Below, in pieces: positions 1 through 64,000 of a DNA stretch of 64,000 nucleotides. Origin of the DNA: Dehalococcoidia bacterium. Lineage in GTDB: Bacteria; Chloroflexota; Dehalococcoidia; UBA2979. The position numbers were made by a program, and so were the translations under genes. Numbering within the stretch: position 1 is the first letter of the stretch; each line of letters starts with the position of its first letter. The stretch is taken from positions 1,840,565 to 1,904,564 of the forward strand of contig CAXXDN010000002.1 in assembly GCA_963667465.2 (NCBI GenBank). Reading direction: 5' to 3'. The notes below the pieces were generated by a model, which saw only the letters and a list, made by a program, of their open reading frames with translations, had not been told where the DNA came from and did no database searches.

Positions 1-8
1 ACCCGGAC

Positions 9-425
9 GTGCGCTACCTGCTCGACCGCGCGGAGATCGAGGATCTGACAGCGACGTTCGCGGTCGGCCTCGACCGGCGCGACTTCGAACTCGTGCGCTC
101 CCGCTTCGCCCCGGACGCCGGCGAGCACGCCGAGCGCCTGATCGCCTCGCTGCGCGAGGAGCTGGAGCCGTGGCGGCGCAGCACTCACCTGCTCGGCAAC
201 CAGCGCGTCGCGATCGACGGCGACCGGGCGAGCGTCGAGACGTACGCCTACGTGAACTACCAGCGCGCCGGCGAGCGCGAGGCGACCCACTGGAGCAACG
301 GCGCGCGGCGCTACCGCGACGACCTCGTGCGCATCGAGGGCCGCTGGCGCATCGCCCGGCGGCGCATCGAGGGGCCGTACTACCGCGACCCGGCGGAGCA
401 CTACGAGCGCTCGCCGAGGGACTGA
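9..425 (+). CDS. SnoaL/NTF2-like domain protein (possibly 5'-truncated)
   Basis: LLDRAEIEDL...GLDRRDF start and YRDDLVRIEGRWRIARR end, typical of SnoaL_4 proteins. Confidence 0.75.
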   Translation: MRYLLDRAEIEDLTATFAVGLDRRDFELVRSRFAPDAGEHAERLIASLREELEPWRRSTHLLGNQRVAIDGDRASVETYAYVNYQRAGEREATHWSNGARRYRDDLVRIEGRWRIARRRIEGPYYRDPAEHYERSPRD

Positions 426-434
426 GCCCCGACG

Positions 435-851
435 CTACTCGAGGGCGTACAGCTCGTAGGTCATGACCTCGTCGCTGAGCGTGCCTTTGCCGACGACCTG
501 GGTGGCGTTGAGCCAGTCGTAGCGCTCGTCCGGGGTTTCGATGCGGCCCGCCATCATCACCGGGCCGCCCTCGGAGCCCATCAGCATGGGGCGGAAGCGC
601 CCGAAGTAGTCGAGGTAGAGCAGCGCGCCGTCGTCGGTTTCGAGCATCGCGCGGACGTTGACCTCGGCGATCTCGCGGCCGGAACGGTAGGTGCCATTGA
701 TCCACGCGGCCTCGGCGCGCACGCGCTCGCTCTCCCAGGTCGCGCCGGGGAGGATGCTCGTGGAGCGCCCGCCGAGCGGGCCGCGCGAGAAGCGCCAGGA
801 GTCGCCGGTGCGGACGGCCAGCGTGCCGAGGTCCGTCAGTGCGAGTGACAT
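435..851 (-). CDS. DUF3237 family protein
   Basis: Likely start MSLALTDLG at 851; VRAMLETDDGALLYLDY and ETPDERYDWLN motifs. Confidence 0.75.
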   Translation of the reverse strand: MSLALTDLGTLAVRTGDSWRFSRGPLGGRSTSILPGATWESERVRAEAAWINGTYRSGREIAEVNVRAMLETDDGALLYLDYFGRFRPMLMGSEGGPVMMAGRIETPDERYDWLNATQVVGKGTLSDEVMTYELYALE

Positions 852-913
852 GCGAAGCTCCCTTCCGAAGTCCAGCCGGAGCGTACACTTGCCTCCGCGC
901 AAGGGGGCCGCTG

Positions 914-1603
914 GTGGAGAAGCTGATCTACGTCCTCGAGGGCGGGAGCGTGCCGCCCGCGGAGCGGCGGGCGCGGCTGGCCGAGACTGCGGTGCCCGCG
1001 GCGCGCGCCGCCGGCGCCTCGCAACTTGCGTTGCTGATCCCGGACCTGACGGACGAGATCCGCGAGCGGGCGCCGGCGCGCATCCAGGGGGAGTTCGAGC
1101 GGGTCGCCGCCGCATTCGAGTGCTGGCTGCCGAACCTCGACGATCGCGCATCGATCGAGGAGGCGCTACGCGCCGGGAGCGACGGCGCCGCGCTGTGGGG
1201 CTACCTCGTGACCGAGTCGACGGTGCAGGCCTGCCCACACTCACCCGGCGAGGGCGGGCGCGTCCCCGGCGTTACGCAGTTCGCGATCAACGACAAGCCG
1301 GCGGACGTCAGCCTCGAGGACTTCTATCGCGCGTGGCAGGAGGCGCACTCGCCGCGCACCTTCGCCCTGCACCCGCTGCGCGAGTCCTACATTCGCCACG
1401 CTGTCACGCGGCGGCTCACCGCCGAGGCGCCGGAGTACCTCGCGATCGTCTACGAGCGGTTCCCGAGCATGGACGTGTTCACGGACGACGCCCGCTACGC
1501 GGGCGACCACGCCGCGATTCGCGAGGTGTTCAGGAACCTGCCGCAGTTCTGGGAGCCCGCGACGGCGATCGTGGGCGCGCTCAGCGAGTACCGCTTCGCC
1601 TGA
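914..1603 (+). CDS. EthD-like domain protein
   Basis: GTG after AAGGGG; C-terminal DFYRAWQEAHSP...YIRHAVTRRLT motif of EthD family. Confidence 0.6.
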   Translation: MEKLIYVLEGGSVPPAERRARLAETAVPAARAAGASQLALLIPDLTDEIRERAPARIQGEFERVAAAFECWLPNLDDRASIEEALRAGSDGAALWGYLVTESTVQACPHSPGEGGRVPGVTQFAINDKPADVSLEDFYRAWQEAHSPRTFALHPLRESYIRHAVTRRLTAEAPEYLAIVYERFPSMDVFTDDARYAGDHAAIREVFRNLPQFWEPATAIVGALSEYRFA

Positions 1604-1612
1604 GGGAGGTGC

Positions 1613-2425
1613 GTGATGGAGATCCAGCCTAGAGACGTTGCGGTCATCACCGGCGCGGGGAGCGGCCTCGGCGAGGGGCTCGCGCAGGTCTGCCACGAGG
1701 CTGGCATGCGTGTGGTCGTCGCCGACATCGAGCTCGCCGAGGCCGAGCGTGTGGCCTCGGCGATCCGGGAGGCCGGGGGCGAGGCGATCGCCGTCGAGAC
1801 GGACGTCTCCGACGCGGCCTCGGTCGAGGCGCTGGCGGCGCGTGCCTACGAGGAGTTCGGCGAGGTGCGCCTGCTCTGCAACAACGCGGGCGTGCAGATC
1901 TTCAAGGGGCTTGTCGACACCTCGGCGCACGACTGGAGCTGGGTGCTGGGCGTGAACGTGCACGGGGTGATCCACGGCATCAGCGCGTTTGTGCCGAGGA
2001 TGCGAGCGCAGGCCGGCGCCGCGCACATCGTGAACACCGGCTCGATCAGCGGCTGCGCCCCGTACCCGCGGCCCAGGACGATGCTGGCGGGGGCGTACAT
2101 CACCTCGAAGTACGCGGTCGTGGGCATGACGGAGTCGCTTCGCGACGAGCTCGAGCCCGACGGGATCGGTGTCACGGCGCTCTGCCCGGCCGGCATCCGC
2201 TCGCGCATCTTCGATGCCGAGCGCAACCGCCCCGGGGCGCTCGGTGGACCGGCGCCGGCGCCGGTGGAGCAATGGGAGGGCATGGAGCCCAGGGAGATCG
2301 GGCGGATGGTGCTCGATGGCGTCCGCGAGGACCGTCCCTTCGTCTTCACGGAAGCCTGGCCCCGGGGCTTCATCGAGCGTCGCCACGAGCGGATGCTGGC
2401 CGCCCTCGACATGCTGGAGACGTAG
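1613..2425 (+). CDS. Short-chain dehydrogenase/reductase
   Basis: TGAGSGLG, NNAG and YITSK motifs; RBS GGAGGT. Confidence 0.9.
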   Translation: MMEIQPRDVAVITGAGSGLGEGLAQVCHEAGMRVVVADIELAEAERVASAIREAGGEAIAVETDVSDAASVEALAARAYEEFGEVRLLCNNAGVQIFKGLVDTSAHDWSWVLGVNVHGVIHGISAFVPRMRAQAGAAHIVNTGSISGCAPYPRPRTMLAGAYITSKYAVVGMTESLRDELEPDGIGVTALCPAGIRSRIFDAERNRPGALGGPAPAPVEQWEGMEPREIGRMVLDGVREDRPFVFTEAWPRGFIERRHERMLAALDMLET

Positions 2426-2433
2426 CGCCGCCG

Positions 2434-3672
2434 GTGACGCTCAGCCTCGAGCCCAGCGGTACAGGGGCGGGCGGCGTGTTCGCCTCATTCCACGCGCCCC
2501 GCTTCCGGCGGGTGTGGCTCGGCGCGGTGCTGTTCGCGCTCGGCTTCTGGATGGAGCGCCTCGCGGTCGGCTGGTTCGTGCTCGACGTGACGGGTTCGGT
2601 GCTGCTCGCCGCACTCTCCCTTGGCATCCGCGCGATTCCCAACCTCGTGCTCGGCCCCATCGGCGGGGCGGTTTCCGACCGCCTCCCGCGAGGCCGCGTG
2701 CTGACGGTGACCGCGCTCGTGCGCGCCGGCGCCGTCGCCCTGATGGCGCTCGTCGTGATCGTCGACGTGGCGACGGTCCCGCTGCTGCTCGGCCTCGTGC
2801 TCGTAACGAGCTCCACGCTGGCGTTCCATATCACCTCGCTGCAGGCGCTCCAGGCGGAGATCGCGGGAACGACCCGCCTCGGAAACGCGATCAGCCTGAC
2901 CACGTTCGGTGAGCGCGCGGTGGGCGCCGTTGGCGCGCTCGGCGGCGGCGTGCTGATCGGCTGGCTCGGGCCGGAACCGGCCTTCCTCGTCGCAGCGTTA
3001 CCGCTCGCCTGTGCCGCCGCCGTCTTCGCCGGTCTGCGTCCCCCGGCGCGGTTGCCCGTGGCGCGGGCGCACCTCTTCCGCGATGTCCTGGATGGCCTGC
3101 GCCTGCTCGCGCGAACGCCGACGGTGCGGCTGCTGCTGGGGATGATGATCGCCGTCGAGATCCTGGGCATCTCGTTCGCAAGCATGCTGCCCGCGGTCGC
3201 CGAGCGCGTCCTCGAGGTCGGCCCGGAGCGCCTTGGTGTGCTCACCGCGGGGGTGGCCGCGGGCGCGATGTGCGGCACTGCGCTGCTCGTGTTCACAATC
3301 GATCGGCTGCCGCACGGGCTGATGCTGGTCGGCGTGTTCGTGGCGTTCGGTCTGCTCGTGGTAGCGCTCGGCAACTCTACGATCTTCTGGCTCTCGGTCG
3401 CCGTGACCGTCGGGATCGGCGCTGCGGCGGCGACGGTCGATGCGCTGCAATGGATCATGCTGCAGCTCAACGTGCGCGCCGAGGAGCGCGGGCGCGTCCT
3501 CGGTGGCTGGCACTTCGCGATCGGCTGGGGCTGGATCGGTCCGCTCACGCTCGGCGCGGTGGCGGAGGCGACGAGCGTGCCGCTGGCGCTGACGCTCAAC
3601 GGGACGCTGCTCGTGGTCGTCGCGGTGGTGGCGTTCATCGCATCGAAGACGCTGCGCGAGCGGCGGCGCTGA
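2434..3672 (+). CDS. MFS transporter
   Basis: About 12 hydrophobic segments; GAVSDRLPRGR motif A; start estimated at GTG 2434. Confidence 0.85.
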   Translation: MTLSLEPSGTGAGGVFASFHAPRFRRVWLGAVLFALGFWMERLAVGWFVLDVTGSVLLAALSLGIRAIPNLVLGPIGGAVSDRLPRGRVLTVTALVRAGAVALMALVVIVDVATVPLLLGLVLVTSSTLAFHITSLQALQAEIAGTTRLGNAISLTTFGERAVGAVGALGGGVLIGWLGPEPAFLVAALPLACAAAVFAGLRPPARLPVARAHLFRDVLDGLRLLARTPTVRLLLGMMIAVEILGISFASMLPAVAERVLEVGPERLGVLTAGVAAGAMCGTALLVFTIDRLPHGLMLVGVFVAFGLLVVALGNSTIFWLSVAVTVGIGAAAATVDALQWIMLQLNVRAEERGRVLGGWHFAIGWGWIGPLTLGAVAEATSVPLALTLNGTLLVVVAVVAFIASKTLRERRR

Positions 3673-3771
3673 GGGCGAATGGCGGCGCGCTACGGGGTGG
3701 CGCTACCCTCGCGGCAGCCGATCGGCGCGGCCGGGCGGGCCTGGGCCGGGCGATCAGGGAGGACAGCGCGC

Positions 3772-4062
3772 ATGCCTCGATACGTCGTGCTCTACCGCTT
3801 CACCGACTCCGGGCGGAAGCATCTGAAGGAGACGGTGCACCGCGCCAGCGAAATCCGCGAGCTGAATGAGGCCGCGGGCTTCGACGTGCTCGCCCACTAC
3901 TGGACGCAGGGCCACTACGACCTCGTGACGGTGGTGGACGCGCCAAGCGAGGAGGCGATGATGAACGGCCTGTTCAGCATCGCCGAGTCGGGCAACGTCT
4001 CCAGCGAGACGCTGCGCGCCTTCACGGACGAGGAGATGCAGCGGATCATCGGCCCCGCGTAG
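3772..4062 (+). CDS. GYD-domain protein
   Basis: MPRYVVLYRFT...YWTQGHYDLV...ETLRAF; RBS GGAGG. Confidence 0.85.
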   Translation: MPRYVVLYRFTDSGRKHLKETVHRASEIRELNEAAGFDVLAHYWTQGHYDLVTVVDAPSEEAMMNGLFSIAESGNVSSETLRAFTDEEMQRIIGPA

Positions 4063-4063
4063 C
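4029..4063 (+). repeat. 35-bp direct repeat, copy 1 (3' end of GYD gene)
   Basis: CGAGGAGATGCAGCGGATCATCGGCCCCGCGTAGC, identical at 5768-5802. Confidence 0.9.
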
Positions 4064-4267
4064 ACGGCGGCCGGGGGCGGCGCGGGCCGGGCAGCGTGGC
4101 CATGCGGCAGTGTGGTCGGTCCTCACCGGAAATCGAAGCCCGGATCTCTTCCGCGCTTCACCGACCCGGAGTCCTCTGCACGCCCTGCCCGCAACAACAG
4201 ATCCCTGTTACCATGGGTTCTCTTTGGGAGCGTATTACCTGTACGCATTAGCGTAGGTTGCTAATCT

Positions 4268-4561
4268 GTGCGTATACTGTCCAAACGGACATTGCGAGAG
4301 TTCTGGGAGCGACACCCTGATGCCGAGCATGCGCTCCTCGCTTGGTACCGCGAGGTCGAGAAGGAGGATTGGAGTACACCTGCACAGCTGATGGACGGGT
4401 ATCCAGCCGCCAGCATCGTCGGCACCGACAGGGCAGTCTTCAGGATCAAGGGCAACAGCTACCGGCTGGTGGCGCGGATCAACTACCGGAAGCGCATCGT
4501 CTACGTGCGATTCATAGGGACGCACGCGGCATATGACCGTGTAGACGTGGAGGAGGTGTAG
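4268..4561 (+). CDS. higB: HigB-family toxin
   Basis: MRILSKRTLREFW...FRIKGNSYRLV...FIGTHAAYD. Confidence 0.9.
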   Translation: MRILSKRTLREFWERHPDAEHALLAWYREVEKEDWSTPAQLMDGYPAASIVGTDRAVFRIKGNSYRLVARINYRKRIVYVRFIGTHAAYDRVDVEEV

Positions 4562-4565
4562 GAAC

Positions 4566-5801
4566 ATGCAGGCCATCGCACCAATCCGCACCGAGGAAGA
4601 CCTCGAGCGAGCCCTCGCTCGGATCGACGAGATCTTCGACGCCGCAGCCGGCACTCCGGAGAGCGACGAGCTCGACGTGCTCGCCGATCTCGTCGAGTTG
4701 TACGAGTCCCGGGACGAGCCGTTCGGCTACCCCGATCCGATCGCTGCCATCGAGTTCCGCATGGAGCAGGCGCAGTTGAACCGCCGCGACCTGATCCCCC
4801 TCATCGGGAGTAGCGCAAGGGTCGCCGAGGTGCTCGCTGGCAAACGCACCATCACGATGGCGATGGCGCGTGCGCTGCACCAGCATCTCGGAATCCCTGC
4901 CGATGTTCTGCTCCGGGAACCGCGCAGGGATGCCGGTGTCGTCGACTTTTTGAAGTTCCCGCTGAAGGAGCTGGCGAAGCGCAATTGGATCCGGGATATC
5001 CCCGACCTGAAAGGCAGCGCCGAGGAACTGATCCGCGAGTTGATGAGGCGGGCGGAAGTGCGGGAAGCAGCACTCTCAGCCAGCTACCGCAAGAACGACC
5101 ACCAGCGAGTCAACGCAAAGACCGACGAATACGCGCTCAGGGCGTGGTGCTGGCAAGTAATGGCCGAGGCCAATGCTCGCCTACCCGAGAGCCCCTACGA
5201 GCCCGGGACGGTAACGCCGGACTTCCTCAGACAGGTGGCGCGCCTGAGCCCGCACGAGGACGGACCCAGGCGGGCCAGGGACTTCCTTGCGGAACACGGC
5301 ATCGCCCTCGAAGTCGTGAAGCACCTACCTCGTACGCATCTCGACGGTGCGGCGCTGCGTCTCGCCGACGGCCGCCCGGTGATCGGCCTCACCCTCCGCT
5401 ACGACCGGATCGACAACTTCTGGTTCACGCTCCTGCACGAGCTTGCGCATGTCGGCCTGCACTTCGACGGCGGGGAGGACATTTTGTTCGTCGACGACCT
5501 CACGCTCCGCTATGAGCAGGGTGGCGACACCCATCCGAAAGAGACGCAGGCCGACGAGCGGGCCAGCGAGGCGCTCATCCCACAAGCCGACTGGGACGGC
5601 AGCCGCGCTTGGGAGAAACCGACCGGGATGGCAGTTCTCAGCCTCGCACACAGGGCCGGGGTCCACGCAGCCGTCGTGGCAGGCCGGATTCGCCACGAGA
5701 CGGGGAACTACCGACTGCTCTCTCAGTTCGTCGGGGCCGGCCAGGTTCGGACTCAGTTCGAGTCGACCGAGGAGATGCAGCGGATCATCGGCCCCGCGTA
5801 G
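4566..5801 (+). CDS. higA: HigA-type HTH antitoxin fused to an ImmA/IrrE (M78) metallopeptidase domain
   Basis: N-terminal PDPIAAIEFRMEQ HTH region; FWFTLLHELAH HExxH motif. Confidence 0.85.
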   Translation: MQAIAPIRTEEDLERALARIDEIFDAAAGTPESDELDVLADLVELYESRDEPFGYPDPIAAIEFRMEQAQLNRRDLIPLIGSSARVAEVLAGKRTITMAMARALHQHLGIPADVLLREPRRDAGVVDFLKFPLKELAKRNWIRDIPDLKGSAEELIRELMRRAEVREAALSASYRKNDHQRVNAKTDEYALRAWCWQVMAEANARLPESPYEPGTVTPDFLRQVARLSPHEDGPRRARDFLAEHGIALEVVKHLPRTHLDGAALRLADGRPVIGLTLRYDRIDNFWFTLLHELAHVGLHFDGGEDILFVDDLTLRYEQGGDTHPKETQADERASEALIPQADWDGSRAWEKPTGMAVLSLAHRAGVHAAVVAGRIRHETGNYRLLSQFVGAGQVRTQFESTEEMQRIIGPA

Positions 5802-5802
5802 C
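5768..5802 (+). repeat. 35-bp direct repeat, copy 2 (supplies the antitoxin C-terminus and stop)
   Basis: Identical to 4029-4063; both genes end EEMQRIIGPA*. Confidence 0.9.
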
Positions 5803-5816
5803 GCGGCCGGGGCCGC

Positions 5817-6245
5817 TCAGCCAGACTGCGACGGAGCCTGGTCGCAGTTGAATTGCCAGTTGATGCCGAACTTGTCCGTGCAGGATCCGAAGTAGGCGCC
5901 CCAGAACATCTCCTCGAGGGGCATCGTCACGACGCCGCCCTCGGAGATCTTCGCGAAGAACTGGTCCGTCTCCTCCCTGGTGGCCGGCATGCAGGAGATC
6001 GAGAAGTTGTTGCCCGGCTGCGTCGGCTCGGGCGACCAGGATGGCGTGTCGCTGCCCATCAGCACACTCGACCCGATCGGGTACGAGACGTGCATGACGA
6101 GGTCACGCTCGCCCTCGGGAACCGGCATGTCGTCGGGCCCGTCGCCGAAGGTCATCAGCTCGAACTCTCCGCCGAAGACGGAGCGGTAGAACTCGAAGGC
6201 CTCCCGGCAGTCGCCGTTGAAGCGCAGGTAGGTGTAGAGCGTCAT
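5817..6245 (-). CDS. VOC/PhnB-like protein
   Basis: YLRFNGDCREAFEFY...FWGAYFGSCTDKFGINW. Confidence 0.9.
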   Translation of the reverse strand: MTLYTYLRFNGDCREAFEFYRSVFGGEFELMTFGDGPDDMPVPEGERDLVMHVSYPIGSSVLMGSDTPSWSPEPTQPGNNFSISCMPATREETDQFFAKISEGGVVTMPLEEMFWGAYFGSCTDKFGINWQFNCDQAPSQSG

Positions 6246-6454
6246 GTATGCACCCCGTTCCCGGATGGCCTGGCGGGCCGACTCGCGACCGCTGGCACAG
6301 CGATGTTACTCCGGCCGTCCCGATAGTAACCAGCACCAATCCTCAGCGCCGCGTTGGTTGGCAGACGCTGCGGCCCCCGTATAATCCGGCCCACGAGGCG
6401 TCAGGGCCGCGCTCCCGCCAGACGGGGCGCATCGCAAGCTTCGGGGAGGCGTGG

Positions 6455-7030
6455 ATGAGCGAAGCACGAGACACGAGCTGCCGCGATGAGTGCGCGCCGC
6501 ACTTCGGCCAGCGAGGGCCATCCAGGTTCTCGCGCGCGGAACTGAACGCGCCGATGATCTGGAACTTCGCGGAGTCCGTCCACGACGCCAACCCTGTCTA
6601 CTGGGACGAGACCTACGCGAAGCAGACGCGATTCGGCCGCATCATCGCCCCGCCGCACTCGATCATGACGATGTCCGGCGGCCACTGGTGGGCGCCCGAC
6701 TACATCCTCGAGCGCGAGGAGCAGGAGATCGAGGCGCAGGGCGACGACCCAACCGAGACGATTCGCGAGATCGTCGCGAAGTATGGCTACACGACCGCCA
6801 CCAACGTCACCCGCGAGGACGAGTTCCTGCAGCCGTACGGCCCGGGCGACGGCCGCATCAAGCAGACCAGCTACGTCGACGACGTCAGCGAGGAGAAGCA
6901 AACGGCCGTCGGCAAGGGCGTCTTTATCATCACGATCATCGAGTATCGGCGCGAGGTTGACGACGAGTTGATCGCCCGCGCCCGCAACGTGCTGCTGATG
7001 TACGACTCGAGCCAGCCGCGGGACAGCTAG
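6455..7030 (+). CDS. MaoC/FAS1-like hot-dog dehydratase subunit
   Basis: FAESVHDANPVYWDE...IIAPP motif; ATG after GGAGG. Confidence 0.8.
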   Translation: MSEARDTSCRDECAPHFGQRGPSRFSRAELNAPMIWNFAESVHDANPVYWDETYAKQTRFGRIIAPPHSIMTMSGGHWWAPDYILEREEQEIEAQGDDPTETIREIVAKYGYTTATNVTREDEFLQPYGPGDGRIKQTSYVDDVSEEKQTAVGKGVFIITIIEYRREVDDELIARARNVLLMYDSSQPRDS

Positions 7031-7055
7031 CCCGCCAGCGCCAGGGAGGAACACC

Positions 7056-7487
7056 ATGGCCTTCTTCGAGGACCGCGATTGGGACACCGTGTTCGAGGGC
7101 GCCAGCCTGCAGGCGCTTGAGTTCGGGCCGATCACCATGACCACCCAGGTCATGGACGCCTCGGGCACGCGCGACCTCTACCCGATCCACCACGACCGGG
7201 AGTTCGCGAAGGCGAACGGAGCGCGCGACATCTTCCTCAACACGATGTGGTACCAGGGTCTGCTCGGACGCTTCGTGAACGAGTGGGGCGGGCCGGAGTC
7301 CTTCATCCGCAAGCTCAGCTTCGACATGCGGGCGACGAACTGCCCGGGCGACCTGCTGACCGTGCGCGGCACGGTGACGAAGAAGTACGAGCAGGAGGGC
7401 CAGAAGCTGGTTGACCTGGACGTGCGGATCGACAACCAGATCCAGCCTGACACCGTGACCGCCCGGATCACACTTGAGCTCGTCTAG
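7056..7487 (+). CDS. MaoC-family acyl dehydratase
   Basis: DLYPIHHDREFA hydratase-2 motif. Confidence 0.85.
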   Translation: MAFFEDRDWDTVFEGASLQALEFGPITMTTQVMDASGTRDLYPIHHDREFAKANGARDIFLNTMWYQGLLGRFVNEWGGPESFIRKLSFDMRATNCPGDLLTVRGTVTKKYEQEGQKLVDLDVRIDNQIQPDTVTARITLELV

Positions 7488-7541
7488 CCTCGCCGGGCGT
7501 GTTGACCAGCCGCCCGCGGGCTTGAGCCGGGACCGCTCGCC

Positions 7542-9917
7542 ATGAGCATCCTCGCTGGCGTCCGCGTCGTCGCGATCCCGGGCGCGATGGGCAGCGCCGC
7601 CTGGACAGCGAAGCACCTCGCCGACTGGGGCGCGGACGTCACGCTGCTCGAGCCGCCCGAGGGCGCGGCGCTACGCGAAGCGCCACCGTGGTACGAGCTG
7701 GCCGGCGAACGCCGCAGCGCGACCTGGACGTGGGTCTCGCGCGGGGCGACCTCCGTGCGCGTCGGCGAAGGTCTGGCGACCACGCCGCCCGACGCCCGCA
7801 CCGCCTGCGAGCAGGCGGACGTGGTAGTCGTCGACGCGGACATGACCGAGCGCATGCTGGGACTCGCGCCCAACGCGCTGCGCGGCGCCCTCGAGGGCCG
7901 GACGACCGTCCTGCTGATCACGCCGTTCGCACTGGACGGTCCGTACGCGGACTACCGCGCGTCCGACCTCGGAGTGAACTCGCTCGGCGGCTGGACGGGG
8001 ATGCTCGGCGAACCGGACCGCGAGCCGCTGCGGCCGGGCGGGGACATGAACCCGCGCGTGACCGGCGTCTACGGCTTCGACTCGTTACTGGTCGCGCTGC
8101 ACCACCAGGCGCGCGGCGCGGCCCCCGCGTACATCGAGCTCTCGCAGCAGGCGGTCGCGGCCGCGAGCCTGACCGCGCCGTGGATGGTCTACAGCATGAC
8201 CGCGGGCGCGGGGGCGATGCAGCGGCGGCCCTCACAGTGGCCGCACAGCGTGCTGCCCTGCAAGGATGGCTGGGCGGCGATCTCTCCGCTCACCTTCCAG
8301 CACTGGGAGCTGCTCTGCCAACTGCTCGGGATCGACGACATCCTCGAGGAGTCGTGGGGGCGCGACCCGGCGTGGCGGCAGGAGCACGGCAACGATCTGC
8401 TGCCGCGCGTGGAGCCCTGGTTCGCGGCGCGCACGCGCGAGGAGATCTACACCGAATCGCAGGCCTGGCGCCTGCCGGCCGGCCCCGTCGACACCGTCGC
8501 ACAGCGCGAGGACTGCCCGCAGCTCAACGCGCGCGGCTTCTTCCTCGAGCAGGAAATCGACGGCGCAACGGTGAAGGCGCCGCGCGTCCCCTACCTGCTC
8601 AGCGCCGCCGACCCGAGCGAGCGCGGCGACCTGGCCGAGGCGGAGCGGCCCGCCCTCGATGGTGGTGAGAGCGCGTCCGGCGGCGAGGGGCCTGCGCTGC
8701 CTTTCGAGGGCATTCGCGTGGTCGATTTGACGTGGTTCTGGTCGGGTCCGCACTGCACGATGACGATGGGCGCGCTCGGCGCCGACGTGATCAAGGTGGA
8801 GTCGATCCAGCGGCCGGACTCCTACCGCTACACCGCCGTCGACGCCTCGGCGGAGCGCTGGTATGAGCGCGGGGCGCTCTGGAACGACACCAACCCGAAT
8901 AAGCGCAGCGTCACGCTGAACCTGGACAGCGAGACGGGGATGGCGTTCCTCGTGCAGCTGCTCGAGCAGGCAGACGTGGTCATCAGCAACTTCTCGAACC
9001 GTGTGCTGCCGAACCTCGGGCTCACGGTCGAGCGCTTCCACGAGATCAACCCGCGGCTGATCGTCGCGCTGCTGCCCGGCTACGGACCGGACGGGCCGTG
9101 GGGCCACTTCGTCGGCTACGGCGTGAGCTTCGAGCAGGCCGTGGTCGCACAGCTGACCGGCTACCCCGACGACCGCCCGCTGATCAACGGCGGCTTCTCA
9201 GACACGCTCGTCGGCATGCACGCGCTCGCGGCGATCACGCTCTCGCTGCGCGACCGGGAGCGCACCGGCCAGGGCAGCTACGCCGAGGTGCCGCAGTGCG
9301 AGGTGCTCGACAGCCTGCTCGGCCCGGAGCACATCGCCGTCGGCCACGGCGAGCCCTCGCGGATGCGGATGGCGAACCGCCACGAGTCGATGGCGCCGCA
9401 CAACGTCTACCCGGTCGCCGGGCAGGACGAGTGGATCAGCATCGCCGTGGCCAGCGACGAGGAGTTCGCCGCCCTCGCGACGGCGATCGATGCGCCGCAC
9501 ATCGCCGAGGACGCGCGGTTCGCGACGGCCGCCGGTCGCAAAGAGCACGAGGACGCCCTCGACGCCGCGATCGCGGCGGCCGTCCGCGATCGCGACCTGG
9601 TGGACCTGGAGCGTGCCCTCCAGGCGGCCGGTGTGATGGGCTGCCGCGTCTCCAAGCCTTACCTGCTCACCGAGGACGAGAACCTCGTCCACCTCGACTT
9701 CTTCCAGAAGCTGGACCGCGAGCTGACGGGCACGCACCCGTTCAAGACCTTCCCCTTCCGCTTCAGCACCTTCGACCTGCGCCACCGCATGCCGCCACCG
9801 CTGCTCGGCCAGCACAACCACGAGGTGCTGGCCGAACTCGGCGTGGACGACGACGCGATTCGCGCGCTCGAGGAGCAGCAGGAGATCGGCAGCGAGCCGC
9901 TCGGCTTCAACGCCTGA
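7542..9917 (+). CDS. Family III (CaiB/BaiF) CoA-transferase, two fused domains
   Basis: Two CaiB repeats: LADWGADVTLLEPP and LGADVIKVES...NKRSVTLNL; ends PPLLGQHN. Confidence 0.9.
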   Translation: MSILAGVRVVAIPGAMGSAAWTAKHLADWGADVTLLEPPEGAALREAPPWYELAGERRSATWTWVSRGATSVRVGEGLATTPPDARTACEQADVVVVDADMTERMLGLAPNALRGALEGRTTVLLITPFALDGPYADYRASDLGVNSLGGWTGMLGEPDREPLRPGGDMNPRVTGVYGFDSLLVALHHQARGAAPAYIELSQQAVAAASLTAPWMVYSMTAGAGAMQRRPSQWPHSVLPCKDGWAAISPLTFQHWELLCQLLGIDDILEESWGRDPAWRQEHGNDLLPRVEPWFAARTREEIYTESQAWRLPAGPVDTVAQREDCPQLNARGFFLEQEIDGATVKAPRVPYLLSAADPSERGDLAEAERPALDGGESASGGEGPALPFEGIRVVDLTWFWSGPHCTMTMGALGADVIKVESIQRPDSYRYTAVDASAERWYERGALWNDTNPNKRSVTLNLDSETGMAFLVQLLEQADVVISNFSNRVLPNLGLTVERFHEINPRLIVALLPGYGPDGPWGHFVGYGVSFEQAVVAQLTGYPDDRPLINGGFSDTLVGMHALAAITLSLRDRERTGQGSYAEVPQCEVLDSLLGPEHIAVGHGEPSRMRMANRHESMAPHNVYPVAGQDEWISIAVASDEEFAALATAIDAPHIAEDARFATAAGRKEHEDALDAAIAAAVRDRDLVDLERALQAAGVMGCRVSKPYLLTEDENLVHLDFFQKLDRELTGTHPFKTFPFRFSTFDLRHRMPPPLLGQHNHEVLAELGVDDDAIRALEEQQEIGSEPLGFNA

Positions 9918-9935
9918 GCAGCGGAGGGCCAGCCA

Positions 9936-10379
9936 ATGGTCGTCGACGAGTCCGGACCAATGCGCCCGCTGCCCCTCCCGACGGATGACTCCGCCCCCTA
10001 CTGGGAGGCGATGAACCGCCACGAGCTGCTGCTGCAGCGCTGCCTCGACTGCGACCGCGTCGTCTACCTGCCCGCCCCGATGTGCGACGAGTGCCAGTCG
10101 TTCAACCTCGAGCACTTCGTCTCCAGCGGACGCGGCCACATCTACAGCTGGACAGTGGTGCACAACATGGGACACCCGGCCTTCGTGCCGCCCTACGCGG
10201 TGCTGCTGGTGGAGGTCGAGGAGGGCCCACGCATCCTCGCGCAACTGCACGCGCCCGACGGCGACGAGTGGGAGCGCCTGGAAGTGGGCCTGCCGGTGCG
10301 CGTTGCCTGGGACGAGAGCGAGCCGGAGCAGACCTTCGCGATCTTCGAGATCGACACCGGCGCGAGCGAAGCAGCCTGA
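9936..10379 (+). CDS. Zn-ribbon/OB-fold (DUF35) protein
   Basis: CLDC...CDEC, GHIYSWTVVH, EEGPRIL. Confidence 0.9.
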   Translation: MVVDESGPMRPLPLPTDDSAPYWEAMNRHELLLQRCLDCDRVVYLPAPMCDECQSFNLEHFVSSGRGHIYSWTVVHNMGHPAFVPPYAVLLVEVEEGPRILAQLHAPDGDEWERLEVGLPVRVAWDESEPEQTFAIFEIDTGASEAA

Positions 10380-10437
10380 TCGGCGCGCCCGGCGCGCACG
10401 CCCGGGGGCGCCCGCAGACCCATTCCGGGAGGACCGC

Positions 10438-11403
10438 ATGCACGTCCTGATCATCGGCGGCACACGCTTCGTCGGGCGCCACATCGGCGAGGAACTGCTG
10501 GAGCAGGGACACACCATCACGCTGCTCAACCGCGGCATCACGCCGGACAGCTTCCCGGCCGAGGTGGAGCGGCTGCGCGCGGACCGCAACGAGCCGGAGC
10601 AGGTACGCAGCGCCCTCGAGGGCCGCGAGTTCGACGCGATCGTCGACTGCATCGCCTACCAGCAGGCGGAGGCCGAGCTGGTGATCGAGCTGTTCGCCGG
10701 CCGGATCGGGCGCTACGTCTACATCAGCAGCAGCTCCGTCTACCGGCCGAGCGAGCTGCTGCCGATCGAGGAGACACACCCGCTGAACGACGGCACGGGC
10801 TGGGACTACGCCCGTGGCAAGATCGCGGTCGAGCGGCTGCTCGAACGGACCGCGACGGACACGTTCCCCTGGGTAAGCCTGCGGCCCGCCTACATCTTCG
10901 GACCCTACAACAGCGCCGCGAACGCCGAGTTCTCGCTGTTCCAGCGGATCGAGCAGGGGCGGCCCGTGCTGGTACCGGGCGACGGCTACTTCTTCTTCCA
11001 CCAGAGCCACGGCCGCGACCTGGCGCATGCGACGATCGCGGCCATCGAACGCAACGAGGCCGTCGGCAACGCCTACAACATCACGGGGCGTTACGCGCAG
11101 TCCGGCAACGAGCTCGTGCAGGCGGCCGCGGCGGCCGTGGGCCGGAAGGCGGAGATCGCCTACCTGCCCGGCGCCACCCGGCGCAGCGAGGTGGGGCGCT
11201 ACTTCTACTGGCAAACGCGTCCGGCGCAGGTCTACTCGACGGAGGCGGCGCGGCGCGACCTCGCCTGGCAGCCGCGCTTCGGCATCCGTGAGGGCATGCG
11301 CGACGCCTATCGCTGGTACCTCGAGAGCGGCTACGCGGAGGCGCAGCCATACGACTTCAGCGCCCACGACGAGTTGCTGGAGCGCATGGCCGCCGAGGGA
11401 TAA
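10438..11403 (+). CDS. NAD-dependent epimerase/dehydratase family protein
   Basis: GGTRFVG and YARGK motifs. Confidence 0.85.
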   Translation: MHVLIIGGTRFVGRHIGEELLEQGHTITLLNRGITPDSFPAEVERLRADRNEPEQVRSALEGREFDAIVDCIAYQQAEAELVIELFAGRIGRYVYISSSSVYRPSELLPIEETHPLNDGTGWDYARGKIAVERLLERTATDTFPWVSLRPAYIFGPYNSAANAEFSLFQRIEQGRPVLVPGDGYFFFHQSHGRDLAHATIAAIERNEAVGNAYNITGRYAQSGNELVQAAAAAVGRKAEIAYLPGATRRSEVGRYFYWQTRPAQVYSTEAARRDLAWQPRFGIREGMRDAYRWYLESGYAEAQPYDFSAHDELLERMAAEG

Positions 11404-11495
11404 CCAGCGCAACACACGCAGTTCACATCATCCGGTCCGGTCGAGGGCGGGCCCGCGCTTGCGCGGGCGGCAGCGTGTCGTTCAGACCTCGGCGG

Positions 11496-12425
11496 CTACT
11501 CGGTGCCTCGCAGGCGCGGGTCCAGCACGTCGCGGAGGGCGTCGCCGAACATGTTGAGAGCGTAGACGGAGACCGCGATCGCGAGGCCGGGGAAGAGCGC
11601 CAGGTAGGGGTGCAGCTTCATGTCCTCCTGCGCCTCCTGAAGCATTCGCCCCCACGACGGGAACGGCGGCTGCACACCGAACCCGAGGAACGACAGCGCC
11701 GATTCAATCAGGATCACCGCGCCGAGCTGCACGGAGATGTTGATGATGATGACGGTGAACACATTGGGGAAGACGTGCCGCAGCATGATCCGGTTGTCGG
11801 TGGCCCCGACCACCCGCGCGGCCTCGACGTAGGTGTTCTGCACCGTCGAGATCGTCTGGCTGCGCACCACGCGCGAGGAGCCGGCGCTGAACAGGAAGCC
11901 GAGCGTGAGCGCGAGCACGATCTGGCTGGCAAGAGAGCCGGGAACCGTCGCCGTGAAGATTGAGAACAGGAAGATGATGAAGATCAGTCCAGGGAAGGCC
12001 TGCACGATGTCCACGAAGCGCTGGAAGGTGAGGTCCCACTTCCCTCCGTAGTACCCCGAAGAGATGCCGACAATACTGGAGAGCACTGCGGCGATGCTGA
12101 CCGCAGCGAACCCGATCGTGACGGAAGTGCGCGCGCCGAACAGCACGCGGCTGAGCACGTCGCGGCCCTGCTTGTCGCTGCCGAAGAGGTGATCGAGTGT
12201 CGGCCCCTGCAAGCGGTTCAGCAGGTCGATCTCATCGAACGTGGCGGGGGCGAAGGTGCTCGGCGAGATCGCAACCGCGAACAGAGCGATCAGGACCAGC
12301 GCCGCCACGGCCCCGAGCGGTTTGCGGCGGATGAACCTGAGCGTGCCGCCAAGCGCCCGCGTGAGCACGCCCTCGCTGGATCCGGAGAACCCGATCGGTC
12401 CGTTTGCGGTCTCGTTCGCCGCCAT
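11496..12425 (-). CDS. Peptide/nickel ABC transporter permease (DppC/OppC-like)
   Basis: FGSDKQGRDVLSR, YVEAARVVGA, GDALRDVLDPR. Confidence 0.92.
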   Translation of the reverse strand: MAANETANGPIGFSGSSEGVLTRALGGTLRFIRRKPLGAVAALVLIALFAVAISPSTFAPATFDEIDLLNRLQGPTLDHLFGSDKQGRDVLSRVLFGARTSVTIGFAAVSIAAVLSSIVGISSGYYGGKWDLTFQRFVDIVQAFPGLIFIIFLFSIFTATVPGSLASQIVLALTLGFLFSAGSSRVVRSQTISTVQNTYVEAARVVGATDNRIMLRHVFPNVFTVIIINISVQLGAVILIESALSFLGFGVQPPFPSWGRMLQEAQEDMKLHPYLALFPGLAIAVSVYALNMFGDALRDVLDPRLRGTE

Positions 12426-13375
12426 TAGCTGTACCGGATCCGCGGATCGATGAATGCGTACGAGAGGTCCACGAGGAGGTTGGTGATCAACACAAGCATC
12501 GCCGCCAGCAGCACGATCGCCTGCACCGTCGGATAGTCGCGCCGTTCGAGCGAGAAGAGCAGCAAGGTTCCCATGCCCGGGAGCGTGAAGATCCGTTCGA
12601 GCACCACCGTGCCGCTGATCAGCACGCTGACCTGCAACCCAATCACCGTGATCACGGGCAGCACCGCGTTACGCAGTGCATGACGGGTAACGACCAGCCG
12701 GTCCGTCAGGCCCTTGGCGCGAGCCGTCCGCACGTAGTCCTGTCGCATCACCTCCAGCATCGTCGAGCGGGTCAGGCGCATCACCGAGCCGGACAGGAAG
12801 GAGCCGAGAATGATCGCCGGCACCCACGTGGTCTTGAGATTACTGAGCGGATTCTCCCAGAACAACTCGTAGGTGAGCGGTGGGGTCCAGCCAAACCAGG
12901 CGAAGCCGTAGACGATCGCCATCTGGCCGGCCCAGAAGCTGGGAACAGCCAGTGCCGCGATCGCGAAGCTGCGCATGATGTAGTCGATCAGCGAGTCCTG
13001 TTTGATGGCGGAGAGCACCCCAATCGGGATCGCGATAGCAATCGAGTAGATCATCGCCATGATCCCGAGCTGGAAGGTCACGGGGATCCGGTTCGTCAAC
13101 TGCTCCGTGACCGGCCGCCCGCTCACAAAGGAAGAGCCGAAGTCGAACTGGGCGAGCGCGATCAGCCACTCCGCGAAGGCCTGCGGGACGCCCTGATTCA
13201 GCTCCAGCCGCTCTTCAACGGAGGCTCGGAACTCGGGCGTCGGCTCGGCCTGGTCCGAGATGATCTGATCGATGATGTCGCCCGGCAGCAGCCGCACGAC
13301 GATGAACACAGCGAACGTGACCCCGAGGATCGTCGGGACGAGCAACAATATGCGGCGCAGGATGTAGACGTGGAT
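12425..13375 (-). CDS. Peptide/nickel ABC transporter permease (DppB/OppB-like)
   Basis: QDYVRTARAKGL, RHALRNA, DLSYAFIDPRI; start uncertain (ATC 13375 or TTG 13348). Confidence 0.9.
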   Translation of the reverse strand: MHVYILRRILLLVPTILGVTFAVFIVVRLLPGDIIDQIISDQAEPTPEFRASVEERLELNQGVPQAFAEWLIALAQFDFGSSFVSGRPVTEQLTNRIPVTFQLGIMAMIYSIAIAIPIGVLSAIKQDSLIDYIMRSFAIAALAVPSFWAGQMAIVYGFAWFGWTPPLTYELFWENPLSNLKTTWVPAIILGSFLSGSVMRLTRSTMLEVMRQDYVRTARAKGLTDRLVVTRHALRNAVLPVITVIGLQVSVLISGTVVLERIFTLPGMGTLLLFSLERRDYPTVQAIVLLAAMLVLITNLLVDLSYAFIDPRIRYS

Positions 13376-13547
13376 CTGCTCGTCCCCTGTCGTTCGCTGG
13401 GTCGTTCGCTGGCGCGCCGCCGCATTCTAGCGAATCGCGGCGCGGCGCGCGCAAGTGATGAGGGTCCGGCGGCGCAGCGCTTGCTCCAGATACAACTCGG
13501 CCCCCGGTGATCCGGGGGCCGAGTAGCCTTTAGCGACGGACTGCGGG

Positions 13548-15389
13548 TTAGGCGCTCTCGTCGATCCACCACCACGGCCAGGCGAAGACGGCCTCGCCGC
13601 CTCGGCCGTTCCCGTGCCAGGCATCAGGCGTCCGGAGACGCTTGTTGAAGCCCTGCCAGTTGAGCTGCCACGCCACCGAGGGGACGTACCACAACGGCTC
13701 GATCAGCAGGTCGCGCTGGATGCTCTGGATCTTGTCGTTGCGCTCTTCCGCATCGACCGTGCTGTTGATGTCCAGCACGGCGTCGACGATGGTCTGGTCC
13801 TCCACCTTGCTGTGGTTGCGGCCGGCGCCGGGGCGGTACATCTCGGAGAGGTAGTCGCCGAGGTCCGGGAAGGCCTGCAACTGGAAGGCAACACCATCGA
13901 AGTCGCCGCGGAACGTCATCGGCGTGTACACCGAGGCGAAGTCGTCGATGTTGATCTGGAAGTCGATGCCGATCTCCTTCATGAAGGTCGGGATGATCTC
14001 GGCTTCCAGACTCCAGGCCGTGCCATAGCGGGTGGTGTAGTGGTACGGCACGCTGAAGCCATCGCCCTGGCCCGCGGCCTGCATCAGCTTGTTCGCCTCC
14101 TCCAGGTTGTACTGGATGGCTGCGCCGGTGACCGCATCCTGTCGCGGGTCGATCGACTGGCCCGCGTAGCCGGCCGGCAGCACGTTGTGCCAGCCCACGC
14201 GGCTGGAGACGTCGAGTCCAACGCCTTCGAGCTGCTGGACGTTGTAGAGCCCCTCGATCATCGTCTCGCGGTCGAGGGCGAGCGACATGGCGTGGCGCAC
14301 GCGCGGGTCGTCCCACGGAGCGGAACCGTCGCGCGGCTCGCCGCGCGAGATGTAGCCGAAACCGAGCGACTTGCGCGGCTCAATCCGGCCGTCCGGGAAG
14401 TCACTGATCAGCCCCGGTACGGCGTCCGGCGCGATGGTGTTGATGTGATCGATGTTGCCTGCCTGGAACTGGGTCAGGGTCGTCGCCCGGTCCAGCACGA
14501 TCTCCTCGACCTTGTCGAAGTAGGGCAGTGGCGCGTTGTGCCACTCCGGATTGCGCTGGACGGTCCAGCTCACGCCGTCCTTCAGCTCTTCCCACATCCA
14601 GGCGCCGCTGCCGATCATCGTCTGCGTGGGGTCGTAGGCGGTCCCCGTCTCGCGCGGGAGGACTGCCATGTTGAACACGTCCGCCATCCGCCAGAGGGCG
14701 CGCGCGAAGACGCGGTTGAACCCGAGCGTCACGGTCCCGGCGTCGGGCGTCTCCACCGTGTCGATGAAGTCGAGCTGCACCGCGTTGGGTGCGCCCTCGC
14801 TGCCATCGGTGCCGAGGAAGCGAGCGATCGAGAACTTCACGTCCTCGGAGTCGACCGCGCGGCTGATCGGCGCGGTGTACCTGGCATCGTCGCGAAGCTC
14901 GATGTTCAGCGTGAGCCCGTCCGGGGTGAACTCCCAGGCGCGGGCGAGGTCACCGTCCATCTGCGCGTTCGGTGCGTTCTCGAACGTGGATGCGATCTGC
15001 TTGAACAGGAAGCTGTGGATCTGCGCCGACACACCCTTGGTGGTGTTGCTCTGCGTGCGGTGCGGGTCAAGCGTTTCCGGTGTGCCGGTGATGGCGCGCC
15101 GGTAGCTGCCGCCGGGAATGCCCTGCAGCGCCTCCGCCTCCTGGGTAGCGGCGGTCCCGACCGGGGCGGCCGTCGGCCTCGCGGTCGCTTCCTCGGTCGG
15201 CGCGGCAGTCGGGGCCGTCGTCGGCGCGGCGGTGGCTGCCGGAGCCGGGGCCTCCTCGTCGTCGTCGCCGCAGCCGATCAGCGCTGCCGCCGCAAGGCCG
15301 GCGCCTCCGATGACGCCTCCGCGCAGCGCGGCGCGGCGTGAGATGCGCGTCCGCAAGAAACTGCTCACGTGGTCAGATCCTTCTGTCAT
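13548..15389 (-). CDS. ABC substrate-binding protein family 5, Tat-exported lipoprotein
   Basis: SRRAALRGG...LIGC signal/lipobox; LDPH; DPRVRHAMSLALDR. Confidence 0.9.
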   Translation of the reverse strand: MTEGSDHVSSFLRTRISRRAALRGGVIGGAGLAAAALIGCGDDDEEAPAPAATAAPTTAPTAAPTEEATARPTAAPVGTAATQEAEALQGIPGGSYRRAITGTPETLDPHRTQSNTTKGVSAQIHSFLFKQIASTFENAPNAQMDGDLARAWEFTPDGLTLNIELRDDARYTAPISRAVDSEDVKFSIARFLGTDGSEGAPNAVQLDFIDTVETPDAGTVTLGFNRVFARALWRMADVFNMAVLPRETGTAYDPTQTMIGSGAWMWEELKDGVSWTVQRNPEWHNAPLPYFDKVEEIVLDRATTLTQFQAGNIDHINTIAPDAVPGLISDFPDGRIEPRKSLGFGYISRGEPRDGSAPWDDPRVRHAMSLALDRETMIEGLYNVQQLEGVGLDVSSRVGWHNVLPAGYAGQSIDPRQDAVTGAAIQYNLEEANKLMQAAGQGDGFSVPYHYTTRYGTAWSLEAEIIPTFMKEIGIDFQINIDDFASVYTPMTFRGDFDGVAFQLQAFPDLGDYLSEMYRPGAGRNHSKVEDQTIVDAVLDINSTVDAEERNDKIQSIQRDLLIEPLWYVPSVAWQLNWQGFNKRLRTPDAWHGNGRGGEAVFAWPWWWIDESA

Positions 15390-15604
15390 GTTTCTTCCCT
15401 TCCCGGGTGGCGGCGACGGACTTTCGCCGTCAGTAGCGCAGAATCATACACGATACGCACCCGCGAGGGCAGCGGATCTCCAGACCCTTCCGGGACCGGG
15501 AAGCCAGAATCTTCTCGCTCGGACGCATTGGCTCCTCGCCCGGACGTAGCGGAGCGAGTCCGGCCTTCACGCGCGACAGGTGCGTTTCGGACTCGCGCAG
15601 GGCG

Positions 15605-17464
15605 TTATGCCTCGTTGACCCACCACCAGGGGAAGCCATAGGCTTGGTAGTCGCCACGCCCGTTGCCGTGCCAGGCGTCCGGGATCCCGGCCCGCGGGCT
15701 CAGCCCGACCCAGTCGAGCTGCCAACCCACGGAGGGAACGAACCACATCGCGTCCGCCAGCAGGTCGCGCTGGATGTTGCGCACCTTCTCGTTACGCTCG
15801 TCGATGTCGAAGGTGGTGTTGATCTCGTCCACCGCGGCGCCGATCGCGGCGTCCTCCACCTTGTTGAGGTTGCCGCCACTGGCGCCCGGGCTGGCGTACA
15901 GGTCCGTGAGGAAGTCTTCCAGGCCGGGGAACACCTGCAACTGCAGGGCGACGCCGTCGAACTCCCCCCGGGAGGTCCTCGGCACGTATTCCGCAGCGTA
16001 GTCCACGACGTTCGTCTTGAACCTGATACCTGTGTCTTTCACGAGCTGGGGGATGATCTCCGTCTCCTGGATCCAGGCAGGACCAAACGCCGAGGTGTAG
16101 TGGTAGGGGACTTCGAACCCGTCGCCGTAGCCGGCGGCCTCCAGCAGCTTGCGCGCCTCCGCGACGTCGTACCTGATCCACCGTCCCGTCTTCGCGTCGG
16201 TTTGCGGATCCACCGATTGGCCTCTGAAGCCGGCGGGCAGGATGTTGTGCCAGTGCACGCGGCTGGCGACCTCGAGGCCGACTTCCTCGAGCCCCTCGAC
16301 GTTGTAGAGCGCGGTGATCATGTCGGCCCGGTTGAGGCTCAGTGAGATCGCGCGCCGCACGCGGGGATCGGCCCACGGCGCGGAGCCGTCGCGCGGCTCG
16401 CCGAACGCGAGGTACACAAAACCCAGCGCCTTGCGAGGCACGATGCGGCCCTCGGGGTAGTTCTTGACGAGGGCGGGGACGAAATCGGGTGTGGGCGTAA
16501 TCAGCAGGTCAATCCCGCCCGCCTGGAACTGTGTGAGTGCGGTCAGCGGCTGAAGGACTAGCTCGTGGACAGCGTCGAGATACGGAACGTCCGGTCCGTT
16601 GAACCAGTCGGGATTGCGGACCACGTTGAAGCGTACGCCATCGACCAACTCGTCCCAGAGAAAGGGGCCGCTCCCGACCATGGTCTGGGTGGGATCGAAC
16701 ACGCTCCCCGTCTCGCGCGGCATGATGTGCATGTTGAACCCATCGGCCAGCCGCCAGAGCACGCGTGCAAGTGGGGACATCTGGAGCGTGATCGTGCGCG
16801 CGTCCGGCGTCTCCATCCCCTGAATGAAGTCCAGCTGCGAGGCGTTCGGCGCCGGATGATGTCCATTGAGGCCGCGGAAGCGCTCGACCGAGAAGCGCAC
16901 GTCCTCCGAGTCCACGGTGCGGTTGATCGGAGCGGTGAAGGTCGCGTTGGGGACAAGCGTCAAACTCAGCTGCTCACGATCCGGGGTGAACTCCCAGGAC
17001 TCGACCAGATCGCCCATCATCTCCGGATTCGGCGCCTCCTCGAAGACCGCCGGGGTCTGGGTGAACAGCTTGCTGTAGATGTAGGAGGCCGCGCCCTTCG
17101 TGGAGAAGTCCAGCGTGCGGTGAGGGTCCAGGCTTGGAGGCGTGAACCACTGGTGGATGCGGAAGGCGCCGCCCCGCCGCGGTCCATTCGCGGCGGCAGC
17201 CGAACTCGGGGAGGGCGCCGCAGCGGTCGGGTGTTCCCCTGGCGTTGCGGACCCCGGCTCAGCCGCCGTCGCCGTCGCCGTCGTGGGCGCGACCTGCCGG
17301 GTCCGGGCCGGTGGCGCGGACGGCGCCTCGTCATCCCCGGTACCACAGCCAATGAGCGCCGCCGCCGCGAGGCCGGCGCCGCCGAGCGCGCCGCCGCGCA
17401 GCGCCGCCCGCCTCGATAGTCTCGATTGCCAGAACCCGGGCTGGCGATTGCTGCCAGCGGTCAT
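15605..17464 (-). CDS. ABC substrate-binding protein family 5, paralog 2
   Basis: SRRAALRGG...LIGC; DPRVRRAISLSLNR; clearly homologous to 13548-15389. Confidence 0.9.
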   Translation of the reverse strand: MTAGSNRQPGFWQSRLSRRAALRGGALGGAGLAAAALIGCGTGDDEAPSAPPARTRQVAPTTATATAAEPGSATPGEHPTAAAPSPSSAAAANGPRRGGAFRIHQWFTPPSLDPHRTLDFSTKGAASYIYSKLFTQTPAVFEEAPNPEMMGDLVESWEFTPDREQLSLTLVPNATFTAPINRTVDSEDVRFSVERFRGLNGHHPAPNASQLDFIQGMETPDARTITLQMSPLARVLWRLADGFNMHIMPRETGSVFDPTQTMVGSGPFLWDELVDGVRFNVVRNPDWFNGPDVPYLDAVHELVLQPLTALTQFQAGGIDLLITPTPDFVPALVKNYPEGRIVPRKALGFVYLAFGEPRDGSAPWADPRVRRAISLSLNRADMITALYNVEGLEEVGLEVASRVHWHNILPAGFRGQSVDPQTDAKTGRWIRYDVAEARKLLEAAGYGDGFEVPYHYTSAFGPAWIQETEIIPQLVKDTGIRFKTNVVDYAAEYVPRTSRGEFDGVALQLQVFPGLEDFLTDLYASPGASGGNLNKVEDAAIGAAVDEINTTFDIDERNEKVRNIQRDLLADAMWFVPSVGWQLDWVGLSPRAGIPDAWHGNGRGDYQAYGFPWWWVNEA

Positions 17465-17648
17465 GACGCCCCCAAGGGACAGCCTGGTACTACAACAAGG
17501 TACCGCATTGAACACGCATTACGCGGGGTAGACCGCAGCCGGGCGACGGCGCTGCGCTCTCGGGAGCGGCCACCGAGGCGTCCCTCGCAGCGGACGCCCC
17601 CGCGAGTGCCCGCTGCGCTAGCATGGCGCCCTCGCGAGAGGAGCGGCC

Positions 17649-18458
17649 ATGACCAGCGACGAGAGCGCCAACTGGGTCACGTTCGAGCACCGCGGCCCGG
17701 TGACCATCATCCGGCTCAACCGGCCGGAGAAACTCAACGCCTTCCACATCTCGATGGACGAGGCGATCGTGCGCTACGTCCAGTCGCTCAACGAGGGCGA
17801 GTACGACACACGCTGCCTGATCCTCACCGGCGAGGGTCGCGCCTTCTGCTCGGGCGCGGACGTCGGCAACCTGGCGCAACGCAGCAGCCTCAACACGGAG
17901 CGCAAGCCGCCCTGGCGTCCACCGCACAGCGAGATCAAGTCGCCGCGTGCGCTGCGCGACTGCGACGTGCCGGTGATCGGCGCGCTCAACGGCTACGCGG
18001 TGGGAATGGGCCTCGGGCTCGCCCTCGCGACCGACCTGCGGATCGCCGGCGATGACGCGCGCTTCCAGGTGGCGCAGATCAAGCGAGGACTGTTCGGCGA
18101 CTACGGCCTCGGGCACTTCCTGCCGCAGCAGCTGGGACACCAGCGGGGCCTCGAGCTGATGCTGACGGCGCGCATGATCGACGCGCAGGAGGCGCTCGAC
18201 CTCGGCCTCGTGCTGAAGGTCGTGCCGAAGGACGAATTGCTGGACGCGGCGCTGGATCTGGCCGAGCAGATCGCGAGCGGGCCGCCGCTCGGCGTCGCCG
18301 CCAGCAAGCGAGTCACCTACATGAACGACAACGAGGACCTGCACCGCGTGATGGACTACACCAGCCTCGCGATCGGCCACCTCTTCAACTCGGAGGACAA
18401 CGCCGAGGGCATCCGCTCGTTCATGGAGCGGCGCGAGCCGCAGTTCGAGGGTCGCTGA
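17649..18458 (+). CDS. Enoyl-CoA hydratase/isomerase family protein
   Basis: LNRPEKLNA, AFCSGAD, ALNGYAVGMG. Confidence 0.92.
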   Translation: MTSDESANWVTFEHRGPVTIIRLNRPEKLNAFHISMDEAIVRYVQSLNEGEYDTRCLILTGEGRAFCSGADVGNLAQRSSLNTERKPPWRPPHSEIKSPRALRDCDVPVIGALNGYAVGMGLGLALATDLRIAGDDARFQVAQIKRGLFGDYGLGHFLPQQLGHQRGLELMLTARMIDAQEALDLGLVLKVVPKDELLDAALDLAEQIASGPPLGVAASKRVTYMNDNEDLHRVMDYTSLAIGHLFNSEDNAEGIRSFMERREPQFEGR

Positions 18459-18555
18459 GACCTCGAGCGCGCCGCGCGGGGCCGCTGGGGGCCGCTGGCC
18501 CGCAGCGGCGATCAGGAATGAACGGCGGGCGGGCGCAGTGCCCGCCCGCTGCTCG

Positions 18556-19362
18556 TCAGCTTCCCGACGGCCTCCGCGAGCGCAGACCGAAGCGCCAGAC
18601 CAGGGCCAGCGCGGCAATCAACCCCGCCGTGGCAATCGCCACCGGAGCCACACCGGCAGCCTGCTCAGACCAGTCTCCCTGCGCCGCGGCTCCCTCGAGG
18701 AGCGCGGGCCCGTGGCCAGACTTCGGAGGCGCGGGGGCGGCGGCCGTTGTGCGCGCGGTCAGTTGGCGCGGCTCGGTGTCGGTGAGGGCCAGCTCCCAGA
18801 CGAGTGCGCCGTCCTCGATGCTGTCGGCGTTGTGTTCGGCCAGCGCGCCCGGCAGCGCGATGCGGATGCGGAAGAAGGAGCCCTCCAGGAGCTCAGGCGA
18901 GGGCGGAGGACCGCTCGCGGCCCCCGTACCCTCATCCGCCTGGACCGCGGCGATCATCGAGAACGTCCAGCCGCCAGCGTCGTTGCGCTCCAGGGTGAGG
19001 TCGCCGGACTCGCCGGCGCCGGCGCCGGCGCTCATCCCGGCGGTGATGAGGCCAAGTTGAGCCTCGTTGGCGAAGGGGATCCCGAACTGGATGCCGGTGA
19101 AGCCGTCCTGGCGGTACTCCTGCACCTCCACGCTGGGTGACAGATCGTCAGTCGGGACAAGCTCCTCGCTACTGGCCCCGGTGAGCTCCGTGAAGGCGTC
19201 ACTGATCGCGATGACCGTGCCGACCACGCCGGAGCCATCGTCGTTGACGCTAATCGACAGCTCGTAGCGAAGGCAGCCGGTCATCGCGAACGCGGTTACT
19301 GCCAGGAGCAGTACCAGCCCGCGCACGCGGCGCCTTCCAGTCCCGATCGGTACGCGCACCAT
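18556..19362 (-). CDS. LppM-like lipoprotein with C-terminal membrane anchor
   Basis: Lipobox AMTGC, ISVNDDGSG, LPG...HNAD...LVW; PPKSG plus TM and basic tail. Confidence 0.65.
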   Translation of the reverse strand: MVRVPIGTGRRRVRGLVLLLAVTAFAMTGCLRYELSISVNDDGSGVVGTVIAISDAFTELTGASSEELVPTDDLSPSVEVQEYRQDGFTGIQFGIPFANEAQLGLITAGMSAGAGAGESGDLTLERNDAGGWTFSMIAAVQADEGTGAASGPPPSPELLEGSFFRIRIALPGALAEHNADSIEDGALVWELALTDTEPRQLTARTTAAAPAPPKSGHGPALLEGAAAQGDWSEQAAGVAPVAIATAGLIAALALVWRFGLRSRRPSGS

Positions 19363-19459
19363 GGGTTGCCCCTCCGTACGTCCGCCGCCCATCCATCGTA
19401 CGACAGGGACGCGACTCAAGGGCTCGCGGCTGTGGCAGTGCATCAGGCGGGTCTGACTG

Positions 19460-20791
19460 CTACGAATCGGGGTCCGCGGCAGCCGCGGCCGCGAGCCCGC
19501 TGCGCACCGCCGACTCCATCGTCGCGGGCCAGCCGGTGTCCGTGTAGGCGCCAGCCAGGAAGAGGTTCGCGAGCGGCGTGCGCGGGCCCGGCCGATCGAG
19601 GCCTGCCGACGGCACGAACGTCGCCTCCGGCTCCTTCACCACCCGCCAGTGCAGCAGCTCGGCGCCGCGTGCGGCCGGCAGCGCCGCGCGCAACTGCGGC
19701 AGCAGGCGCTCCTGCAACTCCGCCCCGTCGAGTGCGAACAGCTCGCCCGGCGCGCTAATCGAGATCACGAGGTGCTGACGCTCCGCTTCGTCCTCGCCGC
19801 CCGCTCGGCTGCGGTTGAAGACCCACTGCACCTCGGAGCGGACGAAGGCGGCGAAGTCGAAGCCGGCCACCGGGCGGTCAAACCAGAGGTGCACGTTGAG
19901 GATCGGCGCGGGCTCGAACCGCGCGAGCGTTCCGAGCGCGCCCTCGCCGCGCACGCCGGCGGGCAGCAGCGGCAGCAGCCGCCACGGCGAGAGGGCGCTC
20001 ACGCAGGCATCGAATTCGCGCCGTTCCCCGTCGCGCAGGACGAGCGCCTCGACACGCCCGCCGACGACCTCGATGCGCTCGATCGGCGTGCGGGTGGAGA
20101 CTGTCCCGCCGCGCTCCTCGATAGCGCGCACGGCGGGGTCGACGTGCAGCGCAGAGAGCCCGACGGCGGCGACGCCGAGCGCAGCCGCACCGCGGTCGCG
20201 CTGGAAGCCCTCCTCGATCACGAAGAGCGCCTGGCTGGCGCTCGCCTGATCGGCGCGGCAGTTCAGCGTGGGGATCACGAGAAAGTCCCAGAAGTCGCGG
20301 ACCGTGTCGCTCGTCTGGCCGCGCTCGCGCAGCCACTGCCCAAAGGTCAGGCCCGCGAGGCGCTCACGCCCCTCGCGCCCGAGCCGGCGGATCGCGAGGA
20401 AGGCATGCACGATCTGCGCCTTCTGCCGCCAGCGGAGGTGGCGGTAGCGCAGCAGCGAGGGCGCGAGCTGCAGCCCGAAGGGGAGGTTCGCGGCCCCCAG
20501 ATCGGAGCGCCTGCCGGCCTCGTCGAACACCGGTACGCTCAGCCGCTGCTGCCTCCTCGTCAGGCCGAGCGTGCCGAGCCGTTCGAGGAAGGCCACGTAG
20601 GCCGTGGTGCACTGCATGAAGACGTGCTGGCCGTTGTCGATCTCATCGCCGGTCTCTTCGTCGCGGAAGGAGTAGGTGGCGCCGCCGGCCCAGGGGCGGC
20701 GCTCAAGCACTTCGACCTGGTGGCCGCGATCGGCGAGTTCCACGCCCGCGGCCAGGCCGGCGAGCCCGGCGCCGATGATGCCGACCCTCAC
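19460..20791 (-). CDS. hpnE: Hydroxysqualene dehydroxylase HpnE
   Basis: GAGLAG, IDNGQHVF, TDTGWPATMESAVRSG. Confidence 0.9.
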   Translation of the reverse strand: MRVGIIGAGLAGLAAGVELADRGHQVEVLERRPWAGGATYSFRDEETGDEIDNGQHVFMQCTTAYVAFLERLGTLGLTRRQQRLSVPVFDEAGRRSDLGAANLPFGLQLAPSLLRYRHLRWRQKAQIVHAFLAIRRLGREGRERLAGLTFGQWLRERGQTSDTVRDFWDFLVIPTLNCRADQASASQALFVIEEGFQRDRGAAALGVAAVGLSALHVDPAVRAIEERGGTVSTRTPIERIEVVGGRVEALVLRDGERREFDACVSALSPWRLLPLLPAGVRGEGALGTLARFEPAPILNVHLWFDRPVAGFDFAAFVRSEVQWVFNRSRAGGEDEAERQHLVISISAPGELFALDGAELQERLLPQLRAALPAARGAELLHWRVVKEPEATFVPSAGLDRPGPRTPLANLFLAGAYTDTGWPATMESAVRSGLAAAAAADPDS

Positions 20792-20804
20792 GGCCGCGCC
20801 GGAA

Positions 20805-21725
20805 TCAGCCCGATCGCGCGGGCCCGAGCAGGGCTGCGCCGGCCCAGAGCCGCGCGATCGCGCTCAGCTTCTCGAAGCCGTTCAGGCCCACCCGCTCGTT
20901 GAGCACGTCGTAGCCGCGCGCCTCGATGCGCTTGAGCAGCTCGAAGTAGACGCCCTGCAGCACGTTCACGCACATCCGCGAACGCACATCGAGCAGCGGC
21001 AGCAGCCCTCGGCCCAGGCGGAAGTAGTGGTGCGCGCGCTGACCCTGCGCCGCCATCAGCGAGACGAAGCGGTGGTCGTAGCGGCAGGCGAGGATGTCGG
21101 CGGCGGTCAGGCCGTGCGCGCTCAGCTCATCGGCGGGGAAGTAGACACGTCCGCGCGCGGCATCCTCCTTCACATCGCGCATGATGTTCACGATCTGCAG
21201 CCCCAGGCCCATGCTCGCCGCGAACTCCCCGCCGCGCGGGTGCGGCCTGGCCCCGAAGACCGAGACGCAGATGTGCCCGACCATCGAGGCGACGCGGTAG
21301 CAGTACTGCTGCAGGTCCGCCCAGGTCTCGTAACGGTTGATGGTAAAGTCCATCTCCACCCCGTTGACCAGCTCCTCGAAGTGCTCGCGCGGCGTCCCGA
21401 AGCGGTCGATGGCGTCTCCGAGCGCGATGAACAGCGGGCCCCGGCGCGCGCCCTCGTAACAGGCCTCGAGGCGCGCCCGCGCCCGTGCGATCTCCTCCTC
21501 CTGGCGCGACCGCTCGGTCAGCTCGTCGGCGATGTCGTCCACGTAGCCGCTGAAGGCGTAGGCGGCGTAGATCGCGTTTCGCTTCCGGGCGGGAAGAATC
21601 GTGAAGGCGTAGTAGAAGTTGGAGGCGCGCGCCTTCGTGAAGGCGCGGCACCAGGCGTAGGCGTCTTCCGGGGTGAAGCGCTCGTCGCCGTGCGCTTCCA
21701 GTTCCGTCAGGACATCGAACGCCAC
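20805..21725 (-). CDS. hpnD: Presqualene diphosphate synthase HpnD (phytoene/squalene synthase family)
   Basis: SNFYYAF, DDIADE, YCYRVAS, NIMRDVKED. Confidence 0.8.
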   Translation of the reverse strand: MAFDVLTELEAHGDERFTPEDAYAWCRAFTKARASNFYYAFTILPARKRNAIYAAYAFSGYVDDIADELTERSRQEEEIARARARLEACYEGARRGPLFIALGDAIDRFGTPREHFEELVNGVEMDFTINRYETWADLQQYCYRVASMVGHICVSVFGARPHPRGGEFAASMGLGLQIVNIMRDVKEDAARGRVYFPADELSAHGLTAADILACRYDHRFVSLMAAQGQRAHHYFRLGRGLLPLLDVRSRMCVNVLQGVYFELLKRIEARGYDVLNERVGLNGFEKLSAIARLWAGAALLGPARSG

Positions 21726-21746
21726 GCCGCCCTCCTCTCCGCGCGA

Positions 21747-22634
21747 TCAGATCCGCAGCGCGACGCGCAGACCGTGCACGATCGCGAGGCGCAGCTTCAC
21801 GGCGCGCGTCACGCGAGGCCGCGCACTGAGCGTGTCGTAGCCGGCGCGCTCGATCGCATCGAGGATCGCCTCGCCGCCCAGGCGGAAGAGCCGGATGTCG
21901 GTGCGCACGGAGCGCGGGACGAGCGCCTCGAGGGCGCTGCCCTCGGCGAAGAGCGCCCGTGCGCGCTCCACCTGGAAGCGCATCAGCTCCCGGAAGTTCT
22001 CGTCAAACCGCCCCTGGATGATCTGAGCGTCGTCGCAGCCGAAGCGGCGCAGGTCCTCCTGCGGCAGGTAGCTGCGCCCCTTCCCGATGTCGACCGAGAC
22101 GTCCTGCCAGAAGTTCGCGAGTTGCAGTCCGATGCAGGTCGCGTCGGAGAGCGCGACGCGCTCGGCGTCCTGGTAGCCGAGGACAGCGAGCACCATCCGG
22201 CCCACCGGCGTGGCGGAGTAGCTGCAGTAGTCGAGCACGTCGTCGTAGGTCTCGAAGCGGGAGACGCGCTGGTCGATGCGGTTTGCCTCGATCAGGCGCA
22301 GGAACGGGTCGAGCGGGATCGCGCGGTCCTCGATGGTGCGCGCGAGGGCCGTCAGCAGTGGACGCGCCGGCTCGCCCGCGACGGTCTCGCGCAACTCGCG
22401 CTCCCACTCGTCGAGGAGGGCGAGACGGTCGCCCTCCACCTCGTCGCCGAGGTCGTCGGTGTAGCGGCAGAAGGCGTAGACGGCGAAGAAGTGCGGGCGC
22501 AGCTTGCGCGGGAGGAACCACGAGACGACGGTGAAGTTCTCGCCGTGGCTGCGCGCGTAGCGCTCGCACCAGCGGTACGCCTCGCGTGGGTCCGCGCGCC
22601 CGTCCCGCAGCCGTTCGCCGGTGTTCGCGCTCAT
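21747..22634 (-). CDS. hpnC: Squalene synthase HpnC
   Basis: HGENFTVVS, DDLGDE, QLANFWQDV; start estimated. Confidence 0.88.
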   Translation of the reverse strand: MSANTGERLRDGRADPREAYRWCERYARSHGENFTVVSWFLPRKLRPHFFAVYAFCRYTDDLGDEVEGDRLALLDEWERELRETVAGEPARPLLTALARTIEDRAIPLDPFLRLIEANRIDQRVSRFETYDDVLDYCSYSATPVGRMVLAVLGYQDAERVALSDATCIGLQLANFWQDVSVDIGKGRSYLPQEDLRRFGCDDAQIIQGRFDENFRELMRFQVERARALFAEGSALEALVPRSVRTDIRLFRLGGEAILDAIERAGYDTLSARPRVTRAVKLRLAIVHGLRVALRI

Positions 22635-22752
22635 CGCGGGTGGTCCGTTCGCGACGGCCGAGGCAGCGCCCCCGGCCCGTCCGGCATTCGTGATGGCCTG
22701 TGCGGACAGGGTATCAAGTCTCAGCTCAGACCTGTCGCGAGAGCCCGGCGGC

Positions 22753-23244
22753 TCAGACCGCGTCGCGCAGGTACGCGGTCGCGAGGGCGTCGGCGTACTC
22801 GTTCCAGCGTGCGCCGTCGTGCGCGCGAATCCAGCGGATCCGGACATGCGGCCGCGCCTGCGTGAGCGCCCAGGCGCGCTGCACGAGGTCGAGGTTCTTG
22901 ACCGGGCCGGCGCGGCGCTTCCAGCCGCGGCGCTCCCAGCCGGCGGCCCACTCGTTCAGCGTCCGCACCACAAGGTCGCTGTCGCTGTAGACGTCTTCCG
23001 CCTCGGCCGGGTCGATCAGCTCGAGGCCGGCGATCATCGCTTCGAGCTCCATGCGGTTGTTGGTCGTGGAGGGATGCGAGCCGTGGCGCTCGTCGAGGAT
23101 CACGCCGTCGCGCACGCGGACCGCGCCCCAGCCGCCGGGGCCGGGGTTGCCGTAGCAGGAGCCGTCCGTGAAGACGCCGCTGCCCGGTCCCGCACTGAAC
23201 CGGGCGAGCACCTGTTGCGTGGTCATGAAGCCGTCGCGCGGCAT
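22753..23244 (-). CDS. rnhA: Ribonuclease HI
   Basis: TDGSCYGNPGPGGWG, TNNRMEL, VKNLDL, NEYADALA. Confidence 0.93.
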   Translation of the reverse strand: MPRDGFMTTQQVLARFSAGPGSGVFTDGSCYGNPGPGGWGAVRVRDGVILDERHGSHPSTTNNRMELEAMIAGLELIDPAEAEDVYSDSDLVVRTLNEWAAGWERRGWKRRAGPVKNLDLVQRAWALTQARPHVRIRWIRAHDGARWNEYADALATAYLRDAV

Positions 23245-23284
23245 CGCTGCTCCCTTGTCCCGCCCGCTCGCATCCGCGAGCCGG

Positions 23285-24829
23285 CTACTGCACGGCGATC
23301 CCGTTGTAGAGCATCACGGGATCTCCCTGGAAGACATCGCTCTCGAGGTTGGCGATGACGATGATCGGGCGGTCCGCGATCACGACCGCACCGCCGACCC
23401 AGCCGTCGGGCAGGGTCGAGTCCTCCCACTGGCGCAGCGTGCGGAAGTGATTGACGGTTGCGCCCGGGGAGAGCCGCCCCGTGGGGAAGTGGCTGGAGAA
23501 GTAGAGCACGTTGACGCGCGCGCGGGAACCATCGAAGGCGACCACCCGGAACCACGAGTTCCAGCCATTGAAGCCGCCCCAGGGGCCGAAGTTCTTGTTG
23601 AGCACCGGCAGCACGATCTCGCGCGCGGCCTCGGCGGCCGTGAAGCCGCGGTAGTCGGCGAGCGCCCCGTCGGCCGAGCGGCGCTGTGCGACCACGGCAA
23701 TCGGGTACTCGGCGCGGATCCGCACCGTCCCGAAGAACGTCTCGGGCAGCGAGACGTCATCCGGCAGGCACCCGGCGATACCGTCGTAACGCTGGTCACA
23801 GGTCAGCACCGAGAGGACCGTCAACTCGTGCTCGATCTCGATCTCGTCGCCCTCGGCGTTGTGGCCGGCGAAGAGGAGCTGCAGCTCGTTGGGCACCGGC
23901 GGGATGCTGTTGAAGATCCGGAAGCGCGTCGTCCAGGTGGTCTGGCCCTCGCTGGCGTTGCGGTCGACGATCGGGAGCACCACGTCGCGGCTCATCTCGG
24001 TGTAGTCGATGCCGCGGTAGGTCGCGAGGCCCGGTCCCTCGCGTTCGCGCGTGTCGACCACCATCGCCGGCAGTTGATCCTGCGCGGGCACGCCCGACCC
24101 CGTCGTGAGGCCCTGGACCACGGCCGAGCCGTCGAAGCCCTCCGGCACCGGCAGGCTGTGCTCGTCGCGCAGCAGCGTGCCGCGTGGCGGGACCAGGGCG
24201 CCCCCGCGCGGGCAGCCCTCCGTGGCCCCGGGAGGATCGATGGTGGTCGGCCGGGTCGCGCCCTCGTCGTAGTAGACGAGCTGGAAGCAGGCCTCGAGGG
24301 TGTCGCTGGTGTTCTCGACGGAGATGCGGGAGACGTACTCGGCGGTGCGCTGGACGACGGGCGCGAAGTGCGTCGCGCTCCCCGGTGCGAGGCTGAGCGC
24401 GTCTCCGCCGATCCGGAACAGCCCGTCCTGGAAGACGTCGCGGGCGAGCAGGGCGACGAAGGGCTGATCGACCGTAACCACGGCGGAGCCGCGATAGCCC
24501 TCGTCCAGGGGTGCGTAGCCCTGCTGGAAGAACGACCAGCCGTCGCCGGGCGCCAGCGCGTCGCACTCGCCGCTGCGTGGGCAGCGGTCGCTGCCCATCA
24601 AGTCCCCGCCGAGGTCAAAGAACTGGACCTCGATGGTGGCGGCGCGCCGTCCGATGTTCTGGACGCGCAACCAGGAGTTCTCTTCGCCGAGGTCGAGCGG
24701 GTCGGCCTCGCTCCGGGGAGCGTCGGCGAGGGACGCGAGGGCGAACGCGGCGGCGAGCAGCGCCAGCAGCGCGAGCGGCCGCAGGCGCGGAGGCGCGGGG
24801 AACCAGAAGCGCACAGGCGCGCCCTCCAT
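23285..24829 (-). CDS. Secreted hypothetical beta-rich protein
   Basis: Signal-like LALLALLAAAFALA; internal repeats of xVQN/xEN...GSAVV type; start uncertain. Confidence 0.6.
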   Translation of the reverse strand: MEGAPVRFWFPAPPRLRPLALLALLAAAFALASLADAPRSEADPLDLGEENSWLRVQNIGRRAATIEVQFFDLGGDLMGSDRCPRSGECDALAPGDGWSFFQQGYAPLDEGYRGSAVVTVDQPFVALLARDVFQDGLFRIGGDALSLAPGSATHFAPVVQRTAEYVSRISVENTSDTLEACFQLVYYDEGATRPTTIDPPGATEGCPRGGALVPPRGTLLRDEHSLPVPEGFDGSAVVQGLTTGSGVPAQDQLPAMVVDTREREGPGLATYRGIDYTEMSRDVVLPIVDRNASEGQTTWTTRFRIFNSIPPVPNELQLLFAGHNAEGDEIEIEHELTVLSVLTCDQRYDGIAGCLPDDVSLPETFFGTVRIRAEYPIAVVAQRRSADGALADYRGFTAAEAAREIVLPVLNKNFGPWGGFNGWNSWFRVVAFDGSRARVNVLYFSSHFPTGRLSPGATVNHFRTLRQWEDSTLPDGWVGGAVVIADRPIIVIANLESDVFQGDPVMLYNGIAVQ

Positions 24830-24950
24830 CCCGCCACCAGAGATGATACGGGAGAGCGCAGACCTCCGCGCACGGCACGCTTCAGGCCGGCGGCGTGATG
24901 CTCGCTCCAACAATAGCCACCAAGTTATACTAATGCCAGGAGGTACTACC

Positions 24951-25226
24951 ATGGCCTACGTGGTTGGATCCAAGGGCCAGGTCGTGATCGCGAAGGACAT
25001 TCGCGACCGGCTCGGAATCGGCCCCGGGTGGGTCGCGATGCAGCGCGTTACCGACGACCATGTCGAGATGCACTTCCTGCCTCCCGACCACAACGAGTCC
25101 CTGAAGGGCAGCCTCGCCGCCTACGTGCGCCGCGAATCACGTCCCGACGATTGGGACGGAGCGAGGGACCGAGCCTGGCGCTATGCCGCGGAGGAGCGTG
25201 AACGCGAGCCTGACCCGTCCCGGTGA
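24951..25226 (+). CDS. AbrB/MazE-family antitoxin
   Basis: VGSKGQVVIAKDIRDRLGIGPG; RBS AGGAGGT. Confidence 0.88.
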   Translation: MAYVVGSKGQVVIAKDIRDRLGIGPGWVAMQRVTDDHVEMHFLPPDHNESLKGSLAAYVRRESRPDDWDGARDRAWRYAAEEREREPDPSR

Positions 25227-25633
25227 GCGCGCTGCTCGACACGTCGATGCTCGTTCGGTATCTCACCGGAGATCCGCCTGACCTCGCCGATGTCAGCGCG
25301 CGGGTGATCGACGGCGAGGATTCGCTGCTGATCACGGATGTCGTGCTCGTGGAGGCAGCGTACGTGCTCCGCTCCGAATACGATGTGCCGAGGCAAGCTA
25401 TCGTCGATCAGCTGATTGCCCTGCTCCGGAAGGCGAATATCGAGACCTTCCGGCTGGACAAGCACCTCGTGATCGAGGCGCTGTTCCTGTGCCGGCCGTC
25501 GGGCCGCGTCTCCTTTGGCGATGCGCTGATCTGGGCAACTGCGCGGTCGGAGCCGGATCCGATTGTCTACTCGCTCGATCGCCGTTTTCCGGACGAGGGG
25601 ATCACAGTTCTGCAATCGGCTGCGGGTCGGTAG
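25223..25633 (+). CDS. PIN-domain (VapC-like) toxin
   Basis: LLDTSMLVRYL, VEAAYVL, SFGDALI, SLDRRF; overlaps antitoxin stop (GTGA). Confidence 0.88.
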   Translation: MSALLDTSMLVRYLTGDPPDLADVSARVIDGEDSLLITDVVLVEAAYVLRSEYDVPRQAIVDQLIALLRKANIETFRLDKHLVIEALFLCRPSGRVSFGDALIWATARSEPDPIVYSLDRRFPDEGITVLQSAAGR

Positions 25634-25726
25634 CCGAAGGAAGAGACCGCCCCTCGCGGGATCGGGAACTCGACGCCCGGATCAGGGCGGTGCTACGATC
25701 GTGGTCCTGGCGCTTCGCGGCGCCGT

Positions 25727-25803
25727 CGGGGTGTAGCTCAGCTTGGCAGAGCGCGTCGTTCGGGACGACGAGGTCCGCAGTTCAAATCTGCGCACCCCGA
25801 CCA
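25727..25803 (+). tRNA. tRNA-Pro(CGG)
   Basis: CGGGGTG...CACCCCG-ACCA acceptor stem; anticodon arm CGTCG-TTCGGGA-CGACG; T-loop TTCAAAT. Confidence 0.95.
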
Positions 25804-25906
25804 TCCAACTCATCCGCTCCGCCGCCGGGGCGGCCCACAGGCTGTTCCAGACGCGGGCGCTGCCCGTGGCGCCACGGGCAGCGCCCCGGCTACGAGAGAA
25901 CCAGCC

Positions 25907-26650
25907 GTGACCGCACCCCCCGCCGCCGACCGCACGCGCCGACCCCGGATCCTGGTCACGCGCGCCGAGGAGGTACCCGGCGAGCGCTGGGATGACTACG
26001 CCGATCGCCTCGAGGCAGCAGGCGCGGATTGGGAGGCGCTCGACCTCGAGGACTGGCAGCCCGGTACGCGCATCGAAGACTACGACGGTTTGATCATCAG
26101 CGGCGGGGTCGACGTCGATCCTGCCCGCTACGGCGAGGCGCCCTCCAGCTATGTCACCGCCACGAACGCGGCGCGCGACGAGTTCGAGACCGCCCTGCTG
26201 CTGGACGCCCTCGAGCGCGACCTGCCGGTGCTGGGGATCTGCCGCGGGCACCAACTCCTCAACGTCGCGCACGGCGGCTCGCTGCTGCAGCACATCGCCG
26301 AGCGTGAGCCGCACCGCGCCCGCAGCGGCGAGGGCGGCGCGATCGACTCCGGCTGGCACGACGTCACGCTCGCGGAGGGCTCGCTCCTCGCGGCCCTGTT
26401 CGAGGCGCCCTCGCTGCACGTCAACTCGCGGCACCACCAGGCCGTCACGCTCGACCGCCTCGCGCCGGGTCTGCGCGTGGCAGGCACGACCCCGGACGGC
26501 ATCGTCGAGGCGCTGGAGCGCCCCGACCGGCGCTGGGTGCTCTCCGTGCAGTGGCACCCGGAGCGCGAGGAGGACGCCGCGAGCCAGCGCCCGATCTTCG
26601 AGGCGTTCGTGGAGGCCTGCGCCGCAACGCCGCAACGGGATGCCGGGTGA
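25907..26650 (+). CDS. Gamma-glutamyl-GABA hydrolase-like class I glutamine amidotransferase (peptidase C26)
   Basis: GGVDVDP, LGICRGHQ, VNSRHHQ, VQWHPE. Confidence 0.9.
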   Translation: MTAPPAADRTRRPRILVTRAEEVPGERWDDYADRLEAAGADWEALDLEDWQPGTRIEDYDGLIISGGVDVDPARYGEAPSSYVTATNAARDEFETALLLDALERDLPVLGICRGHQLLNVAHGGSLLQHIAEREPHRARSGEGGAIDSGWHDVTLAEGSLLAALFEAPSLHVNSRHHQAVTLDRLAPGLRVAGTTPDGIVEALERPDRRWVLSVQWHPEREEDAASQRPIFEAFVEACAATPQRDAG

Positions 26651-27120
26651 GCGATTCGGCTGCGGGCTTTCGCTACTTCGCGTACGGCTCCAACCTCAGC
26701 GAGGCGCGGCTGCACGAGAACTGCCCCTCCGCCCGCCTTGAGGCGATCGCGCGACTGCCCGGCTACCGGCTGGCGTTCACGCGCCGCAGCGAGCGCTGGG
26801 GTGGCGGCGTCGCCGACGTCCGCCCCGAGGCCGGCGCCGAGGTCCGGGGCATCGTCTGGCGCATCGCTGACCCGGACGGGGACGCCCTCGATCGACAGGA
26901 GGGTGTGCACGCCACGCCGCCGCGCTACCGGCGGATCGAGGTCGCCGTGACCAACGAAGCCGGCGCAGTCCTCGACTGCCTCGCCTACCAGGTGGTGGAA
27001 CCGCAGGCGGAGCACATCGCGCCGTCGATGGCCTACCTCGCAACGATGTTGCGCGGCGGGCGGGCGGCGGGGTTGCCGCGGGCGTACCTCGCGCGGATCG
27101 AGGCGATCGCGGCCGGCTGA
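26647..27120 (+). CDS. Gamma-glutamylcyclotransferase family protein
   Basis: YFAYGSNL, LDRQEG, PSMAYL. Confidence 0.88.
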   Translation: MSDSAAGFRYFAYGSNLSEARLHENCPSARLEAIARLPGYRLAFTRRSERWGGGVADVRPEAGAEVRGIVWRIADPDGDALDRQEGVHATPPRYRRIEVAVTNEAGAVLDCLAYQVVEPQAEHIAPSMAYLATMLRGGRAAGLPRAYLARIEAIAAG

Positions 27121-27124
27121 CGGG
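27080..27124 (+). repeat. 45-bp direct repeat, copy 1 (3' end of GGCT gene)
   Basis: GGGCGTACCTCGCGCGGATCGAGGCGATCGCGGCCGGCTGACGGG, identical at 28775-28819. Confidence 0.9.
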
Positions 27125-27160
27125 CGCGAGGGTGGACTGCGGCGAACGGATAATCTAAAG

Positions 27161-28186
27161 TTGTCTCGCCGAAGGCTCTCCCCGCCACGACTCGGCGAGT
27201 GCGTGCCACGTCCTTCGATTGCTCGTTCCGCGGAACAGGTCGCTGCACCGGAGATCCACCCGCCCACATTGGCGGTCGGCTCCTCGTCGTCGTTCAGCGC
27301 GTACGAAATCCACCACGCGGACGCCTTTCGCTGGCTCACCCACGCCGAACCGAACTCTATCGAGGCGGTAGTCACGGACCCGCCGTACGGGGTGGTGGAG
27401 TACACCCCCGCACAACTCGCGAAGCGGCGGAACGGCAACGGCGGAGTGTGGCGCATCCCACCGGCGTTCGACGGTGCGAAGAGGCAGCCGCTGCCTCGCT
27501 TCACCGCACTCGGCGAACGTGAGCGCCGCGCGATCCCGCGCTTCTTCGAGCGCCTCGCTGGACTCCTCTTCCGTGTCGTTGTGCCTGGCGCCCACGTCTT
27601 CATCGCTACGAACCCGGTGGTGTCCCATCTCGTCTACGAACCGTTCGTCGGCGCAGGCTTCGAGAAGCGCGGCGAGATCGTGCGCATCGTGAAGACCCTG
27701 CGCGGCGGCGATCGCCCGAAGAACGCGCACGAGGAGTTCCCGGACGTCAGCGTGATGCCGCGGTCAAGCTGGGAGCCGTGGGGCCTGTTCCGCAAACCGC
27801 TCGAGGGCCGCGTACAGGACAACCTGCGTAAGTGGGGTACGGGGGGTCTCCGGCGAACCTCGGCTCAGGCGCCGTTCCGGGATGTCCTCGAGTGCGCCCC
27901 GGCCCGTGGACGGGAACGAGCGATCGCCCCGCATCCGTCACTCAAGCCGCAGTTGCTCATGCGCCAGCTCGTGCGGGCCTCGCTCCCCCTCGGCGAGGGC
28001 GTCGTCCTCGACCCGTTCATGGGGTCGGGCGCAACTATTGCGGCTGCTACCGCGCTCGGCATCCCCTCGGTCGGTATCGAAGTCGATGCGGAGTTCTTCC
28101 GGCTCGCGGAGGAGGCCATCCCGAAGCTGGCAGCGCTGCATCCACAACAACCGCTGGAACCCGATGCGACCACAAGAATTCGATAG
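27161..28186 (+). CDS. N4/N6 DNA methyltransferase (beta-class motif order)
   Basis: VTDPPY precedes HPSLKP and VLDPFMGSG; start uncertain. Confidence 0.9.
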   Translation: MSRRRLSPPRLGECVPRPSIARSAEQVAAPEIHPPTLAVGSSSSFSAYEIHHADAFRWLTHAEPNSIEAVVTDPPYGVVEYTPAQLAKRRNGNGGVWRIPPAFDGAKRQPLPRFTALGERERRAIPRFFERLAGLLFRVVVPGAHVFIATNPVVSHLVYEPFVGAGFEKRGEIVRIVKTLRGGDRPKNAHEEFPDVSVMPRSSWEPWGLFRKPLEGRVQDNLRKWGTGGLRRTSAQAPFRDVLECAPARGRERAIAPHPSLKPQLLMRQLVRASLPLGEGVVLDPFMGSGATIAAATALGIPSVGIEVDAEFFRLAEEAIPKLAALHPQQPLEPDATTRIR

Positions 28187-28769
28187 CACAGTCGCCCGGC
28201 CACCCGGCCTCACGATCGCGGCGATTCGCAGCGCGACCGACTACATCGAGCGCGAGCTCGCTGACCTCCTCGACATCTACTTCGAGCAAGCGAACCTCTT
28301 CAGCGGCCTGGTCGGCATCTACGGGACACGAGCACTCGACATCCACAGCGTGTACGAGAAGCACCGCAACCGCGACCTTGCGGCGCAACGATTCCCCGAC
28401 CTCCGCCGCAGAGGCAGCGGCGATGCGCCCCGCCCTGAGGACTCGCTCGAGTCAAAGGCGAGCATCCGCCCGTGGGCGCTGCAAGCGCACTATGACCATC
28501 CAGGCTGGTACATCGTGTGGCGCTACCTCATCGACACCACCGGCACGTACGAGCGCGAGCGGCCAGTGATCGTCTGGCGAATCGATCTCGCGTTCCTGCA
28601 GCAGGGCGACTGGAAGTACGAGGGCAGCGGAGCCGGACCGGAGGGAGGCGGCCGCACGCACACGTTCGGCTTGCACCGGCCCGCGACCAGGTTGCGCGGG
28701 AAGGCAGTGTACGCGCGCTCCGACGTGGTTCTGCGAGGCGGCAAGCCGGGCCCAGCGAACGGCGACTGA
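28164..28769 (+). CDS. Putative type II restriction endonuclease
   Basis: Overlaps MTase end; FPDL...LESKAS fits PD-(D/E)xK. Confidence 0.6.
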   Translation: MRPQEFDSTVARPPGLTIAAIRSATDYIERELADLLDIYFEQANLFSGLVGIYGTRALDIHSVYEKHRNRDLAAQRFPDLRRRGSGDAPRPEDSLESKASIRPWALQAHYDHPGWYIVWRYLIDTTGTYERERPVIVWRIDLAFLQQGDWKYEGSGAGPEGGGRTHTFGLHRPATRLRGKAVYARSDVVLRGGKPGPANGD

Positions 28770-28774
28770 GCCAG

Positions 28775-28819
28775 GGGCGTACCTCGCGCGGATCGAGGCG
28801 ATCGCGGCCGGCTGACGGG
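28775..28819 (+). repeat. 45-bp direct repeat, copy 2
   Basis: Identical to 27080-27124. Confidence 0.9.
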
Positions 28820-28901
28820 AGAGGCGCCGGCGGGTTCCTGCCCACTCGCGCTGGTACAATAAGGATACGGGCGTTCCCGCACTCCCCGTCCGAGGCAGAC
28901 G

Positions 28902-31730
28902 TTGGTTCAAGAGACCCCTGACCGCATCCAGACCACGCGCATCGAAGACGAGATGCGCGACTCCTACCTCGACTACGCGATGTCGGTCATCGTCTCGCGC
29001 GCGCTGCCCGATGTGCGCGACGGGCTCAAGCCGGTGCAGCGCCGCATCCTCTTCGGGATGCAGGAGCTGGGGGTCGGCCCCAACTCCGCGCTGAAGAAGA
29101 CCGCCCGTGTGGTCGGCGAGGTGATGGGCAAGTTCCACCCGCACGGCGACCAGGCGATCTACGACACGCTGGTGCGGATGGCGCAGGACTTCACGATGCG
29201 CTACCCGCTCGTCACCGGGCAGGGCAACTTCGGCTCGATCGACGGCGATCCGCCCGCGCAGATGCGCTACACCGAGGCGCGCCTCGCCCCGATCGCCAGC
29301 GAGTTGCTCGCCGACCTCGACCGCAACACCGTGGACTTCCAGCCGAACTTCGACGATTCCGTGAACGAGCCGGTGGTGCTGCCCTCGCGCATCCCGAACC
29401 TGCTGCTCAACGGCGCGAGCGGGATCGCGGTCGGGATGGCAACGAACGTCCCGCCGCACAACCTCAACGAGATCTGCGACGCGCTGACGCTGCTGATCGA
29501 CCGCCCCGAGGCGGGCATCGACGAGCTGATGGAGCACGTGCAGGGGCCGGACTTCCCGACACGCGGCCGCATCTTCGGGCGCGAGGCGATCCGGCAGGCC
29601 TACGCCAGCGGGCGCGGCAAGGTCACGATGCAGGGCGTGATCGCGCACGAGCAGACCGAGGCCGGCCGCATCCAGCTGATCGTCACCGAGCTGCCCTACC
29701 AGGTCAACAAATCCACGCTGATCCAGCGCATCGCCGACCTCGTGCGCAACAAGCGCATCGAGGGCGTCTCCGACCTGCGCGACGAGTCCGATCGCGATGG
29801 CATGCGGATCGTGATCGAGCTGTCGCGCACCGGCACGCCAGCGGCGGTGGAGGCGCAGCTGTTCAAGCTCACGGCGCTGCAATCGACCTTCGCGGTCAAC
29901 ATGCTCGCGCTGGTCGACGGCCGCCCGAAGACGGTCAGCCTCAAGGAGGCGCTGGAGGCGTTCATCGACCACCGGCGCGAGGTGATCCGCAGGCGCAGCG
30001 AGTTCGACCTCGAGAAGGCCCTCGACCGCGCCGAGATCCTCGAGGGCCTGCTGAAGGCGATCGAGCAGCTCGACTGGGTGATCGCGACGATCCGCGCCTC
30101 GGAGTCCGCGGACGCGGCGAAGACCGCGCTGATGGCGGGCCCCGAGGCGTCCGCCGAGGCGGACACCGAGGAGCCGTGGCTGTCGGAGCGGCAGGCGCAG
30201 GCCGTGCTGGACATGCAGCTGCGCCGCCTCGCCGCGCTCGAGCGGCAGCGCATCGAGGACGAACACGCGGAGCTCGCCGAGCAGATCGCGTGGCTGCGCG
30301 ATCTGCTCGCGAACCCGGAGAAGATCGACGGACTGATCAAGGACGACTGCGCCGAACTGAAGGAGCAGTACGGCGATGCGCGCCTCACCCGGGCGTTCGC
30401 GCGACCCGCCGAGGAGATCTCGGCGGAGGACCTGGTCCCGCATCAGCGCATCGTCGTCACGATCTCGGACGCCGGCTACATGAAGCGCGTGCCGCTGGAG
30501 ACGTACCGCCGCCAGCGCCGCGGCGGGCGCGGCATCACCGGCGCGCCGACGCGCGACGAAGACGCCGCCAACCATCTCGTCGTCTGCGACACGCACGACT
30601 CGCTGCTGCTCTTCACCCAGCAGGGCCGCGTCTACTCGCTGCGCGGCTACGAGGCGCCCGAGGCGACGCGTCAGGCGCGCGGCATCCCCGTCGTGAACCT
30701 CGTGGAGATGGAGGCGACGGACCGCGTCACCGGCGTGGTCGTGGTCGCCGACTTCAGCCGCGACTCGATGGTCCTGGCGACGGCGGGCGGCGACGTGAAG
30801 CGCACGCCGCTGGAGCAGTTCGAGTCCGTGCGCCGCGCCGGCCTGATCGCGATGAAGCTGAAGCGCGGCGACAGCCTGATCGCGGCGCACGGAGCGGCGG
30901 ACAGCCACGACGCACTGCTGGTCAGCAGCGGCGGCCGGGCGATCCGCTTCCCGGTCGGCTCGCTGCGCGTCGCTTCGCGAGCCTCCGGAGGCGTGCGTGG
31001 GATGCGGCTGCGCACTGGCGAGCGCGTGGTCGGGCTCGTGATCGATACCGACGGCGAGGATCTGCTCGTCGTCTCGGAGCAGGGCGTCGGCAAGCGCACG
31101 CCGATCGCGGAGTACCCGACGAAGGGCCGCGGCGGCAAAGGCATGGTCGCCTTCCGCGTCACGGACCGCAGCGGTCCGCTCGCCGTCGCGCGCGCCGTGA
31201 CCACCGGCCAGGAGATCATCCTCGTCTCGCGGGACGGGATCGTGATGCGCACGCACGCGGAGACGATCAGCCAGCAGGGTCGAGGCACGCAGGGCGTGGC
31301 GGTGATGAACATCGGCGAGGGGGACACCCTCGCCGCGATCGCCCTCATCGACCTCGACGAGGACCGGCCGCCACGGCGGCGCGACCCGGAGCCGGACGCC
31401 CCGGACGAAGACGACACCTCCGAGGCGACCGCCGAGGGCGAGGCGACCGCCGAGGGCGAGGCGACCGCCGAGGGCGAGGCGCCGCGGAAGGCCGCCGACG
31501 TCGGCAGCGTGACGGACGAGGAACTGCGCGCTGCCCTCGAGGCGGCGCTGCCGGCCGGGGAGTGGACCCCGCATCTGCAGGCGCTGAAGACGGCGGCCCG
31601 GCAACTGCGCTTCGCTCGCCTCTCGCAAGCGCTGCAAAAGGCCCTGGGACGCGCGATCCACGCGGCCGTCGTCGAGGGCTGGATCGAGGAGAACGGGGAA
31701 ACGCAGGAGCTGCGCCGGCCGGGCGCCTGA
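28902..31730 (+). CDS. gyrA: DNA gyrase subunit A with acidic linker and extra C-terminal domain
   Basis: [26 protein letters not shown], GyrA-box QRRGGRG. Confidence 0.96.
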
Positions 31731-31749
31731 CGCGGCCCGGAGCGCGCCC

Positions 31750-32751
31750 ATGAGCCTCAGCGACCTCGGCGAGTTCGGGCTGATCGAGCGCATCATCGAG
31801 CGCCTCGGCGACACCGCCGCACACGATATCCTCGTGCCCCCGGGCGACGACGCGGCGGCCTGGACACACGAGGGCGCGGCGGCCGTCGCGACGGTCGACA
31901 GCCTCGCCGAGGGCACGCACTGGCGGCGCGACACGATGTCGCTGGCGGACGTCGGCTGGCGCAGCGTCGCGACCAGCCTCTCCGACCTCGCCGCGATGGG
32001 CGCCGAGCCGGGTCCGCTGCTGGTCGCCGCGCAGCTCGGCCCCGACGTCACGCTCGCTGACCTCGACAGGTTCGTGGACGGGCTGGCCGCGGCCTGCCGC
32101 TGCTTCGGCGCGCGCATCGCCGGCGGCAACATCGCGCGGGCAGCGAGTACGAGCTTCAGCGCGACGGCGATCGGGAGCGCGCGCGACGCCGGGGCCTTGC
32201 TGCGCCGCGACGCTGCCCGCCCCGGCGACGCGGTCGCCGTCTCCGGGGCGCCGGGCGCCGCAGCCGCCGGCCTGGCGCTGATCGAGGAGGGCCGGGAGGC
32301 ACAGCTGGAGGCGGCGACGCTGCTCGCCGCCCACCGCCGGCCAATGGCGCGGATCGAGCTCGGACGCGTGGCGGCCACTGCCGGGCTGCGCTGCGGCATC
32401 GACCTCTCGGACGGGTTGCTGCAGGACCTCGGTCACGTCGCGGAGGCCTCGGGCGTGGGCATCGAGATCGAGGCGACGGTGCTGCCGCTGCACCCGGCCG
32501 CCGTGGCGCTGCTGGGCCGCGATCGGGCGCTCGCGCTGGCGCTGGGGGGCGGCGAGGACTACGAACTGGCGCTTTGCGGGCCTGCTGCTACGCTCGACTC
32601 GCTCGGGCCGGGCGGCGAGTCCGAGGCCGGACTGCCGCCGCTGACACGCATCGGCCGGGTCACCGCGAAGCCGCCCGGCGAGGCGTTCGCCCTCAATCCG
32701 GCGGGGCGGCGCATCGACCCGGCAGCCACGGGCTGGGACCAGCTGCGCTGA
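31750..32751 (+). CDS. thiL: Thiamine-monophosphate kinase
   Basis: GEFGLI, GDDAA, SDLAAMGA, DLSDGL, GGEDYEL. Confidence 0.93.
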   Translation: MSLSDLGEFGLIERIIERLGDTAAHDILVPPGDDAAAWTHEGAAAVATVDSLAEGTHWRRDTMSLADVGWRSVATSLSDLAAMGAEPGPLLVAAQLGPDVTLADLDRFVDGLAAACRCFGARIAGGNIARAASTSFSATAIGSARDAGALLRRDAARPGDAVAVSGAPGAAAAGLALIEEGREAQLEAATLLAAHRRPMARIELGRVAATAGLRCGIDLSDGLLQDLGHVAEASGVGIEIEATVLPLHPAAVALLGRDRALALALGGGEDYELALCGPAATLDSLGPGGESEAGLPPLTRIGRVTAKPPGEAFALNPAGRRIDPAATGWDQLR

Positions 32752-32797
32752 GCCGCACGTCGGCGACGGACCGGCCGCCAGCGACGGAGCGAGACAC

Positions 32798-33316
32798 GTG
32801 CACACCGCCAACCGCATGCTCGTGACGACGAAGGGCGCGGCTCGCACGCGCGCCCTCGGCCGGCGGCTCGCGCGGCTGCTGCGCCCCGGCGACGTGGTGC
32901 TGCTGCAGGGGCCGCTGGGCGCGGGCAAGACCACGCTCGCGCAGGGCGTCGGCGCCGGCCTCGGCGTCGCCGGGCCGGTCAACAGCCCCACCTTCGTCCT
33001 GCTCGCCCGCCACGACCTCGCGAGCCCCGAGGGCCGCAGCGCGGGGAGCACGGACCGCCCGGATGCGCTGCACCACGCCGACCTCTTCCGGCTGACGGAG
33101 GTCGAGGAGGTCGAGGAGCTGGCGCTCGCCGAGCAGGCCGCGGACGGCGCGTTGCTGGTCGAGTGGCCGGAGCGGGGCCTCGAGGCGCTCCCGAGCGAGC
33201 ACCTGCTCGTCGCGATCGAGTTCTCGCCAGAACGCGACGACGAGCGGCGGCTCACCTTCGTCGCCGTCGGCGAGCGCTACCACCGCATCCTCGACGGCCT
33301 CGGCGGGCGTGGCTGA
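32798..33316 (+). CDS. tsaE: tRNA t6A ATPase TsaE
   Basis: GPLGAGKTT, SPTF, HADLFRL, VEWPE. Confidence 0.93.
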   Translation: MHTANRMLVTTKGAARTRALGRRLARLLRPGDVVLLQGPLGAGKTTLAQGVGAGLGVAGPVNSPTFVLLARHDLASPEGRSAGSTDRPDALHHADLFRLTEVEEVEELALAEQAADGALLVEWPERGLEALPSEHLLVAIEFSPERDDERRLTFVAVGERYHRILDGLGGRG

Positions 33317-34002
33317 TGCGGCGCATCGAACTGGGCATCGACAGCGCCTCCAGCCAGGCCGGCGTCGCCCTCTTCGACGGCGACAAGCTGCTCACGGAGC
33401 GGCGCTGGATGGTGGAGACGAACTACTCGCGCGAGCTGCTCGGCGGCATCGACGCGGCGCTGGGCGAGGCCGGCGTCGAGCGCGGCGAACTCGCGGCGAT
33501 CGCCGTCGACGCGGGGCCGGGAGGCTACTCGGGGCTGCGCAGCGGCGTGGCGACGGCGCAAGGGCTCGCGCTCGCGCTCGGCATCCCGCTGGCGGGCGTC
33601 TCACGCCTCGAGGCGGCGGCGTTCCCGCACCTCGGAGGCGGCCGGCCGGTCGTCGCCGCACACCAGGCGGGCGGCGGACGCATCGCCTGGGCCGCCTACG
33701 CGGACGGCGGCGGCGGGGCTCCCGCGATCCTCGAGGCGCCACGCCTCGACGAGCTGGACGCCTGCCTGGGCGCTGCGCCGCGCGGCGCGCGCTGGTGCGG
33801 CGAGCTGAGCGAGGAGCTGCTGGCCGCCCTCGAGGGCGGCGACGGGACGGCGGTGGCCGCCGCGGAGAACGTGCGCCGCGCCGCCGACCTGGTGCGGCTG
33901 GCAAAGCTGCACGAGGCCTACGGCGATCCGGCGCTGGTCGACGTGGTGTACCTGCGGCCGCCGCCGATCACGCGGGCAGCGGCAGGCACGAGGACGAACT
34001 GA
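33316..34002 (+). CDS. tsaB: tRNA t6A biosynthesis protein TsaB
   Basis: [21 protein letters not shown]; coupled to tsaE. Confidence 0.88.
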
Positions 34003-34036
34003 GTACACGGGCGGAACGCACGGAGAAGGAGCGCAC

Positions 34037-34486
34037 ATGGAACGCACGCTGATCCTGGTGAAGCCGGACGCCGTCCAGCGCGGGCTGATCGGCGAGGTGC
34101 TGGGCCGCCTCGAGCGGCGCGGGCTGCGGCTCGTGGCGCTGCGCCTGATGCAGGCGGACGAGGCACTGGCGCGCCGCCACTACGGGGAGCACGAGGGCAA
34201 GCCGTTCTTCGCGGGCCTCGTTGACTACATCACCTCGAGCCCGCTGATCGCGGCAGTGTTCGAGGGTCCGGACGCGATCGCCGCCGCGCGCCAGACGATG
34301 GGGTCGACGAACCCCGTCGAGGCCGCGCCGGGCACGATCCGCGGCGACCTCGCCCTCGAGGTGGGCCGCAACCTGGTGCACGGTTCGGACAGCCCGGACA
34401 GCGCGGCGCGAGAGATCGCGCTCTTCTTTGGCGACGAGGCGGCGCCCTCCTGGGAGCGCGACACGGACCGCTGGATCCTGGAGTAG
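34037..34486 (+). CDS. ndk: Nucleoside diphosphate kinase
   Basis: [30 protein letters not shown]. Confidence 0.96.
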
Positions 34487-34572
34487 CGCCCGCTACGCGG
34501 GCAACTCGCGCAGGACCGGTCCTGCGCGAGTTGCCTCCCGATCAAACACTGACTAGTCTGGTACCTAGTCAA

Positions 34573-34851
34573 ATGGCGATGGGAGTGCACGTGGGCGGGA
34601 GCTGGCAGGTCCAGGACGCCAAGGCGCGCTTCAGCGAGCTACTCGAGACAAGCCTCGCTGAAGGGCCACAGATCGTCACCAAGCGGGGCGTCGAGACCGC
34701 CGTGCTGGTCCCGATCGACCAGTGGCGCCGGATGGAGCGCTTGACGAGGCCGAACATCAAGGAGTGGCTGCTCGCGGCCGGGCCTCGCACCGAGGCGCTG
34801 ACCCCGCCCCGGCGCGAGTTCCGACGCCGCCCACCGCCACGGCTCGATTAG
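34573..34851 (+). CDS. Phd/YefM-family antitoxin
   Basis: WQVQDAKARFSELL...GPQIVTKRG; start 34573 or 34591; palindromic GACTAG/CTAGTC operator-like sequence at 34550-34571. Confidence 0.88.
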   Translation: MAMGVHVGGSWQVQDAKARFSELLETSLAEGPQIVTKRGVETAVLVPIDQWRRMERLTRPNIKEWLLAAGPRTEALTPPRREFRRRPPPRLD

Positions 34852-34857
34852 CCCCAC

Positions 34858-35280
34858 GTGTACCTGCTCGACACGAACGTCGTCTCCGAGTTGCGCCGCC
34901 CTCGCCCACATCCACTGGTGCTCGACTGGATCCGCGATGTACCGGCCGAGCGGCTGCATGTTTGCGCGGTCACGATCGGTGAAGTCCAGGCTGGTATTGA
35001 GATCACACGCGAGCAGGACGCCGCGAGGGCGGAGGAACTGGAGGCCTGGCTCGAGGATCGCGTGCTCGGCGACTTCGACATTCTGACGCTCGACGCCGCC
35101 GCCTTTCGTGAGTGGGGGCGGCTGATGCATCGGCGCTCAGACACATTGATCCAGGACGCGATGATCGCCGCGGTCGCCGTCGTCCACGGCCTGAGGGTGG
35201 TGACCCGCAACGTTCGCGACTTCGAGCAGCTCGGCGTAGCAGTGCTCGACCCGTTCGCGGAGCACGACGGGATCTCCTGA
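34858..35280 (+). CDS. vapC: VapC/PIN toxin
   Basis: YLLDTNVVSEL, DAMIAA, VTRNVRDF. Confidence 0.92.
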   Translation: MYLLDTNVVSELRRPRPHPLVLDWIRDVPAERLHVCAVTIGEVQAGIEITREQDAARAEELEAWLEDRVLGDFDILTLDAAAFREWGRLMHRRSDTLIQDAMIAAVAVVHGLRVVTRNVRDFEQLGVAVLDPFAEHDGIS

Positions 35281-35284
35281 CGCA

Positions 35285-36535
35285 TCAACCGAATTCGCCG
35301 CGCGGGCGGCCAGCGAGGATGACGAAGACGGCCGACAGCGCCGTCAACGGGGCGTAGATCGTGAAGATCAACTCGTAGCTGCCGAACTCGTCGAACGCGA
35401 GCCCCGCGAGGAACGGCCCGAGCATCCCAAACGGCATCGTGAGCGTCGAGGCGAGCCCTTGCAGGGTGCCGAAGCGGCGCGGTCCGAAGTGGTCGGCGAT
35501 CGCCGTGATGAAGAGGATCACCCAGATCGCGTGCCCCGTCGCGTACGTCAGGTAGTAGAGCGGCAGCAGCCACAGCCGGTCCGTGCCGAGCTGCGCGAAG
35601 AAGAGCAGCCCGACGCCCTGCAGGACGAACGACGCGATGTAGAGCTCATGCCTCCCGACGAGGTCGGCGAGCCAGCCCACGGCGGGTCGCATCGCGACCT
35701 GCACCACCCCGTAGATCGCAACGACCAGGCCCGCCTCGGGCAGCGAGAATCCCGAGTTCGTCATGTGCGGCACCTGGTGCACCGTCCAGGCGATCGACTG
35801 GCCCGCCGTGAACCCCGTCGAGAGCGTGAGCAGGTAAAAGGCGCGGCGGCGAAGGGCGTCGGACACGCTCATCCCCACCAGCGACGACGCAGGGGTGGTG
35901 GAGGCTCCCGTTTGAGGCAAGGCCTCGCCGTCGGGGAGCAGACCGTAGTGCTCCGGGCGGTCGCGCACGAGCAGGGCCACCACGATTCCGACGACGAAGA
36001 TCAGCAGCGCGACGATCACGAGCGCCTCGCGCCAGCCGGCGGCGGTCACGAGCAGCGCGAACAGCGGGACGATGAAGTAGCCGCCCCCACGGCCGGCGGC
36101 GACGATGCCCATCGCCCTCGCCCGCTTGCGCTGGAACCAGTTCATCATGGCCGCGTTGATCGGCACGCCCATCCCGAGGCTCTGGCCCAGCGCGGCGATA
36201 ATGCTCGCCGCGTAGTAGGCGGGCAGCGTGTGCGCCTGCGAGAAGAGCAGCAGGCCACCCGCGAGCAGCACGACGCCCGCCAGGATCATCTTCCGCGGGC
36301 CGAGCCGATCGACGAGCACCCCGCCGATCGGCGCGAGCAGGCCCTGCTCGAAGCTGCGCAGCGAGAACCCGAGCGAGATCGCCGCGATGCTCCAGCCCAG
36401 CTCCTGCTGCATCGGCTCGATCAGCACACCCAGACCGAGCGAGGCGATCCCGAAGGCGATCAGGTTGAGCGCGCCGCCGCCGGCCGCGATGTACCAGCCG
36501 TAGAACACCGGGCCGGCCGGCCTCGACACGCGCAC
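35285..36535 (-). CDS. MFS transporter
   Basis: FYGWYI start, GVLVDRLGPRK motif A, about 12 TM; start estimated. Confidence 0.88.
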   Translation of the reverse strand: MRVSRPAGPVFYGWYIAAGGGALNLIAFGIASLGLGVLIEPMQQELGWSIAAISLGFSLRSFEQGLLAPIGGVLVDRLGPRKMILAGVVLLAGGLLLFSQAHTLPAYYAASIIAALGQSLGMGVPINAAMMNWFQRKRARAMGIVAAGRGGGYFIVPLFALLVTAAGWREALVIVALLIFVVGIVVALLVRDRPEHYGLLPDGEALPQTGASTTPASSLVGMSVSDALRRRAFYLLTLSTGFTAGQSIAWTVHQVPHMTNSGFSLPEAGLVVAIYGVVQVAMRPAVGWLADLVGRHELYIASFVLQGVGLLFFAQLGTDRLWLLPLYYLTYATGHAIWVILFITAIADHFGPRRFGTLQGLASTLTMPFGMLGPFLAGLAFDEFGSYELIFTIYAPLTALSAVFVILAGRPRGEFG

Positions 36536-36539
36536 GGGG

Positions 36540-36896
36540 CTACTGGATGTGGACAACCTCGCGGGCGCGCTGCCACAGGCCCTCAAGGTTGTAGTAGGCG
36601 CGCTGCTCGACCGAGAAGATGTGCACCACCGTGTCGCCGAGGTCCGCGAGCCGCCAGCCGTCCTCGTTGCGGCCTTCCCAGAGCGGGCGGTTGGCACGGC
36701 GGGCGCCCTCGCGCGTCGCGGCGATCTCGTCGACGGCGTCGGCGAGCGCGCGCATCTGGCGCTCACTGTCGGCGCTGGCGATCACGAAGTAGTCGGCGAA
36801 GGTGGAGAGACCGGCGAGGTCCAGCAGCACGACGTCTGACGCCTGGCGATCGACCAGGGCATCGACGACGTCGCGCGCAACCTGTAGCCCGTCCAG
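36540..36896 (-). CDS. rsfS: Ribosome silencing factor RsfS
   Basis: ADYFVIAS, DLGDTVVHIF, YYNLEGLW; probable CTG start after AAGGAGG. Confidence 0.9.
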   Translation of the reverse strand: MDGLQVARDVVDALVDRQASDVVLLDLAGLSTFADYFVIASADSERQMRALADAVDEIAATREGARRANRPLWEGRNEDGWRLADLGDTVVHIFSVEQRAYYNLEGLWQRAREVVHIQ

Positions 36897-37016
36897 ACGC
36901 GCATCCCTCCTTGGACGCCCGCGGCGGTCACGGCCGCGAGGCGCCTGGAGTATAGAGGAGACCGCTGCTCCTCGAGCGCCGGTGGCCTAGCGCGCTTGCC
37001 GTCCTACAATGGATCG

Positions 37017-38141
37017 ATGAGCGATTCCCGCATCCTGGTGGCGATGTCCGGCGGCGTCGACTCGGCGGTCGCGGCCGCGATCCTGCATCGCGACGGCTAC
37101 GCGGTGGTCGGCGTGACGCTGCGTCTCTACACCGAGGCGGACCCGACAGCGCTGCGCTCGAAGCGCGCCTGCTGCGGCGTCGAGGACGTCGCCGACGCGC
37201 GCGCCGCCGCGCAGCGCATCGGCATCCCGCACTACGTGCTCAACATGGAGCGCGAGTTCGAGCGCGACGTGATCGAGGTATTCGCGTCCGCCTACCGCAA
37301 CGGGCGCACGCCCAACCCTTGCCTCGAGTGCAACGACCGCGTGAAGTTCCGCACGCTGCTCGACCGCGCCGACGCGCTCGGCTTCGAGCTGCTGGCGACC
37401 GGGCACTACGCGCGCATCCGCGAGCGCCCTTCAGGCCTGGACGGCGCCGGCGGCGGCCTCTCGCTGCACGCGGCGGCGGACGAGGCGAAGGACCAGTCCT
37501 ACGTGCTCTACACGCTCGGGCAGGAGCAGCTGGGGCGGCTGCGCTTCCCGCTCGGCGATCTGCCGAAGTCCGAGACGCGGCGGATCGCCTCGGAGCTGGG
37601 CCTGGGCGTGGCGGACAAGCCCGACAGCGCCGACATCTGCTTCGTGCCCGGCGGCGACTACCGCGAGCTGCTGCGCGCCCGTGGGGACAGCTCCCGCGCC
37701 GGCGAGATCCTCGACGCCGACGGCAGCACGCTGCGCGAACACGACGGCGTCGCCGCCTTCACCGTCGGCCAGCGCCGCGGCCTCGGCGTCGCGACCGGCG
37801 AGCGGCGCTACGTCACGGCGATCGACGCGTCAGCCGGCACGGTGCGCCTCGGCGGAGCGGACGACCTGCTCGCGAGCGGCGTCGAGGCGTCCACCCCGCG
37901 CTGGGTGCGCGAGGCGCCGCAGCCCGGTGAGCCGCTGCTCGCCCGCATTCGCGCACACGGGCCGCTGGTCCCGGCGCGCTTCGCGGATCTCGGCTCCGAG
38001 GGTTTCCGCGTCGACTTCGAGCAGCCGCTGCGCGCCGCCGCGCCGGGACAGGCGATCGTGCTCTATCGCGCCGACGAGGAACGCGGACACGAGGTCGCGG
38101 GCGGCGGCACGATTGAGCGAGGACAACCGCCGCTGCGTTGA
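37017..38141 (+). CDS. mnmA: tRNA 2-thiouridylase MnmA
   Basis: AMSGGVDS, TPNPC, ATGHYA, KDQSYVL, ICFV, PGQ. Confidence 0.96.
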   Translation: MSDSRILVAMSGGVDSAVAAAILHRDGYAVVGVTLRLYTEADPTALRSKRACCGVEDVADARAAAQRIGIPHYVLNMEREFERDVIEVFASAYRNGRTPNPCLECNDRVKFRTLLDRADALGFELLATGHYARIRERPSGLDGAGGGLSLHAAADEAKDQSYVLYTLGQEQLGRLRFPLGDLPKSETRRIASELGLGVADKPDSADICFVPGGDYRELLRARGDSSRAGEILDADGSTLREHDGVAAFTVGQRRGLGVATGERRYVTAIDASAGTVRLGGADDLLASGVEASTPRWVREAPQPGEPLLARIRAHGPLVPARFADLGSEGFRVDFEQPLRAAAPGQAIVLYRADEERGHEVAGGGTIERGQPPLR

Positions 38142-38635
38142 GCCTCGGTGGCGGCGCGGGCTACGCTCTACGGTGCGGCGGCGCTGCATTCGAGGCGCCA
38201 CGACGGCTGGAGGCACGGGTGCGCTGGATTCTCATCCTGGTCGGGTTGCTGATCGCGGCGACCATCGCCGCAGCCGTGTGGGCGCTGGTCACCGGCGTCG
38301 TCGAGATCACGCTGGGCGAGGCGCGCGATACCGTGATCATCGTCTACGGCGTACTCGGGATCGTCTTCTTCCTGATCGCGATCATCGCCGCCCTGGCGAT
38401 CGTCTTCGCCGTGCGCATGCTCACCGGCCTCGCCAAAGACGCCTACGAGGAGTCGGCTCGACCGCTGGTGGACGAGGTGCGCGGCACGGTGCAGTCCGTG
38501 CGTGGCAGCGTGGAGTTCGTCTCCGACCAGGCGATCTCCCCGATGATCCGCGTCATCGCCGTCGCGCGCGGCGTGCGCCGCGGCGTGGAAGCGCTGGCCG
38601 GCGTCGCGCGGCGCGGCCGCGGACCGGGCTCCTGA
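38138..38635 (+). CDS. Hypothetical membrane protein
   Basis: Two TM segments; RDTVIIVYG...VRGSVEFVSD; start uncertain. Confidence 0.6.
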   Translation: MSLGGGAGYALRCGGAAFEAPRRLEARVRWILILVGLLIAATIAAAVWALVTGVVEITLGEARDTVIIVYGVLGIVFFLIAIIAALAIVFAVRMLTGLAKDAYEESARPLVDEVRGTVQSVRGSVEFVSDQAISPMIRVIAVARGVRRGVEALAGVARRGRGPGS

Positions 38636-39051
38636 TGCGACCGCGCTGGCCCTCGCGCCGCCGCACGCGCGAGCGTGAGCCGCGCTACCAGGTCGTCGAG
38701 GTGATCGGCGCATCCGAGCAGCTCGACGAGGCGGTCGGGCGCGCGGCCGAGCGGATCACGGAACGGCGCACCTCGGGCGCGACAGGCGGCCGCATCGGCC
38801 TGCGCTCGCTCGCCCTGCTGGTAGCGGCCGTGGCCGGGACGGCGGCGGCCGGCTACGCCGCCGCCCGGGCGCTGCTTGGCCGTGACCTGGACACCGAGCC
38901 GCTGCCCGGCCCGCTCGAAGGCGCCGGCGACGAGCTGCGTGCGGCGCGAGACGCCCTCGAGACGGGCATCGCCGAGGGCCGGCGCGCGAGCGCCGAGGCG
39001 GAGCGCGAGCTGCACGAGGATCTGCGGAATCGTCGCGAGGGCAACCGCTGA
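38635..39051 (+). CDS. Hypothetical protein with one TM segment
   Basis: ATG overlaps the previous stop; LALLVAAVAGTAAAGY. Confidence 0.5.
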   Translation: MRPRWPSRRRTREREPRYQVVEVIGASEQLDEAVGRAAERITERRTSGATGGRIGLRSLALLVAAVAGTAAAGYAAARALLGRDLDTEPLPGPLEGAGDELRAARDALETGIAEGRRASAEAERELHEDLRNRREGNR

Positions 39052-39067
39052 GCCGGCTGCCTCGAAG

Positions 39068-40663
39068 CTAGCCGGCGTCCGCCGCGCGTGCCTCGGCGGG
39101 GCCGTTGACGCGGTCGAACAGCTCGCCGATCTCACCATCCGGAGCGGGCGTCAGCAGTGTGACCAGCACGGCTGCCGGTGTCGCGATCAGGCAGCCTGGC
39201 GTGGCCGGCTGGATCGTCCAGAGGCCGCCCGCGTCCGCCTGCATCACCTCCCACAGACCGTCGAGCGCACCGATCGGCGCGCTCGCCTCGGCGCCCAGCG
39301 GCAGCAGCCACCAGAGGGTGGCGACCAGAGTGCCGACCGTGATCGACGTGAGGGCCCCCCAGAAGTTGAAGCGCCGCCAGTAGAGGGCGAGCAGCGTCGC
39401 GGGCCCGAAGGCCGCTCCCATCCCTCCCCAGGCCAGCGAGACGAGGTTGAAGACCGAGTCCGGGTAGTAGACGGAGAAGATGGCCGCGATCGAGCCGACG
39501 ACGAGCAGCATCAACCGGCCGATCCAGACGCGGGCGCCGGTCCGGAGCGCGTTGCTCAGGCGCTTCATGAGCGGCATGTCGCCCGTCGCAATGGCGGAGG
39601 CCAGCAGCAGTTGCGAATCCGCGGTACTCATGACAGCCGCGATCACCGCCGTGAGCAGCAGGCCCGCCACGACCGGATGGAAGAACTCCGTGGACGTGAT
39701 CAGGTAGACGCGCTCCGGATCGGCGGTTACCTGGTCGAGCAACCCGCGCTCGCCGAGCGCCGGCACGGCCACGACGCCCAACAACAGACCGAAACCGAAC
39801 ATGAGGACCACCCAGGACACGCCGATGTTGCGGCTGCGGGGGATGCTCTCCTCCCGATCGATCGCCATCAGGCGGGCGAGGACGCGCTGCGAACCGAGGG
39901 CGCCCAAGCCCCAGCCAGCGCTCGAGAGGATGAACACGAGGCCGATCACGTCGCCGGACGGATCGGTGAAGGGGTTCCAGAACCCTTCGCCGGTCGAACC
40001 GAGGCCCTGGAACGGATCTTCGGTCAGGACGATCAACATCAGCGGCAGCAGGATGAAGCCACCCAGCATCATCAGCGACTGGAAGACATCGGTACGGGAG
40101 ACGGCCAGGAAGCCGCCGATGAAGGTGTACGTGGTGATCGCGACCAGCGTGATGAGGACGCCCAGCCAGTGGTACTCCTCGTGGCTGAAGTCGAAGACTT
40201 CCTCGAGGAGCTTCGCGCCGGCGATCAGGCCGGAGCTGACGTAGAAGACGATGAAGAAGACGGTGATGAGCGCCGCGACGGTGCGCAGCGTCCCGGTCCG
40301 GTCCTGGAAGCGCTTCTCGAAGAACTCGGGAATGGTAAGCGAGTCCTCGGTGGCGACGGTGTAGCGGCGGAGGCGCCGTCCCATCACCGTCCAGACCAGC
40401 CAGGCGCCGAGCGCGATGCCGGCCGCCGTCCAGAGGTGGATCAGCCCGGACGCGAAGGCGAGCGCGGGGAAGACCAGCATGGTCCAGCCGCTGGCCGTCG
40501 AGGATGCGGCGCTCAGCGCCGAGGTAATCGTCCCCATCTTGCGACCGCCCAACACGTAGTCGGACATGTCGTCCATGTGCCTGGCGCGCACGACCGCGAT
40601 GCCGATCAGGACCGCGAAGTAGGCGATGAAGACGAACAACACCCAGTAGGCGAAGGTGGTCAA
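39068..40663 (-). CDS. putP: Sodium/proline symporter
   Basis: DYVLGGR, SGW, TFIGGFLAVSRTD, AAVMSTADSQLL. Confidence 0.88.
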   Translation of the reverse strand: MTTFAYWVLFVFIAYFAVLIGIAVVRARHMDDMSDYVLGGRKMGTITSALSAASSTASGWTMLVFPALAFASGLIHLWTAAGIALGAWLVWTVMGRRLRRYTVATEDSLTIPEFFEKRFQDRTGTLRTVAALITVFFIVFYVSSGLIAGAKLLEEVFDFSHEEYHWLGVLITLVAITTYTFIGGFLAVSRTDVFQSLMMLGGFILLPLMLIVLTEDPFQGLGSTGEGFWNPFTDPSGDVIGLVFILSSAGWGLGALGSQRVLARLMAIDREESIPRSRNIGVSWVVLMFGFGLLLGVVAVPALGERGLLDQVTADPERVYLITSTEFFHPVVAGLLLTAVIAAVMSTADSQLLLASAIATGDMPLMKRLSNALRTGARVWIGRLMLLVVGSIAAIFSVYYPDSVFNLVSLAWGGMGAAFGPATLLALYWRRFNFWGALTSITVGTLVATLWWLLPLGAEASAPIGALDGLWEVMQADAGGLWTIQPATPGCLIATPAAVLVTLLTPAPDGEIGELFDRVNGPAEARAADAG

Positions 40664-40963
40664 GCCGAGCTCCCCGGAGTGCCTCGCCCCGCGCCCGGGA
40701 CCGGATACCGCAGCGCGGTCCTATGGCGATCGAGTATCGATCGAGGCGCGTTCTCGGGCTACCCGCGGTCCTCGGCGCACCGCGGCGCGCCAGAGTTGCA
40801 AGGCCACGGAGCAGCCGCTGAGGCGCCTGATCTTCCTTCGGCATCCGATTTGTGCGATCGTTAATCGCGTGCGGACCGGGGGGACCGCCCGCAGGCGCGG
40901 TTGGGACACAACGGCTGCGCGCGCCGGCTACGAGAGCGGCGCCGCACAACCCCCGGAGACGGC

Positions 40964-41914
40964 ATGAACGCCCTTCGAGAGATCATCGATACGATGGCAC
41001 GCACGATCGGCCACGCCCTGGCGTGGTGGGACCAGCAGTCGCTGACCACGCGCTGGTCGGCGCTCGGCGTCGTGCTCGGAGTCCTGCTCGGCGTCGTGAT
41101 CGCCTTCACATTCTCCGGCGGCGGAGGCGGGCCCGCCGTCGTCGTCACCCCTGCCACTCCGGCCGCGACGCCCGTAGTCGCTGCTACCGCAACGCCCACG
41201 CCGACGCCATCCTCCAGCGCCGAGGCGACCGCGACAGCGGCGCCGGCCACCACGGCCACAGCGCCGCCGCCGACCCCCACCACGACAGCAACGCCGGCCG
41301 GGACGGCGGGGCCGGCAGAGACCCCCACCCCGACGGAAACACCCGAGGCGACCGCCACGCCGGCGCCGGAGGTTCCCACTTACTTCACGCTCGAGTCGCT
41401 GCACGCGGCCCTCGGCGAGGCGCCGGACGCGACGCTGGGGCGGCTGCGTATCCCGATCATCGGCGTCGACGCCGCGCTGGGGCAGCGTCTTGTGTCCGGC
41501 GGCCAGATGCAGAACCCGACGGGACCAAGCGACGTGGTCTGGTACGACCTCTCGCCCTGGGAGGGGCTCGGCGGAACGCCGGGAGCGGGCGGCAACGCCG
41601 TGTTCTCCGGGCACGTCGACTACAGCGCGAGGGTCCCGTGGGCGAACGCCCGCTACCAGGGGGACGGCATCTTCCGGAACCTGCCGCTCCTTGCCACGGG
41701 CGACGTGATCGAGGTCGAGATCGGCGGCCAGACGCTGCGCTACGCGGTGGTGTGGCAGCGCCAGGTCAAGGCCAACTCCAACACGGCGGAGATCCTCACC
41801 GCGGACGTGCCGGTGGATAGCATCACGCTGATCACCTGTGGCGGGGATTTCGACAGCACGGCGAGGAGCTACGAGGACCGTATCGTCATCCGTGCGGAGC
41901 GCATCGGGACGTAA
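40964..41914 (+). CDS. Class F-like sortase with Pro/Thr-rich stalk
   Basis: N-terminal TM; LRIPIIGVDA, FSGHVD (His), ITLITCGG (TLxTC), DRIVIRA (Arg). Confidence 0.88.
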   Translation: MNALREIIDTMARTIGHALAWWDQQSLTTRWSALGVVLGVLLGVVIAFTFSGGGGGPAVVVTPATPAATPVVAATATPTPTPSSSAEATATAAPATTATAPPPTPTTTATPAGTAGPAETPTPTETPEATATPAPEVPTYFTLESLHAALGEAPDATLGRLRIPIIGVDAALGQRLVSGGQMQNPTGPSDVVWYDLSPWEGLGGTPGAGGNAVFSGHVDYSARVPWANARYQGDGIFRNLPLLATGDVIEVEIGGQTLRYAVVWQRQVKANSNTAEILTADVPVDSITLITCGGDFDSTARSYEDRIVIRAERIGT

Positions 41915-41965
41915 GGCGGACGAGCTTCCCGGCAGCGCGGCCCGTCTCGAGAAACGTGAGACAGC

Positions 41966-42056
41966 TGGCGGAGAGGGTGGGATTCGAACCCACGAGAGGG
42001 TGTTACCCTCTACCCGCTTTCCAGGCGAGCCTGATCAGCCACTCCAGCACCTCTCC
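41966..42056 (-). tRNA. tRNA-Ser(GGA)
   Basis: GGAGAGG...CTCTCCGCCA acceptor stem, long variable arm, anticodon loop CT-GGA-AA. Confidence 0.95.
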
Positions 42057-42086
42057 GCGAGGTGAACGCTCGGGTTGCGCGCGGGC

Positions 42087-42172
42087 TGGCGGAGAGGGTG
42101 GGATTCGAACCCACGAGGCTTGCGCCTACCGCTTTTCGAGAGCGGCACCTTAAACCACTCGGACACCTCTCC
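42087..42172 (-). tRNA. tRNA-Ser(CGA)
   Basis: GGAGAGG...CTCTCCGCCA acceptor stem, anticodon arm CCGCT-CTCGAAA-AGCGG. Confidence 0.95.
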
Positions 42173-42285
42173 GCTGACCAGTATATGGGACTGGCCCGCT
42201 AGCGCCCTCGCTGCCGATTACGCAGCGGGCCGGCCCGTTTCTGCTAACGTATTTTCGCCCGAAGCGTCGATCGAGGACGCCTGCA

Positions 42286-43692
42286 GTGATGACTTACGAC
42301 TACGACATGGTGGTGATCGGTTCCGGCCCGGCCGGCCAGCACGCCGCGCTTCAGGCCGCGAAGCTCGCCAGGCGCGTGGCCGTGATCGAGCGCCTGCCCG
42401 ACATTGGCGGGACCGACCTCTCCGCCGGCACCCCGGCCAAGACTCTGCGCGAGGCCGCGATGCACCTCACCGGCTACCGGGAGCGCAACGTCTACGGCAG
42501 CTCCTACGTCGTGAATCAGAACGTCTCGATGAGCGATCTGCTGGTCCGCACGAACTACGTGATGGAGCACCAGGCGCAGATGCTGCGCGCCCAGCTCGCC
42601 AGGAACCGCCTCGAGCTGATCACCGCGGATGCCTCATTCATCGATCGCCACAGCCTGAACCTGTCCGACGACTCAGCCGAGGCGGACCGCACGATCACCG
42701 CCGAGAAGATCGTGGTCGCGGTCGGCACGTCCTCCACCCCGCCCCCGGTGGTCCAGCCTGACGGGCGGTTGATCCTCGTGAGCGACGACGTGCTGAGCCT
42801 CCCCGAGGTGCCTCGCACGCTCACCGTCGTCGGCGCCGGCGCGATTGGCCTGGAGCACGGCAGCACCTTCGCGGCGCTCGGTACCCGCGTGACGCTCGTC
42901 GACCGGGGGAGCCGGCTCCTGCCGTTCGCCGATGACGAGGTGGCGGACGCGCTCGCGTACCAGCTGCGTCAGCACGACGTGACGCTTCGCCTCAACGAGA
43001 ACGTGTTCGACATCGAGTACGTGGTCGGCGAGGCCGAGCCCCGCGTGCGCGTCATGCTCGAGAGCGGAAAGCAGATCGTCAGCCACGCCGTCATGTACTG
43101 CGTCGGGCGGACCGGCAACACCGCGTCGCTGAACCTCGCGGCCGCGGGCCTGGAGGCCGACGAGCGCGGACGCCTCAGCGTGGACGAGAACTACGAGACC
43201 GCGGTGGGAGGCATCTACGCCGTCGGCGGCGTGATCGGGTTCCCGGACCTCGTCTCGACCTCCTACCTGCAGGGCCGCATCGCCGCGCGCCACGCCTTCG
43301 GCCTGCCCGCCGGCGACTACTCGCGGCTCTTTCCCTACACCGTCTACACGATCCCCGAGGTCGCGATGGTCGGCAAGACAGAGTCGGAGCTGACCGAGGA
43401 AGGCGTCGTCTACGAGGTGGGGAAGACCAGCTACCGCGAGTCCGTCCGCAGCATCGTCATGGGCGATGTCGGGGACGGCTTCCTGAAGCTGCTCTTCGAG
43501 ATCGAGTCGCGGAAGCTCCTCGGCGTGCACATCATCGGCGAGGGCGCCTCGGAGATGATCCATCTCGGGCAGGCGGTCATCGCCCACGGCGGCGCCGTCG
43601 ACTACCTCACGGAGTCCGCGATCGGCCACCCGACCTTCGCCCAGTGCTATGCCGCAGCCGCGCTGGACGGGATCGACCGCCTGGGGCTGTGA
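42286..43692 (+). CDS. sthA: Soluble pyridine nucleotide transhydrogenase-like flavoprotein
   Basis: GSGPAG, TPAKTLREA, YTIPEVAMVG, HLGQAVI, HPTFA. Confidence 0.75.
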   Translation: MMTYDYDMVVIGSGPAGQHAALQAAKLARRVAVIERLPDIGGTDLSAGTPAKTLREAAMHLTGYRERNVYGSSYVVNQNVSMSDLLVRTNYVMEHQAQMLRAQLARNRLELITADASFIDRHSLNLSDDSAEADRTITAEKIVVAVGTSSTPPPVVQPDGRLILVSDDVLSLPEVPRTLTVVGAGAIGLEHGSTFAALGTRVTLVDRGSRLLPFADDEVADALAYQLRQHDVTLRLNENVFDIEYVVGEAEPRVRVMLESGKQIVSHAVMYCVGRTGNTASLNLAAAGLEADERGRLSVDENYETAVGGIYAVGGVIGFPDLVSTSYLQGRIAARHAFGLPAGDYSRLFPYTVYTIPEVAMVGKTESELTEEGVVYEVGKTSYRESVRSIVMGDVGDGFLKLLFEIESRKLLGVHIIGEGASEMIHLGQAVIAHGGAVDYLTESAIGHPTFAQCYAAAALDGIDRLGL

Positions 43693-43795
43693 GCCTCCCG
43701 CGCGGTTCGGGCCAGCCGCGGTTCGGACCAGCCGCGAGCGCCGGGGCGCGGCGAACCGGAGTAGACTCCTCGCCAGCGGAGCGAAGGAGCAACAC

Positions 43796-44875
43796 GTGAA
43801 AGCAGCAATCCTCCACGAGGTCGGCGGGCCACTGGTCGTCGAGGACGCCGAAATCGACGACCCTCGCGACGACGAGGTGCTGGTGCGAACCGCGGCCAGC
43901 GGCGTCTGCCACTCCGACTGGCACAACATCATCGGCGACTCACCGATGCCTGTCCCCGCCCTGCTGGGCCACGAGGCGGCCGGCATCGTCGAGGCCGTCG
44001 GCAGCGGCGTGACGTACGTGAAGCCGGGCGACCACGTGATCGCGCGCGGCTCGTTCTGCGGCGCCTGCGAAATGTGCCTGCGAGGGCACGCGAACCTCTG
44101 CCCCACCAAGCCCGGGCGAGATCTCGACCTCAAGCCGTGGCGGATCAGCCTGCGCGGCGAGCGGCTCAATACCTCGCAGTCGAACATCTCGAGCTTCGCC
44201 GAGCAGATGCTGCTCCACGAGAACGGCGTCGTGAAGATCCGCGAGGACATCCCGCTCGACGTCGCGGCGCTGGTCGGCTGCGGCGTGATGACCGGCGTCG
44301 GCGCGGCGCTGCGCACGGCGGCGGTCGAGCCGGGCTCCACGGTCGCCGTGTTCGGCCTCGGCGGAATCGGGCTCTCCGTGGTCCAGGGCGCGCGCATTGC
44401 CGGCGCACTGCGCATCATCGCCGTCGACCTGATCGACGAGAAGCTGGACGTCGCCCGCGAGTTCGGCGCGACCGACACCGTGAACGGCAAGACGCAGGAT
44501 GCTGTCGAGGCGATTCGTGCGCTGACCGGCGGCGGCGTCGACTACTCGTTCGACGCGATCGGGCTGGCCAGCGTTGTGGAGCAGTCGATCCAGGTCCTGC
44601 GTCCGCGCGGGACGGCCACGATGATCGGCGTCGTACCCGATGGCCAGAAGGTTGAGGTGGACTGGCGCATGCTGGGCGGCGAAAAGAAGCTCCAGTCCTG
44701 CAACATGGGCTCGACACGCTTCCGCATCGACATGCCGATGCTGCTCGACCTCTACAGCCAGGGCCGCCTCATGATTGACGAGATGATCACCCTCCGGGGC
44801 CCGCTGGACGACATCAACGAGATGTTCGACTCGATGGCCTCAGGTGCGGTCACGCGCCAGGTGATCATGTTCTGA
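43796..44875 (+). CDS. Zn-dependent alcohol dehydrogenase
   Basis: CHSD, GHEAAG, CGACEMC...C, GLGGIG. Confidence 0.92.
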   Translation: MKAAILHEVGGPLVVEDAEIDDPRDDEVLVRTAASGVCHSDWHNIIGDSPMPVPALLGHEAAGIVEAVGSGVTYVKPGDHVIARGSFCGACEMCLRGHANLCPTKPGRDLDLKPWRISLRGERLNTSQSNISSFAEQMLLHENGVVKIREDIPLDVAALVGCGVMTGVGAALRTAAVEPGSTVAVFGLGGIGLSVVQGARIAGALRIIAVDLIDEKLDVAREFGATDTVNGKTQDAVEAIRALTGGGVDYSFDAIGLASVVEQSIQVLRPRGTATMIGVVPDGQKVEVDWRMLGGEKKLQSCNMGSTRFRIDMPMLLDLYSQGRLMIDEMITLRGPLDDINEMFDSMASGAVTRQVIMF

Positions 44876-44883
44876 GGGGATCG

Positions 44884-44936
44884 GAAGGGGATCCGGCCCC
44901 CTCTCCCCTCGCGGGAGAGGGCGGGGGTGAGGGGGC
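44884..44936. repeat. REP-like palindrome CCCTCACCCCCGCCCTCTCCCGCGAGGGGAGAGGG, first of many copies
   Basis: Further copies near 47590-47740, 52150-52270, 52650-52760, 54640-54745, 59340-59750, 62940-63268. Confidence 0.85.
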
Positions 44937-44983
44937 GCCGCGCGCCAGCGCGGCCAGCGAGGGCAGGCGATGGCGGACACGAA

Positions 44984-45011
44984 GAAGCGCCCCCGGCAAC
45001 GGGGGCGCTTC
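44984..45011 (-). terminator. Hairpin terminator after cassette A
   Basis: GAAGCGCCCCC-N6-GGGGGCGCTTC; equivalent hairpins at 52073-52103, 54789-54819, 62862-62892. Confidence 0.75.
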
Positions 45012-45065
45012 GCAATCGGCGGGGCGCCGGGACGCCCGAGGGCGGTCCGCGGCGAGGGCCGAGGG

Positions 45066-45584
45066 TTAGCTGACGCGGCGCGTGGCGAGGCGCGCGGCGG
45101 CGAGGCCGGCGAGCGCGAGGCTGCCGAGGGCCAGCGCGAGCAGCGAGGAGCTGCCAGCGCTGCCGACGAGGCCGGCGTTGCCGGTGTCAGGCTCTGCCGG
45201 CAGATCGGGCATGGCGCCGTCGTCGGGCATGGCGGCGACGGTCAGGGTGACCTCGGAGGAGTCGCCGGCGGACCACGTTGCGGTCTGCTCGGCGGCGTCG
45301 CCGTTGACCGAGAAGCTGACGGTGGCGCCGTCCTCGGCCGAACAGTCGGCCTCGCGGACCTGGACGATCCACTCGCCAGCGGCGTTGACCGTGGTGCTGG
45401 CGCACTCGGTGCCGTCGATCCAGGCGGCGACGGTGTCGCCCTCGGCGAGGCCGGTGCCGTAGTACTGCGCCACGTCCGGGCCCTGCGCGTGTGCGGTGTG
45501 GAAGCCGAGCGCAAGCGGGCCGAGCAGCAGCGCGAGGAGCGCCGCGGCGAAGCCGAGCCTGGCCGGTCCAATCGTTCGAATCAT
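45066..45584 (-). CDS. Cassette A companion: small secreted PxTG sortase-substrate-like protein
   Basis: Signal ending AHA-Q; EPDTGNAG, hydrophobic helix, RLATRRVS tail; RBS AAGGAG. Confidence 0.85.
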   Translation of the reverse strand: MIRTIGPARLGFAAALLALLLGPLALGFHTAHAQGPDVAQYYGTGLAEGDTVAAWIDGTECASTTVNAAGEWIVQVREADCSAEDGATVSFSVNGDAAEQTATWSAGDSSEVTLTVAAMPDDGAMPDLPAEPDTGNAGLVGSAGSSSLLALALGSLALAGLAAARLATRRVS

Positions 45585-45717
45585 TCGGTTTCTCCTTGCC
45601 GGGCTTGCCGGGCTTGCTGGGGAGTGGAATACGGTTCCCCGGAACCCCGGCCGAAGCCGGGATCCCGGGGTCCGTCGCTACTCCGTTGGAGTTCTCAGAC
45701 CGGAGCGCTTGCGCGCT

Positions 45718-47577
45718 CTAGCCCTCGTCCCCCATGGCGTCCATCTCACACTCGCTGAAGAAGACAGCCGTCATGCCGAAGCCATCAGCCCACGCCGCCT
45801 CGAACGGGCTATTGGCGATCGCCACTGTAACGGTGGTGCTGTACGCGGCCGGCCACGAGCCGTCGCTCGCCTGGACCCAGTAGGTCGCACCGCCGGGGCA
45901 CTCCGCCTCGGCAGCCGCGGCGAGATCTGCGACCGAGCCGCCGCTGAACGAAGCGATCGACGGGGACAGGAAGCTGAGAGCGTCGCCGTCAGGCATGGCC
46001 GGCATGTCCGGCTCCTCCGGCATCGCCTCGCCGACGGTCAGCGTGATGATGTCCCTGATCGCGCCAGTATCGGTACCGGCGATGACGCGGAAGACAACTT
46101 GACCTTCGAGGCCGGCGGCGTAGCTGAACTTCGCCGTGCCGTTCTTGGTCTGCGCACCGTCCATCGTCGCCGCACCCTCGGCGAGGCCGTCGCCGGCGAC
46201 CTTGATCACGTTGATGTCGGTCTCGCCGACGAGGACACCCTCGTCGTCACGCACCGTCACCGTGATCGTGGTGTCGCTCAGCGGGTCGACGTACTCGGGA
46301 GCATCGCTCTCGATGCTGGCCGGCCCACCGGCGACCGTGATCTCGACCGAAGCCGTGAGCTTGGCCAGCGCGAAGTTGAGGGTGTGGATGCCGCGAGTCG
46401 CGGCCTGATCCCCGGCAGTGCCCGGATCCTCGGGCGGAGCCATCACCATGACGATGCACTGGCCATCGTCGTTCGTACCGGACGATCCGAGCGATAGAGC
46501 CGGATCGTCATCATTCACCGGTGCTTCCGTAACCGGCTCGTGCACGTCACAGGCCGGGATGACGACCTTGCCGTCCTTCTCCCGGTTGGTGCCGAAGTCG
46601 GTCGTGACCTTGTTCGACTTCTCGGCGGGACCGACGACGTCATCCTTCGCCGCCCCGGTGGGCTCCACGCCCTTGACGGGGCTGCCCCCGGAGTCGGTGA
46701 CGGTCAGGACGACCGCGACCGTGCCACCCTGCTCAACCGAGCCCTGGTCGGCCTCGGCGGACAGGTTCTTGGCGTCGCCGTAGAACGTCACGTTGACGCT
46801 CGCCGGGTCGAGGGTGGCGTGGGTGATCGTGATCGTCGCGGGGCCCTCGCGGCCACCGCCGATGAGGGTGACCGTGGCCCGACCCTCAGTGACGTCAGCC
46901 GTGGCCGGGTCGTCGACAGTGTTGGCCTGACACACCTGCGAGGGTGCGTCGCCGCCATCGCCGTCGCAGTCGAGCAGACCAAGCGTGGTGATGAAGGTGA
47001 GGGTCTCATCGACAACTTCTGCGGCCGGATCCTGGTCGTTCTTGACCGTGGCCATGATCGTGGTCTGGTCCGAATCGCCGTCGTCGTCAGCGGCCGCGAC
47101 CGTGGTCGAGGTGGGCTGGGCAGTCAGCGAAGCCGGCTGCGGCAGCGTTTCGACCTCGACGGACTGGTAGGTGACGGCCGGGCCGTCCGAAGCCAGAACG
47201 TTGGTGACCTTCAGCAGGATGAATCCATCCGCCGAGTCAGAATCGACGTCGACCACGATGAAGATGTCGCCGTCGACCTTCTCGTTCGGCGTGCTCGCCG
47301 AGCTATCGGTGTCTTCGCCAACGTCACACTTGCCGTTGTCGTTACAGACGATGCTCTGTTCGCCATTGAAGCCGAAGCTGCCGCTCGCCGTACTCAGCGC
47401 ATCGATCTCGACGCGCACGACGCCCGTACCGTCGGACGGGTTGGCGGCGATCTCGACCGTCATGCTCTTGCCCGGCTCCACCGCTTCAGCGGTCGAGGAG
47501 ACGGACAGCAGCACGGCGAGCGCTACCGCGAAGGCGGCGGCGACGGTGAGGCCGTAGGCTCCCAACTTTGTTACGTA
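45718..47577 (-). CDS. Cassette A: start-less (silent) S-layer-like surface protein
   Basis: Open frame from conserved [12 protein letters not shown] signal peptide; acidic, T/V/A/G/D-rich; no canonical in-frame start near the junction. Confidence 0.8.
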   Translation of the reverse strand, partial: YVTKLGAYGLTVAAAFAVALAVLLSVSSTAEAVEPGKSMTVEIAANPSDGTGVVRVEIDALSTASGSFGFNGEQSIVCNDNGKCDVGEDTDSSASTPNEKVDGDIFIVVDVDSDSADGFILLKVTNVLASDGPAVTYQSVEVETLPQPASLTAQPTSTTVAAADDDGDSDQTTIMATVKNDQDPAAEVVDETLTFITTLGLLDCDGDGGDAPSQVCQANTVDDPATADVTEGRATVTLIGGGREGPATITITHATLDPASVNVTFYGDAKNLSAEADQGSVEQGGTVAVVLTVTDSGGSPVKGVEPTGAAKDDVVGPAEKSNKVTTDFGTNREKDGKVVIPACDVHEPVTEAPVNDDDPALSLGSSGTNDDGQCIVMVMAPPEDPGTAGDQAATRGIHTLNFALAKLTASVEITVAGGPASIESDAPEYVDPLSDTTITVTVRDDEGVLVGETDINVIKVAGDGLAEGAATMDGAQTKNGTAKFSYAAGLEGQVVFRVIAGTDTGAIRDIITLTVGEAMPEEPDMPAMPDGDALSFLSPSIASFSGGSVADLAAAAEAECPGGATYWVQASDGSWPAAYSTTVTVAIANSPFEAAWADGFGMTAVFFSECEMDAMGDEG

Positions 47578-47768
47578 TTCAATTGCGACCCCCCTCAACC
47601 CCCGCCCTCTCCCGCGAGGGAAGAGGGGGCCGGATCGGGCTTCGGATCCCCTCCTGCGGCGGGCGGCGGACCCCCTCACCCCCGCCCTCTCCCGCGAGGG
47701 GAGAGGGAGCCGGATCCCCGGTCCGATCCCCTCTCCCCCGGCGCTGCCGGAGGGGGCTATAGTGCGGC

Positions 47769-48809
47769 ATGGCCGAGCGAGCCAGTGCCGATAGAGCCAG
47801 TGTCGATGGAGCCAGTGCCGAACGCCGCCCCAACATCCCGCTGCTGAGCGCCGCCTGCTGCAGCCCCGGCCGCGCTACCCCCGCCGGGCGAGGGCGCGCC
47901 CTCGCCGGACCTGCCGCTCGCCGCGCCAGCCCCCGGCGCCGCGGCGGAGCTGGCGCGGCTGCCGGGCGGCACGTTCCTGATGGGCGCTGACGATGCGGAA
48001 GGCTTCCCGGACGACGGCGAGGGCCCCGTGCGCCGCGTCGCCCTGCGCCCCTTCGCCATCGACGTCGCCGCCGTCACCAATGCGCAGTTCGAGGAGTTCG
48101 TCGCTGCCTCGGGCTACCGCACGGACGCCGAGCGCTACGGCTGGTCGTTCGTCTTCAACCAGTTCCTGCCGGAGGACGCCCCCGCCGACGCGCGCGCTGG
48201 CCTCGCAGCCGTGGTGGCGGCAGGTCTTCGGCGCGGACTGGCGGCGCCCGGAGGGCCCCGGCTCGCGCCTCGCGGGCCGCATGGACCATCCGGTGGTGCA
48301 TGTCTCCTGGCAGGACGCGACGGCCTACTGCGCGTGGGCGGGCGCGCGCCTGCCGAGCGAGGCGGAGTGGGAGTACGCGGCGCGCGGGGGCCTCGAGGGC
48401 CGTCGCTACCCCTGGGGCGACGAGCTGCAGCCCGGCGGCGAGCAGCGCTGCAACATCTGGCAGGGCGAGTTTCCGGAGCGCAACACGGCGGACGACGGCT
48501 ACCCGGGAACCGCGCCCGCGCGCGCCTTCGCGCCGAACGGCTACGGCCTCTACAACACCGCGGGCAACGTCTGGGAGTGGTGCGCGGACTGGTTCAGCCC
48601 GGACTACCACCAGCGCAACGGCGGCGCCGCCGGCGTGGTCGCGAACCCCCTCCGGTCCGCCCGAGGGCGCGGCGCGCGTGATCCGCGGCGGCTCGTACCT
48701 CTGCCACCGTTCGTACTGCAACCGCTATCGTGTAGCCGCGCGCAGCTCGAACACACCCGACAGTTCGGCCGGCAACACCGGCTTCCGCTGCGTACGGGAC
48801 GCAGGGTAG
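47769..48809 (+). CDS. Formylglycine-generating enzyme (FGE/SUMF1), frameshifted in this sequence
   Basis: [50 protein letters not shown] spread over several frames. Confidence 0.85.
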
Positions 48810-48896
48810 TCCGGAGCAGGGTAGTCCGGAGCAGGGTAGCCCGGAGCAGGGCAGCCCGGAGCAGGACAGCCCGGAGCAGGACAGTCCGGAGCAGGG
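48801..48896 (+). repeat. 15-bp tandem repeat, about 6.4 units
   Basis: GCAGG(G/A)(T/C)AG(T/C)CCGGA units. Confidence 0.9.
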
Positions 48897-48898
48897 AG

Positions 48899-49325
48899 AT
48901 GCTGATGAGCAGCGAAGACAGGCTCGCGATCCTCGAGGTGATCGCCCACTACTCGCGGACCTACGACGGCCAGGACGCGGACGGCTACGCGGAGCTGTTC
49001 ACGGAGGACGCTCGCTTCGAGGTCTACGCCGGTCGCGAGCAGCCGCTGGTCCACAAGGAGGGCCGCGAGGCGAGTCCGCGAGTGGGCGCGCGCCCTCCAC
49101 GAGGAGATGCCCGAGGGCTACCAGAGCCGTCACCACCAGACCGGCACGATCTTCGAGGAGCTGGGCCCCGACACCGCCCGCACGACGACCATGCTCCTGG
49201 GCACGCGCCGCTACCCCGGCGACACGTCGCCTCGCGTCAGCGGCACCGGCAGCTACCACGACGAGTGGCGCAAGACCCCGGACGGCTGGCGCTTCGCCAG
49301 TCGCGCCGTGCATATGGACGCCTAG
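48899..49325 (+). CDS. SnoaL/NTF2-like protein, frameshifted
   Basis: [13 protein letters not shown]...LFTEDA, then [14 protein letters not shown] in another frame. Confidence 0.7.
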
Positions 49326-49405
49326 CCCGGCCCCCTTCCGATCCCCTCCTGCGCCGGGCGTCGGACCCCCTCACCCCCGCGGGGGTGGAGGGGGTCGCAA
49401 TTGAA

Positions 49406-51392
49406 TACGTAACAAAGTTGGGAGCCTACGGCCTCACCGTCGCCGCCGCCTTCGCGGTAGCGCTCGCCGTGCTGCTGTCCGTCTCCACGACGCAGACCGC
49501 CGAGGCGGCTTTGGGGGACCAAGGACGGCAACGATCCTCGAGCCCGCGAACACGGCGAACCCCGGTGGACACCAAGGTCTACGTCCACCGCGGTGCCGCG
49601 GACGAGCTACGTGCACCTTCGAGATCACCTCAGGATCGACAGCACGGCGATGCGGCAAGCTTCACGCACGGGACTCGCTGCGACCGACGACGGCCAGAAG
49701 ATCATTTGTAACCCGGCCACGGCCAGACAGTGACAAGGACAGCAACCCTAACTCGATCCAGGTCGAGGTCTCAAGTCGATGCTGATTCCCCGAACGGGAA
49801 CATCATCATCGCCGTCACGACGATCAGCGGCAGCGCGAGCGCGACCACTGCTGACTTCGTGCGAGTCAAGCAGGCTCCGGTGCCGACGACGCTCACCGTC
49901 AAGCCGGTCGCGAAGACGATCGCTGCGGCGGAGGGCACGACCACGAGTCAACATCAAGCTGACCGACGAGGAACGACGCGGGCATTGCCGACAACGGCCG
50001 TGAGCATCATCACGACCGGCGGTAGCCTGTCCGTCATTGGTGACGCCGATGGCGCAGACTGCACGGCAGCGCAGGTTTGCGCCTCGCAGACCAAAGCCAG
50101 CGATAACGACGATGAGAATGGCGACGAGACTGGCACGATTGTTGCCACCCTCGCAGGTATCAACCGCGCCGGACTCGCCACGATCACCGTCATCGCTGGT
50201 GACCTGACGGCCACTGCCGAGGTCGTTCTGTTCGGCCCGGTGGACCGGATCGAGGCGAGCCCCGAGCAGTGTTCGATCGAGATCGGCGGCTCCACGTTCG
50301 TCGTCGTGACCGCCTATGACTGCGGCAACAACCCGGTGTCGGGCGTTGTCGTGGATGTGGCCACCAAGTCGAACGGCTCGCAGGACATCACCGGTCCCGC
50401 CGCCAAGACGGTGCCGGTGAGTGGCGACAACGATGTCGACAAGGATGCCAACGGCAACCACGCGGTCGACAAGGGTGACATCCGCGCCTGTGGCGATGAC
50501 GCCGTAGTGGGCGACGACTCCCGCTACGGAGAATGTCGTCGAGGGTTCGCTCGGCACGGCCAATAGTGGAACCAGTGTCGCTCGGGGCACCAACCTTGAT
50601 GGCCAGTGCGTCATCGAGATCTCGGCTCCCAAGAAGGACGTGAACGACGCCGCCGCCGACGCGGCGCGTGGGACGCACAGCGTCGTCATCAATGCCCTCT
50701 CGGGCACTGCGACTGATGCTCTCGACACCTACACCCGCAACTCTGACGTGGACAAGGTGACCGTCGAGCTTCAGGTCGGTGGCCCACCGTCGAGCGTCAC
50801 GAGCGACGCTTCTGAGTACGTTGACCCGCTGAGCTCGACCAAGATCACCTACACCGTCTGGGACGACGAAGACGTCCGCGTCGGTGAAGTCGATGTGGTC
50901 ATCGACCAGATCGAGGGTGATGGGAAGATCACGGCTGGCGAGGGTACTGGCAGGACCAAGGACGGCCAGGGGTCGTTCACCTTCCGCGCTCCGCTGAACG
51001 AGGGCACCGCGGTGTTCCTCGTTACGGTCAACCCGGGCACGTCTGGCGAAATCCAGCAGCCCATCTCGGTCGTCGTCGGCGAGGCGATGCCGGAGGAGCC
51101 GGACATGCCGGCCATGCCTGACGGCGACGCTCTCAGCTTCCTGTCCCCGTCGATCGCTTCGTTCAGCGGCGGCTCGGTCGCAGATCTCGCCGCGGCTGCC
51201 GAGGCGGAGTGCCCCGGCGGTGCGACCTACTGGGTCCAGGCGAGCGACGGCTCGTGGCCGGCCGCGTACAGCACCACCGTTACAGTGGCGATCGCCAATA
51301 GCCCGTTCGAGGCGGCGTGGGCTGATGGCTTCGGCATGACGGCTGTCTTCTTCAGCGAGTGTGAGATGGACGCCATGGGGGACGAGGGCTAG
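49406..51392 (+). CDS. Cassette B: start-less S-layer-like surface protein, multiple frameshifts in this sequence
   Basis: [12 protein letters not shown] at 49406; C-terminal domain identical to cassette A. Confidence 0.75.
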
Positions 51393-51525
51393 AGCGCGCA
51401 AGCGCTCCGGTCTGAGAACTCCAACGGAGTAGCGACGGACCCCGGGATCCCGGCTTCGGCCGGGGTTCCGGGGAACCGTCTTCCACTCCCCAGCAAGCCC
51501 GGCAAGCCCGGCAAGGAGAAACCGA

Positions 51526-52050
51526 ATGATTCGAACGATTGGACCGGCCAGGCTCGGCTTCGCGGCGGCGCTCCTCGCGCTGCTGCTCGGCCCGCTTGCG
51601 CTCGGCTTCCACACCGCGCACGCGCAGGGCCCGGACACGGCCCAGTACTACGGCACCGGCCTCAGCGAGGGCGACACCGTCGCCGCCTCGATCGACGGCA
51701 CGGAGTGCGGCAGCACCACCGCCAACGCCGCTGGCGAGTGGGTCGTCCAGGTCGGCCCGGGCGACTGTTCGCCGGAGAACGGCGCCACCGTCAGCTTCTC
51801 GCTGAACGGCGACGCCGCGGCGGAGACCGCGACATGGTCCGCAGGCGACCTCTCCGAGGTCACCCTGACCGTCTCGGCCATGCCCGACGACGGCGCCATG
51901 CCCGATCTGCCGGCAGAGCCTGACACCGGCAACGCCGGACTGCTCGGCGCTGGCAGCGCTGGCAGCTCCTCGTTGCTCGCGCTGGCGCTCGGCAGCCTCG
52001 CGCTCGCCGGCCTCGCCGCCGCGCGCGTCGCCACGCGCCGCGTCAGCTAA
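51526..52050 (+). CDS. Cassette B companion PxTG protein
   Basis: Paralog of 45066-45584; EPDTGNAG plus TM plus TRRVS. Confidence 0.85.
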   Translation: MIRTIGPARLGFAAALLALLLGPLALGFHTAHAQGPDTAQYYGTGLSEGDTVAASIDGTECGSTTANAAGEWVVQVGPGDCSPENGATVSFSLNGDAAAETATWSAGDLSEVTLTVSAMPDDGAMPDLPAEPDTGNAGLLGAGSAGSSSLLALALGSLALAGLAAARVATRRVS

Positions 52051-52247
52051 CCCTCGGCCCCGTGCCGATTGCGAAGCGCCCCCGGCAACGGGGGCGCTTC
52101 TTTGTGTCCGCCATCGCCTGCCCTCGCTGGCCGCGCTGGCGCGCGGCGCCCCCTCACCCCCGCCCTCTCCCGCGAGGGGAGAGGGGGCCGGATTGTCCCT
52201 TACCCGCACCGTCTCCGGCGAGGGGAGGGAGCCGGTCCCCTCCGATC

Positions 52248-52659
52248 CCCTCTCCCCCGGCGGGAGAGGGAGCCGCAGGCGGCATCGGGGCTATCGGCTA
52301 CAATGAGAGCCTCAACTCCGGGCTTGCCGATCGGAAGATCGTATGTCTAGGTCTGCTCCAGAGCGGTCTGAATCAGAGGCCGAAGGGCGTCGGCTAAGTC
52401 CAGCAGAGATCCTTGCTCTGCCTCAGAAAGCCCGAGAGATTCTGAGTCGCAAAGCTGAAGGACCGCTTCGTCGAATGCATCGAAAAAACGCTGCCGGTCG
52501 AGGGGACCCTGGGCGGCCAGCCCAACGCTGACAGCCACCAGCAGGAGCAGCGCCTCCGTACTCATAGACCCTCCAGCCGGTCGCGCACTCTAGTCTTTCC
52601 CTGCGTCGCTATGCTACCAGCGTGTCAGCGTACGGCTGCGCCGCCCGCACCCCCGCCCT
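52248..52659. repeat. About 410-bp inverted repeat, left arm
   Basis: Reverse complement of 54251-54662. Confidence 0.85.
52347..52565 (-). CDS. 72-aa hypothetical protein, copy 1
   Basis: RBS GGAGG; identical copy at 54345-54563. Confidence 0.5.
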   Translation of the reverse strand: MSTEALLLLVAVSVGLAAQGPLDRQRFFDAFDEAVLQLCDSESLGLSEAEQGSLLDLADALRPLIQTALEQT

Positions 52660-52783
52660 CTCCCGCGAGGGGAGAGGGAGCCGGATTGTCCCTTACCCGC
52701 ACCGTCTCCGGCGAGGGGAGGGAGCCGGTCCCCCTCCGATCCCCTCTCCCGCGAGGGGAGAGACACCCCAGGGTGCTAAGGCG

Positions 52784-54007
52784 TCAAGCGGCGAGCTGTT
52801 CGCGGTCGTGGCGGTGCGCCCAGGCGGTGGCCTCGTCGTAGGGGCGACGTGCCTTCAGGCAGCCGTGGAGGTAGCCGACGAGGCGGTTGCCGAGAGCGCG
52901 CAGCGCCTGGTGGTGGAGGTCGCCCGCGGCGCGGCGGCGGTGGTAGAAGTCATGGCAGCCGGGGCTCGCCTGCAGCGAGCAGAGCGCCCAGCGGTCCACG
53001 GCGTCGGCGAGCCGGCGGTTGCGCACGAAGCGGGCGCGCACGCTGCGCTTGCGGCCCGATGCTACGGTGAGCGGCGAGGTGCCGGCGTAGTTCCTGCGGG
53101 ACTTCGCCGACTCGTAGCGTTCGGGGTCGTCCCCGAACTCGCCGAGCACCCGGGCGCCGAGCACGACACCGAGACCGGGCAGGGAACGGTAGATTGCGGC
53201 GTCCGGGTGCTGCTCAAAATGGCTCGTGAGCGCGGCCTCGAGCTCCGTAAGCTGACGGTTGATCTCGCTGATCTGCGCGACCGCCGCGCGGGTGCTCGCG
53301 GCGAACGCCCGGCTCACGGCAGGCGGCGCCTCGAGTTGCGGGGAGCGCAGCGCGTCGCGCACCGCGGCGGCGCGCCGCTCGAGGTTGCGCTGACGTCCGC
53401 CGCGGCGCAGCGCCGAGCGGATCTTCGACGTGCTCAGGCGCGCCGCCTCGCGCGGCTCGCTCGCCCGCGCCAGCACGCCCAGGGCGTCGCCGTGCGCGAG
53501 GCTGGGGAAGGCCTGCAGGGCAGCCGGGAAATACTCCCTGAGGGCGTTGCGCAGCCGGTTGGTCTGGCGCACGCGGTCCCAGATCAGCTGCTGGTGGGCG
53601 CGGGCGAGGATGCGCACCGCGGCAGCCTCGTCGCTGTCGCCGGCCAGCGGACGGTGGTTGTGGCGGTCGGTGCGCACGAGGTCGGCGAGCAGCTTCGCGT
53701 CGGCGGCGTCGGACTTGGCGCCGCCCAGGTGGTGACGCTCACGGTAGCGCGCCGCCGAGCGGGGGTTGATCGCGTAGACGCGGTAGCCGGCCGCGAGCAG
53801 GGCCGTGACCCAGGGTCCGCGGTCGGTCTCGATGCCGACCACGACCGCGCCCGGGTCTGAGGCGTGCTCGGCAACCAGTTCGTGCAGCACGGCGACGCCC
53901 GCGACGCCCTCGGGCAGCCGCCTGGCGGCGAGCCGTTCGCCGGCCTCGTTCATGAGCTGGACATCGTGGTGGTCTTCGGACCAGTCGTCACCGACGTAGA
54001 GGGTCAT
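52784..54007 (-). CDS. IS110 DEDD recombinase/transposase
   Basis: YVGDDWS, GIETD, INP, KSDAADA, SLPGLG, YAGTSPLTVASG. Confidence 0.95.
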   Translation of the reverse strand: MTLYVGDDWSEDHHDVQLMNEAGERLAARRLPEGVAGVAVLHELVAEHASDPGAVVVGIETDRGPWVTALLAAGYRVYAINPRSAARYRERHHLGGAKSDAADAKLLADLVRTDRHNHRPLAGDSDEAAAVRILARAHQQLIWDRVRQTNRLRNALREYFPAALQAFPSLAHGDALGVLARASEPREAARLSTSKIRSALRRGGRQRNLERRAAAVRDALRSPQLEAPPAVSRAFAASTRAAVAQISEINRQLTELEAALTSHFEQHPDAAIYRSLPGLGVVLGARVLGEFGDDPERYESAKSRRNYAGTSPLTVASGRKRSVRARFVRNRRLADAVDRWALCSLQASPGCHDFYHRRRAAGDLHHQALRALGNRLVGYLHGCLKARRPYDEATAWAHRHDREQLAA

Positions 54008-54250
54008 CGTGCCTCGCTTTCCTGCGCTTCGTGCTGCTGTTTGCGACCTGCCGGGCTGGTCCTGCGACGGCCTAATGGACCAGTGCTCTCGGGCACGACA
54101 CCCCAGGAGTGCTGTGGACCACCCGGACGCACCAGCCGGGGCACGGTCTCTCCCTGGAGATCGCAGTGTCTCGGGGAGGGGCAGTGCTCACCGGCCGGCC
54201 GGTCCAAGACCAGTCTCCCAGATCGCTCCAGGGTCCGGTCGAACCCCATT
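54008..54250 (-). ncRNA. Putative IS110 bridge RNA
   Basis: Contains segments matching the donor junction (CTGGGGTGTC; CCATTAG) and the target (GCCCCTC; GGGAGAG). Confidence 0.7.
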
Positions 54251-54662
54251 AGGGCGGGGGTGCGGGCGGCGCAGCCGTACGCTGACACGCTGGTAGCATA
54301 GCGACGCAGGGAAAGACTAGAGTGCGCGACCGGCTGGAGGGTCTATGAGTACGGAGGCGCTGCTCCTGCTGGTGGCTGTCAGCGTTGGGCTGGCCGCCCA
54401 GGGTCCCCTCGACCGGCAGCGTTTTTTCGATGCATTCGACGAAGCGGTCCTTCAGCTTTGCGACTCAGAATCTCTCGGGCTTTCTGAGGCAGAGCAAGGA
54501 TCTCTGCTGGACTTAGCCGACGCCCTTCGGCCTCTGATTCAGACCGCTCTGGAGCAGACCTAGACATACGATCTTCCGATCGGCAAGCCCGGAGTTGAGG
54601 CTCTCATTGTAGCCGATAGCCCCGATGCCGCCTGCGGCTCCCTCTCCCGCCGGGGGAGAGGG
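54251..54662. repeat. About 410-bp inverted repeat, right arm
   Basis: Reverse complement of 52248-52659; ends exactly at the IS110 CT core. Confidence 0.85.
54345..54563 (+). CDS. 72-aa hypothetical protein, copy 2
   Basis: Identical to 52347-52565. Confidence 0.5.
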   Translation: MSTEALLLLVAVSVGLAAQGPLDRQRFFDAFDEAVLQLCDSESLGLSEAEQGSLLDLADALRPLIQTALEQT

Positions 54663-54841
54663 AATCGGAAGGGGGTCCGCCCCCCGCCGGAGGCGAGCAT
54701 CCGGCCCCCTCTCCCCTCGCGGGAGAGGGCGGGGGTGAGGGGGCGCCGCGCGCCAGCGCGGCCAGCGAGGGCAGGCGATGGCGGACACAAAGAAGCGCCC
54801 CCGTTGCCGGGGGCGCTTCGCAATCGGCCGGTGGCCGAGGG

Positions 54842-55363
54842 TTAGCTGACGCGGCGCGTGGCGACGCGCGCGGCGGCGAGGCCGGCGAGCGCGAGGCTGC
54901 CGAGGGCCAAAGCCAGCAACGAGGTGCTGCCAGCGCTGCCGGCGCCGACCAGTCCGGCGTTGCCGGTGTCAGGCTCTGCCGGCAGATCGGGCATGGCGCC
55001 GTCGTCGGGCATGGCGGCGACGGTCAGGGTGACCTCGGAGAGGTCGCCGGCGGACCACGTCGCGGTCTCTGCCGCGGCGTCGCCGTTGACCGTGAAGCTG
55101 ACGGTGTCGCCGTTCTCCGGCGAACAGTCGTCCTGGCCGACCTGGATGCTCCACCCGTCGGCGTCGGCGGTGTCGCTGCCGCACTCCGTGCCATCGATCG
55201 AGGCAGTGACGACGTCGCCCTCGCTGAGGTTCTGGCCGTAGAACAAGGCCACGTCGGGGCCCTGCGCGTGTGCGGTGTGGGAACCGAGCGCAAGCGGGCC
55301 GAGCAGCAGCGCGAGGAGCGCCGCCGCGAAGCCGAGCCTGGCCGGTCCAATCGTTCGAATCAT
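54842..55363 (-). CDS. Cassette C companion PxTG protein
   Basis: Paralog; EPDTGNAG plus TM plus TRRVS. Confidence 0.85.
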   Translation of the reverse strand: MIRTIGPARLGFAAALLALLLGPLALGSHTAHAQGPDVALFYGQNLSEGDVVTASIDGTECGSDTADADGWSIQVGQDDCSPENGDTVSFTVNGDAAAETATWSAGDLSEVTLTVAAMPDDGAMPDLPAEPDTGNAGLVGAGSAGSTSLLALALGSLALAGLAAARVATRRVS

Positions 55364-55504
55364 TCGGTTTCTCCTTGCCGGGCTTGCTGGTTGCCGGGCT
55401 TTGCTGGGGAGTGGGAATACGGTTCCCCGGAACCCCGGCCGAGGCCGGGATTCCGGGGTCCGTGTCTACTCCTCTGGAGTCCTCAGGCTGGAGCGCTGTG
55501 CGCC

Positions 55505-57463
55505 CTAGCCTTCGCTCCCCATCGAGCCTTCGCTGTCCATGGCGTCGGCCTCACAGCTGGAGACCCAGACGAAGGTCATACCGTCGAAGCCGTCCGCGAA
55601 CGCCGTGGTGAACCCGATGATCGCGAACGCCGGAGCGGTGCTGCTCCAGAGGTGCCATTCGCCCTCGGCGTCCTGGACGGCGATCTGCGAGCCGCCGGGG
55701 CACTTAGCCGCGGCAGCCGCCGCGAGGTCATCGAGCGAGCCGCCGCTGAAGCTACCCAGGTTGCCCTGGACCGTCAGCGTGGCGTCGCCGTCAGGCATCG
55801 CCGGCTCCTCCGGCTCCTCCGGCATCGCCTCGCCGACGGTCAGCGTGATGATGTCCCTGATCGCGCCAGCACCGCTACCGGCGGTGACGCGGAAGACAAC
55901 CTGACCCTCGAGGCCGGCGATGTAGCTGAAGGTCGACGAGCCGTTAGAGGTCATCGCCCCCATCACCGTCGCCTTACCCTCTTCGAGGCCATCGCCGGCG
56001 ACCTTGACGACGTTGATCGGGGTCTCGCCGACGAGGACACCCTCGTCGTCAAGCACCGTCAGCGTGATCGTCGTGTCGCTCAGCGGGTCGACGTATTCGG
56101 GAGCATCGCTCTCGATGCTGGCCGGCCCACCGGCGACCTGAATCGTGGCCGAGGCCTTGACTGCGCTCGAGCCAGTGCCGATCTGGAAGTTGATCGTGTG
56201 CTCGCCACGAGTCGCGCTCTTGGTCGCCCCGCCCACGTCCTTCTTCGGCACAGACACGTACACGACGCACCGACCGTCGGCGTCGGTCCCTGGCCCGAAC
56301 ACATCATCGCTGGTGCCGTCGGAGGAACCGGTGTTGTCATCACCACACGCCGGGATGCTCTTCTTCGAGTCCGTGGCGTGGATGAAGTCCTTGCTGTACC
56401 CGACGCCAGCAGCGCTAGCGCCGTCGCCCGTAACTTCCGGCGTGTCCCGCTCGGTCTCGATAGGCTCGGGCTTATCGCCGGGGCCAACGACTTCCTTGGT
56501 CGCGCGCGGGGCGATTATCTGGCTCTTGACCGGGTTGCCCGCAGCGTCGGTAACGGTCAGGTCGATCCAGACGTTGCCGCCTTCATGCACCGAGTTCTGC
56601 CGCGGCACGGCTGTCAGGTTCTTGGCCGGACCGGACAGGGTGACGTCAATCGACACCGCGTCGAGGTCGCCGCTGGTGATGGTCACCGTCGCGACGCCAG
56701 CGCGACCCGATCCGTGGAGCGTGACGCGGGCATGGCCCGGAGTCTCGGTGCCGCTGCCGTCGGTTGAGACGTCGAGATTCCCAGTGACTTCCGCGCACAA
56801 CTGGCTATCGACAGTGTCGTCGTTGTCGCAGTCGAACTGGCCGTTCGTGGTCACGAACCCAACACTGACACCGTTCATCCCGATCGGCGTCGCCTGGTCG
56901 TTCAAGACCGTCGCGGTGATGGTTGTGGACTCGGCGGTGGTGCTCCCAGCGCCGGACGCGATCGTGGTCGAAGCGGCCGTGGCCTTCAACGTAGCCGGCA
57001 GCGGATCGACGACCACGGTCAAAACGTCCCTACTGACGCCACCGGTCGTCACAGAGAGGTCCGTCTGCGTGATGCGGATCAGGCCTCCCTTGGAGTCGAC
57101 ATCGATCTTGAGCGCCACCGTCACGCCAGCGTCACTCGTGTTGGTGTCACAGTGACCCGAGCCGCTGCTGGCCGTGGCCGGGTTACAAATGATCTTCTGG
57201 CCGTCGTCGGTCGCCGAGTCGTGCGTGAAGCTGCCGCTCGCCCCCGCGACGGAGGTGATCTCGAACTGCACGTAGCTCGTTGCGGCATTCTGGACGTAGA
57301 CGGTGTCCCCGGGGTTCGCCGTGTTCGCGGGCTCGAGGTCGTTGCCGTCCTTGTCCCCCAAAGCCGCCTCGGCGGTCGTCGTGGAGACGGACAGCAGCAC
57401 CGCGAGCGCTACCGCGAAGGCGGCGGCGACGGTGAGGCCGTAGGCTCCCAACTTTGTTACGTA
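55505..57463 (-). CDS. Cassette C: start-less (silent) S-layer-like surface protein, intact frame
   Basis: [12 protein letters not shown] begins at 57463, preceded by CAA GAT CAG (no start, no RBS); about 650 codons. Confidence 0.8.
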   Translation of the reverse strand, partial: YVTKLGAYGLTVAAAFAVALAVLLSVSTTTAEAALGDKDGNDLEPANTANPGDTVYVQNAATSYVQFEITSVAGASGSFTHDSATDDGQKIICNPATASSGSGHCDTNTSDAGVTVALKIDVDSKGGLIRITQTDLSVTTGGVSRDVLTVVVDPLPATLKATAASTTIASGAGSTTAESTTITATVLNDQATPIGMNGVSVGFVTTNGQFDCDNDDTVDSQLCAEVTGNLDVSTDGSGTETPGHARVTLHGSGRAGVATVTITSGDLDAVSIDVTLSGPAKNLTAVPRQNSVHEGGNVWIDLTVTDAAGNPVKSQIIAPRATKEVVGPGDKPEPIETERDTPEVTGDGASAAGVGYSKDFIHATDSKKSIPACGDDNTGSSDGTSDDVFGPGTDADGRCVVYVSVPKKDVGGATKSATRGEHTINFQIGTGSSAVKASATIQVAGGPASIESDAPEYVDPLSDTTITLTVLDDEGVLVGETPINVVKVAGDGLEEGKATVMGAMTSNGSSTFSYIAGLEGQVVFRVTAGSGAGAIRDIITLTVGEAMPEEPEEPAMPDGDATLTVQGNLGSFSGGSLDDLAAAAAAKCPGGSQIAVQDAEGEWHLWSSTAPAFAIIGFTTAFADGFDGMTFVWVSSCEADAMDSEGSMGSEG

Positions 57464-57686
57464 CTGATCTTGAAGTGGACATAGCGCTCCGCACTCGCTC
57501 CACGGATCCCAGTATTCACCGCGCTTCTTCGCCGCCCTCGCTCGTTCGCGCCGCTCAAATGGGGCCAACCTGGGGCCATCCCCGCCCAGCGCAGGATCAA
57601 CTGACCCCGCAGCCCGGCTGAACGACCCCGCGACGGACGTTTTCGACCATTGCGCACCCCCTTCCGAGGTCGGCCCAACAGTCCGG

Positions 57687-57770
57687 CGAGGCGCGCGCGC
57701 TCCGGCTGCGCCGGAGTCCCCCTCACCCTCGGGGGTGTGGGGGTTCCCCCCACAACACATTGGCTCTCCC
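57687..57770 (+). repeat. About 84-bp hairpin-rich dispersed repeat (MITE/REP-like)
   Basis: Near-identical direct copies at 59574-59657 and 63029-63112. Confidence 0.85.
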
Positions 57771-57787
57771 CCAGGAGAGGGGGCCGG

Positions 57788-57861
57788 ACAGGCGCGCGGT
57801 ACACAGGCGCGCGGTACACAGGCGGGCAGACACAGCCGTGCGGTACACAGGCGGGCGATAC
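57788..57861 (+). repeat. 15-bp tandem repeat, 5 units
   Basis: ACAGGCGCGCGGTAC consensus. Confidence 0.8.
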
Positions 57862-58164
57862 AACGGGACGAACCCCGCGACCGGCCCTGCCGGTCCAGCG
57901 CGGCGGGTCCAGCGCGGCGCCCTGTGGAGGAGGCATGAATGAACGACCCTGAGATCCCGACTGTCAACGCAGCCGCAAGGCCGCTCCCCGCCCTGAACAA
58001 CCACGCCCCGAACAACCCTGCCCCGAACAGCCACGGCTCGCGCAGCCGCGCCTGCGATCCGCCGGCGCAGGGCGGACTTCCGTCGATCCGCGTGGGCACG
58101 GGGATTCGGACTCCTCGCGCCCTCCGCGGTGAGTGGCTCGGGCGGCAGCGGGCGGGCGAGGCTC

Positions 58165-59313
58165 ATGGGTAGGCGCGACTGGGGCTCCGGCGCGCTCGAA
58201 GAGCGTTCGCGCGGTCGCTGGCGAGTCGCCGTCGAACTTCCGCGCGACCCCGCGACCGGAAAACGCCGCCGCCGCCGGTTCACTGTCCGGGGCACCAAGC
58301 GAGACGCGCTGCGGGCGCTCCGCCAGGCCCTGAACGAGCGCGACCATGGAGGCGTGGACCCGCACCGCATCACCACCGGCGAGTGGCTGGAGCACTGGGT
58401 CGAGCAGCGGGCGCGCGACGGTACGCTCGCCCCGGCAACCGTTGAAGCGTACCGCTCGATGGTCCGGGCCCACCTGATCCCGGCAGTAGGCCCGGTGCGC
58501 CTGCAGGAGCTTCGGGCCGCCCATATCCGGATGCTGAAGGACGACCTCTCGCAATCGAGGGCGCCCGCGACCGTCTGGGGCATCCTCCGCCTGCTTCGCC
58601 AGATGCTTCAATCCGCGGTCGCGCAAGAACTGCTCGCCAGAAACCCCGCATTGGCCGTGCCGAACCCGTCACGGGCGCGCGGGCGACACGAGCGCCGTGC
58701 CCTCGCCGAAGCCGAGATCGTCGAGCTGCTGAGCGTCGCCGGGGGGACGGCGTACGACATGGTGATGCGCTTCGCCCTCGCCACGGGCGCGCGCCGGGGA
58801 GAACTGCTCGGCGCCACCTGGGACGCGATCGACCTCGAGCGCCGCGTCTTCCGCGTGCTCCGCGCGCTCCAGGTCGTCAGGAACGAGTTCCTGGTGCTTC
58901 CCCCGAAGACGGCCCGCTCGCGCCGCACGATCGAGCTGTCGCCCCGGACGGTGGCGCGGCTGCGCCGTCATCGCGCCGAGCAGAACGCCGCGCGGCTCCG
59001 GCTGGGCGCGGCGTGGGAGGATCACAACCTCGTCTTCCCCGGTGAAGGCGGCCGCTACTGGGCGCCGCTCGGCTTCTACACGGGCTTCCGGGAGCTGGTA
59101 GCCGCGAGCAAGATCGAACGCCCTCGGGAAGTGACCTTCCACACCTTGCGGCACACCGCCGCGAGCCAGTGGATCCTCGCGGGCGTCGACCTGCTGACAG
59201 TCTCACGCCGGCTCGGCCACACCCAGGCCTCGTTCACGATGGACGTCTACGGCCACATGCTCCCCGGCCAGCAAGATCAGGCCGCCGAAGCGCTCGACCA
59301 CCTGATCGGCTAA
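58165..59313 (+). CDS. Tyrosine recombinase/integrase (candidate invertase)
   Basis: TGARRGE (R), PKT (K), HTLRH, RLGH, DVYGH (Y); N-terminal arm-binding-like and SAM-like regions. Confidence 0.93.
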   Translation: MGRRDWGSGALEERSRGRWRVAVELPRDPATGKRRRRRFTVRGTKRDALRALRQALNERDHGGVDPHRITTGEWLEHWVEQRARDGTLAPATVEAYRSMVRAHLIPAVGPVRLQELRAAHIRMLKDDLSQSRAPATVWGILRLLRQMLQSAVAQELLARNPALAVPNPSRARGRHERRALAEAEIVELLSVAGGTAYDMVMRFALATGARRGELLGATWDAIDLERRVFRVLRALQVVRNEFLVLPPKTARSRRTIELSPRTVARLRRHRAEQNAARLRLGAAWEDHNLVFPGEGGRYWAPLGFYTGFRELVAASKIERPREVTFHTLRHTAASQWILAGVDLLTVSRRLGHTQASFTMDVYGHMLPGQQDQAAEALDHLIG

Positions 59314-59933
59314 CGCAGCGCGGGCGGGGATTCGGAAGGAGATCCGGCCCCCTCTCCCCTCGCGGGAGAGGGCGGGGGTGAGGGGGTCCGACGCCCGCCG
59401 CGCGAGAGGGAACCCGCCGCGCGAGAGGGAACCCGCCGCGCGAGAGGGAATCGGAAGGGGATCCGGCCCCGCCGGCAAAGCGGATCCGGCCCCCTCTCCC
59501 CTCGCGGGAGAGGGCGGGGGTGAGGGGGTCCGGCGCCCGCCGGGCAAAGAGCCCCGATGGCGCACCAGTCCAGCGAGGCGCGCGCGCTCCGGCTGCGCCG
59601 GAGTCCCCCTCACCCTCGGGGGCGTGGGGGCTCCCCCCACAACACACTGGCTCTCCCGCCAAGGGAGAGGGAATCGGAAGGGGTCCGACACCCGCCGCGG
59701 AAGAGATCCGGCCCCCTCTCCCCTCGCGGGAGAGGGCGGGGGTGAGGGGGTCCGGCGCCTGCCAGACCGGCCCCGATCCCCAACAAGGCCCCACTTTGGC
59801 CCAGATCGAGCCAGATCCCTACCCAGGCTTCCGAGGAATCAGCGGCTCCTGGGCCGCATCGAAGCCGCCCGCTCCGAGCGCGAGCGACGGGGCCTCCCCG
59901 GAGCCGGCTGCGGGCCCGGACGCGCGCGCGCCG

Positions 59934-60210
59934 TTAACCGCCTGACCGTCCAGCGCGTTACTCTTCATGTGCCGGGCTTTGCCGTCCGGGGCGCATCGCG
60001 TCCCGCCGGACAGGCAGGCGCGAGCGGAAGGACAGGCTTCCAGCGGACAGGCCGGCGGGACGGCGTTTGCGGCGTCCAGCTCGAGCGGCGGCGCAAGCCC
60101 CCCACATACGGCCCACCCCGCAACCGGAAGCCCCGTACGAGGAGGGCAATCGGGCAGCAGCAACGGCTACGCAACAACGCAACGAGTACCTCCTACGAAA
60201 GAGGGAACAT
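59934..60210 (+). promoter_or_regulatory. Putative expression site: promoter, long leader and RBS for the surface-protein cassette
   Basis: TTAACC-N19-TACTCT (59934-59964, tentative); A-rich leader ending AAAGAGGG-N5-TTG. Confidence 0.55.
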
Positions 60211-62195
60211 TTGAAGTACGTAACAAAGTTGGGAGCCTACGGCCTCACCGTCGCCGCCGCCTTCGCGGTAGCGCTCGCGGTGCTGCTGTCCGTCTCCACT
60301 TCCACGGTCGAGGCGGAGGTGCGGGACACTGCCACAGGCAGCCCCCTGGACACCCCGATCAAGAAGAACAACGGCGACACCGTCTACATCCATAACGGCG
60401 CTGGGGGCTTCGTCCTGTACGAGATCACGGCGATTGGGAACGCGTCCGCGTCGTTCACGCACTCGAGTGCACAGAACGACGGACAGACCCTCTACTGCTC
60501 GCCCGCGACGACTACCGGAACGTGTGACGCCAACACCGCCGACGGCACCACCGTGGCGGTGAAGATCGATAAGGATTCCGGCTCTGGCGGGATCATCGTC
60601 AAGCAGACCGTGCTGGCGACCGGTGTCACCACCGCCGACGAGCTGGCTGTCAGCGTCGCACCGGTGCCGACCAAGCTCACGGCGAGCCCTTCGCCGAAGG
60701 CCATCAGCGCTGGTGAGGGCTCGGATACTGCGGACGAAAGCACGCTCACGTTCCGTCTCACCGACCAGAACGGCAAGGGCATCGGTGGGAAGGCCCTGAC
60801 GGTCATCGCCAGTCATGGGGAACTCGAGGGCCTAGACGACGCCCCCGACGGTTGGACTGACGTTACAGGTGGCATCGAGTTCGACGGCAGCGGCACCCAG
60901 GTCGGCACCGTCACCACCAGCACCGATACTGGGGATGAAGACGTGGATGGTGCTGGCTATGCAGCCGTGAAGTTCACCGCTGGCGGCGTGGCGGACATCG
61001 CGACCATCACGGTGCGGCTGGCAGGCAGCACGCTGACCCAGACCGCCGACATCGTGATGTACGGCGCGGCCAAGACGATCACGGCGGCTGCCGAGCAGAC
61101 GGCCCTCCAGATCGGCGGCAGCACGTTCATCGTCGTGACCGCGACGGACGCAGGCGGCAACGCCGTCGCCGGGCACCCGGTCGACGTCAAGAGCGGCGCG
61201 AGCGGCGTCGTCGGCCCGGAGGCCCGTTCCAACGAGGTGGTAGTGCGCAACGTCGCCGACAAGGATGTCGCCCCCATCGGCGGCCTCGCAGCGGGCGCGG
61301 GTGACCTGCCTGCCTGTGGCGACGCCCCTGACCGAGTGGACGTCGACGGCACTGATGTTAACGAGTCCCTATGGTGGACGGGGTAACGGCACCAACGCCG
61401 CCGGTAAGTGCGTCATCCAGGTGACGACGGCCGGTGCCAACACCGCGTCGACTGCGGACGACACCACGCGCGGCACGCACACCACATCACCATCGCCGGG
61501 CCGGCAGCCGACGGCTCCGCGGACGTGACGGTCGAGATCGAGATCGGCGGTGCGCCGGCCACGATCACGAGCGACGCTCCCGAGCGGATGGGACCCGCTG
61601 AGTGAGATCACGGTGAACCTGACCGTGCTCGACGACGAGGACGTCCGTGTGGGCTCGGTCCACTACTCGGTGGTCAAGGTCAGCGACGACGGCGTGTTTA
61701 CCAGCGCCGTATCCGGACGCACGTCCGACGGCCGTGCGAAGTTCAGCTACCTCGCACCGTCCAGCTCGGGCACTGCTCAGTTCCTCGTTCGGACGTGGAA
61801 CGAGAAGGCGGATGGCACTCGAGGAACCACGCAGACTGCTCGCGAGCAGATCCTGATCGAGGTCGGCGAGGCGATGCCGGAGGAGCCGGACATGCCGGCC
61901 ATGCCTGACGGCGACGCCACGCTGACCGTCCAGGGCAACATTGGTAGCTTCAGCGGCGGCTCGCTCGATGCCTTCGCGGCTGCTGCCGCGGCTGAGTGCC
62001 CCGGCGGCTCGCAGATCGCTGTCCAGGACGCCGATGGCGAATGGCACCTCTGGAGCAGCACCGCTCCGGCGTTCGCGATCATCGGGTTCACCACGGCATT
62101 CGCGGACGGCTTCGACGGTATGACCTTCGTCTGGGTCTCCAGCTGTGAAGCGGACGCCCATGGACAGCGAAGGCTCCATGGGGAGCGAAGGCTAG
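60211..62195 (+). CDS. Cassette D: S-layer-like surface protein at the expression site (frameshifts after 61380 likely sequencing indels)
   Basis: TTG AAG TAC GTA ACA AAG gives [11 protein letters not shown] with RBS; C-terminal domain nearly identical to cassette C. Confidence 0.8.
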
Positions 62196-62319
62196 GGCGC
62201 GCAGCGCTCCAGTCTGAGAACTCCGCAGGAGTAGCGACGGACCCCGGAATCCCGGCCTCGGCCGGGGTTCCGGGGAACCGTATTCCACTCTCCAAACAAG
62301 CCCGGCAAGGAGAAACCGA

Positions 62320-62839
62320 ATGATTCGAACGATTGGACCGGCCAGGCTCGGCTTCGCCGCGGCGCTTCTCGCGCTGCTGCTCGGCCCGCTTGCGCTCGGC
62401 TTCCACACCCGCGCACGCGCAGGGTCCCGACGTGGCCTCGTACTACGGCCAGAACCTCAGCGCTGGCGACATCGTCACCGCCTCGATCGATGGCACGGAG
62501 TGCGGCAGCGACACCGCCACCGCCGAGGGGTGGAGCATCCAGGTCGGCCAGGACGACTGCTCGCCTGAGAACGGCGACACCGTCAGCTTCACGGTCAACG
62601 GCGACGCCGCCGAGCAGACCGCGACGTGGTCCGCAGGCGACCTCTCCGAGGTCACCCTGACCGTCGCCGCCATGCCCGACGACGGCGCCATGCCCGATCT
62701 GCCGGCCGAGCCTGACACCGGCAACGCCGGACTGCTCGGCGCTGGCAGCGCTGGCACCTCGTTGCTCGCGCTGGCCCTCGGCAGCCTCGCGCTCGCCGGC
62801 CTCGCCGTCGCGCGCCTCGCCACGCGCCGCGTCAGCTAA
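62320..62839 (+). CDS. Cassette D companion PxTG protein (one +1 indel near 62409)
   Basis: MIRTIGPARLG start, then AHAQGPD...EPDTGNAG...TRRVS in the next frame. Confidence 0.8.
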
Positions 62840-63266
62840 CCTTCGGCCACCGGCCGATTGCGAAGCGCCCCCCGGCAACGGGGGCGCTTCTTCGTGTCCG
62901 GCTCGCTCTCTCGCCGGAGAGGGTGCAGGTGCGGAGGCTCCGGCCCCCTCTCCCCTCGCGGGAGAGGGCGGGGGTGAGGGGGTCCGACGCCCCGCCGCGC
63001 GAGGAGCCTGCGGCGGCGCAACAGTCCTCGAGGCGCGCGCGCTCCGGCTGCGCCGGAGTCCCCCTCACCCTCGGGGGTGTGGGGGCTCCCCCCACAACAC
63101 ATTGGCTCTCCCGCCGGGGGAGAGGGGATCGGAAGGGGATCCGGAGTCCCCCCTCACCCTAACCCTCTCCCTCCGGGGGAGAGGGGATCGGAGGGGACCG
63201 GCTCCCTCCCCTCGCCGGAGACGGTGCGGGTAAGGGACAATCCGGCTCCCTCTCCCCTCGCGGGAG

Positions 63267-64000
63267 AGACACCCCAGGGTGCTAAGGCGTCAAGCGGCGA
63301 GCTGTTCGCGGTCGTGGCGGTGCGCCCAGGCGGTGGCCTCGTCGTAGGGGCGACGTGCCTTCAGGCAGCCGTGGAGGTAGCCGACGAGGCGGTTGCCGGA
63401 GAGCGCGCAGCGCCTGGTGGTGGAGGTCGCCCGCGGCGCGGCGGCGGTGGTAGAAGTCATGGCAGCCGGGGCTCGCCTGCAGCGAGCAGAGCGCCCAGCG
63501 GTCCACGGCGTCGGCGAGCCGGCGGTTGCGCACGAAGCGGGCGCGCACGCTGCGCTTGCGGCCCGATGCTACGGTGAGCGGCGAGGTGCCGGCGTAGTTC
63601 CTGCGGGACTTCGCCGACTCGTAGCGTTCGGGGTCGTCCCCGAACTCGCCGAGCACCCGGGCGCCGAGCACGACACCGAGACCGGGCAGGGAACGGTAGA
63701 TTGCGGCGTCCGGGTGCTGCTCAAAATGGCTCGTGAGCGCGGCCTCGAGCTCCGTAAGCTGACGGTTGATCTCGCTGATTCTGCGCGACCGCCGCGCGGG
63801 TGCTCGCGGCGAACGCCCGGCTCACGGCAGGCGGCGCCTCGAGTTGCGGGGAGCGCAGCGCGTCGCGCACCGCGGCGGCGCGCCGCTCGAGGTTGCGCTG
63901 ACGTCCGCCGCGGCGCAGCGCCGAGCGGATCTTCGACGTGCTCAGAGCGCGCCGCCTCGCGCGGCTCGCTCGCCCGCGCCAGCACCGCCCAGGGCGTCGC
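63267..64000 (-). mobile_element. IS110 element, copy 2 (partial, runs off the window)
   Basis: Nearly identical to copy 1 from 52761 onward; right end GGGGTGT-CT|CTCCCGCG. Confidence 0.9.

Follow-up and report, generated by a model that had tools for sequence, protein, structure and literature searches.

A candidate switching locus with a single expression site for secreted multi-Ig-domain surface proteins and their small partners in a sponge-associated Dehalococcoidia bacterium

Cassettes, gene products and assembly of the locus

The window analyzed here is a 64,000-nucleotide stretch of the 2.97-Mb genome of an uncultured, sponge-associated Chloroflexota bacterium, whose Dehalococcoidia lineage was sourced from sponge metagenomes. 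The first-pass annotation of this DNA had called its host Chloroflexota-like, which agrees with its relatives, MAGs titled Dehalococcoidia, Chloroflexi or Tepidiformaceae. That annotation also described four paralogous cassettes. All four (A–D) are present in the window, but the count is incomplete. The window ends where contig C2 ends, inside the locus, which resumes on another contig, C1. The start of C1 carries two further copies, E at C1:78(+) and D-prime at C1:7797(−), giving five distinct cassettes (A–E) in six assembled copies. The rest of the genome contains no further cassette outside this locus.

Each cassette pairs a large gene with a small one behind a shared 85-base 5′ site, which encodes YVTK plus a signal peptide. 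Cassette A comprises a small gene of 172 aa (45066–45584, −), delimited from its ORF and an alignment of 14 homologues, a large gene of 619 aa read from the shared site (45718–47577, −) and site copy A (47493–47577, −). Between the divergent sites A and B lie FGE-sulfatase-like and SnoaL-like genes (47845–49330, +). Cassette B begins with site copy B (49406–49490, +) and contains a large gene (49406–51392, +), a small gene of 174 aa (51526–52050, +) and a closing intrinsic-terminator-like hairpin (52073–52100, +). Between the convergent cassettes B and C, an IS110-family insertion sequence (52729–54280, −; Pfam DEDD_Tnp_IS110, 6.9e-38) was found, with about 11 more copies in the genome. Cassette C is closed by a terminator-like hairpin (54792–54819, −) and carries a small gene of 173 aa (54842–55363, −), a large gene of 652 aa from the site (55505–57463, −), modeled as a string of beta-sandwich domains, and site copy C (57379–57463, −). 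Cassette D comprises site copy D (60217–60301, +), a large gene starting at the expression site (60211–62323, +) and a small gene (62333–62839, +). The start of a second IS110 copy follows (63225–64000, +), at which the contig ends. Site orientations in the window strictly alternate (A−, B+, C−, D+).

Reading frames at this locus have to be interpreted with the assembly in mind. Insertion errors of the assembly account for the apparent frameshifts of cassettes B and D and of the FGE gene, and they break the frames of the FGE-SnoaL segment. The 1–2-base insertions that the window carries in B and D are missing from short-read contigs of four runs, so the frames of these two cassettes only look broken. 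In cassette B, insertion errors were located at 49771, 49946 and 49970, the stretch 49509–49726 is misassembled, and the large gene appears in three frames. The large gene of cassette D, split into two frames in the window, has insertions at 61380, 61483–4, 61590 and 62157 and is a single open frame in the C1 copy. Its small gene has an insertion at 62408 that garbles the N-terminus in the window; the C1 copy is intact. Assembly at the locus is poor overall, with these errors clustered, and only a few reads may support its joins.

The large protein, whose cassettes had been labeled S-layer-like at first pass, is a string of Ig-like beta-sandwich domains (AlphaFold model, pLDDT 86). Neither an SLH domain nor any other S-layer family of Pfam or NCBIfam matched it; its only matches, weak ones to Big_1 and Glyco_hydro2_C5, stayed below cut-off. 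In a Foldseek search with the model, SbsC ranked 33rd and SbsB 49th, at a TM of ~0.15 and amid generic Ig-array matches. The small protein consists of a signal peptide, an Ig-like domain, a PDTGNAGL motif (in cassette A), a hydrophobic stretch and RRVS. Across 14 homologues, its C-terminus reads x-P-[DE]-T-G-N-A-G-L, then ~25 hydrophobic residues, with T-R-R-V-S in 14/14; G-N-A-G-L is invariant and the preceding P-[DE]-T is mostly kept. The small protein had been proposed as a sortase substrate. This is backed by the conserved C-terminal motif and by a sortase gene (40901–41914, +; Pfam Sortase, 3.8e-15) that lies 3 kb upstream and is the one PF04203 match in the whole genome, but the motif is not a canonical LPXTG and none of the NCBIfam LPXTG/anchor models matched the protein. 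The small protein is probably sortase-anchored, and the two proteins would together form a surface coat.

The shared site, the leader and the recombinase module

Conserved 5′ ends are central to any interpretation of this locus. The cassettes had been described as starting abruptly at one common sequence, and the start alignment bears this out: identity begins at TACGTAAC, at 47577(−), 49406(+), 57463(−) and 60217(+). The first 33 bases of the site occur six times in the 2.97-Mb genome, each time at a cassette start. Compared pairwise, the five distinct units show their first mismatch at base 63 (one SNP, A/B versus C/D/E) or at bases 82–88. Mean pairwise identity is 0.93 over columns 1–100, 0.30–0.62 over 101–1500 and 0.71–0.97 over 1801–2800; past the site, the bodies remain at ~40% DNA identity for ~1.4 kb and rise again, to 77–97%, at the 3′ end. 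The 85-base site is identical at synonymous sites also, and the same stretch varies between species.

The homology edge is sharp, with 100% identity downstream and flanks that are unrelated or decayed (TTGAA-, one base lost). The silent flanks match their earlier description: A and B end in ..GCAATTGAA| with a TTG that is out of frame because of the lost base, and C ends in ..AAGATCAG|. The flank of A (47578–47680, −) consists of a REP-like hairpin followed by GGGGTCGCAATTGAA and has no leader. The statement that only D has a start holds for a start preceded by an RBS, but other copies offer in-frame starts. In A, B and D-prime, the silent flank contains an in-frame TTG or GTG 7 codons upstream (a TTG in A), inside the REP-like hairpin and downstream of a G-rich stretch, and an in-frame TTG stands at codon 5 in all copies. 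"No start" is therefore too strong, and "no leader" is exact. Gene callers place protein starts at such alternative in-frame codons (648-aa and 626-aa entries), and some cassette expression may occur without the leader.

The leader (59934–60210, +) occurs once in the genome. It comprises TTAACC (59934–59939), 19 bases, TACTCT (59959–59964), a 5′ UTR of ~245–250 bases and an RBS, AGAGGG (60200–60205). As first annotated, D alone has an RBS with an in-frame start: AGAGGG and 5 bases precede TTG-AAG (60211–60216, +), which is in frame with the site and is the sole start codon with an RBS. A short-read contig from run X6 spans 59730–60246 with 0 differences. As a 287-base query, the leader matched only itself in the genome, and it is missing from 4/5 cassettes. 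From TTAACC-N19-TACTC through the start codon, it aligns with the region upstream of the gene in 8 species of the genus. A promoter consensus scan of 47400–60400, leader included, returned no sigma-70-like site, so the putative promoter is deduced solely from conservation. The leader is the only promoter-like region of the family, and cassettes unlinked to it would be silent.

The segment between the inverted sites C and D is a proposed invertible module of 2753 bases (57464–60216). It had been reported as ~2.75 kb with a complete tyrosine recombinase, and the gene is intact (Pfam Phage_integrase, 6.6e-20). The module contains, in the same order as in G001, one of the relatives, the upstream region of the recombinase, the recombinase, REP-like elements and the leader; its ORF list shows no other mobile-element genes. 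The integrase-type tyrosine recombinase (58165–59313, +; Pfam Phage_integrase, SAM_3 and Int_M) has an ORF opening at GTG 58129, and ATG 58165 agrees with the start of its orthologues. A cluster of REP-like palindromic elements (59316–59763) fills the gap between recombinase and leader. The recombinase keeps its catalytic motifs (ARRGE, HTLRH, LGH and VYGH) and is under purifying selection, with dN/dS of 0.25 (versus G001) and 0.35. Xer-type identity (XerC/XerD/Xer1) was rejected, with XerD scoring 54.9 bits against a cut-off of 329.6 and XerC 51.3 against 335. The nearest solved structures are phage and transposon integrases. Close homologues elsewhere (57–66% identical) adjoin a tRNA gene or lie inside a mobile element, so the clade is not dedicated to switching.

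Relatives and alternative arrangements

Comparison with relatives was used to place the leader and the recombinase in context. Among 99 family genomes (large protein counted at E ≤ 1e-20, recombinase homologues by tblastn at E ≤ 1e-8), the large protein occurs in 19, and clustered multiple copies occur only in this genome (G000), G001 and G013. In these three, the recombinase (100, 86 and 62% identity, respectively) lies between divergent cassettes and adjoins the only putative promoter. A search of ±10 kb around the gene in seven single-cassette relatives gave no recombinase homologue at the same threshold (0/7), and in all seven the gene carries the conserved leader. Both the single expression site and the locus-bound recombinase proposed at first pass are supported by this distribution, the leader being unique in the genome yet conserved upstream of the single-copy gene. 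G013 belongs to a distant subclade (MnmA 76% identical, versus 94% for G001). Its four cassettes have the whole 5′ UTR in common, and the TTAACC-N19-TACTC boxes are kept only by c1. The homology edge lies at the start codon in G000/G001, whereas in G013 it coincides with the start of transcription; a core site common to all three is therefore not apparent. Compared with G010, G017 and G011, the genome has the FGE-SnoaL segment between its sites A and B in the opposite orientation.

The two contigs contain joins that bear on rearrangement. Window positions 60211–64000 (D, its small gene and the IS start) correspond to C1:7802–4027 reversed, with 0 substitutions in 3790 bases and 13 gaps, all of them extra bases in the window copy. 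Additionally, C1:1–77 (the E flank) is the reverse of C1:7798–7875 (the D-prime flank), with 0 substitutions and 3 one-base indels. In the assembly, the D body thus follows two different flanks, the leader and a silent flank, and the latter also adjoins E. These double joins are best read as both putative orientations of a 7.7-kb D-IS-E segment, which leaves 5 flanks for 5 bodies; the leader-E junction that this reading predicts is absent from the assembly. Logan short-read contigs (k = 31) end ~30 bases into each site copy, and no read or contig bridges a site. In run X1, contig depths were 40.2 (A), 42.4 (B), 47.7 (C), 45.3 (D), 33.4 (recombinase) and 38.2 (outside flank). All bodies would therefore sit in one population at about one copy, with the caveat that depth is not copy number. 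D was also at about one copy in run X6. In run X3, the depth of the D contig was about twice that of the other bodies (14.6 versus 5–10.6), which fits a true duplication of D rather than two states. Two scans of JGI metagenome contigs gave no match.

A proposed switching mechanism, its rivals and known systems

On balance, we consider it rather likely that this locus switches, from a single expression site, between versions of a secreted multi-Ig-domain surface protein and of the small partner that is probably anchored by sortase, with the surface coat probably changed by DNA inversion. The proposed system would consist of five promoterless two-gene cassettes, each with the 85-base sequence at its start and a terminator at its end, and of the 2.75-kb module bounded by inverted sites, in which the recombinase gene is followed by the sole promoter-like region, 5′ UTR, RBS and TTG. 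Strand exchange between two inverted copies would take place around a TACGTA palindrome, either on the 5′ edge of the site or slightly inward of it. The DNA between the two exchanged sites would flip and bring another cassette body behind the leader. From the present state, A, C and E would be reachable in one step and B in two. The core inference of the first-pass annotation, one expression site with promoterless cassettes and a locus-bound tyrosine recombinase, is supported, whereas we infer inversion itself and a recombinase, rather than general recombination, as its catalyst. A fuller version, which we put forward only tentatively, is that a phage-type integrase was domesticated as a self-contained invertible promoter-plus-recombinase module in two separate sponge-associated Dehalococcoidia lineages, that crossover positions differ (start codon in G000/G001, transcription start in G013), that a secreted Ig-domain coat protein and the sortase-anchored protein tethering it are swapped as matched pairs and that two orientations of the 7.7-kb segment already exist in the population.

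Switching might be real and yet proceed by general, RecA-type homologous recombination through the 85-base 5′ or 1.1-kb 3′ ends, the recombinase being a mobile-element leftover. Long inverted homologies (for example, A-B 3′ ends, 906 bases at 95%; B-C, 484 bases at 93%), the 400–800 bases that the G013 cassettes share at ~90%, ordinary integrases in the recombinase clade and the lack of a core site common to G000 and G013 would suit it. We nevertheless regard this as unlikely: the recombinase is kept within the promoter module in 3/3 multi-cassette genomes from two subclades and at 0/7 single-cassette loci, it is under purifying selection in a module free of other mobile-element genes, and the razor-sharp 85-base homology of G000/G001 is short for general recombination to be efficient. 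Quite unlikely, in our assessment, is a static paralogue family in which each cassette is expressed, or not, from signals of its own, signal-peptide constraint and gene conversion produced the identical 5′ ends, and the contig break and second D copy stem from repeat-induced misassembly or from a genuine inverted duplication. The alternative in-frame starts in silent flanks and at codon 5, the doubled depth of D in X3, the low assembly quality and the fact that junction variants were not observed, short-read contigs ending inside the site, are all compatible with such a family. It would, however, leave unexplained why 4/5 cassettes lack the ~290-base leader that is conserved in single-copy orthologues, why 85 bases are identical even at synonymous sites beside bodies of ~40% identity when the stretch varies between species, why the start codon has decayed in silent flanks, why the recombinase co-occurs with multi-cassette loci and why the E and D-prime flanks are the same sequence.

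Very unlikely, we think, is non-reciprocal gene conversion of the pilE/pilS kind, with silent cassettes copied into the expression site and D a fresh copy of D-prime. It draws on the identity of D and D-prime over 3.79 kb, the D depth in X3 and the leader-linked cassette of G001, which is accompanied by a directly oriented silent copy with 95% identity. The identical tract, however, reaches far past the cassette, through the REP elements downstream of it and into the IS110 copy; the X1 and X6 depths put D near one copy; why the E and D-prime flanks are identical is left unexplained; and the model assigns no function to the recombinase or to the strict alternation of the sites.

Most known cases of programmed surface-coat switching from one expression site come from mycoplasmas, Campylobacter and a few Firmicutes, where the usual interpretation is that pathogens evade immunity in this way. 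General homologous recombination drives it in Campylobacter fetus sap and Lactobacillus slpA/slpB. In sap, a single promoter lies on an invertible segment between oppositely oriented homologues with conserved 5′ ends, and larger inversions bring far cassettes to the promoter; the conserved 5′ region spans several hundred bases, the process is largely RecA-dependent, and we know of no dedicated recombinase on the invertible element. The locus described here resembles sap in its one promoter on a putatively invertible segment and in its inverted homologues with conserved 5′ ends. Membership in this RecA-dependent class was rejected, since the locus has a recombinase and G000 shows just 85 bases of 5′ homology. 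The R64 shufflon (Rci/sfx) undergoes multiple inversion at alternating sites through one tyrosine recombinase, and each of its sites is asymmetric, with conservation confined to one side. Several alternating sites, one tyrosine recombinase and one-sided site conservation recur here, but the shufflon swaps C-terminal ends of pilV behind a fixed 5′ part, whereas here whole two-gene operons would be exchanged behind a fixed promoter and start.

The closest parallels come from mycoplasmas. For Mycoplasma agalactiae vpma and M. bovis vsp (Xer1/Mbr), PMC2268961 describes a cluster of genes for surface proteins whose 5′ regions and signal peptides are conserved, together with a unique promoter and a locus-encoded tyrosine recombinase. 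Site-specific inversion there links a silent ORF to the promoter, and the recombination sites (−1 to −72) immediately precede the start codon. A surface-gene cluster, conserved 5′ ends, one promoter and a tyrosine recombinase in the locus are shared with the present system, and the G013 layout, with silent copies that keep the 5′ UTR and lack the promoter only, is the closest match. The hosts there are mollicutes rather than high-GC Dehalococcoidia, and the products are lipoproteins rather than secreted Ig-domain proteins with a separate anchored partner. The recombinase here is of integrase type, has an N-terminal DNA-binding region, falls below Xer cut-offs and sits inside the putative invertible module; the homology edge in G000/G001 coincides with the start codon instead of falling within the UTR; and inversion, established for vpma/vsp, is here proposed from sequence. 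In Mycoplasma pulmonis vsa (HvsR), as outlined in the same source, the expression site gives promoter, RBS and coding start to incomplete silent genes by site-specific inversion within coding sequence (PMC2268961). The donation of promoter, RBS and coding start would be alike, but vsa donates the first 714 coding bases, whereas here TTG plus one codon would be donated and the signal peptide would travel with the cassette. DNA inversions are also stated to control S-layer protein expression in Campylobacter (PMC3919590). No report of surface-coat expression-site switching in Chloroflexota was found in the literature searched, and the main text of a broad survey of gene-altering inversions does not mention Chloroflexota (PMC9881135).

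Herein, our analysis points to a probable new representative of the Mycoplasma vpma/vsa kind in Dehalococcoidia. For genome work, a practical consequence is that such loci break long-read MAG assemblies and collect consensus errors resembling pseudogenes. If the system is real, it would be an example of an integrase-type enzyme recruited for switching, and relatives with and without it offer a natural comparison. If true, it would mean that surface variation is programmed in a symbiont of animals rather than in one of the classical pathogens, and it would offer a concrete, testable way to study how the surface of sponge symbionts is varied, perhaps as a defense against phages or phagocytosis by the host.

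Cassettes, shared site and protein products

The window forms the final 64 kb of contig C2 in a genome of 2 contigs, 2.97 Mb and 71% G+C. The relatives compared with it are MAGs titled Dehalococcoidia, Chloroflexi or Tepidiformaceae, and sponge metagenomes are among the runs holding the stretch. The first-pass annotation had placed four cassette starts at 47577(-), 49406(+), 57463(-) and 60217(+), here cassettes A, B, C and D, and these aligned exactly as it claimed, passing abruptly from unrelated to identical sequence at TACGTAAC. The first 33 bases of this shared 5' site occurred 6 times in the whole genome and nowhere else. The two additional copies lay at the very start of the second contig, C1, and belonged to a fifth cassette, E (C1:78, +), and to a second assembled copy of D, D-prime (C1:7797, -). 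Within the genome, homologues of the large and small proteins were confined to the cassette places. Each unit was composed of the site, a large gene (about 620-650 codons) and a small gene (172-174 codons), with a strong terminator-like hairpin closing B and C. Alignment of the five distinct units gave a mean pairwise DNA identity of 0.93 over columns 1-100, 0.30-0.62 up to column 1500 and 0.71-0.97 at 1801-2800. For any unit pair, the earliest mismatch was either one SNP at base 63 or fell within 82-88.

Other repeats were also present in this region. A 423-base perfect inverted repeat (52237-52659 and 54251-54673) flanks an IS110 copy 3' of B and C, extending the inverted homology (93%) that these two cassettes show at their 3' ends. 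Palindromic elements of REP-like type, with the core CTCTCCC, 3-8 bases, GGGAGAG, lie beside nearly every cassette and occupy 59316-59763; 16 of the genome's 71 fall within the 20 kb from 44000 to 64000.

The large protein matched no curated family, with weak Big_1 and Glyco_hydro2_C5 matches under the cut-off, and its 113 other homologues were unnamed or hypothetical, mostly from metagenome assemblies. Its model (58 sequences, pLDDT 86, pTM 0.67) shows a chain of beta-sandwich domains ending in a small alpha/beta C-terminal domain. Foldseek matches were generic Ig-array proteins such as complement C3, alpha-2-macroglobulin and PrgB (TM about 0.15-0.2), and the S-layer proteins SbsC and SbsB ranked 33 and 49 at the same TM. 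The earlier description of an S-layer-like surface protein is safe as to "surface protein", and "S-layer" is at most putative.

The small protein carries a signal peptide, one Ig-like domain with two conserved cysteines and a variable Pro/Asp-rich linker. Its C-terminus has an invariant G-N-A-G-L, usually after P-[DE]-T, followed by a hydrophobic stretch and T-R-R-V-S; the genome's sole sortase gene lies at 40901-41914. In translation, the C-terminal domains of the large proteins and the small proteins themselves fall into matching types, A/B versus C/D. Complex prediction for the large C-terminal domain (556-648) with the small protein (35-120) scored 0.49 against 0.01 for the best of 3 controls, in a range (at or below 0.60) where a pass is oftener wrong than right unless the pairing is likely beforehand. 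Contact agreement between runs was at least 94%, and partner pLDDT at least 80. Of 80 solved complexes, 58 reach the mark used, as do 2 of 110 mismatched pairs, and passes at or below 0.60 include 7 of those 80 complexes and both mismatches. We take this prediction as a lead, weakly suggesting that the large C-terminal domain may pair with the small protein.

Leader, silent flanks and recombinase

Only D is preceded by a leader, in which AGAGGG and 5 bases lead to a TTG-AAG that shares the reading frame of the site. The G at 60216, on which this frame depends, is real, since an X6 short-read contig spans 59730-60246 with 0 differences. The 287 bases 5' of the site had no other match in the genome. 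Seven species of the same genus each hold a single site copy with the same leader before it, and the 8-species alignment was conserved through TTAACC, 19 bases, TACTC and a hairpin-prone 5' region to GAAAGAGGGA..TTTGAGT|TACGTAAC, with similarity ending 5' of TTAACC. We read this conserved stretch as a putative promoter, a 5' UTR of about 245 bases, an RBS and a start. A sigma-70 consensus scan of 47400-60400 returned 0 promoter-like sites, the conserved leader boxes included, so the promoter activity of the leader is predicted from conservation only. Pattern scans of JGI metagenome contigs for the leader-site junction and for a degenerate site gave no match.

The remaining flanks are of two kinds. 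Before A, B, E and D-prime, a REP-like hairpin is followed by GGGGTCG[C/A]AATTGAA|, whose end looks like the TTTGAAG| of the leader minus one base, with the TTG out of frame. C is preceded by the sequence upstream of the recombinase gene, ending ..TTCAAGATCAG|. Seven codons upstream of A, B and D-prime, inside the hairpin, there is a TTG or GTG in frame, and codon 5 is an in-frame TTG in every site copy; gene callers begin the proteins at these starts (648- and 626-residue versions). An Rfam scan matched only Ms_AS-4, an actinobacterial sRNA family, at 65 bits (53102-53183 and 63609-63690). As this match is present inside both IS110 copies, it probably belongs to the transposase gene region and does not mark an RNA gene of its own.

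The sole gene of the 2753-base interval between C and D encodes a tyrosine recombinase with SAM-like and central integrase domains. It fell far under the Xer cut-offs, and its closest solved relatives were phage and conjugative-transposon integrases. The genome contained no paralogue by tblastn at 1e-5, and its Phage_integrase-domain genes numbered four, this one included. The recombinase is under purifying selection, with dN/dS of 0.25 against the relative G001 and 0.35 against the relative G013, and the ARRGE, HTLRH, LGH and VYGH motifs are retained. Prophage att sites were rejected as a reading of the module, which holds no other phage genes. Homologues (57-66% identical) occurred at four loci in the genomes G101 and G098, all lacking cassette genes, one of them 1.2 kb from a tRNA-Glu gene. 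The recombinase clade is therefore not specific to the cassette system, since these homologues adjoin a tRNA gene or sit in a mobile element without cassettes, which counts against a dedicated role. In G101, a 57%-identical recombinase lies between 1.8-kb inverted repeats that are 91% identical (locus L030, 4118-5944 and 11685-13514). From their translation, these repeats appear to encode a mobile-element-type ssDNA-binding/metalloprotease-like protein, and the arrangement may be another invertible or duplicated one, unrelated to cassettes.

Assembly quality and the two placements of D

Of 13 sequencing runs listed, 10 contain all or part of the stretch, from 4 studies, and no RNA run was among those listed as containing it. 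Logan contigs of four (X1, X3, X5 and X6) were compared with the window. As assembled, the frames of B and D are broken, as is that of the FGE-like gene lying between A and B. The short-read contigs of these four runs, from three studies, lack single bases at 47589, 47878, 48179, 48652, 49074, 49771, 49946, 49970, 61380 and 61590 and two bases at 61483; these positions are a subset, with 12 further indels in the comparison. A shorter stretch replaced 49509-49726 in the short-read contigs. D in the window differed from D-prime by 13 gaps only, all of them extra bases in the window, and the first 250 bases of C1 contain the same kind of error. Because the short-read contigs and D-prime lack the extra bases, and both show the correct frames, the cassettes are most likely intact and the apparent pseudogenes consensus errors clustered in the locus. 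Clusters of 1-2-base insertions (47589-49970, 61380-63985 and C1:1-250), together with the misassembly at 49509-49726, mimic pseudogenes in the FGE-like gene, B, D and E.

Signs of REARRANGEMENT came from comparing the two contigs and from relatives (below). Window positions 60211-64000, which take in D with its small gene, REP elements and the start of IS110, equal C1:7802-4027 reversed with 0 substitutions, and the 77 bases that open C1 ahead of E are the reverse of the 77 beyond D-prime, with 0 substitutions and three one-base indels. On C2, therefore, D follows the leader, and on C1 it adjoins a silent flank that is also found next to E. Most simply, one 7.7-kb segment (D, IS110, E) with inverted sites at its ends would exist in both orientations among the sequenced cells. 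Such an account would give five flanks for five bodies, and would explain the ending of both contigs at this point as well as the poor polishing of the minority paths. In X1, D had a contig depth of 45.3 against 33-48 for other single-copy parts, or about one copy, and X6 was similar, contig depth not being the same as copy number. In X3, the depth of D was 14.6 against 5-10.6 for the other bodies, about twofold, which counts against two orientations with the same caution that contig depth is not copy number. The leader|E junction that two orientations predict was absent from the assembly. Given the X3 depth, this missing junction and the difference between depth and copy number, a true inverted duplication of D is possible. 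Strain collapse was rejected on the about equal contig depth of all four bodies in X1.

The Logan contigs stop about 30 bases into each site and so cannot link flank to body; neither they, in the four runs, nor the JGI contig scans yielded site-bridging data. The many "joints" of the contig comparison were rejected as inversions and regarded as repeat joins, with sides of 20-44 bases at REP-like elements.

Relatives and the proposed switching mechanism

The large protein (E<=1e-20) was found in 19 of 99 family genomes, including 15 of the 18 other genus members and 3 of 5 in one other genus. Clustered copies occurred only in this genome, G001 (3 cassettes) and G013 (4 cassettes), and the two copies of G101 lie far apart. 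G001 has a recombinase (86-88% identical) between divergent cassettes and the same module order of C-type flank, recombinase and leader; its third cassette retains TTTGAAG| and lacks the RBS. G013 also has a recombinase (62% identical) between divergent cassettes. There, the entire 5' UTR from the hairpin onward is common to all four cassettes, and TTAACC-N19-TACTC is kept by c1 only. A recombinase homologue within 10 kb on either side was found at 0 of 7 single-cassette loci, and the matches in other single-copy genomes lay on other contigs or at least tens of kilobases away. By MnmA identity, G001 is the sister of our genome (94%) and G013 (76%) falls in a distant subclade, the other members of which carry a single cassette. 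The association of recombinase with multiple cassettes is thus present in two separated lineages. Among the 20 loci returned by a related-locus search in GTDB genomes, only those of G001 and G013 combined several cassettes with the recombinase.

In G010, G017 and G011, the gene order is an alcohol-dehydrogenase-like gene, SnoaL and FGE on the opposite strand, the cassette, the leader and a homologue of C1:7918 onward. Since this order runs into the C1 homologue, the locus continues rightward into C1, and the break between the contigs falls within it. The FGE-SnoaL segment of our genome lies between the inverted sites A and B and is flipped relative to these three genomes. In G010, the FGE (sulfatase-maturing) and SnoaL genes adjacent to the cassette have a sulfatase gene as neighbour (L019, 4293-5978), and no equivalent was seen at the corresponding position of the window (47845-49330). 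The right flank on C1 (L001, 9405-12810) has genes for the large subunit of a terminase (Terminase_6C) and for a portal of SPP1 type. As this flank has 85-91% DNA identity in four other species (G009, G010, G011 and G017), the cluster is a conserved phage-derived element, possibly gene-transfer-agent-like, and not a recent prophage.

We consider it probable that recombinase-driven inversion at the 5' site carries the one leader from cassette to cassette. With the locus arranged as it now is (A-, B+, C-, leader-D+, E-), a single inversion would place A, C or E behind the leader; B would be reachable only after a prior inversion, and exchange between directly oriented sites would delete the module. 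Exchange at or near the TACGTA palindrome would account for the sharp edge, where identity is perfect on the downstream side and the start codons on the upstream side have decayed. At this position single-copy relatives have a 10-base palindrome, GTTACGTAAC, and we infer that this ancestral palindrome may be the crossover core. The G013-type hairpin (CCCCACC-N7-GGTGGGG) had 1 match with 2 mismatches in the window, no better than chance. General recombination could perform the same job, which we judge unlikely. Slightly less likely is a static family combined with assembly artefacts. Duplicative gene conversion is the least likely of these.

A full-text literature search found no comparable system for Chloroflexota or Dehalococcoidia, and the main text of an inversion survey leaves Chloroflexi unmentioned (PMC9881135). 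[quoted passage not shown] It is also similar to the Campylobacter sap inversion; in Campylobacter, DNA inversions control S-layer protein expression (PMC3919590). The shufflon is similar in logic. Our locus differs from these systems in phylum and in that switching is here predicted from sequence. It also has another type of recombinase, positioned inside the flipped module, an expression site that donates very little, and cassettes of two genes each.

Follow-up and report, generated by a model that had tools for sequence, protein, structure and literature searches.

The window, that is the whole stretch of 64,000 nucleotides that was analysed, contains a complete insertion sequence of the IS110 group on its minus strand, in which a recombinase gene is preceded by a long non-coding left end and followed by a very short right end (Table 1). 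The genome holds ten full, near-identical copies of this element, which score 2699-2708 of a maximum of 2708 bits, plus one that is cut by a contig end. At the end of the window lies the right part of a second copy, truncated where the contig stops, and its right flank again consists of CT-CTCCC and the hairpin. Inverted repeats are absent from the ends of the 1488-bp element. All ten full copies have a short CT core at each junction without further target duplication, and all ten are inserted site-specifically. An earlier note on this DNA, made from the sequence alone, had predicted a circle junction reading ...CCTGGGGTGT-CT-AATGG, and this junction is borne out, together with the element boundaries, by the ten full genomic copies. 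The left end (243 nt) is longer than the right end (21 nt), a property that distinguishes the IS110 group from the IS1111 group according to the available text of PMC11208160.

The product of the gene matches PF01548 (N-terminal DEDD RuvC-like domain) over residues 5-161 (6.9e-38) and PF02371 (C-terminal Tnp domain) over residues 273-356 (7.1e-11), and scores 185.8 bits with the model NF033542, 'IS110 family RNA-guided transposase', for which the cut-off is 140. Residues D8, E60, D100 and D103 are invariant among ten relatives and, from our reading of the motifs, probably form the DEDD tetrad. Two serines of the Tnp domain, S311 and S317, are also invariant among ten relatives, and either is a candidate nucleophile. 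The best ten fold matches in the PDB are all recombinases of IS621 or ISCro4 synaptic complexes (E = 4e-9 to 2e-7, TM 0.43-0.59, identity 16-19%). The predicted model behind this search has a mean pLDDT of only 67.7, and its Tnp domain is poorly predicted, with pLDDT <50 for residues 265-329. PDB sequence searches with the protein and with a ten-sequence profile yielded no IS621 match; the sole match that they returned, NrdR (E = 0.24), was weak and irrelevant and was discarded.

Table 1 Features of the element, its predicted bridge RNA and its target sites (positions in the window).
Feature	Position	Strand	Basis or remark
Whole IS element, IS110 group	52763-54250	minus	1488 bp; ends and flanks the same in 10 full copies
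CT core, both junctions	54252-54251 and 52762-52761	minus	10 full copies
IS110-family recombinase, 407 aa	52784-54007	minus	PF01548, PF02371, NF033542, fold matches
Non-coding left end, encodes predicted bridge RNA	54008-54250	minus	243 nt; alignment of 20 representatives, consensus fold, pair counts
Right end, with TTGACG at 52787-52782	52763-52787	minus	21 nt past the stop codon
5' stem-loop region	54208-54242	minus	consensus-fold helices 2 and 3, with 89-95% of cells paired
Target-binding loop, basal stem, 5' strand	54184-54198	minus	pairs with 54144-54132; helix 5
Left target guide CCCTCCCC (predicted)	54173-54180	minus	same sense as left target plus core; register by homology
Target-binding loop, top hairpin GAGA...TCTC	54157-54172	minus	helix 6
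Right target guide GGGAGAG (predicted)	54148-54154	minus	reverse complement of CT-CTCCC (core and right target)
Handshake dinucleotide AC, target loop (predicted)	54146-54147	minus	complement of GT, the two final bases of the donor
Target-binding loop, basal stem, 3' strand	54132-54144	minus	helix 5
Donor-binding loop, basal stem, 5' strand	54116-54126	minus	pairs with 54062-54051; helices 4 and 7
Left donor guide CCTGGGGTGTC (predicted)	54097-54107	minus	same sense as the last 10 right-end bases plus core C
Donor-binding loop, top hairpin GTGC...GCAC	54083-54096	minus	helix 9, four never-varying pairs
Right donor guide CCATTAG (predicted)	54072-54078	minus	reverse complement of CT-AATGG, the core plus the first five left-end bases
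Handshake dinucleotide GC, donor loop (predicted)	54070-54071	minus	G can pair with target C at -1
Donor-binding loop, basal stem, 3' strand	54051-54062	minus	consensus fold
Left target CCCGCC	54253-54258	minus	followed by core CT at 54252-54251
Core CT, right target and rest of REP-like hairpin, CTCTCCCCTCGCGGGAGAGGGG	52741-52762	minus	read from the sequence and from genomic copies
Unoccupied target copy CCCCGCCCTCTCCC	52651-52664	plus	other arm of the surrounding inverted repeat
Second IS copy, right part only	63269-64000	minus	cut by contig end

The left end carries copies of both extremities of the element. The earlier note had pointed to CTGGGGTGTC at 54106-54097 as a match to the left donor and, beyond a GTGC...GCAC stem, to CCATTAG at 54078-54072. 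Both motifs are present as described, the stem separates them at 54096-54083, and the full left donor guide spans 54107-54097. Chance levels for such matches come from simulating the left end 20000 times with a first-order Markov model. The left donor guide is identical to the right end plus core over 11 bases (P = 0.0055 for at least 10 bases), the right donor guide is an exact 7-nt match (P = 0.00045), and the two motifs occurred jointly in 0 of 20000 simulations. The donor matches thus lie far beyond chance, and CCATTAG holds as a guide. Within the left donor guide TGGGGTGTC, and within the right one CATTAG, are invariant in 59 of 59 related rows. The sole covariation on the donor side is seen at position -9 of the left donor guide, where 41 of 57 rows have the same base as the right end.

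On the target side, the two 7-mers put forward in the earlier note, GGGAGAG at 54154-54148 and GCCCCTC at 54182-54176, are reached in the simulations with P = 0.10 and P = 0.056, respectively, and are therefore, taken alone, not beyond chance. Here the relatives of the element provide the evidence. Covariation was counted after starting from 79 loci, from which nine shorter than 3200 bases, nine exact duplicates of left end plus right end, and L020, L026 and L082, whose left ends did not align over the target loop, were dropped; the comparison set consists of 59 related rows with 16 target-loop types and at least eight different right targets. In these relatives, the left target guide is formed by the 8 nt that adjoin the top hairpin on its 5' side and that match each element's left flank. 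At non-core positions, left guides agree with their own flanks in 66 of 96 cases (permutation mean 42) and right guides in 76 of 80 (permutation mean 41), and neither value was reached in any of 20000 permutations. Exceptions on the left flank are the L061/L062 type, with 3 of 8 bases matching, and one locus of another type, L064, with 4 of 8. Sister elements whose proteins are 92% identical target the opposite arm of the REP-like palindrome, with only the left guide changed; the L018-type left guide, GGCUCCCU, picks the other arm of the same palindrome.

It is this covariation that rescues GGGAGAG as the right target guide. The left target guide fared differently. GCCCCTC is present in the sequence, but as a target guide only its five bases CCCTC match, and the proposed placement is four bases off, the relatives putting the guide that much further 3', at 54180-54173. 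In the register given by the relatives, the guide matches 6 of 8 bases of the REP-like target CCCGCC-CT, the mismatches to this commonest target being U versus G at -3 and C versus the core T. The base opposite the core T varies among the relatives (T in 36, A in 18 and C in 5 of 59 rows). Because the match is imperfect, this guide is not directly readable from a single sequence, and the original description of the guides as directly readable fails for it.

A consensus fold of 20 representatives comprises a 5' stem-loop along with two others that contain internal loops, a target loop and a donor loop, in which the predicted guides are located. In this fold 96.2% of cells are paired, compared with 29-50% when the partners are slid, and double-change cells number 30 where 11.9 are expected (none of 500 shuffles reached 30). 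Compensatory changes sit in the stems of the target loop and in the basal stem of the donor loop (helices 5, 6 and 7). In helix 5 (14 pairs, 98% paired) 6 of 20 sequences have an A-U pair exchanged for U-A, helix 6 (4 pairs, 100% paired) has compensatory changes in three and helix 7 in two pairs. As the guides and inner stems of the donor loop hardly vary, almost no covariation evidence comes from them. An alternative inner stem of the donor loop, GCAC with GU(C)GC, may form: one double change, in L091, speaks for it, but it clashes with two helix 7 pairs and its bases are otherwise invariant. The earlier note had suggested folding 54250-54008 and comparing the result with covariance models. 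The consensus fold speaks for the proposed structure, whereas the single-sequence fold of the left end does not exceed shuffles in stability (z = -0.5), and a scan of 52500-54500 against Rfam 15 at E up to 10 returned no bridge-RNA match on 54008-54250; Rfam 15 may lack such a family. The only significant match of the scan, Ms_AS-4, is located within the coding region on the opposite strand.

Just 3' of the two right guides lie the dinucleotides AC and GC, which would fit the handshake rule favouring strand exchange; the same G/C/T arrangement is described for IS621 in the available text of PMC11208158. AC is found in the target loop in 58 of 59 rows and GT at the end of the donor in 57 of 57, and 57 of 59 rows carry C at target position -1. 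Since these bases are invariant, they document complementarity to the non-cognate DNA and not covariation. Across the circle junction the sequence reads TTGACG-18 nt-TCTAAT, which agrees with 10 of 12 consensus bases and has a -10 element without the usual A at position 2. In 15 of 15 representatives the stretch cTTGAC keeps a fixed distance to the junction, and this applies even to two with a differently placed stop codon. A scan for promoters and terminators, which covered the integrated copy only, found nothing; note that the scanner is blind to the junction and requires the A that TCTAAT lacks. A look-up of sequencing runs containing this sequence listed no RNA run.

The flanks of all genomic copies place the ten full elements at the same CT in a REP-like palindrome. 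The target has the form CACCCCCGCC-CT-CTCCCC. Each of the ten full copies has ...CC-CT on one side and CT-C[T/A][C/A]CCC on the other, and in nine of them CT-CTCCC is followed by the hairpin. The unoccupied copy of the target at 52651-52664 is uninterrupted and contains a single CT. In a genome-wide census of CTCTCCC sites, 9 of 9 occupied sites have at least 4 of 6 matches to the left target guide, while among 494 empty sites 100 reach this level and 394 fall below it (Fisher p = 8e-7, for sites that are members of a single repeat family and cannot count as independent). This outcome supports the register given by the relatives. Sites in the opposite arm of the palindrome, GGC[C/T]CC, are occupied in 0 of 53 cases. 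The rare REP variants without G at -3 make up four of eight occupied sites, as compared with three of 43 empty ones (p = 0.008), and are enriched among the occupied sites. Contigs from four DNA runs that were compared with 50001-57000 are short and break at repeat borders, e.g., at 52761 and 54254. Joints linking 52183 to 54740 (four of four runs) and 52682 to 54640 (three of four) are indistinguishable from paralogous copies of the repeated module around the element, and neither an empty site nor a circle junction could be claimed from these contigs over this interval.

How the target is recognized can be explained in more than one way. The same RNA could use GCCCCUC at 54182-54176 as its left target guide, with the core CU at 54178-54177. 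CCCTC is then common to guide and target, and the loop is rich in C on its 5' side, UGCCCCUCCCC (54183-54173), which allows pairing in more than one register. We nevertheless regard this shifted register as improbable: only five bases match, 5.6% of the simulated left ends contain GCCCCTC by chance, and most of the 16 loop types match their targets via the 8 nt 5' of the top hairpin, with the L061/L062 type as the exception. Nor does the census show enrichment for it, as occupied sites match at 3 of 6 positions (seven sites) or 4 of 6 (two sites) and seven empty sites reach 5 of 6. A weightier alternative, although still one we consider unlikely, holds that the REP hairpin or the conserved upstream CCCCTCACCCC largely sets the target via protein or DNA structure and that pairing of the RNA is one of two layers. 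Relatives of the CT-TTCT, CT-TCGTG and CT-ACGT types insert at guide-matching sites that are neither palindromic nor REP, which means that the hairpin is not required in the clade, and L018-type elements take the other palindrome arm through the changed left guide alone. On the other hand, nine of ten insertions reside in the 5' arm of the hairpin, most of them after CCCCTCACCCC, the left target guide tolerates the mismatch at -3, and only nine of about 109 well-matching sites are occupied. For ISPpu10, moreover, the accessible part of a preprint (10.64898/2026.03.19.712850) reports a target stem-loop as a second determinant.

Two further explanations would do without guide RNA altogether, and both appear exceedingly improbable. 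The left end does repeat the right-end tip directly and its own tip in inverted form, and repeats of this kind, common to many transposons, could be subterminal DNA sites bound by the transposase. This leaves aside, however, that two more segments correspond to host DNA beyond the element's borders and change in step with it among the relatives, that the stems exhibit compensatory changes typical of RNA, and that the family is experimentally RNA-guided according to the available text of PMC11208160. The structured left end could also be a mere 5' untranslated leader by which the recombinase mRNA is regulated in its translation or stability. It is situated directly upstream of the ATG at 54007, a purine-rich stretch precedes this ATG, and no terminator intervenes between left end and gene. 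A leader role is compatible with a guide role but would by itself explain neither the complementarity to both ends and the target nor the covariation with the target.

We thus conclude that the region very probably forms the non-coding left end of an IS110-group element that is active, and that it codes for a bridge RNA some 190-200 nt long. Family assignment, two-loop structure and covariation all support the original proposal of an IS110 bridge RNA with a target loop, then a donor loop, and a CT core. That the RNA is aimed at the genome's CCCTCTCCC palindrome agrees with the guide-target covariation over 16 variants and with the position of ten out of ten copies at the same CT. Transcription, binding of the RNA by the protein and the chemistry of strand exchange we infer from the IS621 literature, and the cycle may accordingly be pictured as follows. 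In the excised circle, the right end would be joined to the left end at the CT core, and the joined ends would create the promoter-like TTGACG-18-TCTAAT, from which the RNA and the recombinase gene could be transcribed. The RNA would fold into the 5' stem-loop plus both stem-loops with internal loops, of which the first would carry the target guides and the second the donor guides. CCUGGGGUGUC would pair with the right-end tip plus the core C, and CCAUUAG with CT-AATGG. A tetramer of the DEDD/Ser recombinase would exchange strands at CT, and the element would thereby enter one arm of the REP-like palindrome.

We tentatively raise the possibility that the imperfection of the left target guide is deliberate and makes it a 'hybrid' guide, as CCCUCC-C differs at -3 from the commonest CCCGCC-C and still rejects the opposite arm. 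If this were true, the clade would represent at least 16 natural reprogrammings of the target loop, all on a single scaffold that hardly changes, and it would reveal both the drift of bridge elements among the sites of a repeat family and the guide positions that are read strictly. In any case, the clade is rich in target loops reprogrammed by nature and provides an in-genome test of which left-guide positions matter. It is a possible source of bridge recombinases from GC-rich hosts and, considering that reading a single sequence misplaced one of the four guides, a possible benchmark for automatic guide calling.

Seen against known systems, the element is a very clean but ordinary IS110-type example. 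Bridge RNAs have been established since 2024 and, as far as the accessible parts of the sources go, surveyed at scale (PMC11208160; preprint 10.64898/2026.10.21.760802), so that one more is not surprising. No paper on this insertion sequence or on bridge RNAs of its lineage was found in the literature that was searched. The seekRNA of IS1111 and IS110 elements, ascribed to Siddiquee et al. 2024, is reportedly an RNA from the non-coding end that selects the target. In the IS1111 group, the RNA is encoded in the right end and subterminal inverted repeats are present (PMC11208160, available text), whereas here the RNA resides in the left end and such repeats are absent. The bridge recombinase of ISCro4 (PDB 9T56) is as strong a fold match as that of IS621 (E = 1e-8, TM 0.47/0.59). 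ISPpu10 of Pseudomonas putida, likewise an IS110 element, enters many copies of one GC-rich intergenic repeat that forms a stem-loop; according to the accessible part of the preprint (10.64898/2026.03.19.712850), the stem-loop shown to be its second determinant lies in a 5' extension of the target, whereas the hairpin in our case includes the insertion point.

The closest comparison is with IS621 from E. coli, whose features we take from the available text of PMC11208160 (Durrant et al. 2024) and PMC11208158 (Hiraizumi et al. 2024). Differences concern the recombinase, which has 407 aa here as opposed to the chains of about 305-320 residues in solved structures, and the guides: the right target guide is contiguous over 7 nt instead of the 4 nt of IS621, the right donor guide forms a contiguous 7 nt where that of IS621 is discontiguous, and the left target guide has a C opposite the core T, a position that is variable among relatives. 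The host, too, differs from E. coli in belonging to a GC-rich lineage, with relatives labelled Dehalococcoidia. Shared with IS621 are the DEDD plus Tnp recombinase fold (PDB 8WT6, 8WT9), the long left and short right end with a CT core at both junctions (PMC11208160, PMC11208158), the order of 5' stem-loop, target loop and donor loop in the RNA, the sense of the guides, left ones corresponding to the top strand and right ones to its reverse complement (PMC11208160), the end of the left donor guide at the core C, and a REP-type target. The predicted handshake is identical, with A of the target loop opposite donor T(-1) and G of the donor loop opposite target C(-1) (PMC11208158), and our element would likewise have a candidate promoter-like motif across the circle junction. 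The whole set of rules, from loop order, guide sense and the end of the left donor guide to the predicted handshake and the candidate junction motif, holds even though the two recombinases are only 16-19% identical.

The element is a genuine, recently active member of the IS110 group; the bridge RNA in its left end is directed against a REP-like palindrome. The genome, at 70.7% G+C and 2.97 Mb in 2 contigs, contains ten full copies that score 2699-2708 bits out of 2708. All ten share the junctions ...CC-CT/AATGG and GGGGTGT/CT-C..., while the right flank reads CTCTCCC followed by the second hairpin arm in nine and CTAACCC in one, a tabulation of flanks that the earlier note had proposed. An uninterrupted copy of the site with a single CT, CCCCGCCCTCTCCC, lies about 100 bp from the element (52651-52664, plus strand). 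From the shared junctions and this intact site it follows that insertion occurred at the CT of ...CCCGCC-CT-CTCCC..., without duplication beyond the core. The insertion point is in the 5' arm of the palindrome.

Features of the IS110-group element
Feature	Position	Strand	Length
Whole element	54250 (AATGG...) to 52763 (...GGGGTGT)	minus	1488 bp
Non-coding left end	54250-54008	minus	243 nt
Single open reading frame	54007-52784	minus	407 aa
Right end	3' of the open reading frame	minus	21 nt
CT dinucleotides just outside both element ends	54252-54251 and 52762-52761		

CT-AACCC instead of CT-CTCCC forms the right flank of one copy in the window's genome (G000:C2:1583213, plus strand) and of L018 and L019, loci of related elements in other genomes; it has two core-adjacent mismatches to the right target guide. 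These insertions represent either an off-target event or a second variant of the repeat. An eleventh copy (63269-64000, minus strand) is cut off where the contig, and hence the window, ends, and the assembly break there is probably due to the IS repeat. In four public DNA runs the contigs end at the borders of the element, and neither an empty site nor a circle junction could be recognised clearly in them. In all four, contigs link window position 52183 to 54740, with 3 other letters in place of the 2556 bases skipped; the joint could stem from a paralogous module or from a variant without the IS and the inner arms of the surrounding inverted repeat.

At the centre of this inverted repeat lies the IS together with a small cluster of REPs (52660-52762). 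The inner arms of the repeat (52237-52659 and 54251-54673, 423 nt) are 100% identical, and its outer parts (51499-52193 with 54699-55390) are 90-95% identical. The arms encode identical 72-aa ORFs, and further copies of the module lie at 45162-46067 and 62409-62756. Recent gene conversion or rearrangement is suggested by this pattern. The REP-like family occurs genome-wide (e.g., 52651-52680 and 52741-52762) with a consensus of about CCCCTCACCCCCGCCCTCTCCC-loop-GGGAGAGGGGGCCGGA; CCCTCTCCC has 206 occurrences, and a simple pattern classes 197 sites as hairpin-like. Related elements in several other genomes are flanked by this repeat as well.

The open reading frame encodes a recombinase with matches to PF01548 (6.9e-38), PF02371 (7.1e-11) and NCBIfam NF033542, 'IS110 family RNA-guided transposase' (185.8 bits, cut-off 140). 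Sequence searches of the PDB with this protein did not reach a bridge recombinase. An AlphaFold model was built on a 10-sequence alignment (mean pLDDT 67.7, Tnp domain poorly predicted); in the PDB, its top ten hits are all to the IS621 recombinase (8WT6, 8WT9) or ISCro4 (9T56), with E = 4e-9 to 2e-7, TM 0.43-0.59 and 16-19% identity. Weaker fold matches comprise Nop5-type box C/D proteins and TIGR-Tas, in agreement with an evolutionary link to these proteins that has reportedly been published. An Rfam match to the actinobacterial sRNA Ms_AS-4 (53102-53183, plus strand; 65.1 bits, cut-off 50, E = 3e-9) lies in antisense to the best-conserved portion of the recombinase gene and is probably a signature of conserved IS110 coding sequence, not a distinct RNA. 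Across this stretch the public runs also show a spike in contig depth.

The four guide motifs named in the earlier note are all present at their positions when the minus strand is read. How often each would arise by chance was estimated by simulating the left end 20000 times with a Markov model. A match of at least 10 bases to the right-end tip plus core arose with a frequency of 0.0055 (observed: 11, CCTGGGGTGTC, 54107-54097) and CCATTAG with 0.00045; both donor motifs together never arose (0/20000). For GGGAGAG the frequency was 0.10 and for GCCCCTC 0.056. The donor matches are convincing by themselves; the target matches need outside evidence.

Such evidence comes from relatives. Scanning one genome per species yielded 245 elements, of which 79 loci were kept, most of them in metagenome-assembled genomes that carry the label Dehalococcoidia (protein identity 73-92%) and a few in Actinomycetota (64-71%). 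Nine short loci, nine exact duplicates and L020, L026 and L082, whose left ends are not alignable over the first loop, were dropped before counting, leaving 59 rows including the window. The three excluded elements may be truncated or rearranged: the donor-binding loop is kept in L020 and L082, and only its 3' part in L026. Segments of the donor loop are nearly invariant (TGGGGTGTCG in 59/59 rows, CATTAGGCC in 58/59), and so are the element ends. The first loop, by contrast, varies: 16 versions occur, and the host DNA on either side of the element varies in step.

Examples of target-loop types of related elements and their flanking DNA
Left guide	Left flank	Right guide (target sense)	Right flank
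AACAACCT	AACAAC-CT	CTACGT	CT-ACGT
CGGTTCCT	CGGTTC-CT and near variants	CTTTCT	CT-TTCT
TGATCCCT		CTTCGTG	CT-TCGTG
GAAGGCCT	GAAGGC-CT		
TGACCCCT		CTAGGCC	CT-AGGCC

Counted by loop type outside the core, guides match their own flanks at 66/96 (left) and 76/80 (right) positions; with flanks permuted among loop types the means were 42 and 41, and the observed values were reached in 0/20000 permutations. Lower left matches were seen for L061/L062 (3/8; a one-base shift would give 5/6) and for L064, one locus of another type (4/8).

In most loop types, L061/L062 excepted, the 8 nt that immediately precede the first loop's top hairpin on its 5' side form the left guide. The equivalent segment here is CCCTCCCC (54180-54173), matching the left target plus core, CCCGCC-CT, at 6/8 positions; the final base of the guide, which faces the core T, varies freely in the clade (T in 36, A in 18, C in 5 rows). 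The earlier note had instead chosen GCCCCTC (54182-54176). Genomic sites with CT-CTCCC (494 empty, 9 occupied) were scored at six left-guide positions. In the register set by the relatives, 6/6 matches were found at 0 empty and 1 occupied site, 5/6 at 43 and 7, 4/6 at 57 and 1, and at most 3/6 at 394 and 0 (Fisher's test, p = 8e-7, for non-independent sites of a single repeat family). In the other register seven occupied sites score 3 and two score 4, as against a score of 5 at seven empty sites, and no preference is apparent. The census thus supports 54180-54173, and GCCCCTC was rejected: three guide assignments of the earlier note stand, and the left target guide moves by 4 bases. Within the used class, CCCNCC, position -3 is G 4, C 2, T 1 and A 1 at occupied sites and G 40 and C 3 at empty ones, an enrichment of non-G (p = 0.008) based on small numbers.

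The opposite palindrome arm, GGC[C/T]CC-CT-CTCCC on the other strand, is unused in the window's genome (0/53 sites). It corresponds exactly to the guide, GGCTCCCT, and flanks of 92%-identical L018-type elements. L018, L019, L021-L024, L063 and L089 (91-92% protein identity) carry this guide and occupy that arm of the same palindrome type, with the left flank CCGGC[T/C]CC-CT. The set is a natural case of retargeting through the left guide alone.

Neither a single-sequence fold of the left end, which was uninformative, nor Rfam, which has no family matching it, helped here. The consensus fold of 20 representatives comprises a 5' stem-loop, a first internal loop closed by a long basal stem and topped by a 4-bp hairpin, and a second stem-loop, which contains an internal loop and the GTGC...GCAC hairpin. 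Of the cells in this structure, 96.2% are paired, compared with 29-50% when partners are slid, and both-side changes number 30 cells versus 11.9 in shuffles (30 reached in 0/500). Compensatory changes affect the target-loop basal stem (A-U to U-A, 6 sequences), three of the four pairs of its top hairpin and two pairs of the donor-loop basal stem. The inner donor-loop pairs as drawn are neither supported nor refuted, because they are invariant. Family membership, covariation with flanks, the common insertion point of all ten full copies and the consensus fold support the earlier note's reading of an RNA-guided element aimed at the palindrome.

Joining the right and left ends would create a putative junction promoter, TTGACG (52787-52782), 18 nt and TCTAAT, the latter without the usual A at the second position of the -10 element. 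cTTGAC is found at a fixed junction distance in 15/15 representatives, and the -35-like box is not kept merely as part of the stop codon, because the stop codon lies elsewhere in two of them. Among public RNA runs, none was found to contain the sequence.

In IS621, once strands have been exchanged, the dinucleotide on the 3' side of each right guide pairs with the final bases of the non-cognate DNA; pairing of this dinucleotide with cognate DNA blocks the reaction (PMC11208158). Here, the target-loop AC (54147-54146) is complementary to the donor's terminal GT (57/57 rows) and makes no pairs with the target's CC; the donor-loop G (54071) is opposite the target C at -1 (C in 57/59 rows). This handshake arrangement is that of wild-type IS621. 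The core C is also the last base of the left donor guide, with a G after it, and the left donor guide of IS621 likewise ends in C (A123-C130; PMC11208158). Guides in a target loop followed by a donor loop, as the earlier note had it, agree in part order and in the strand sense of all four with the published IS621 description (PMC11208160). Of most interest are the distance from IS621, across which the rules are nevertheless fully conserved, the imperfection of the left guide, and the series of naturally reprogrammed target loops among close relatives.
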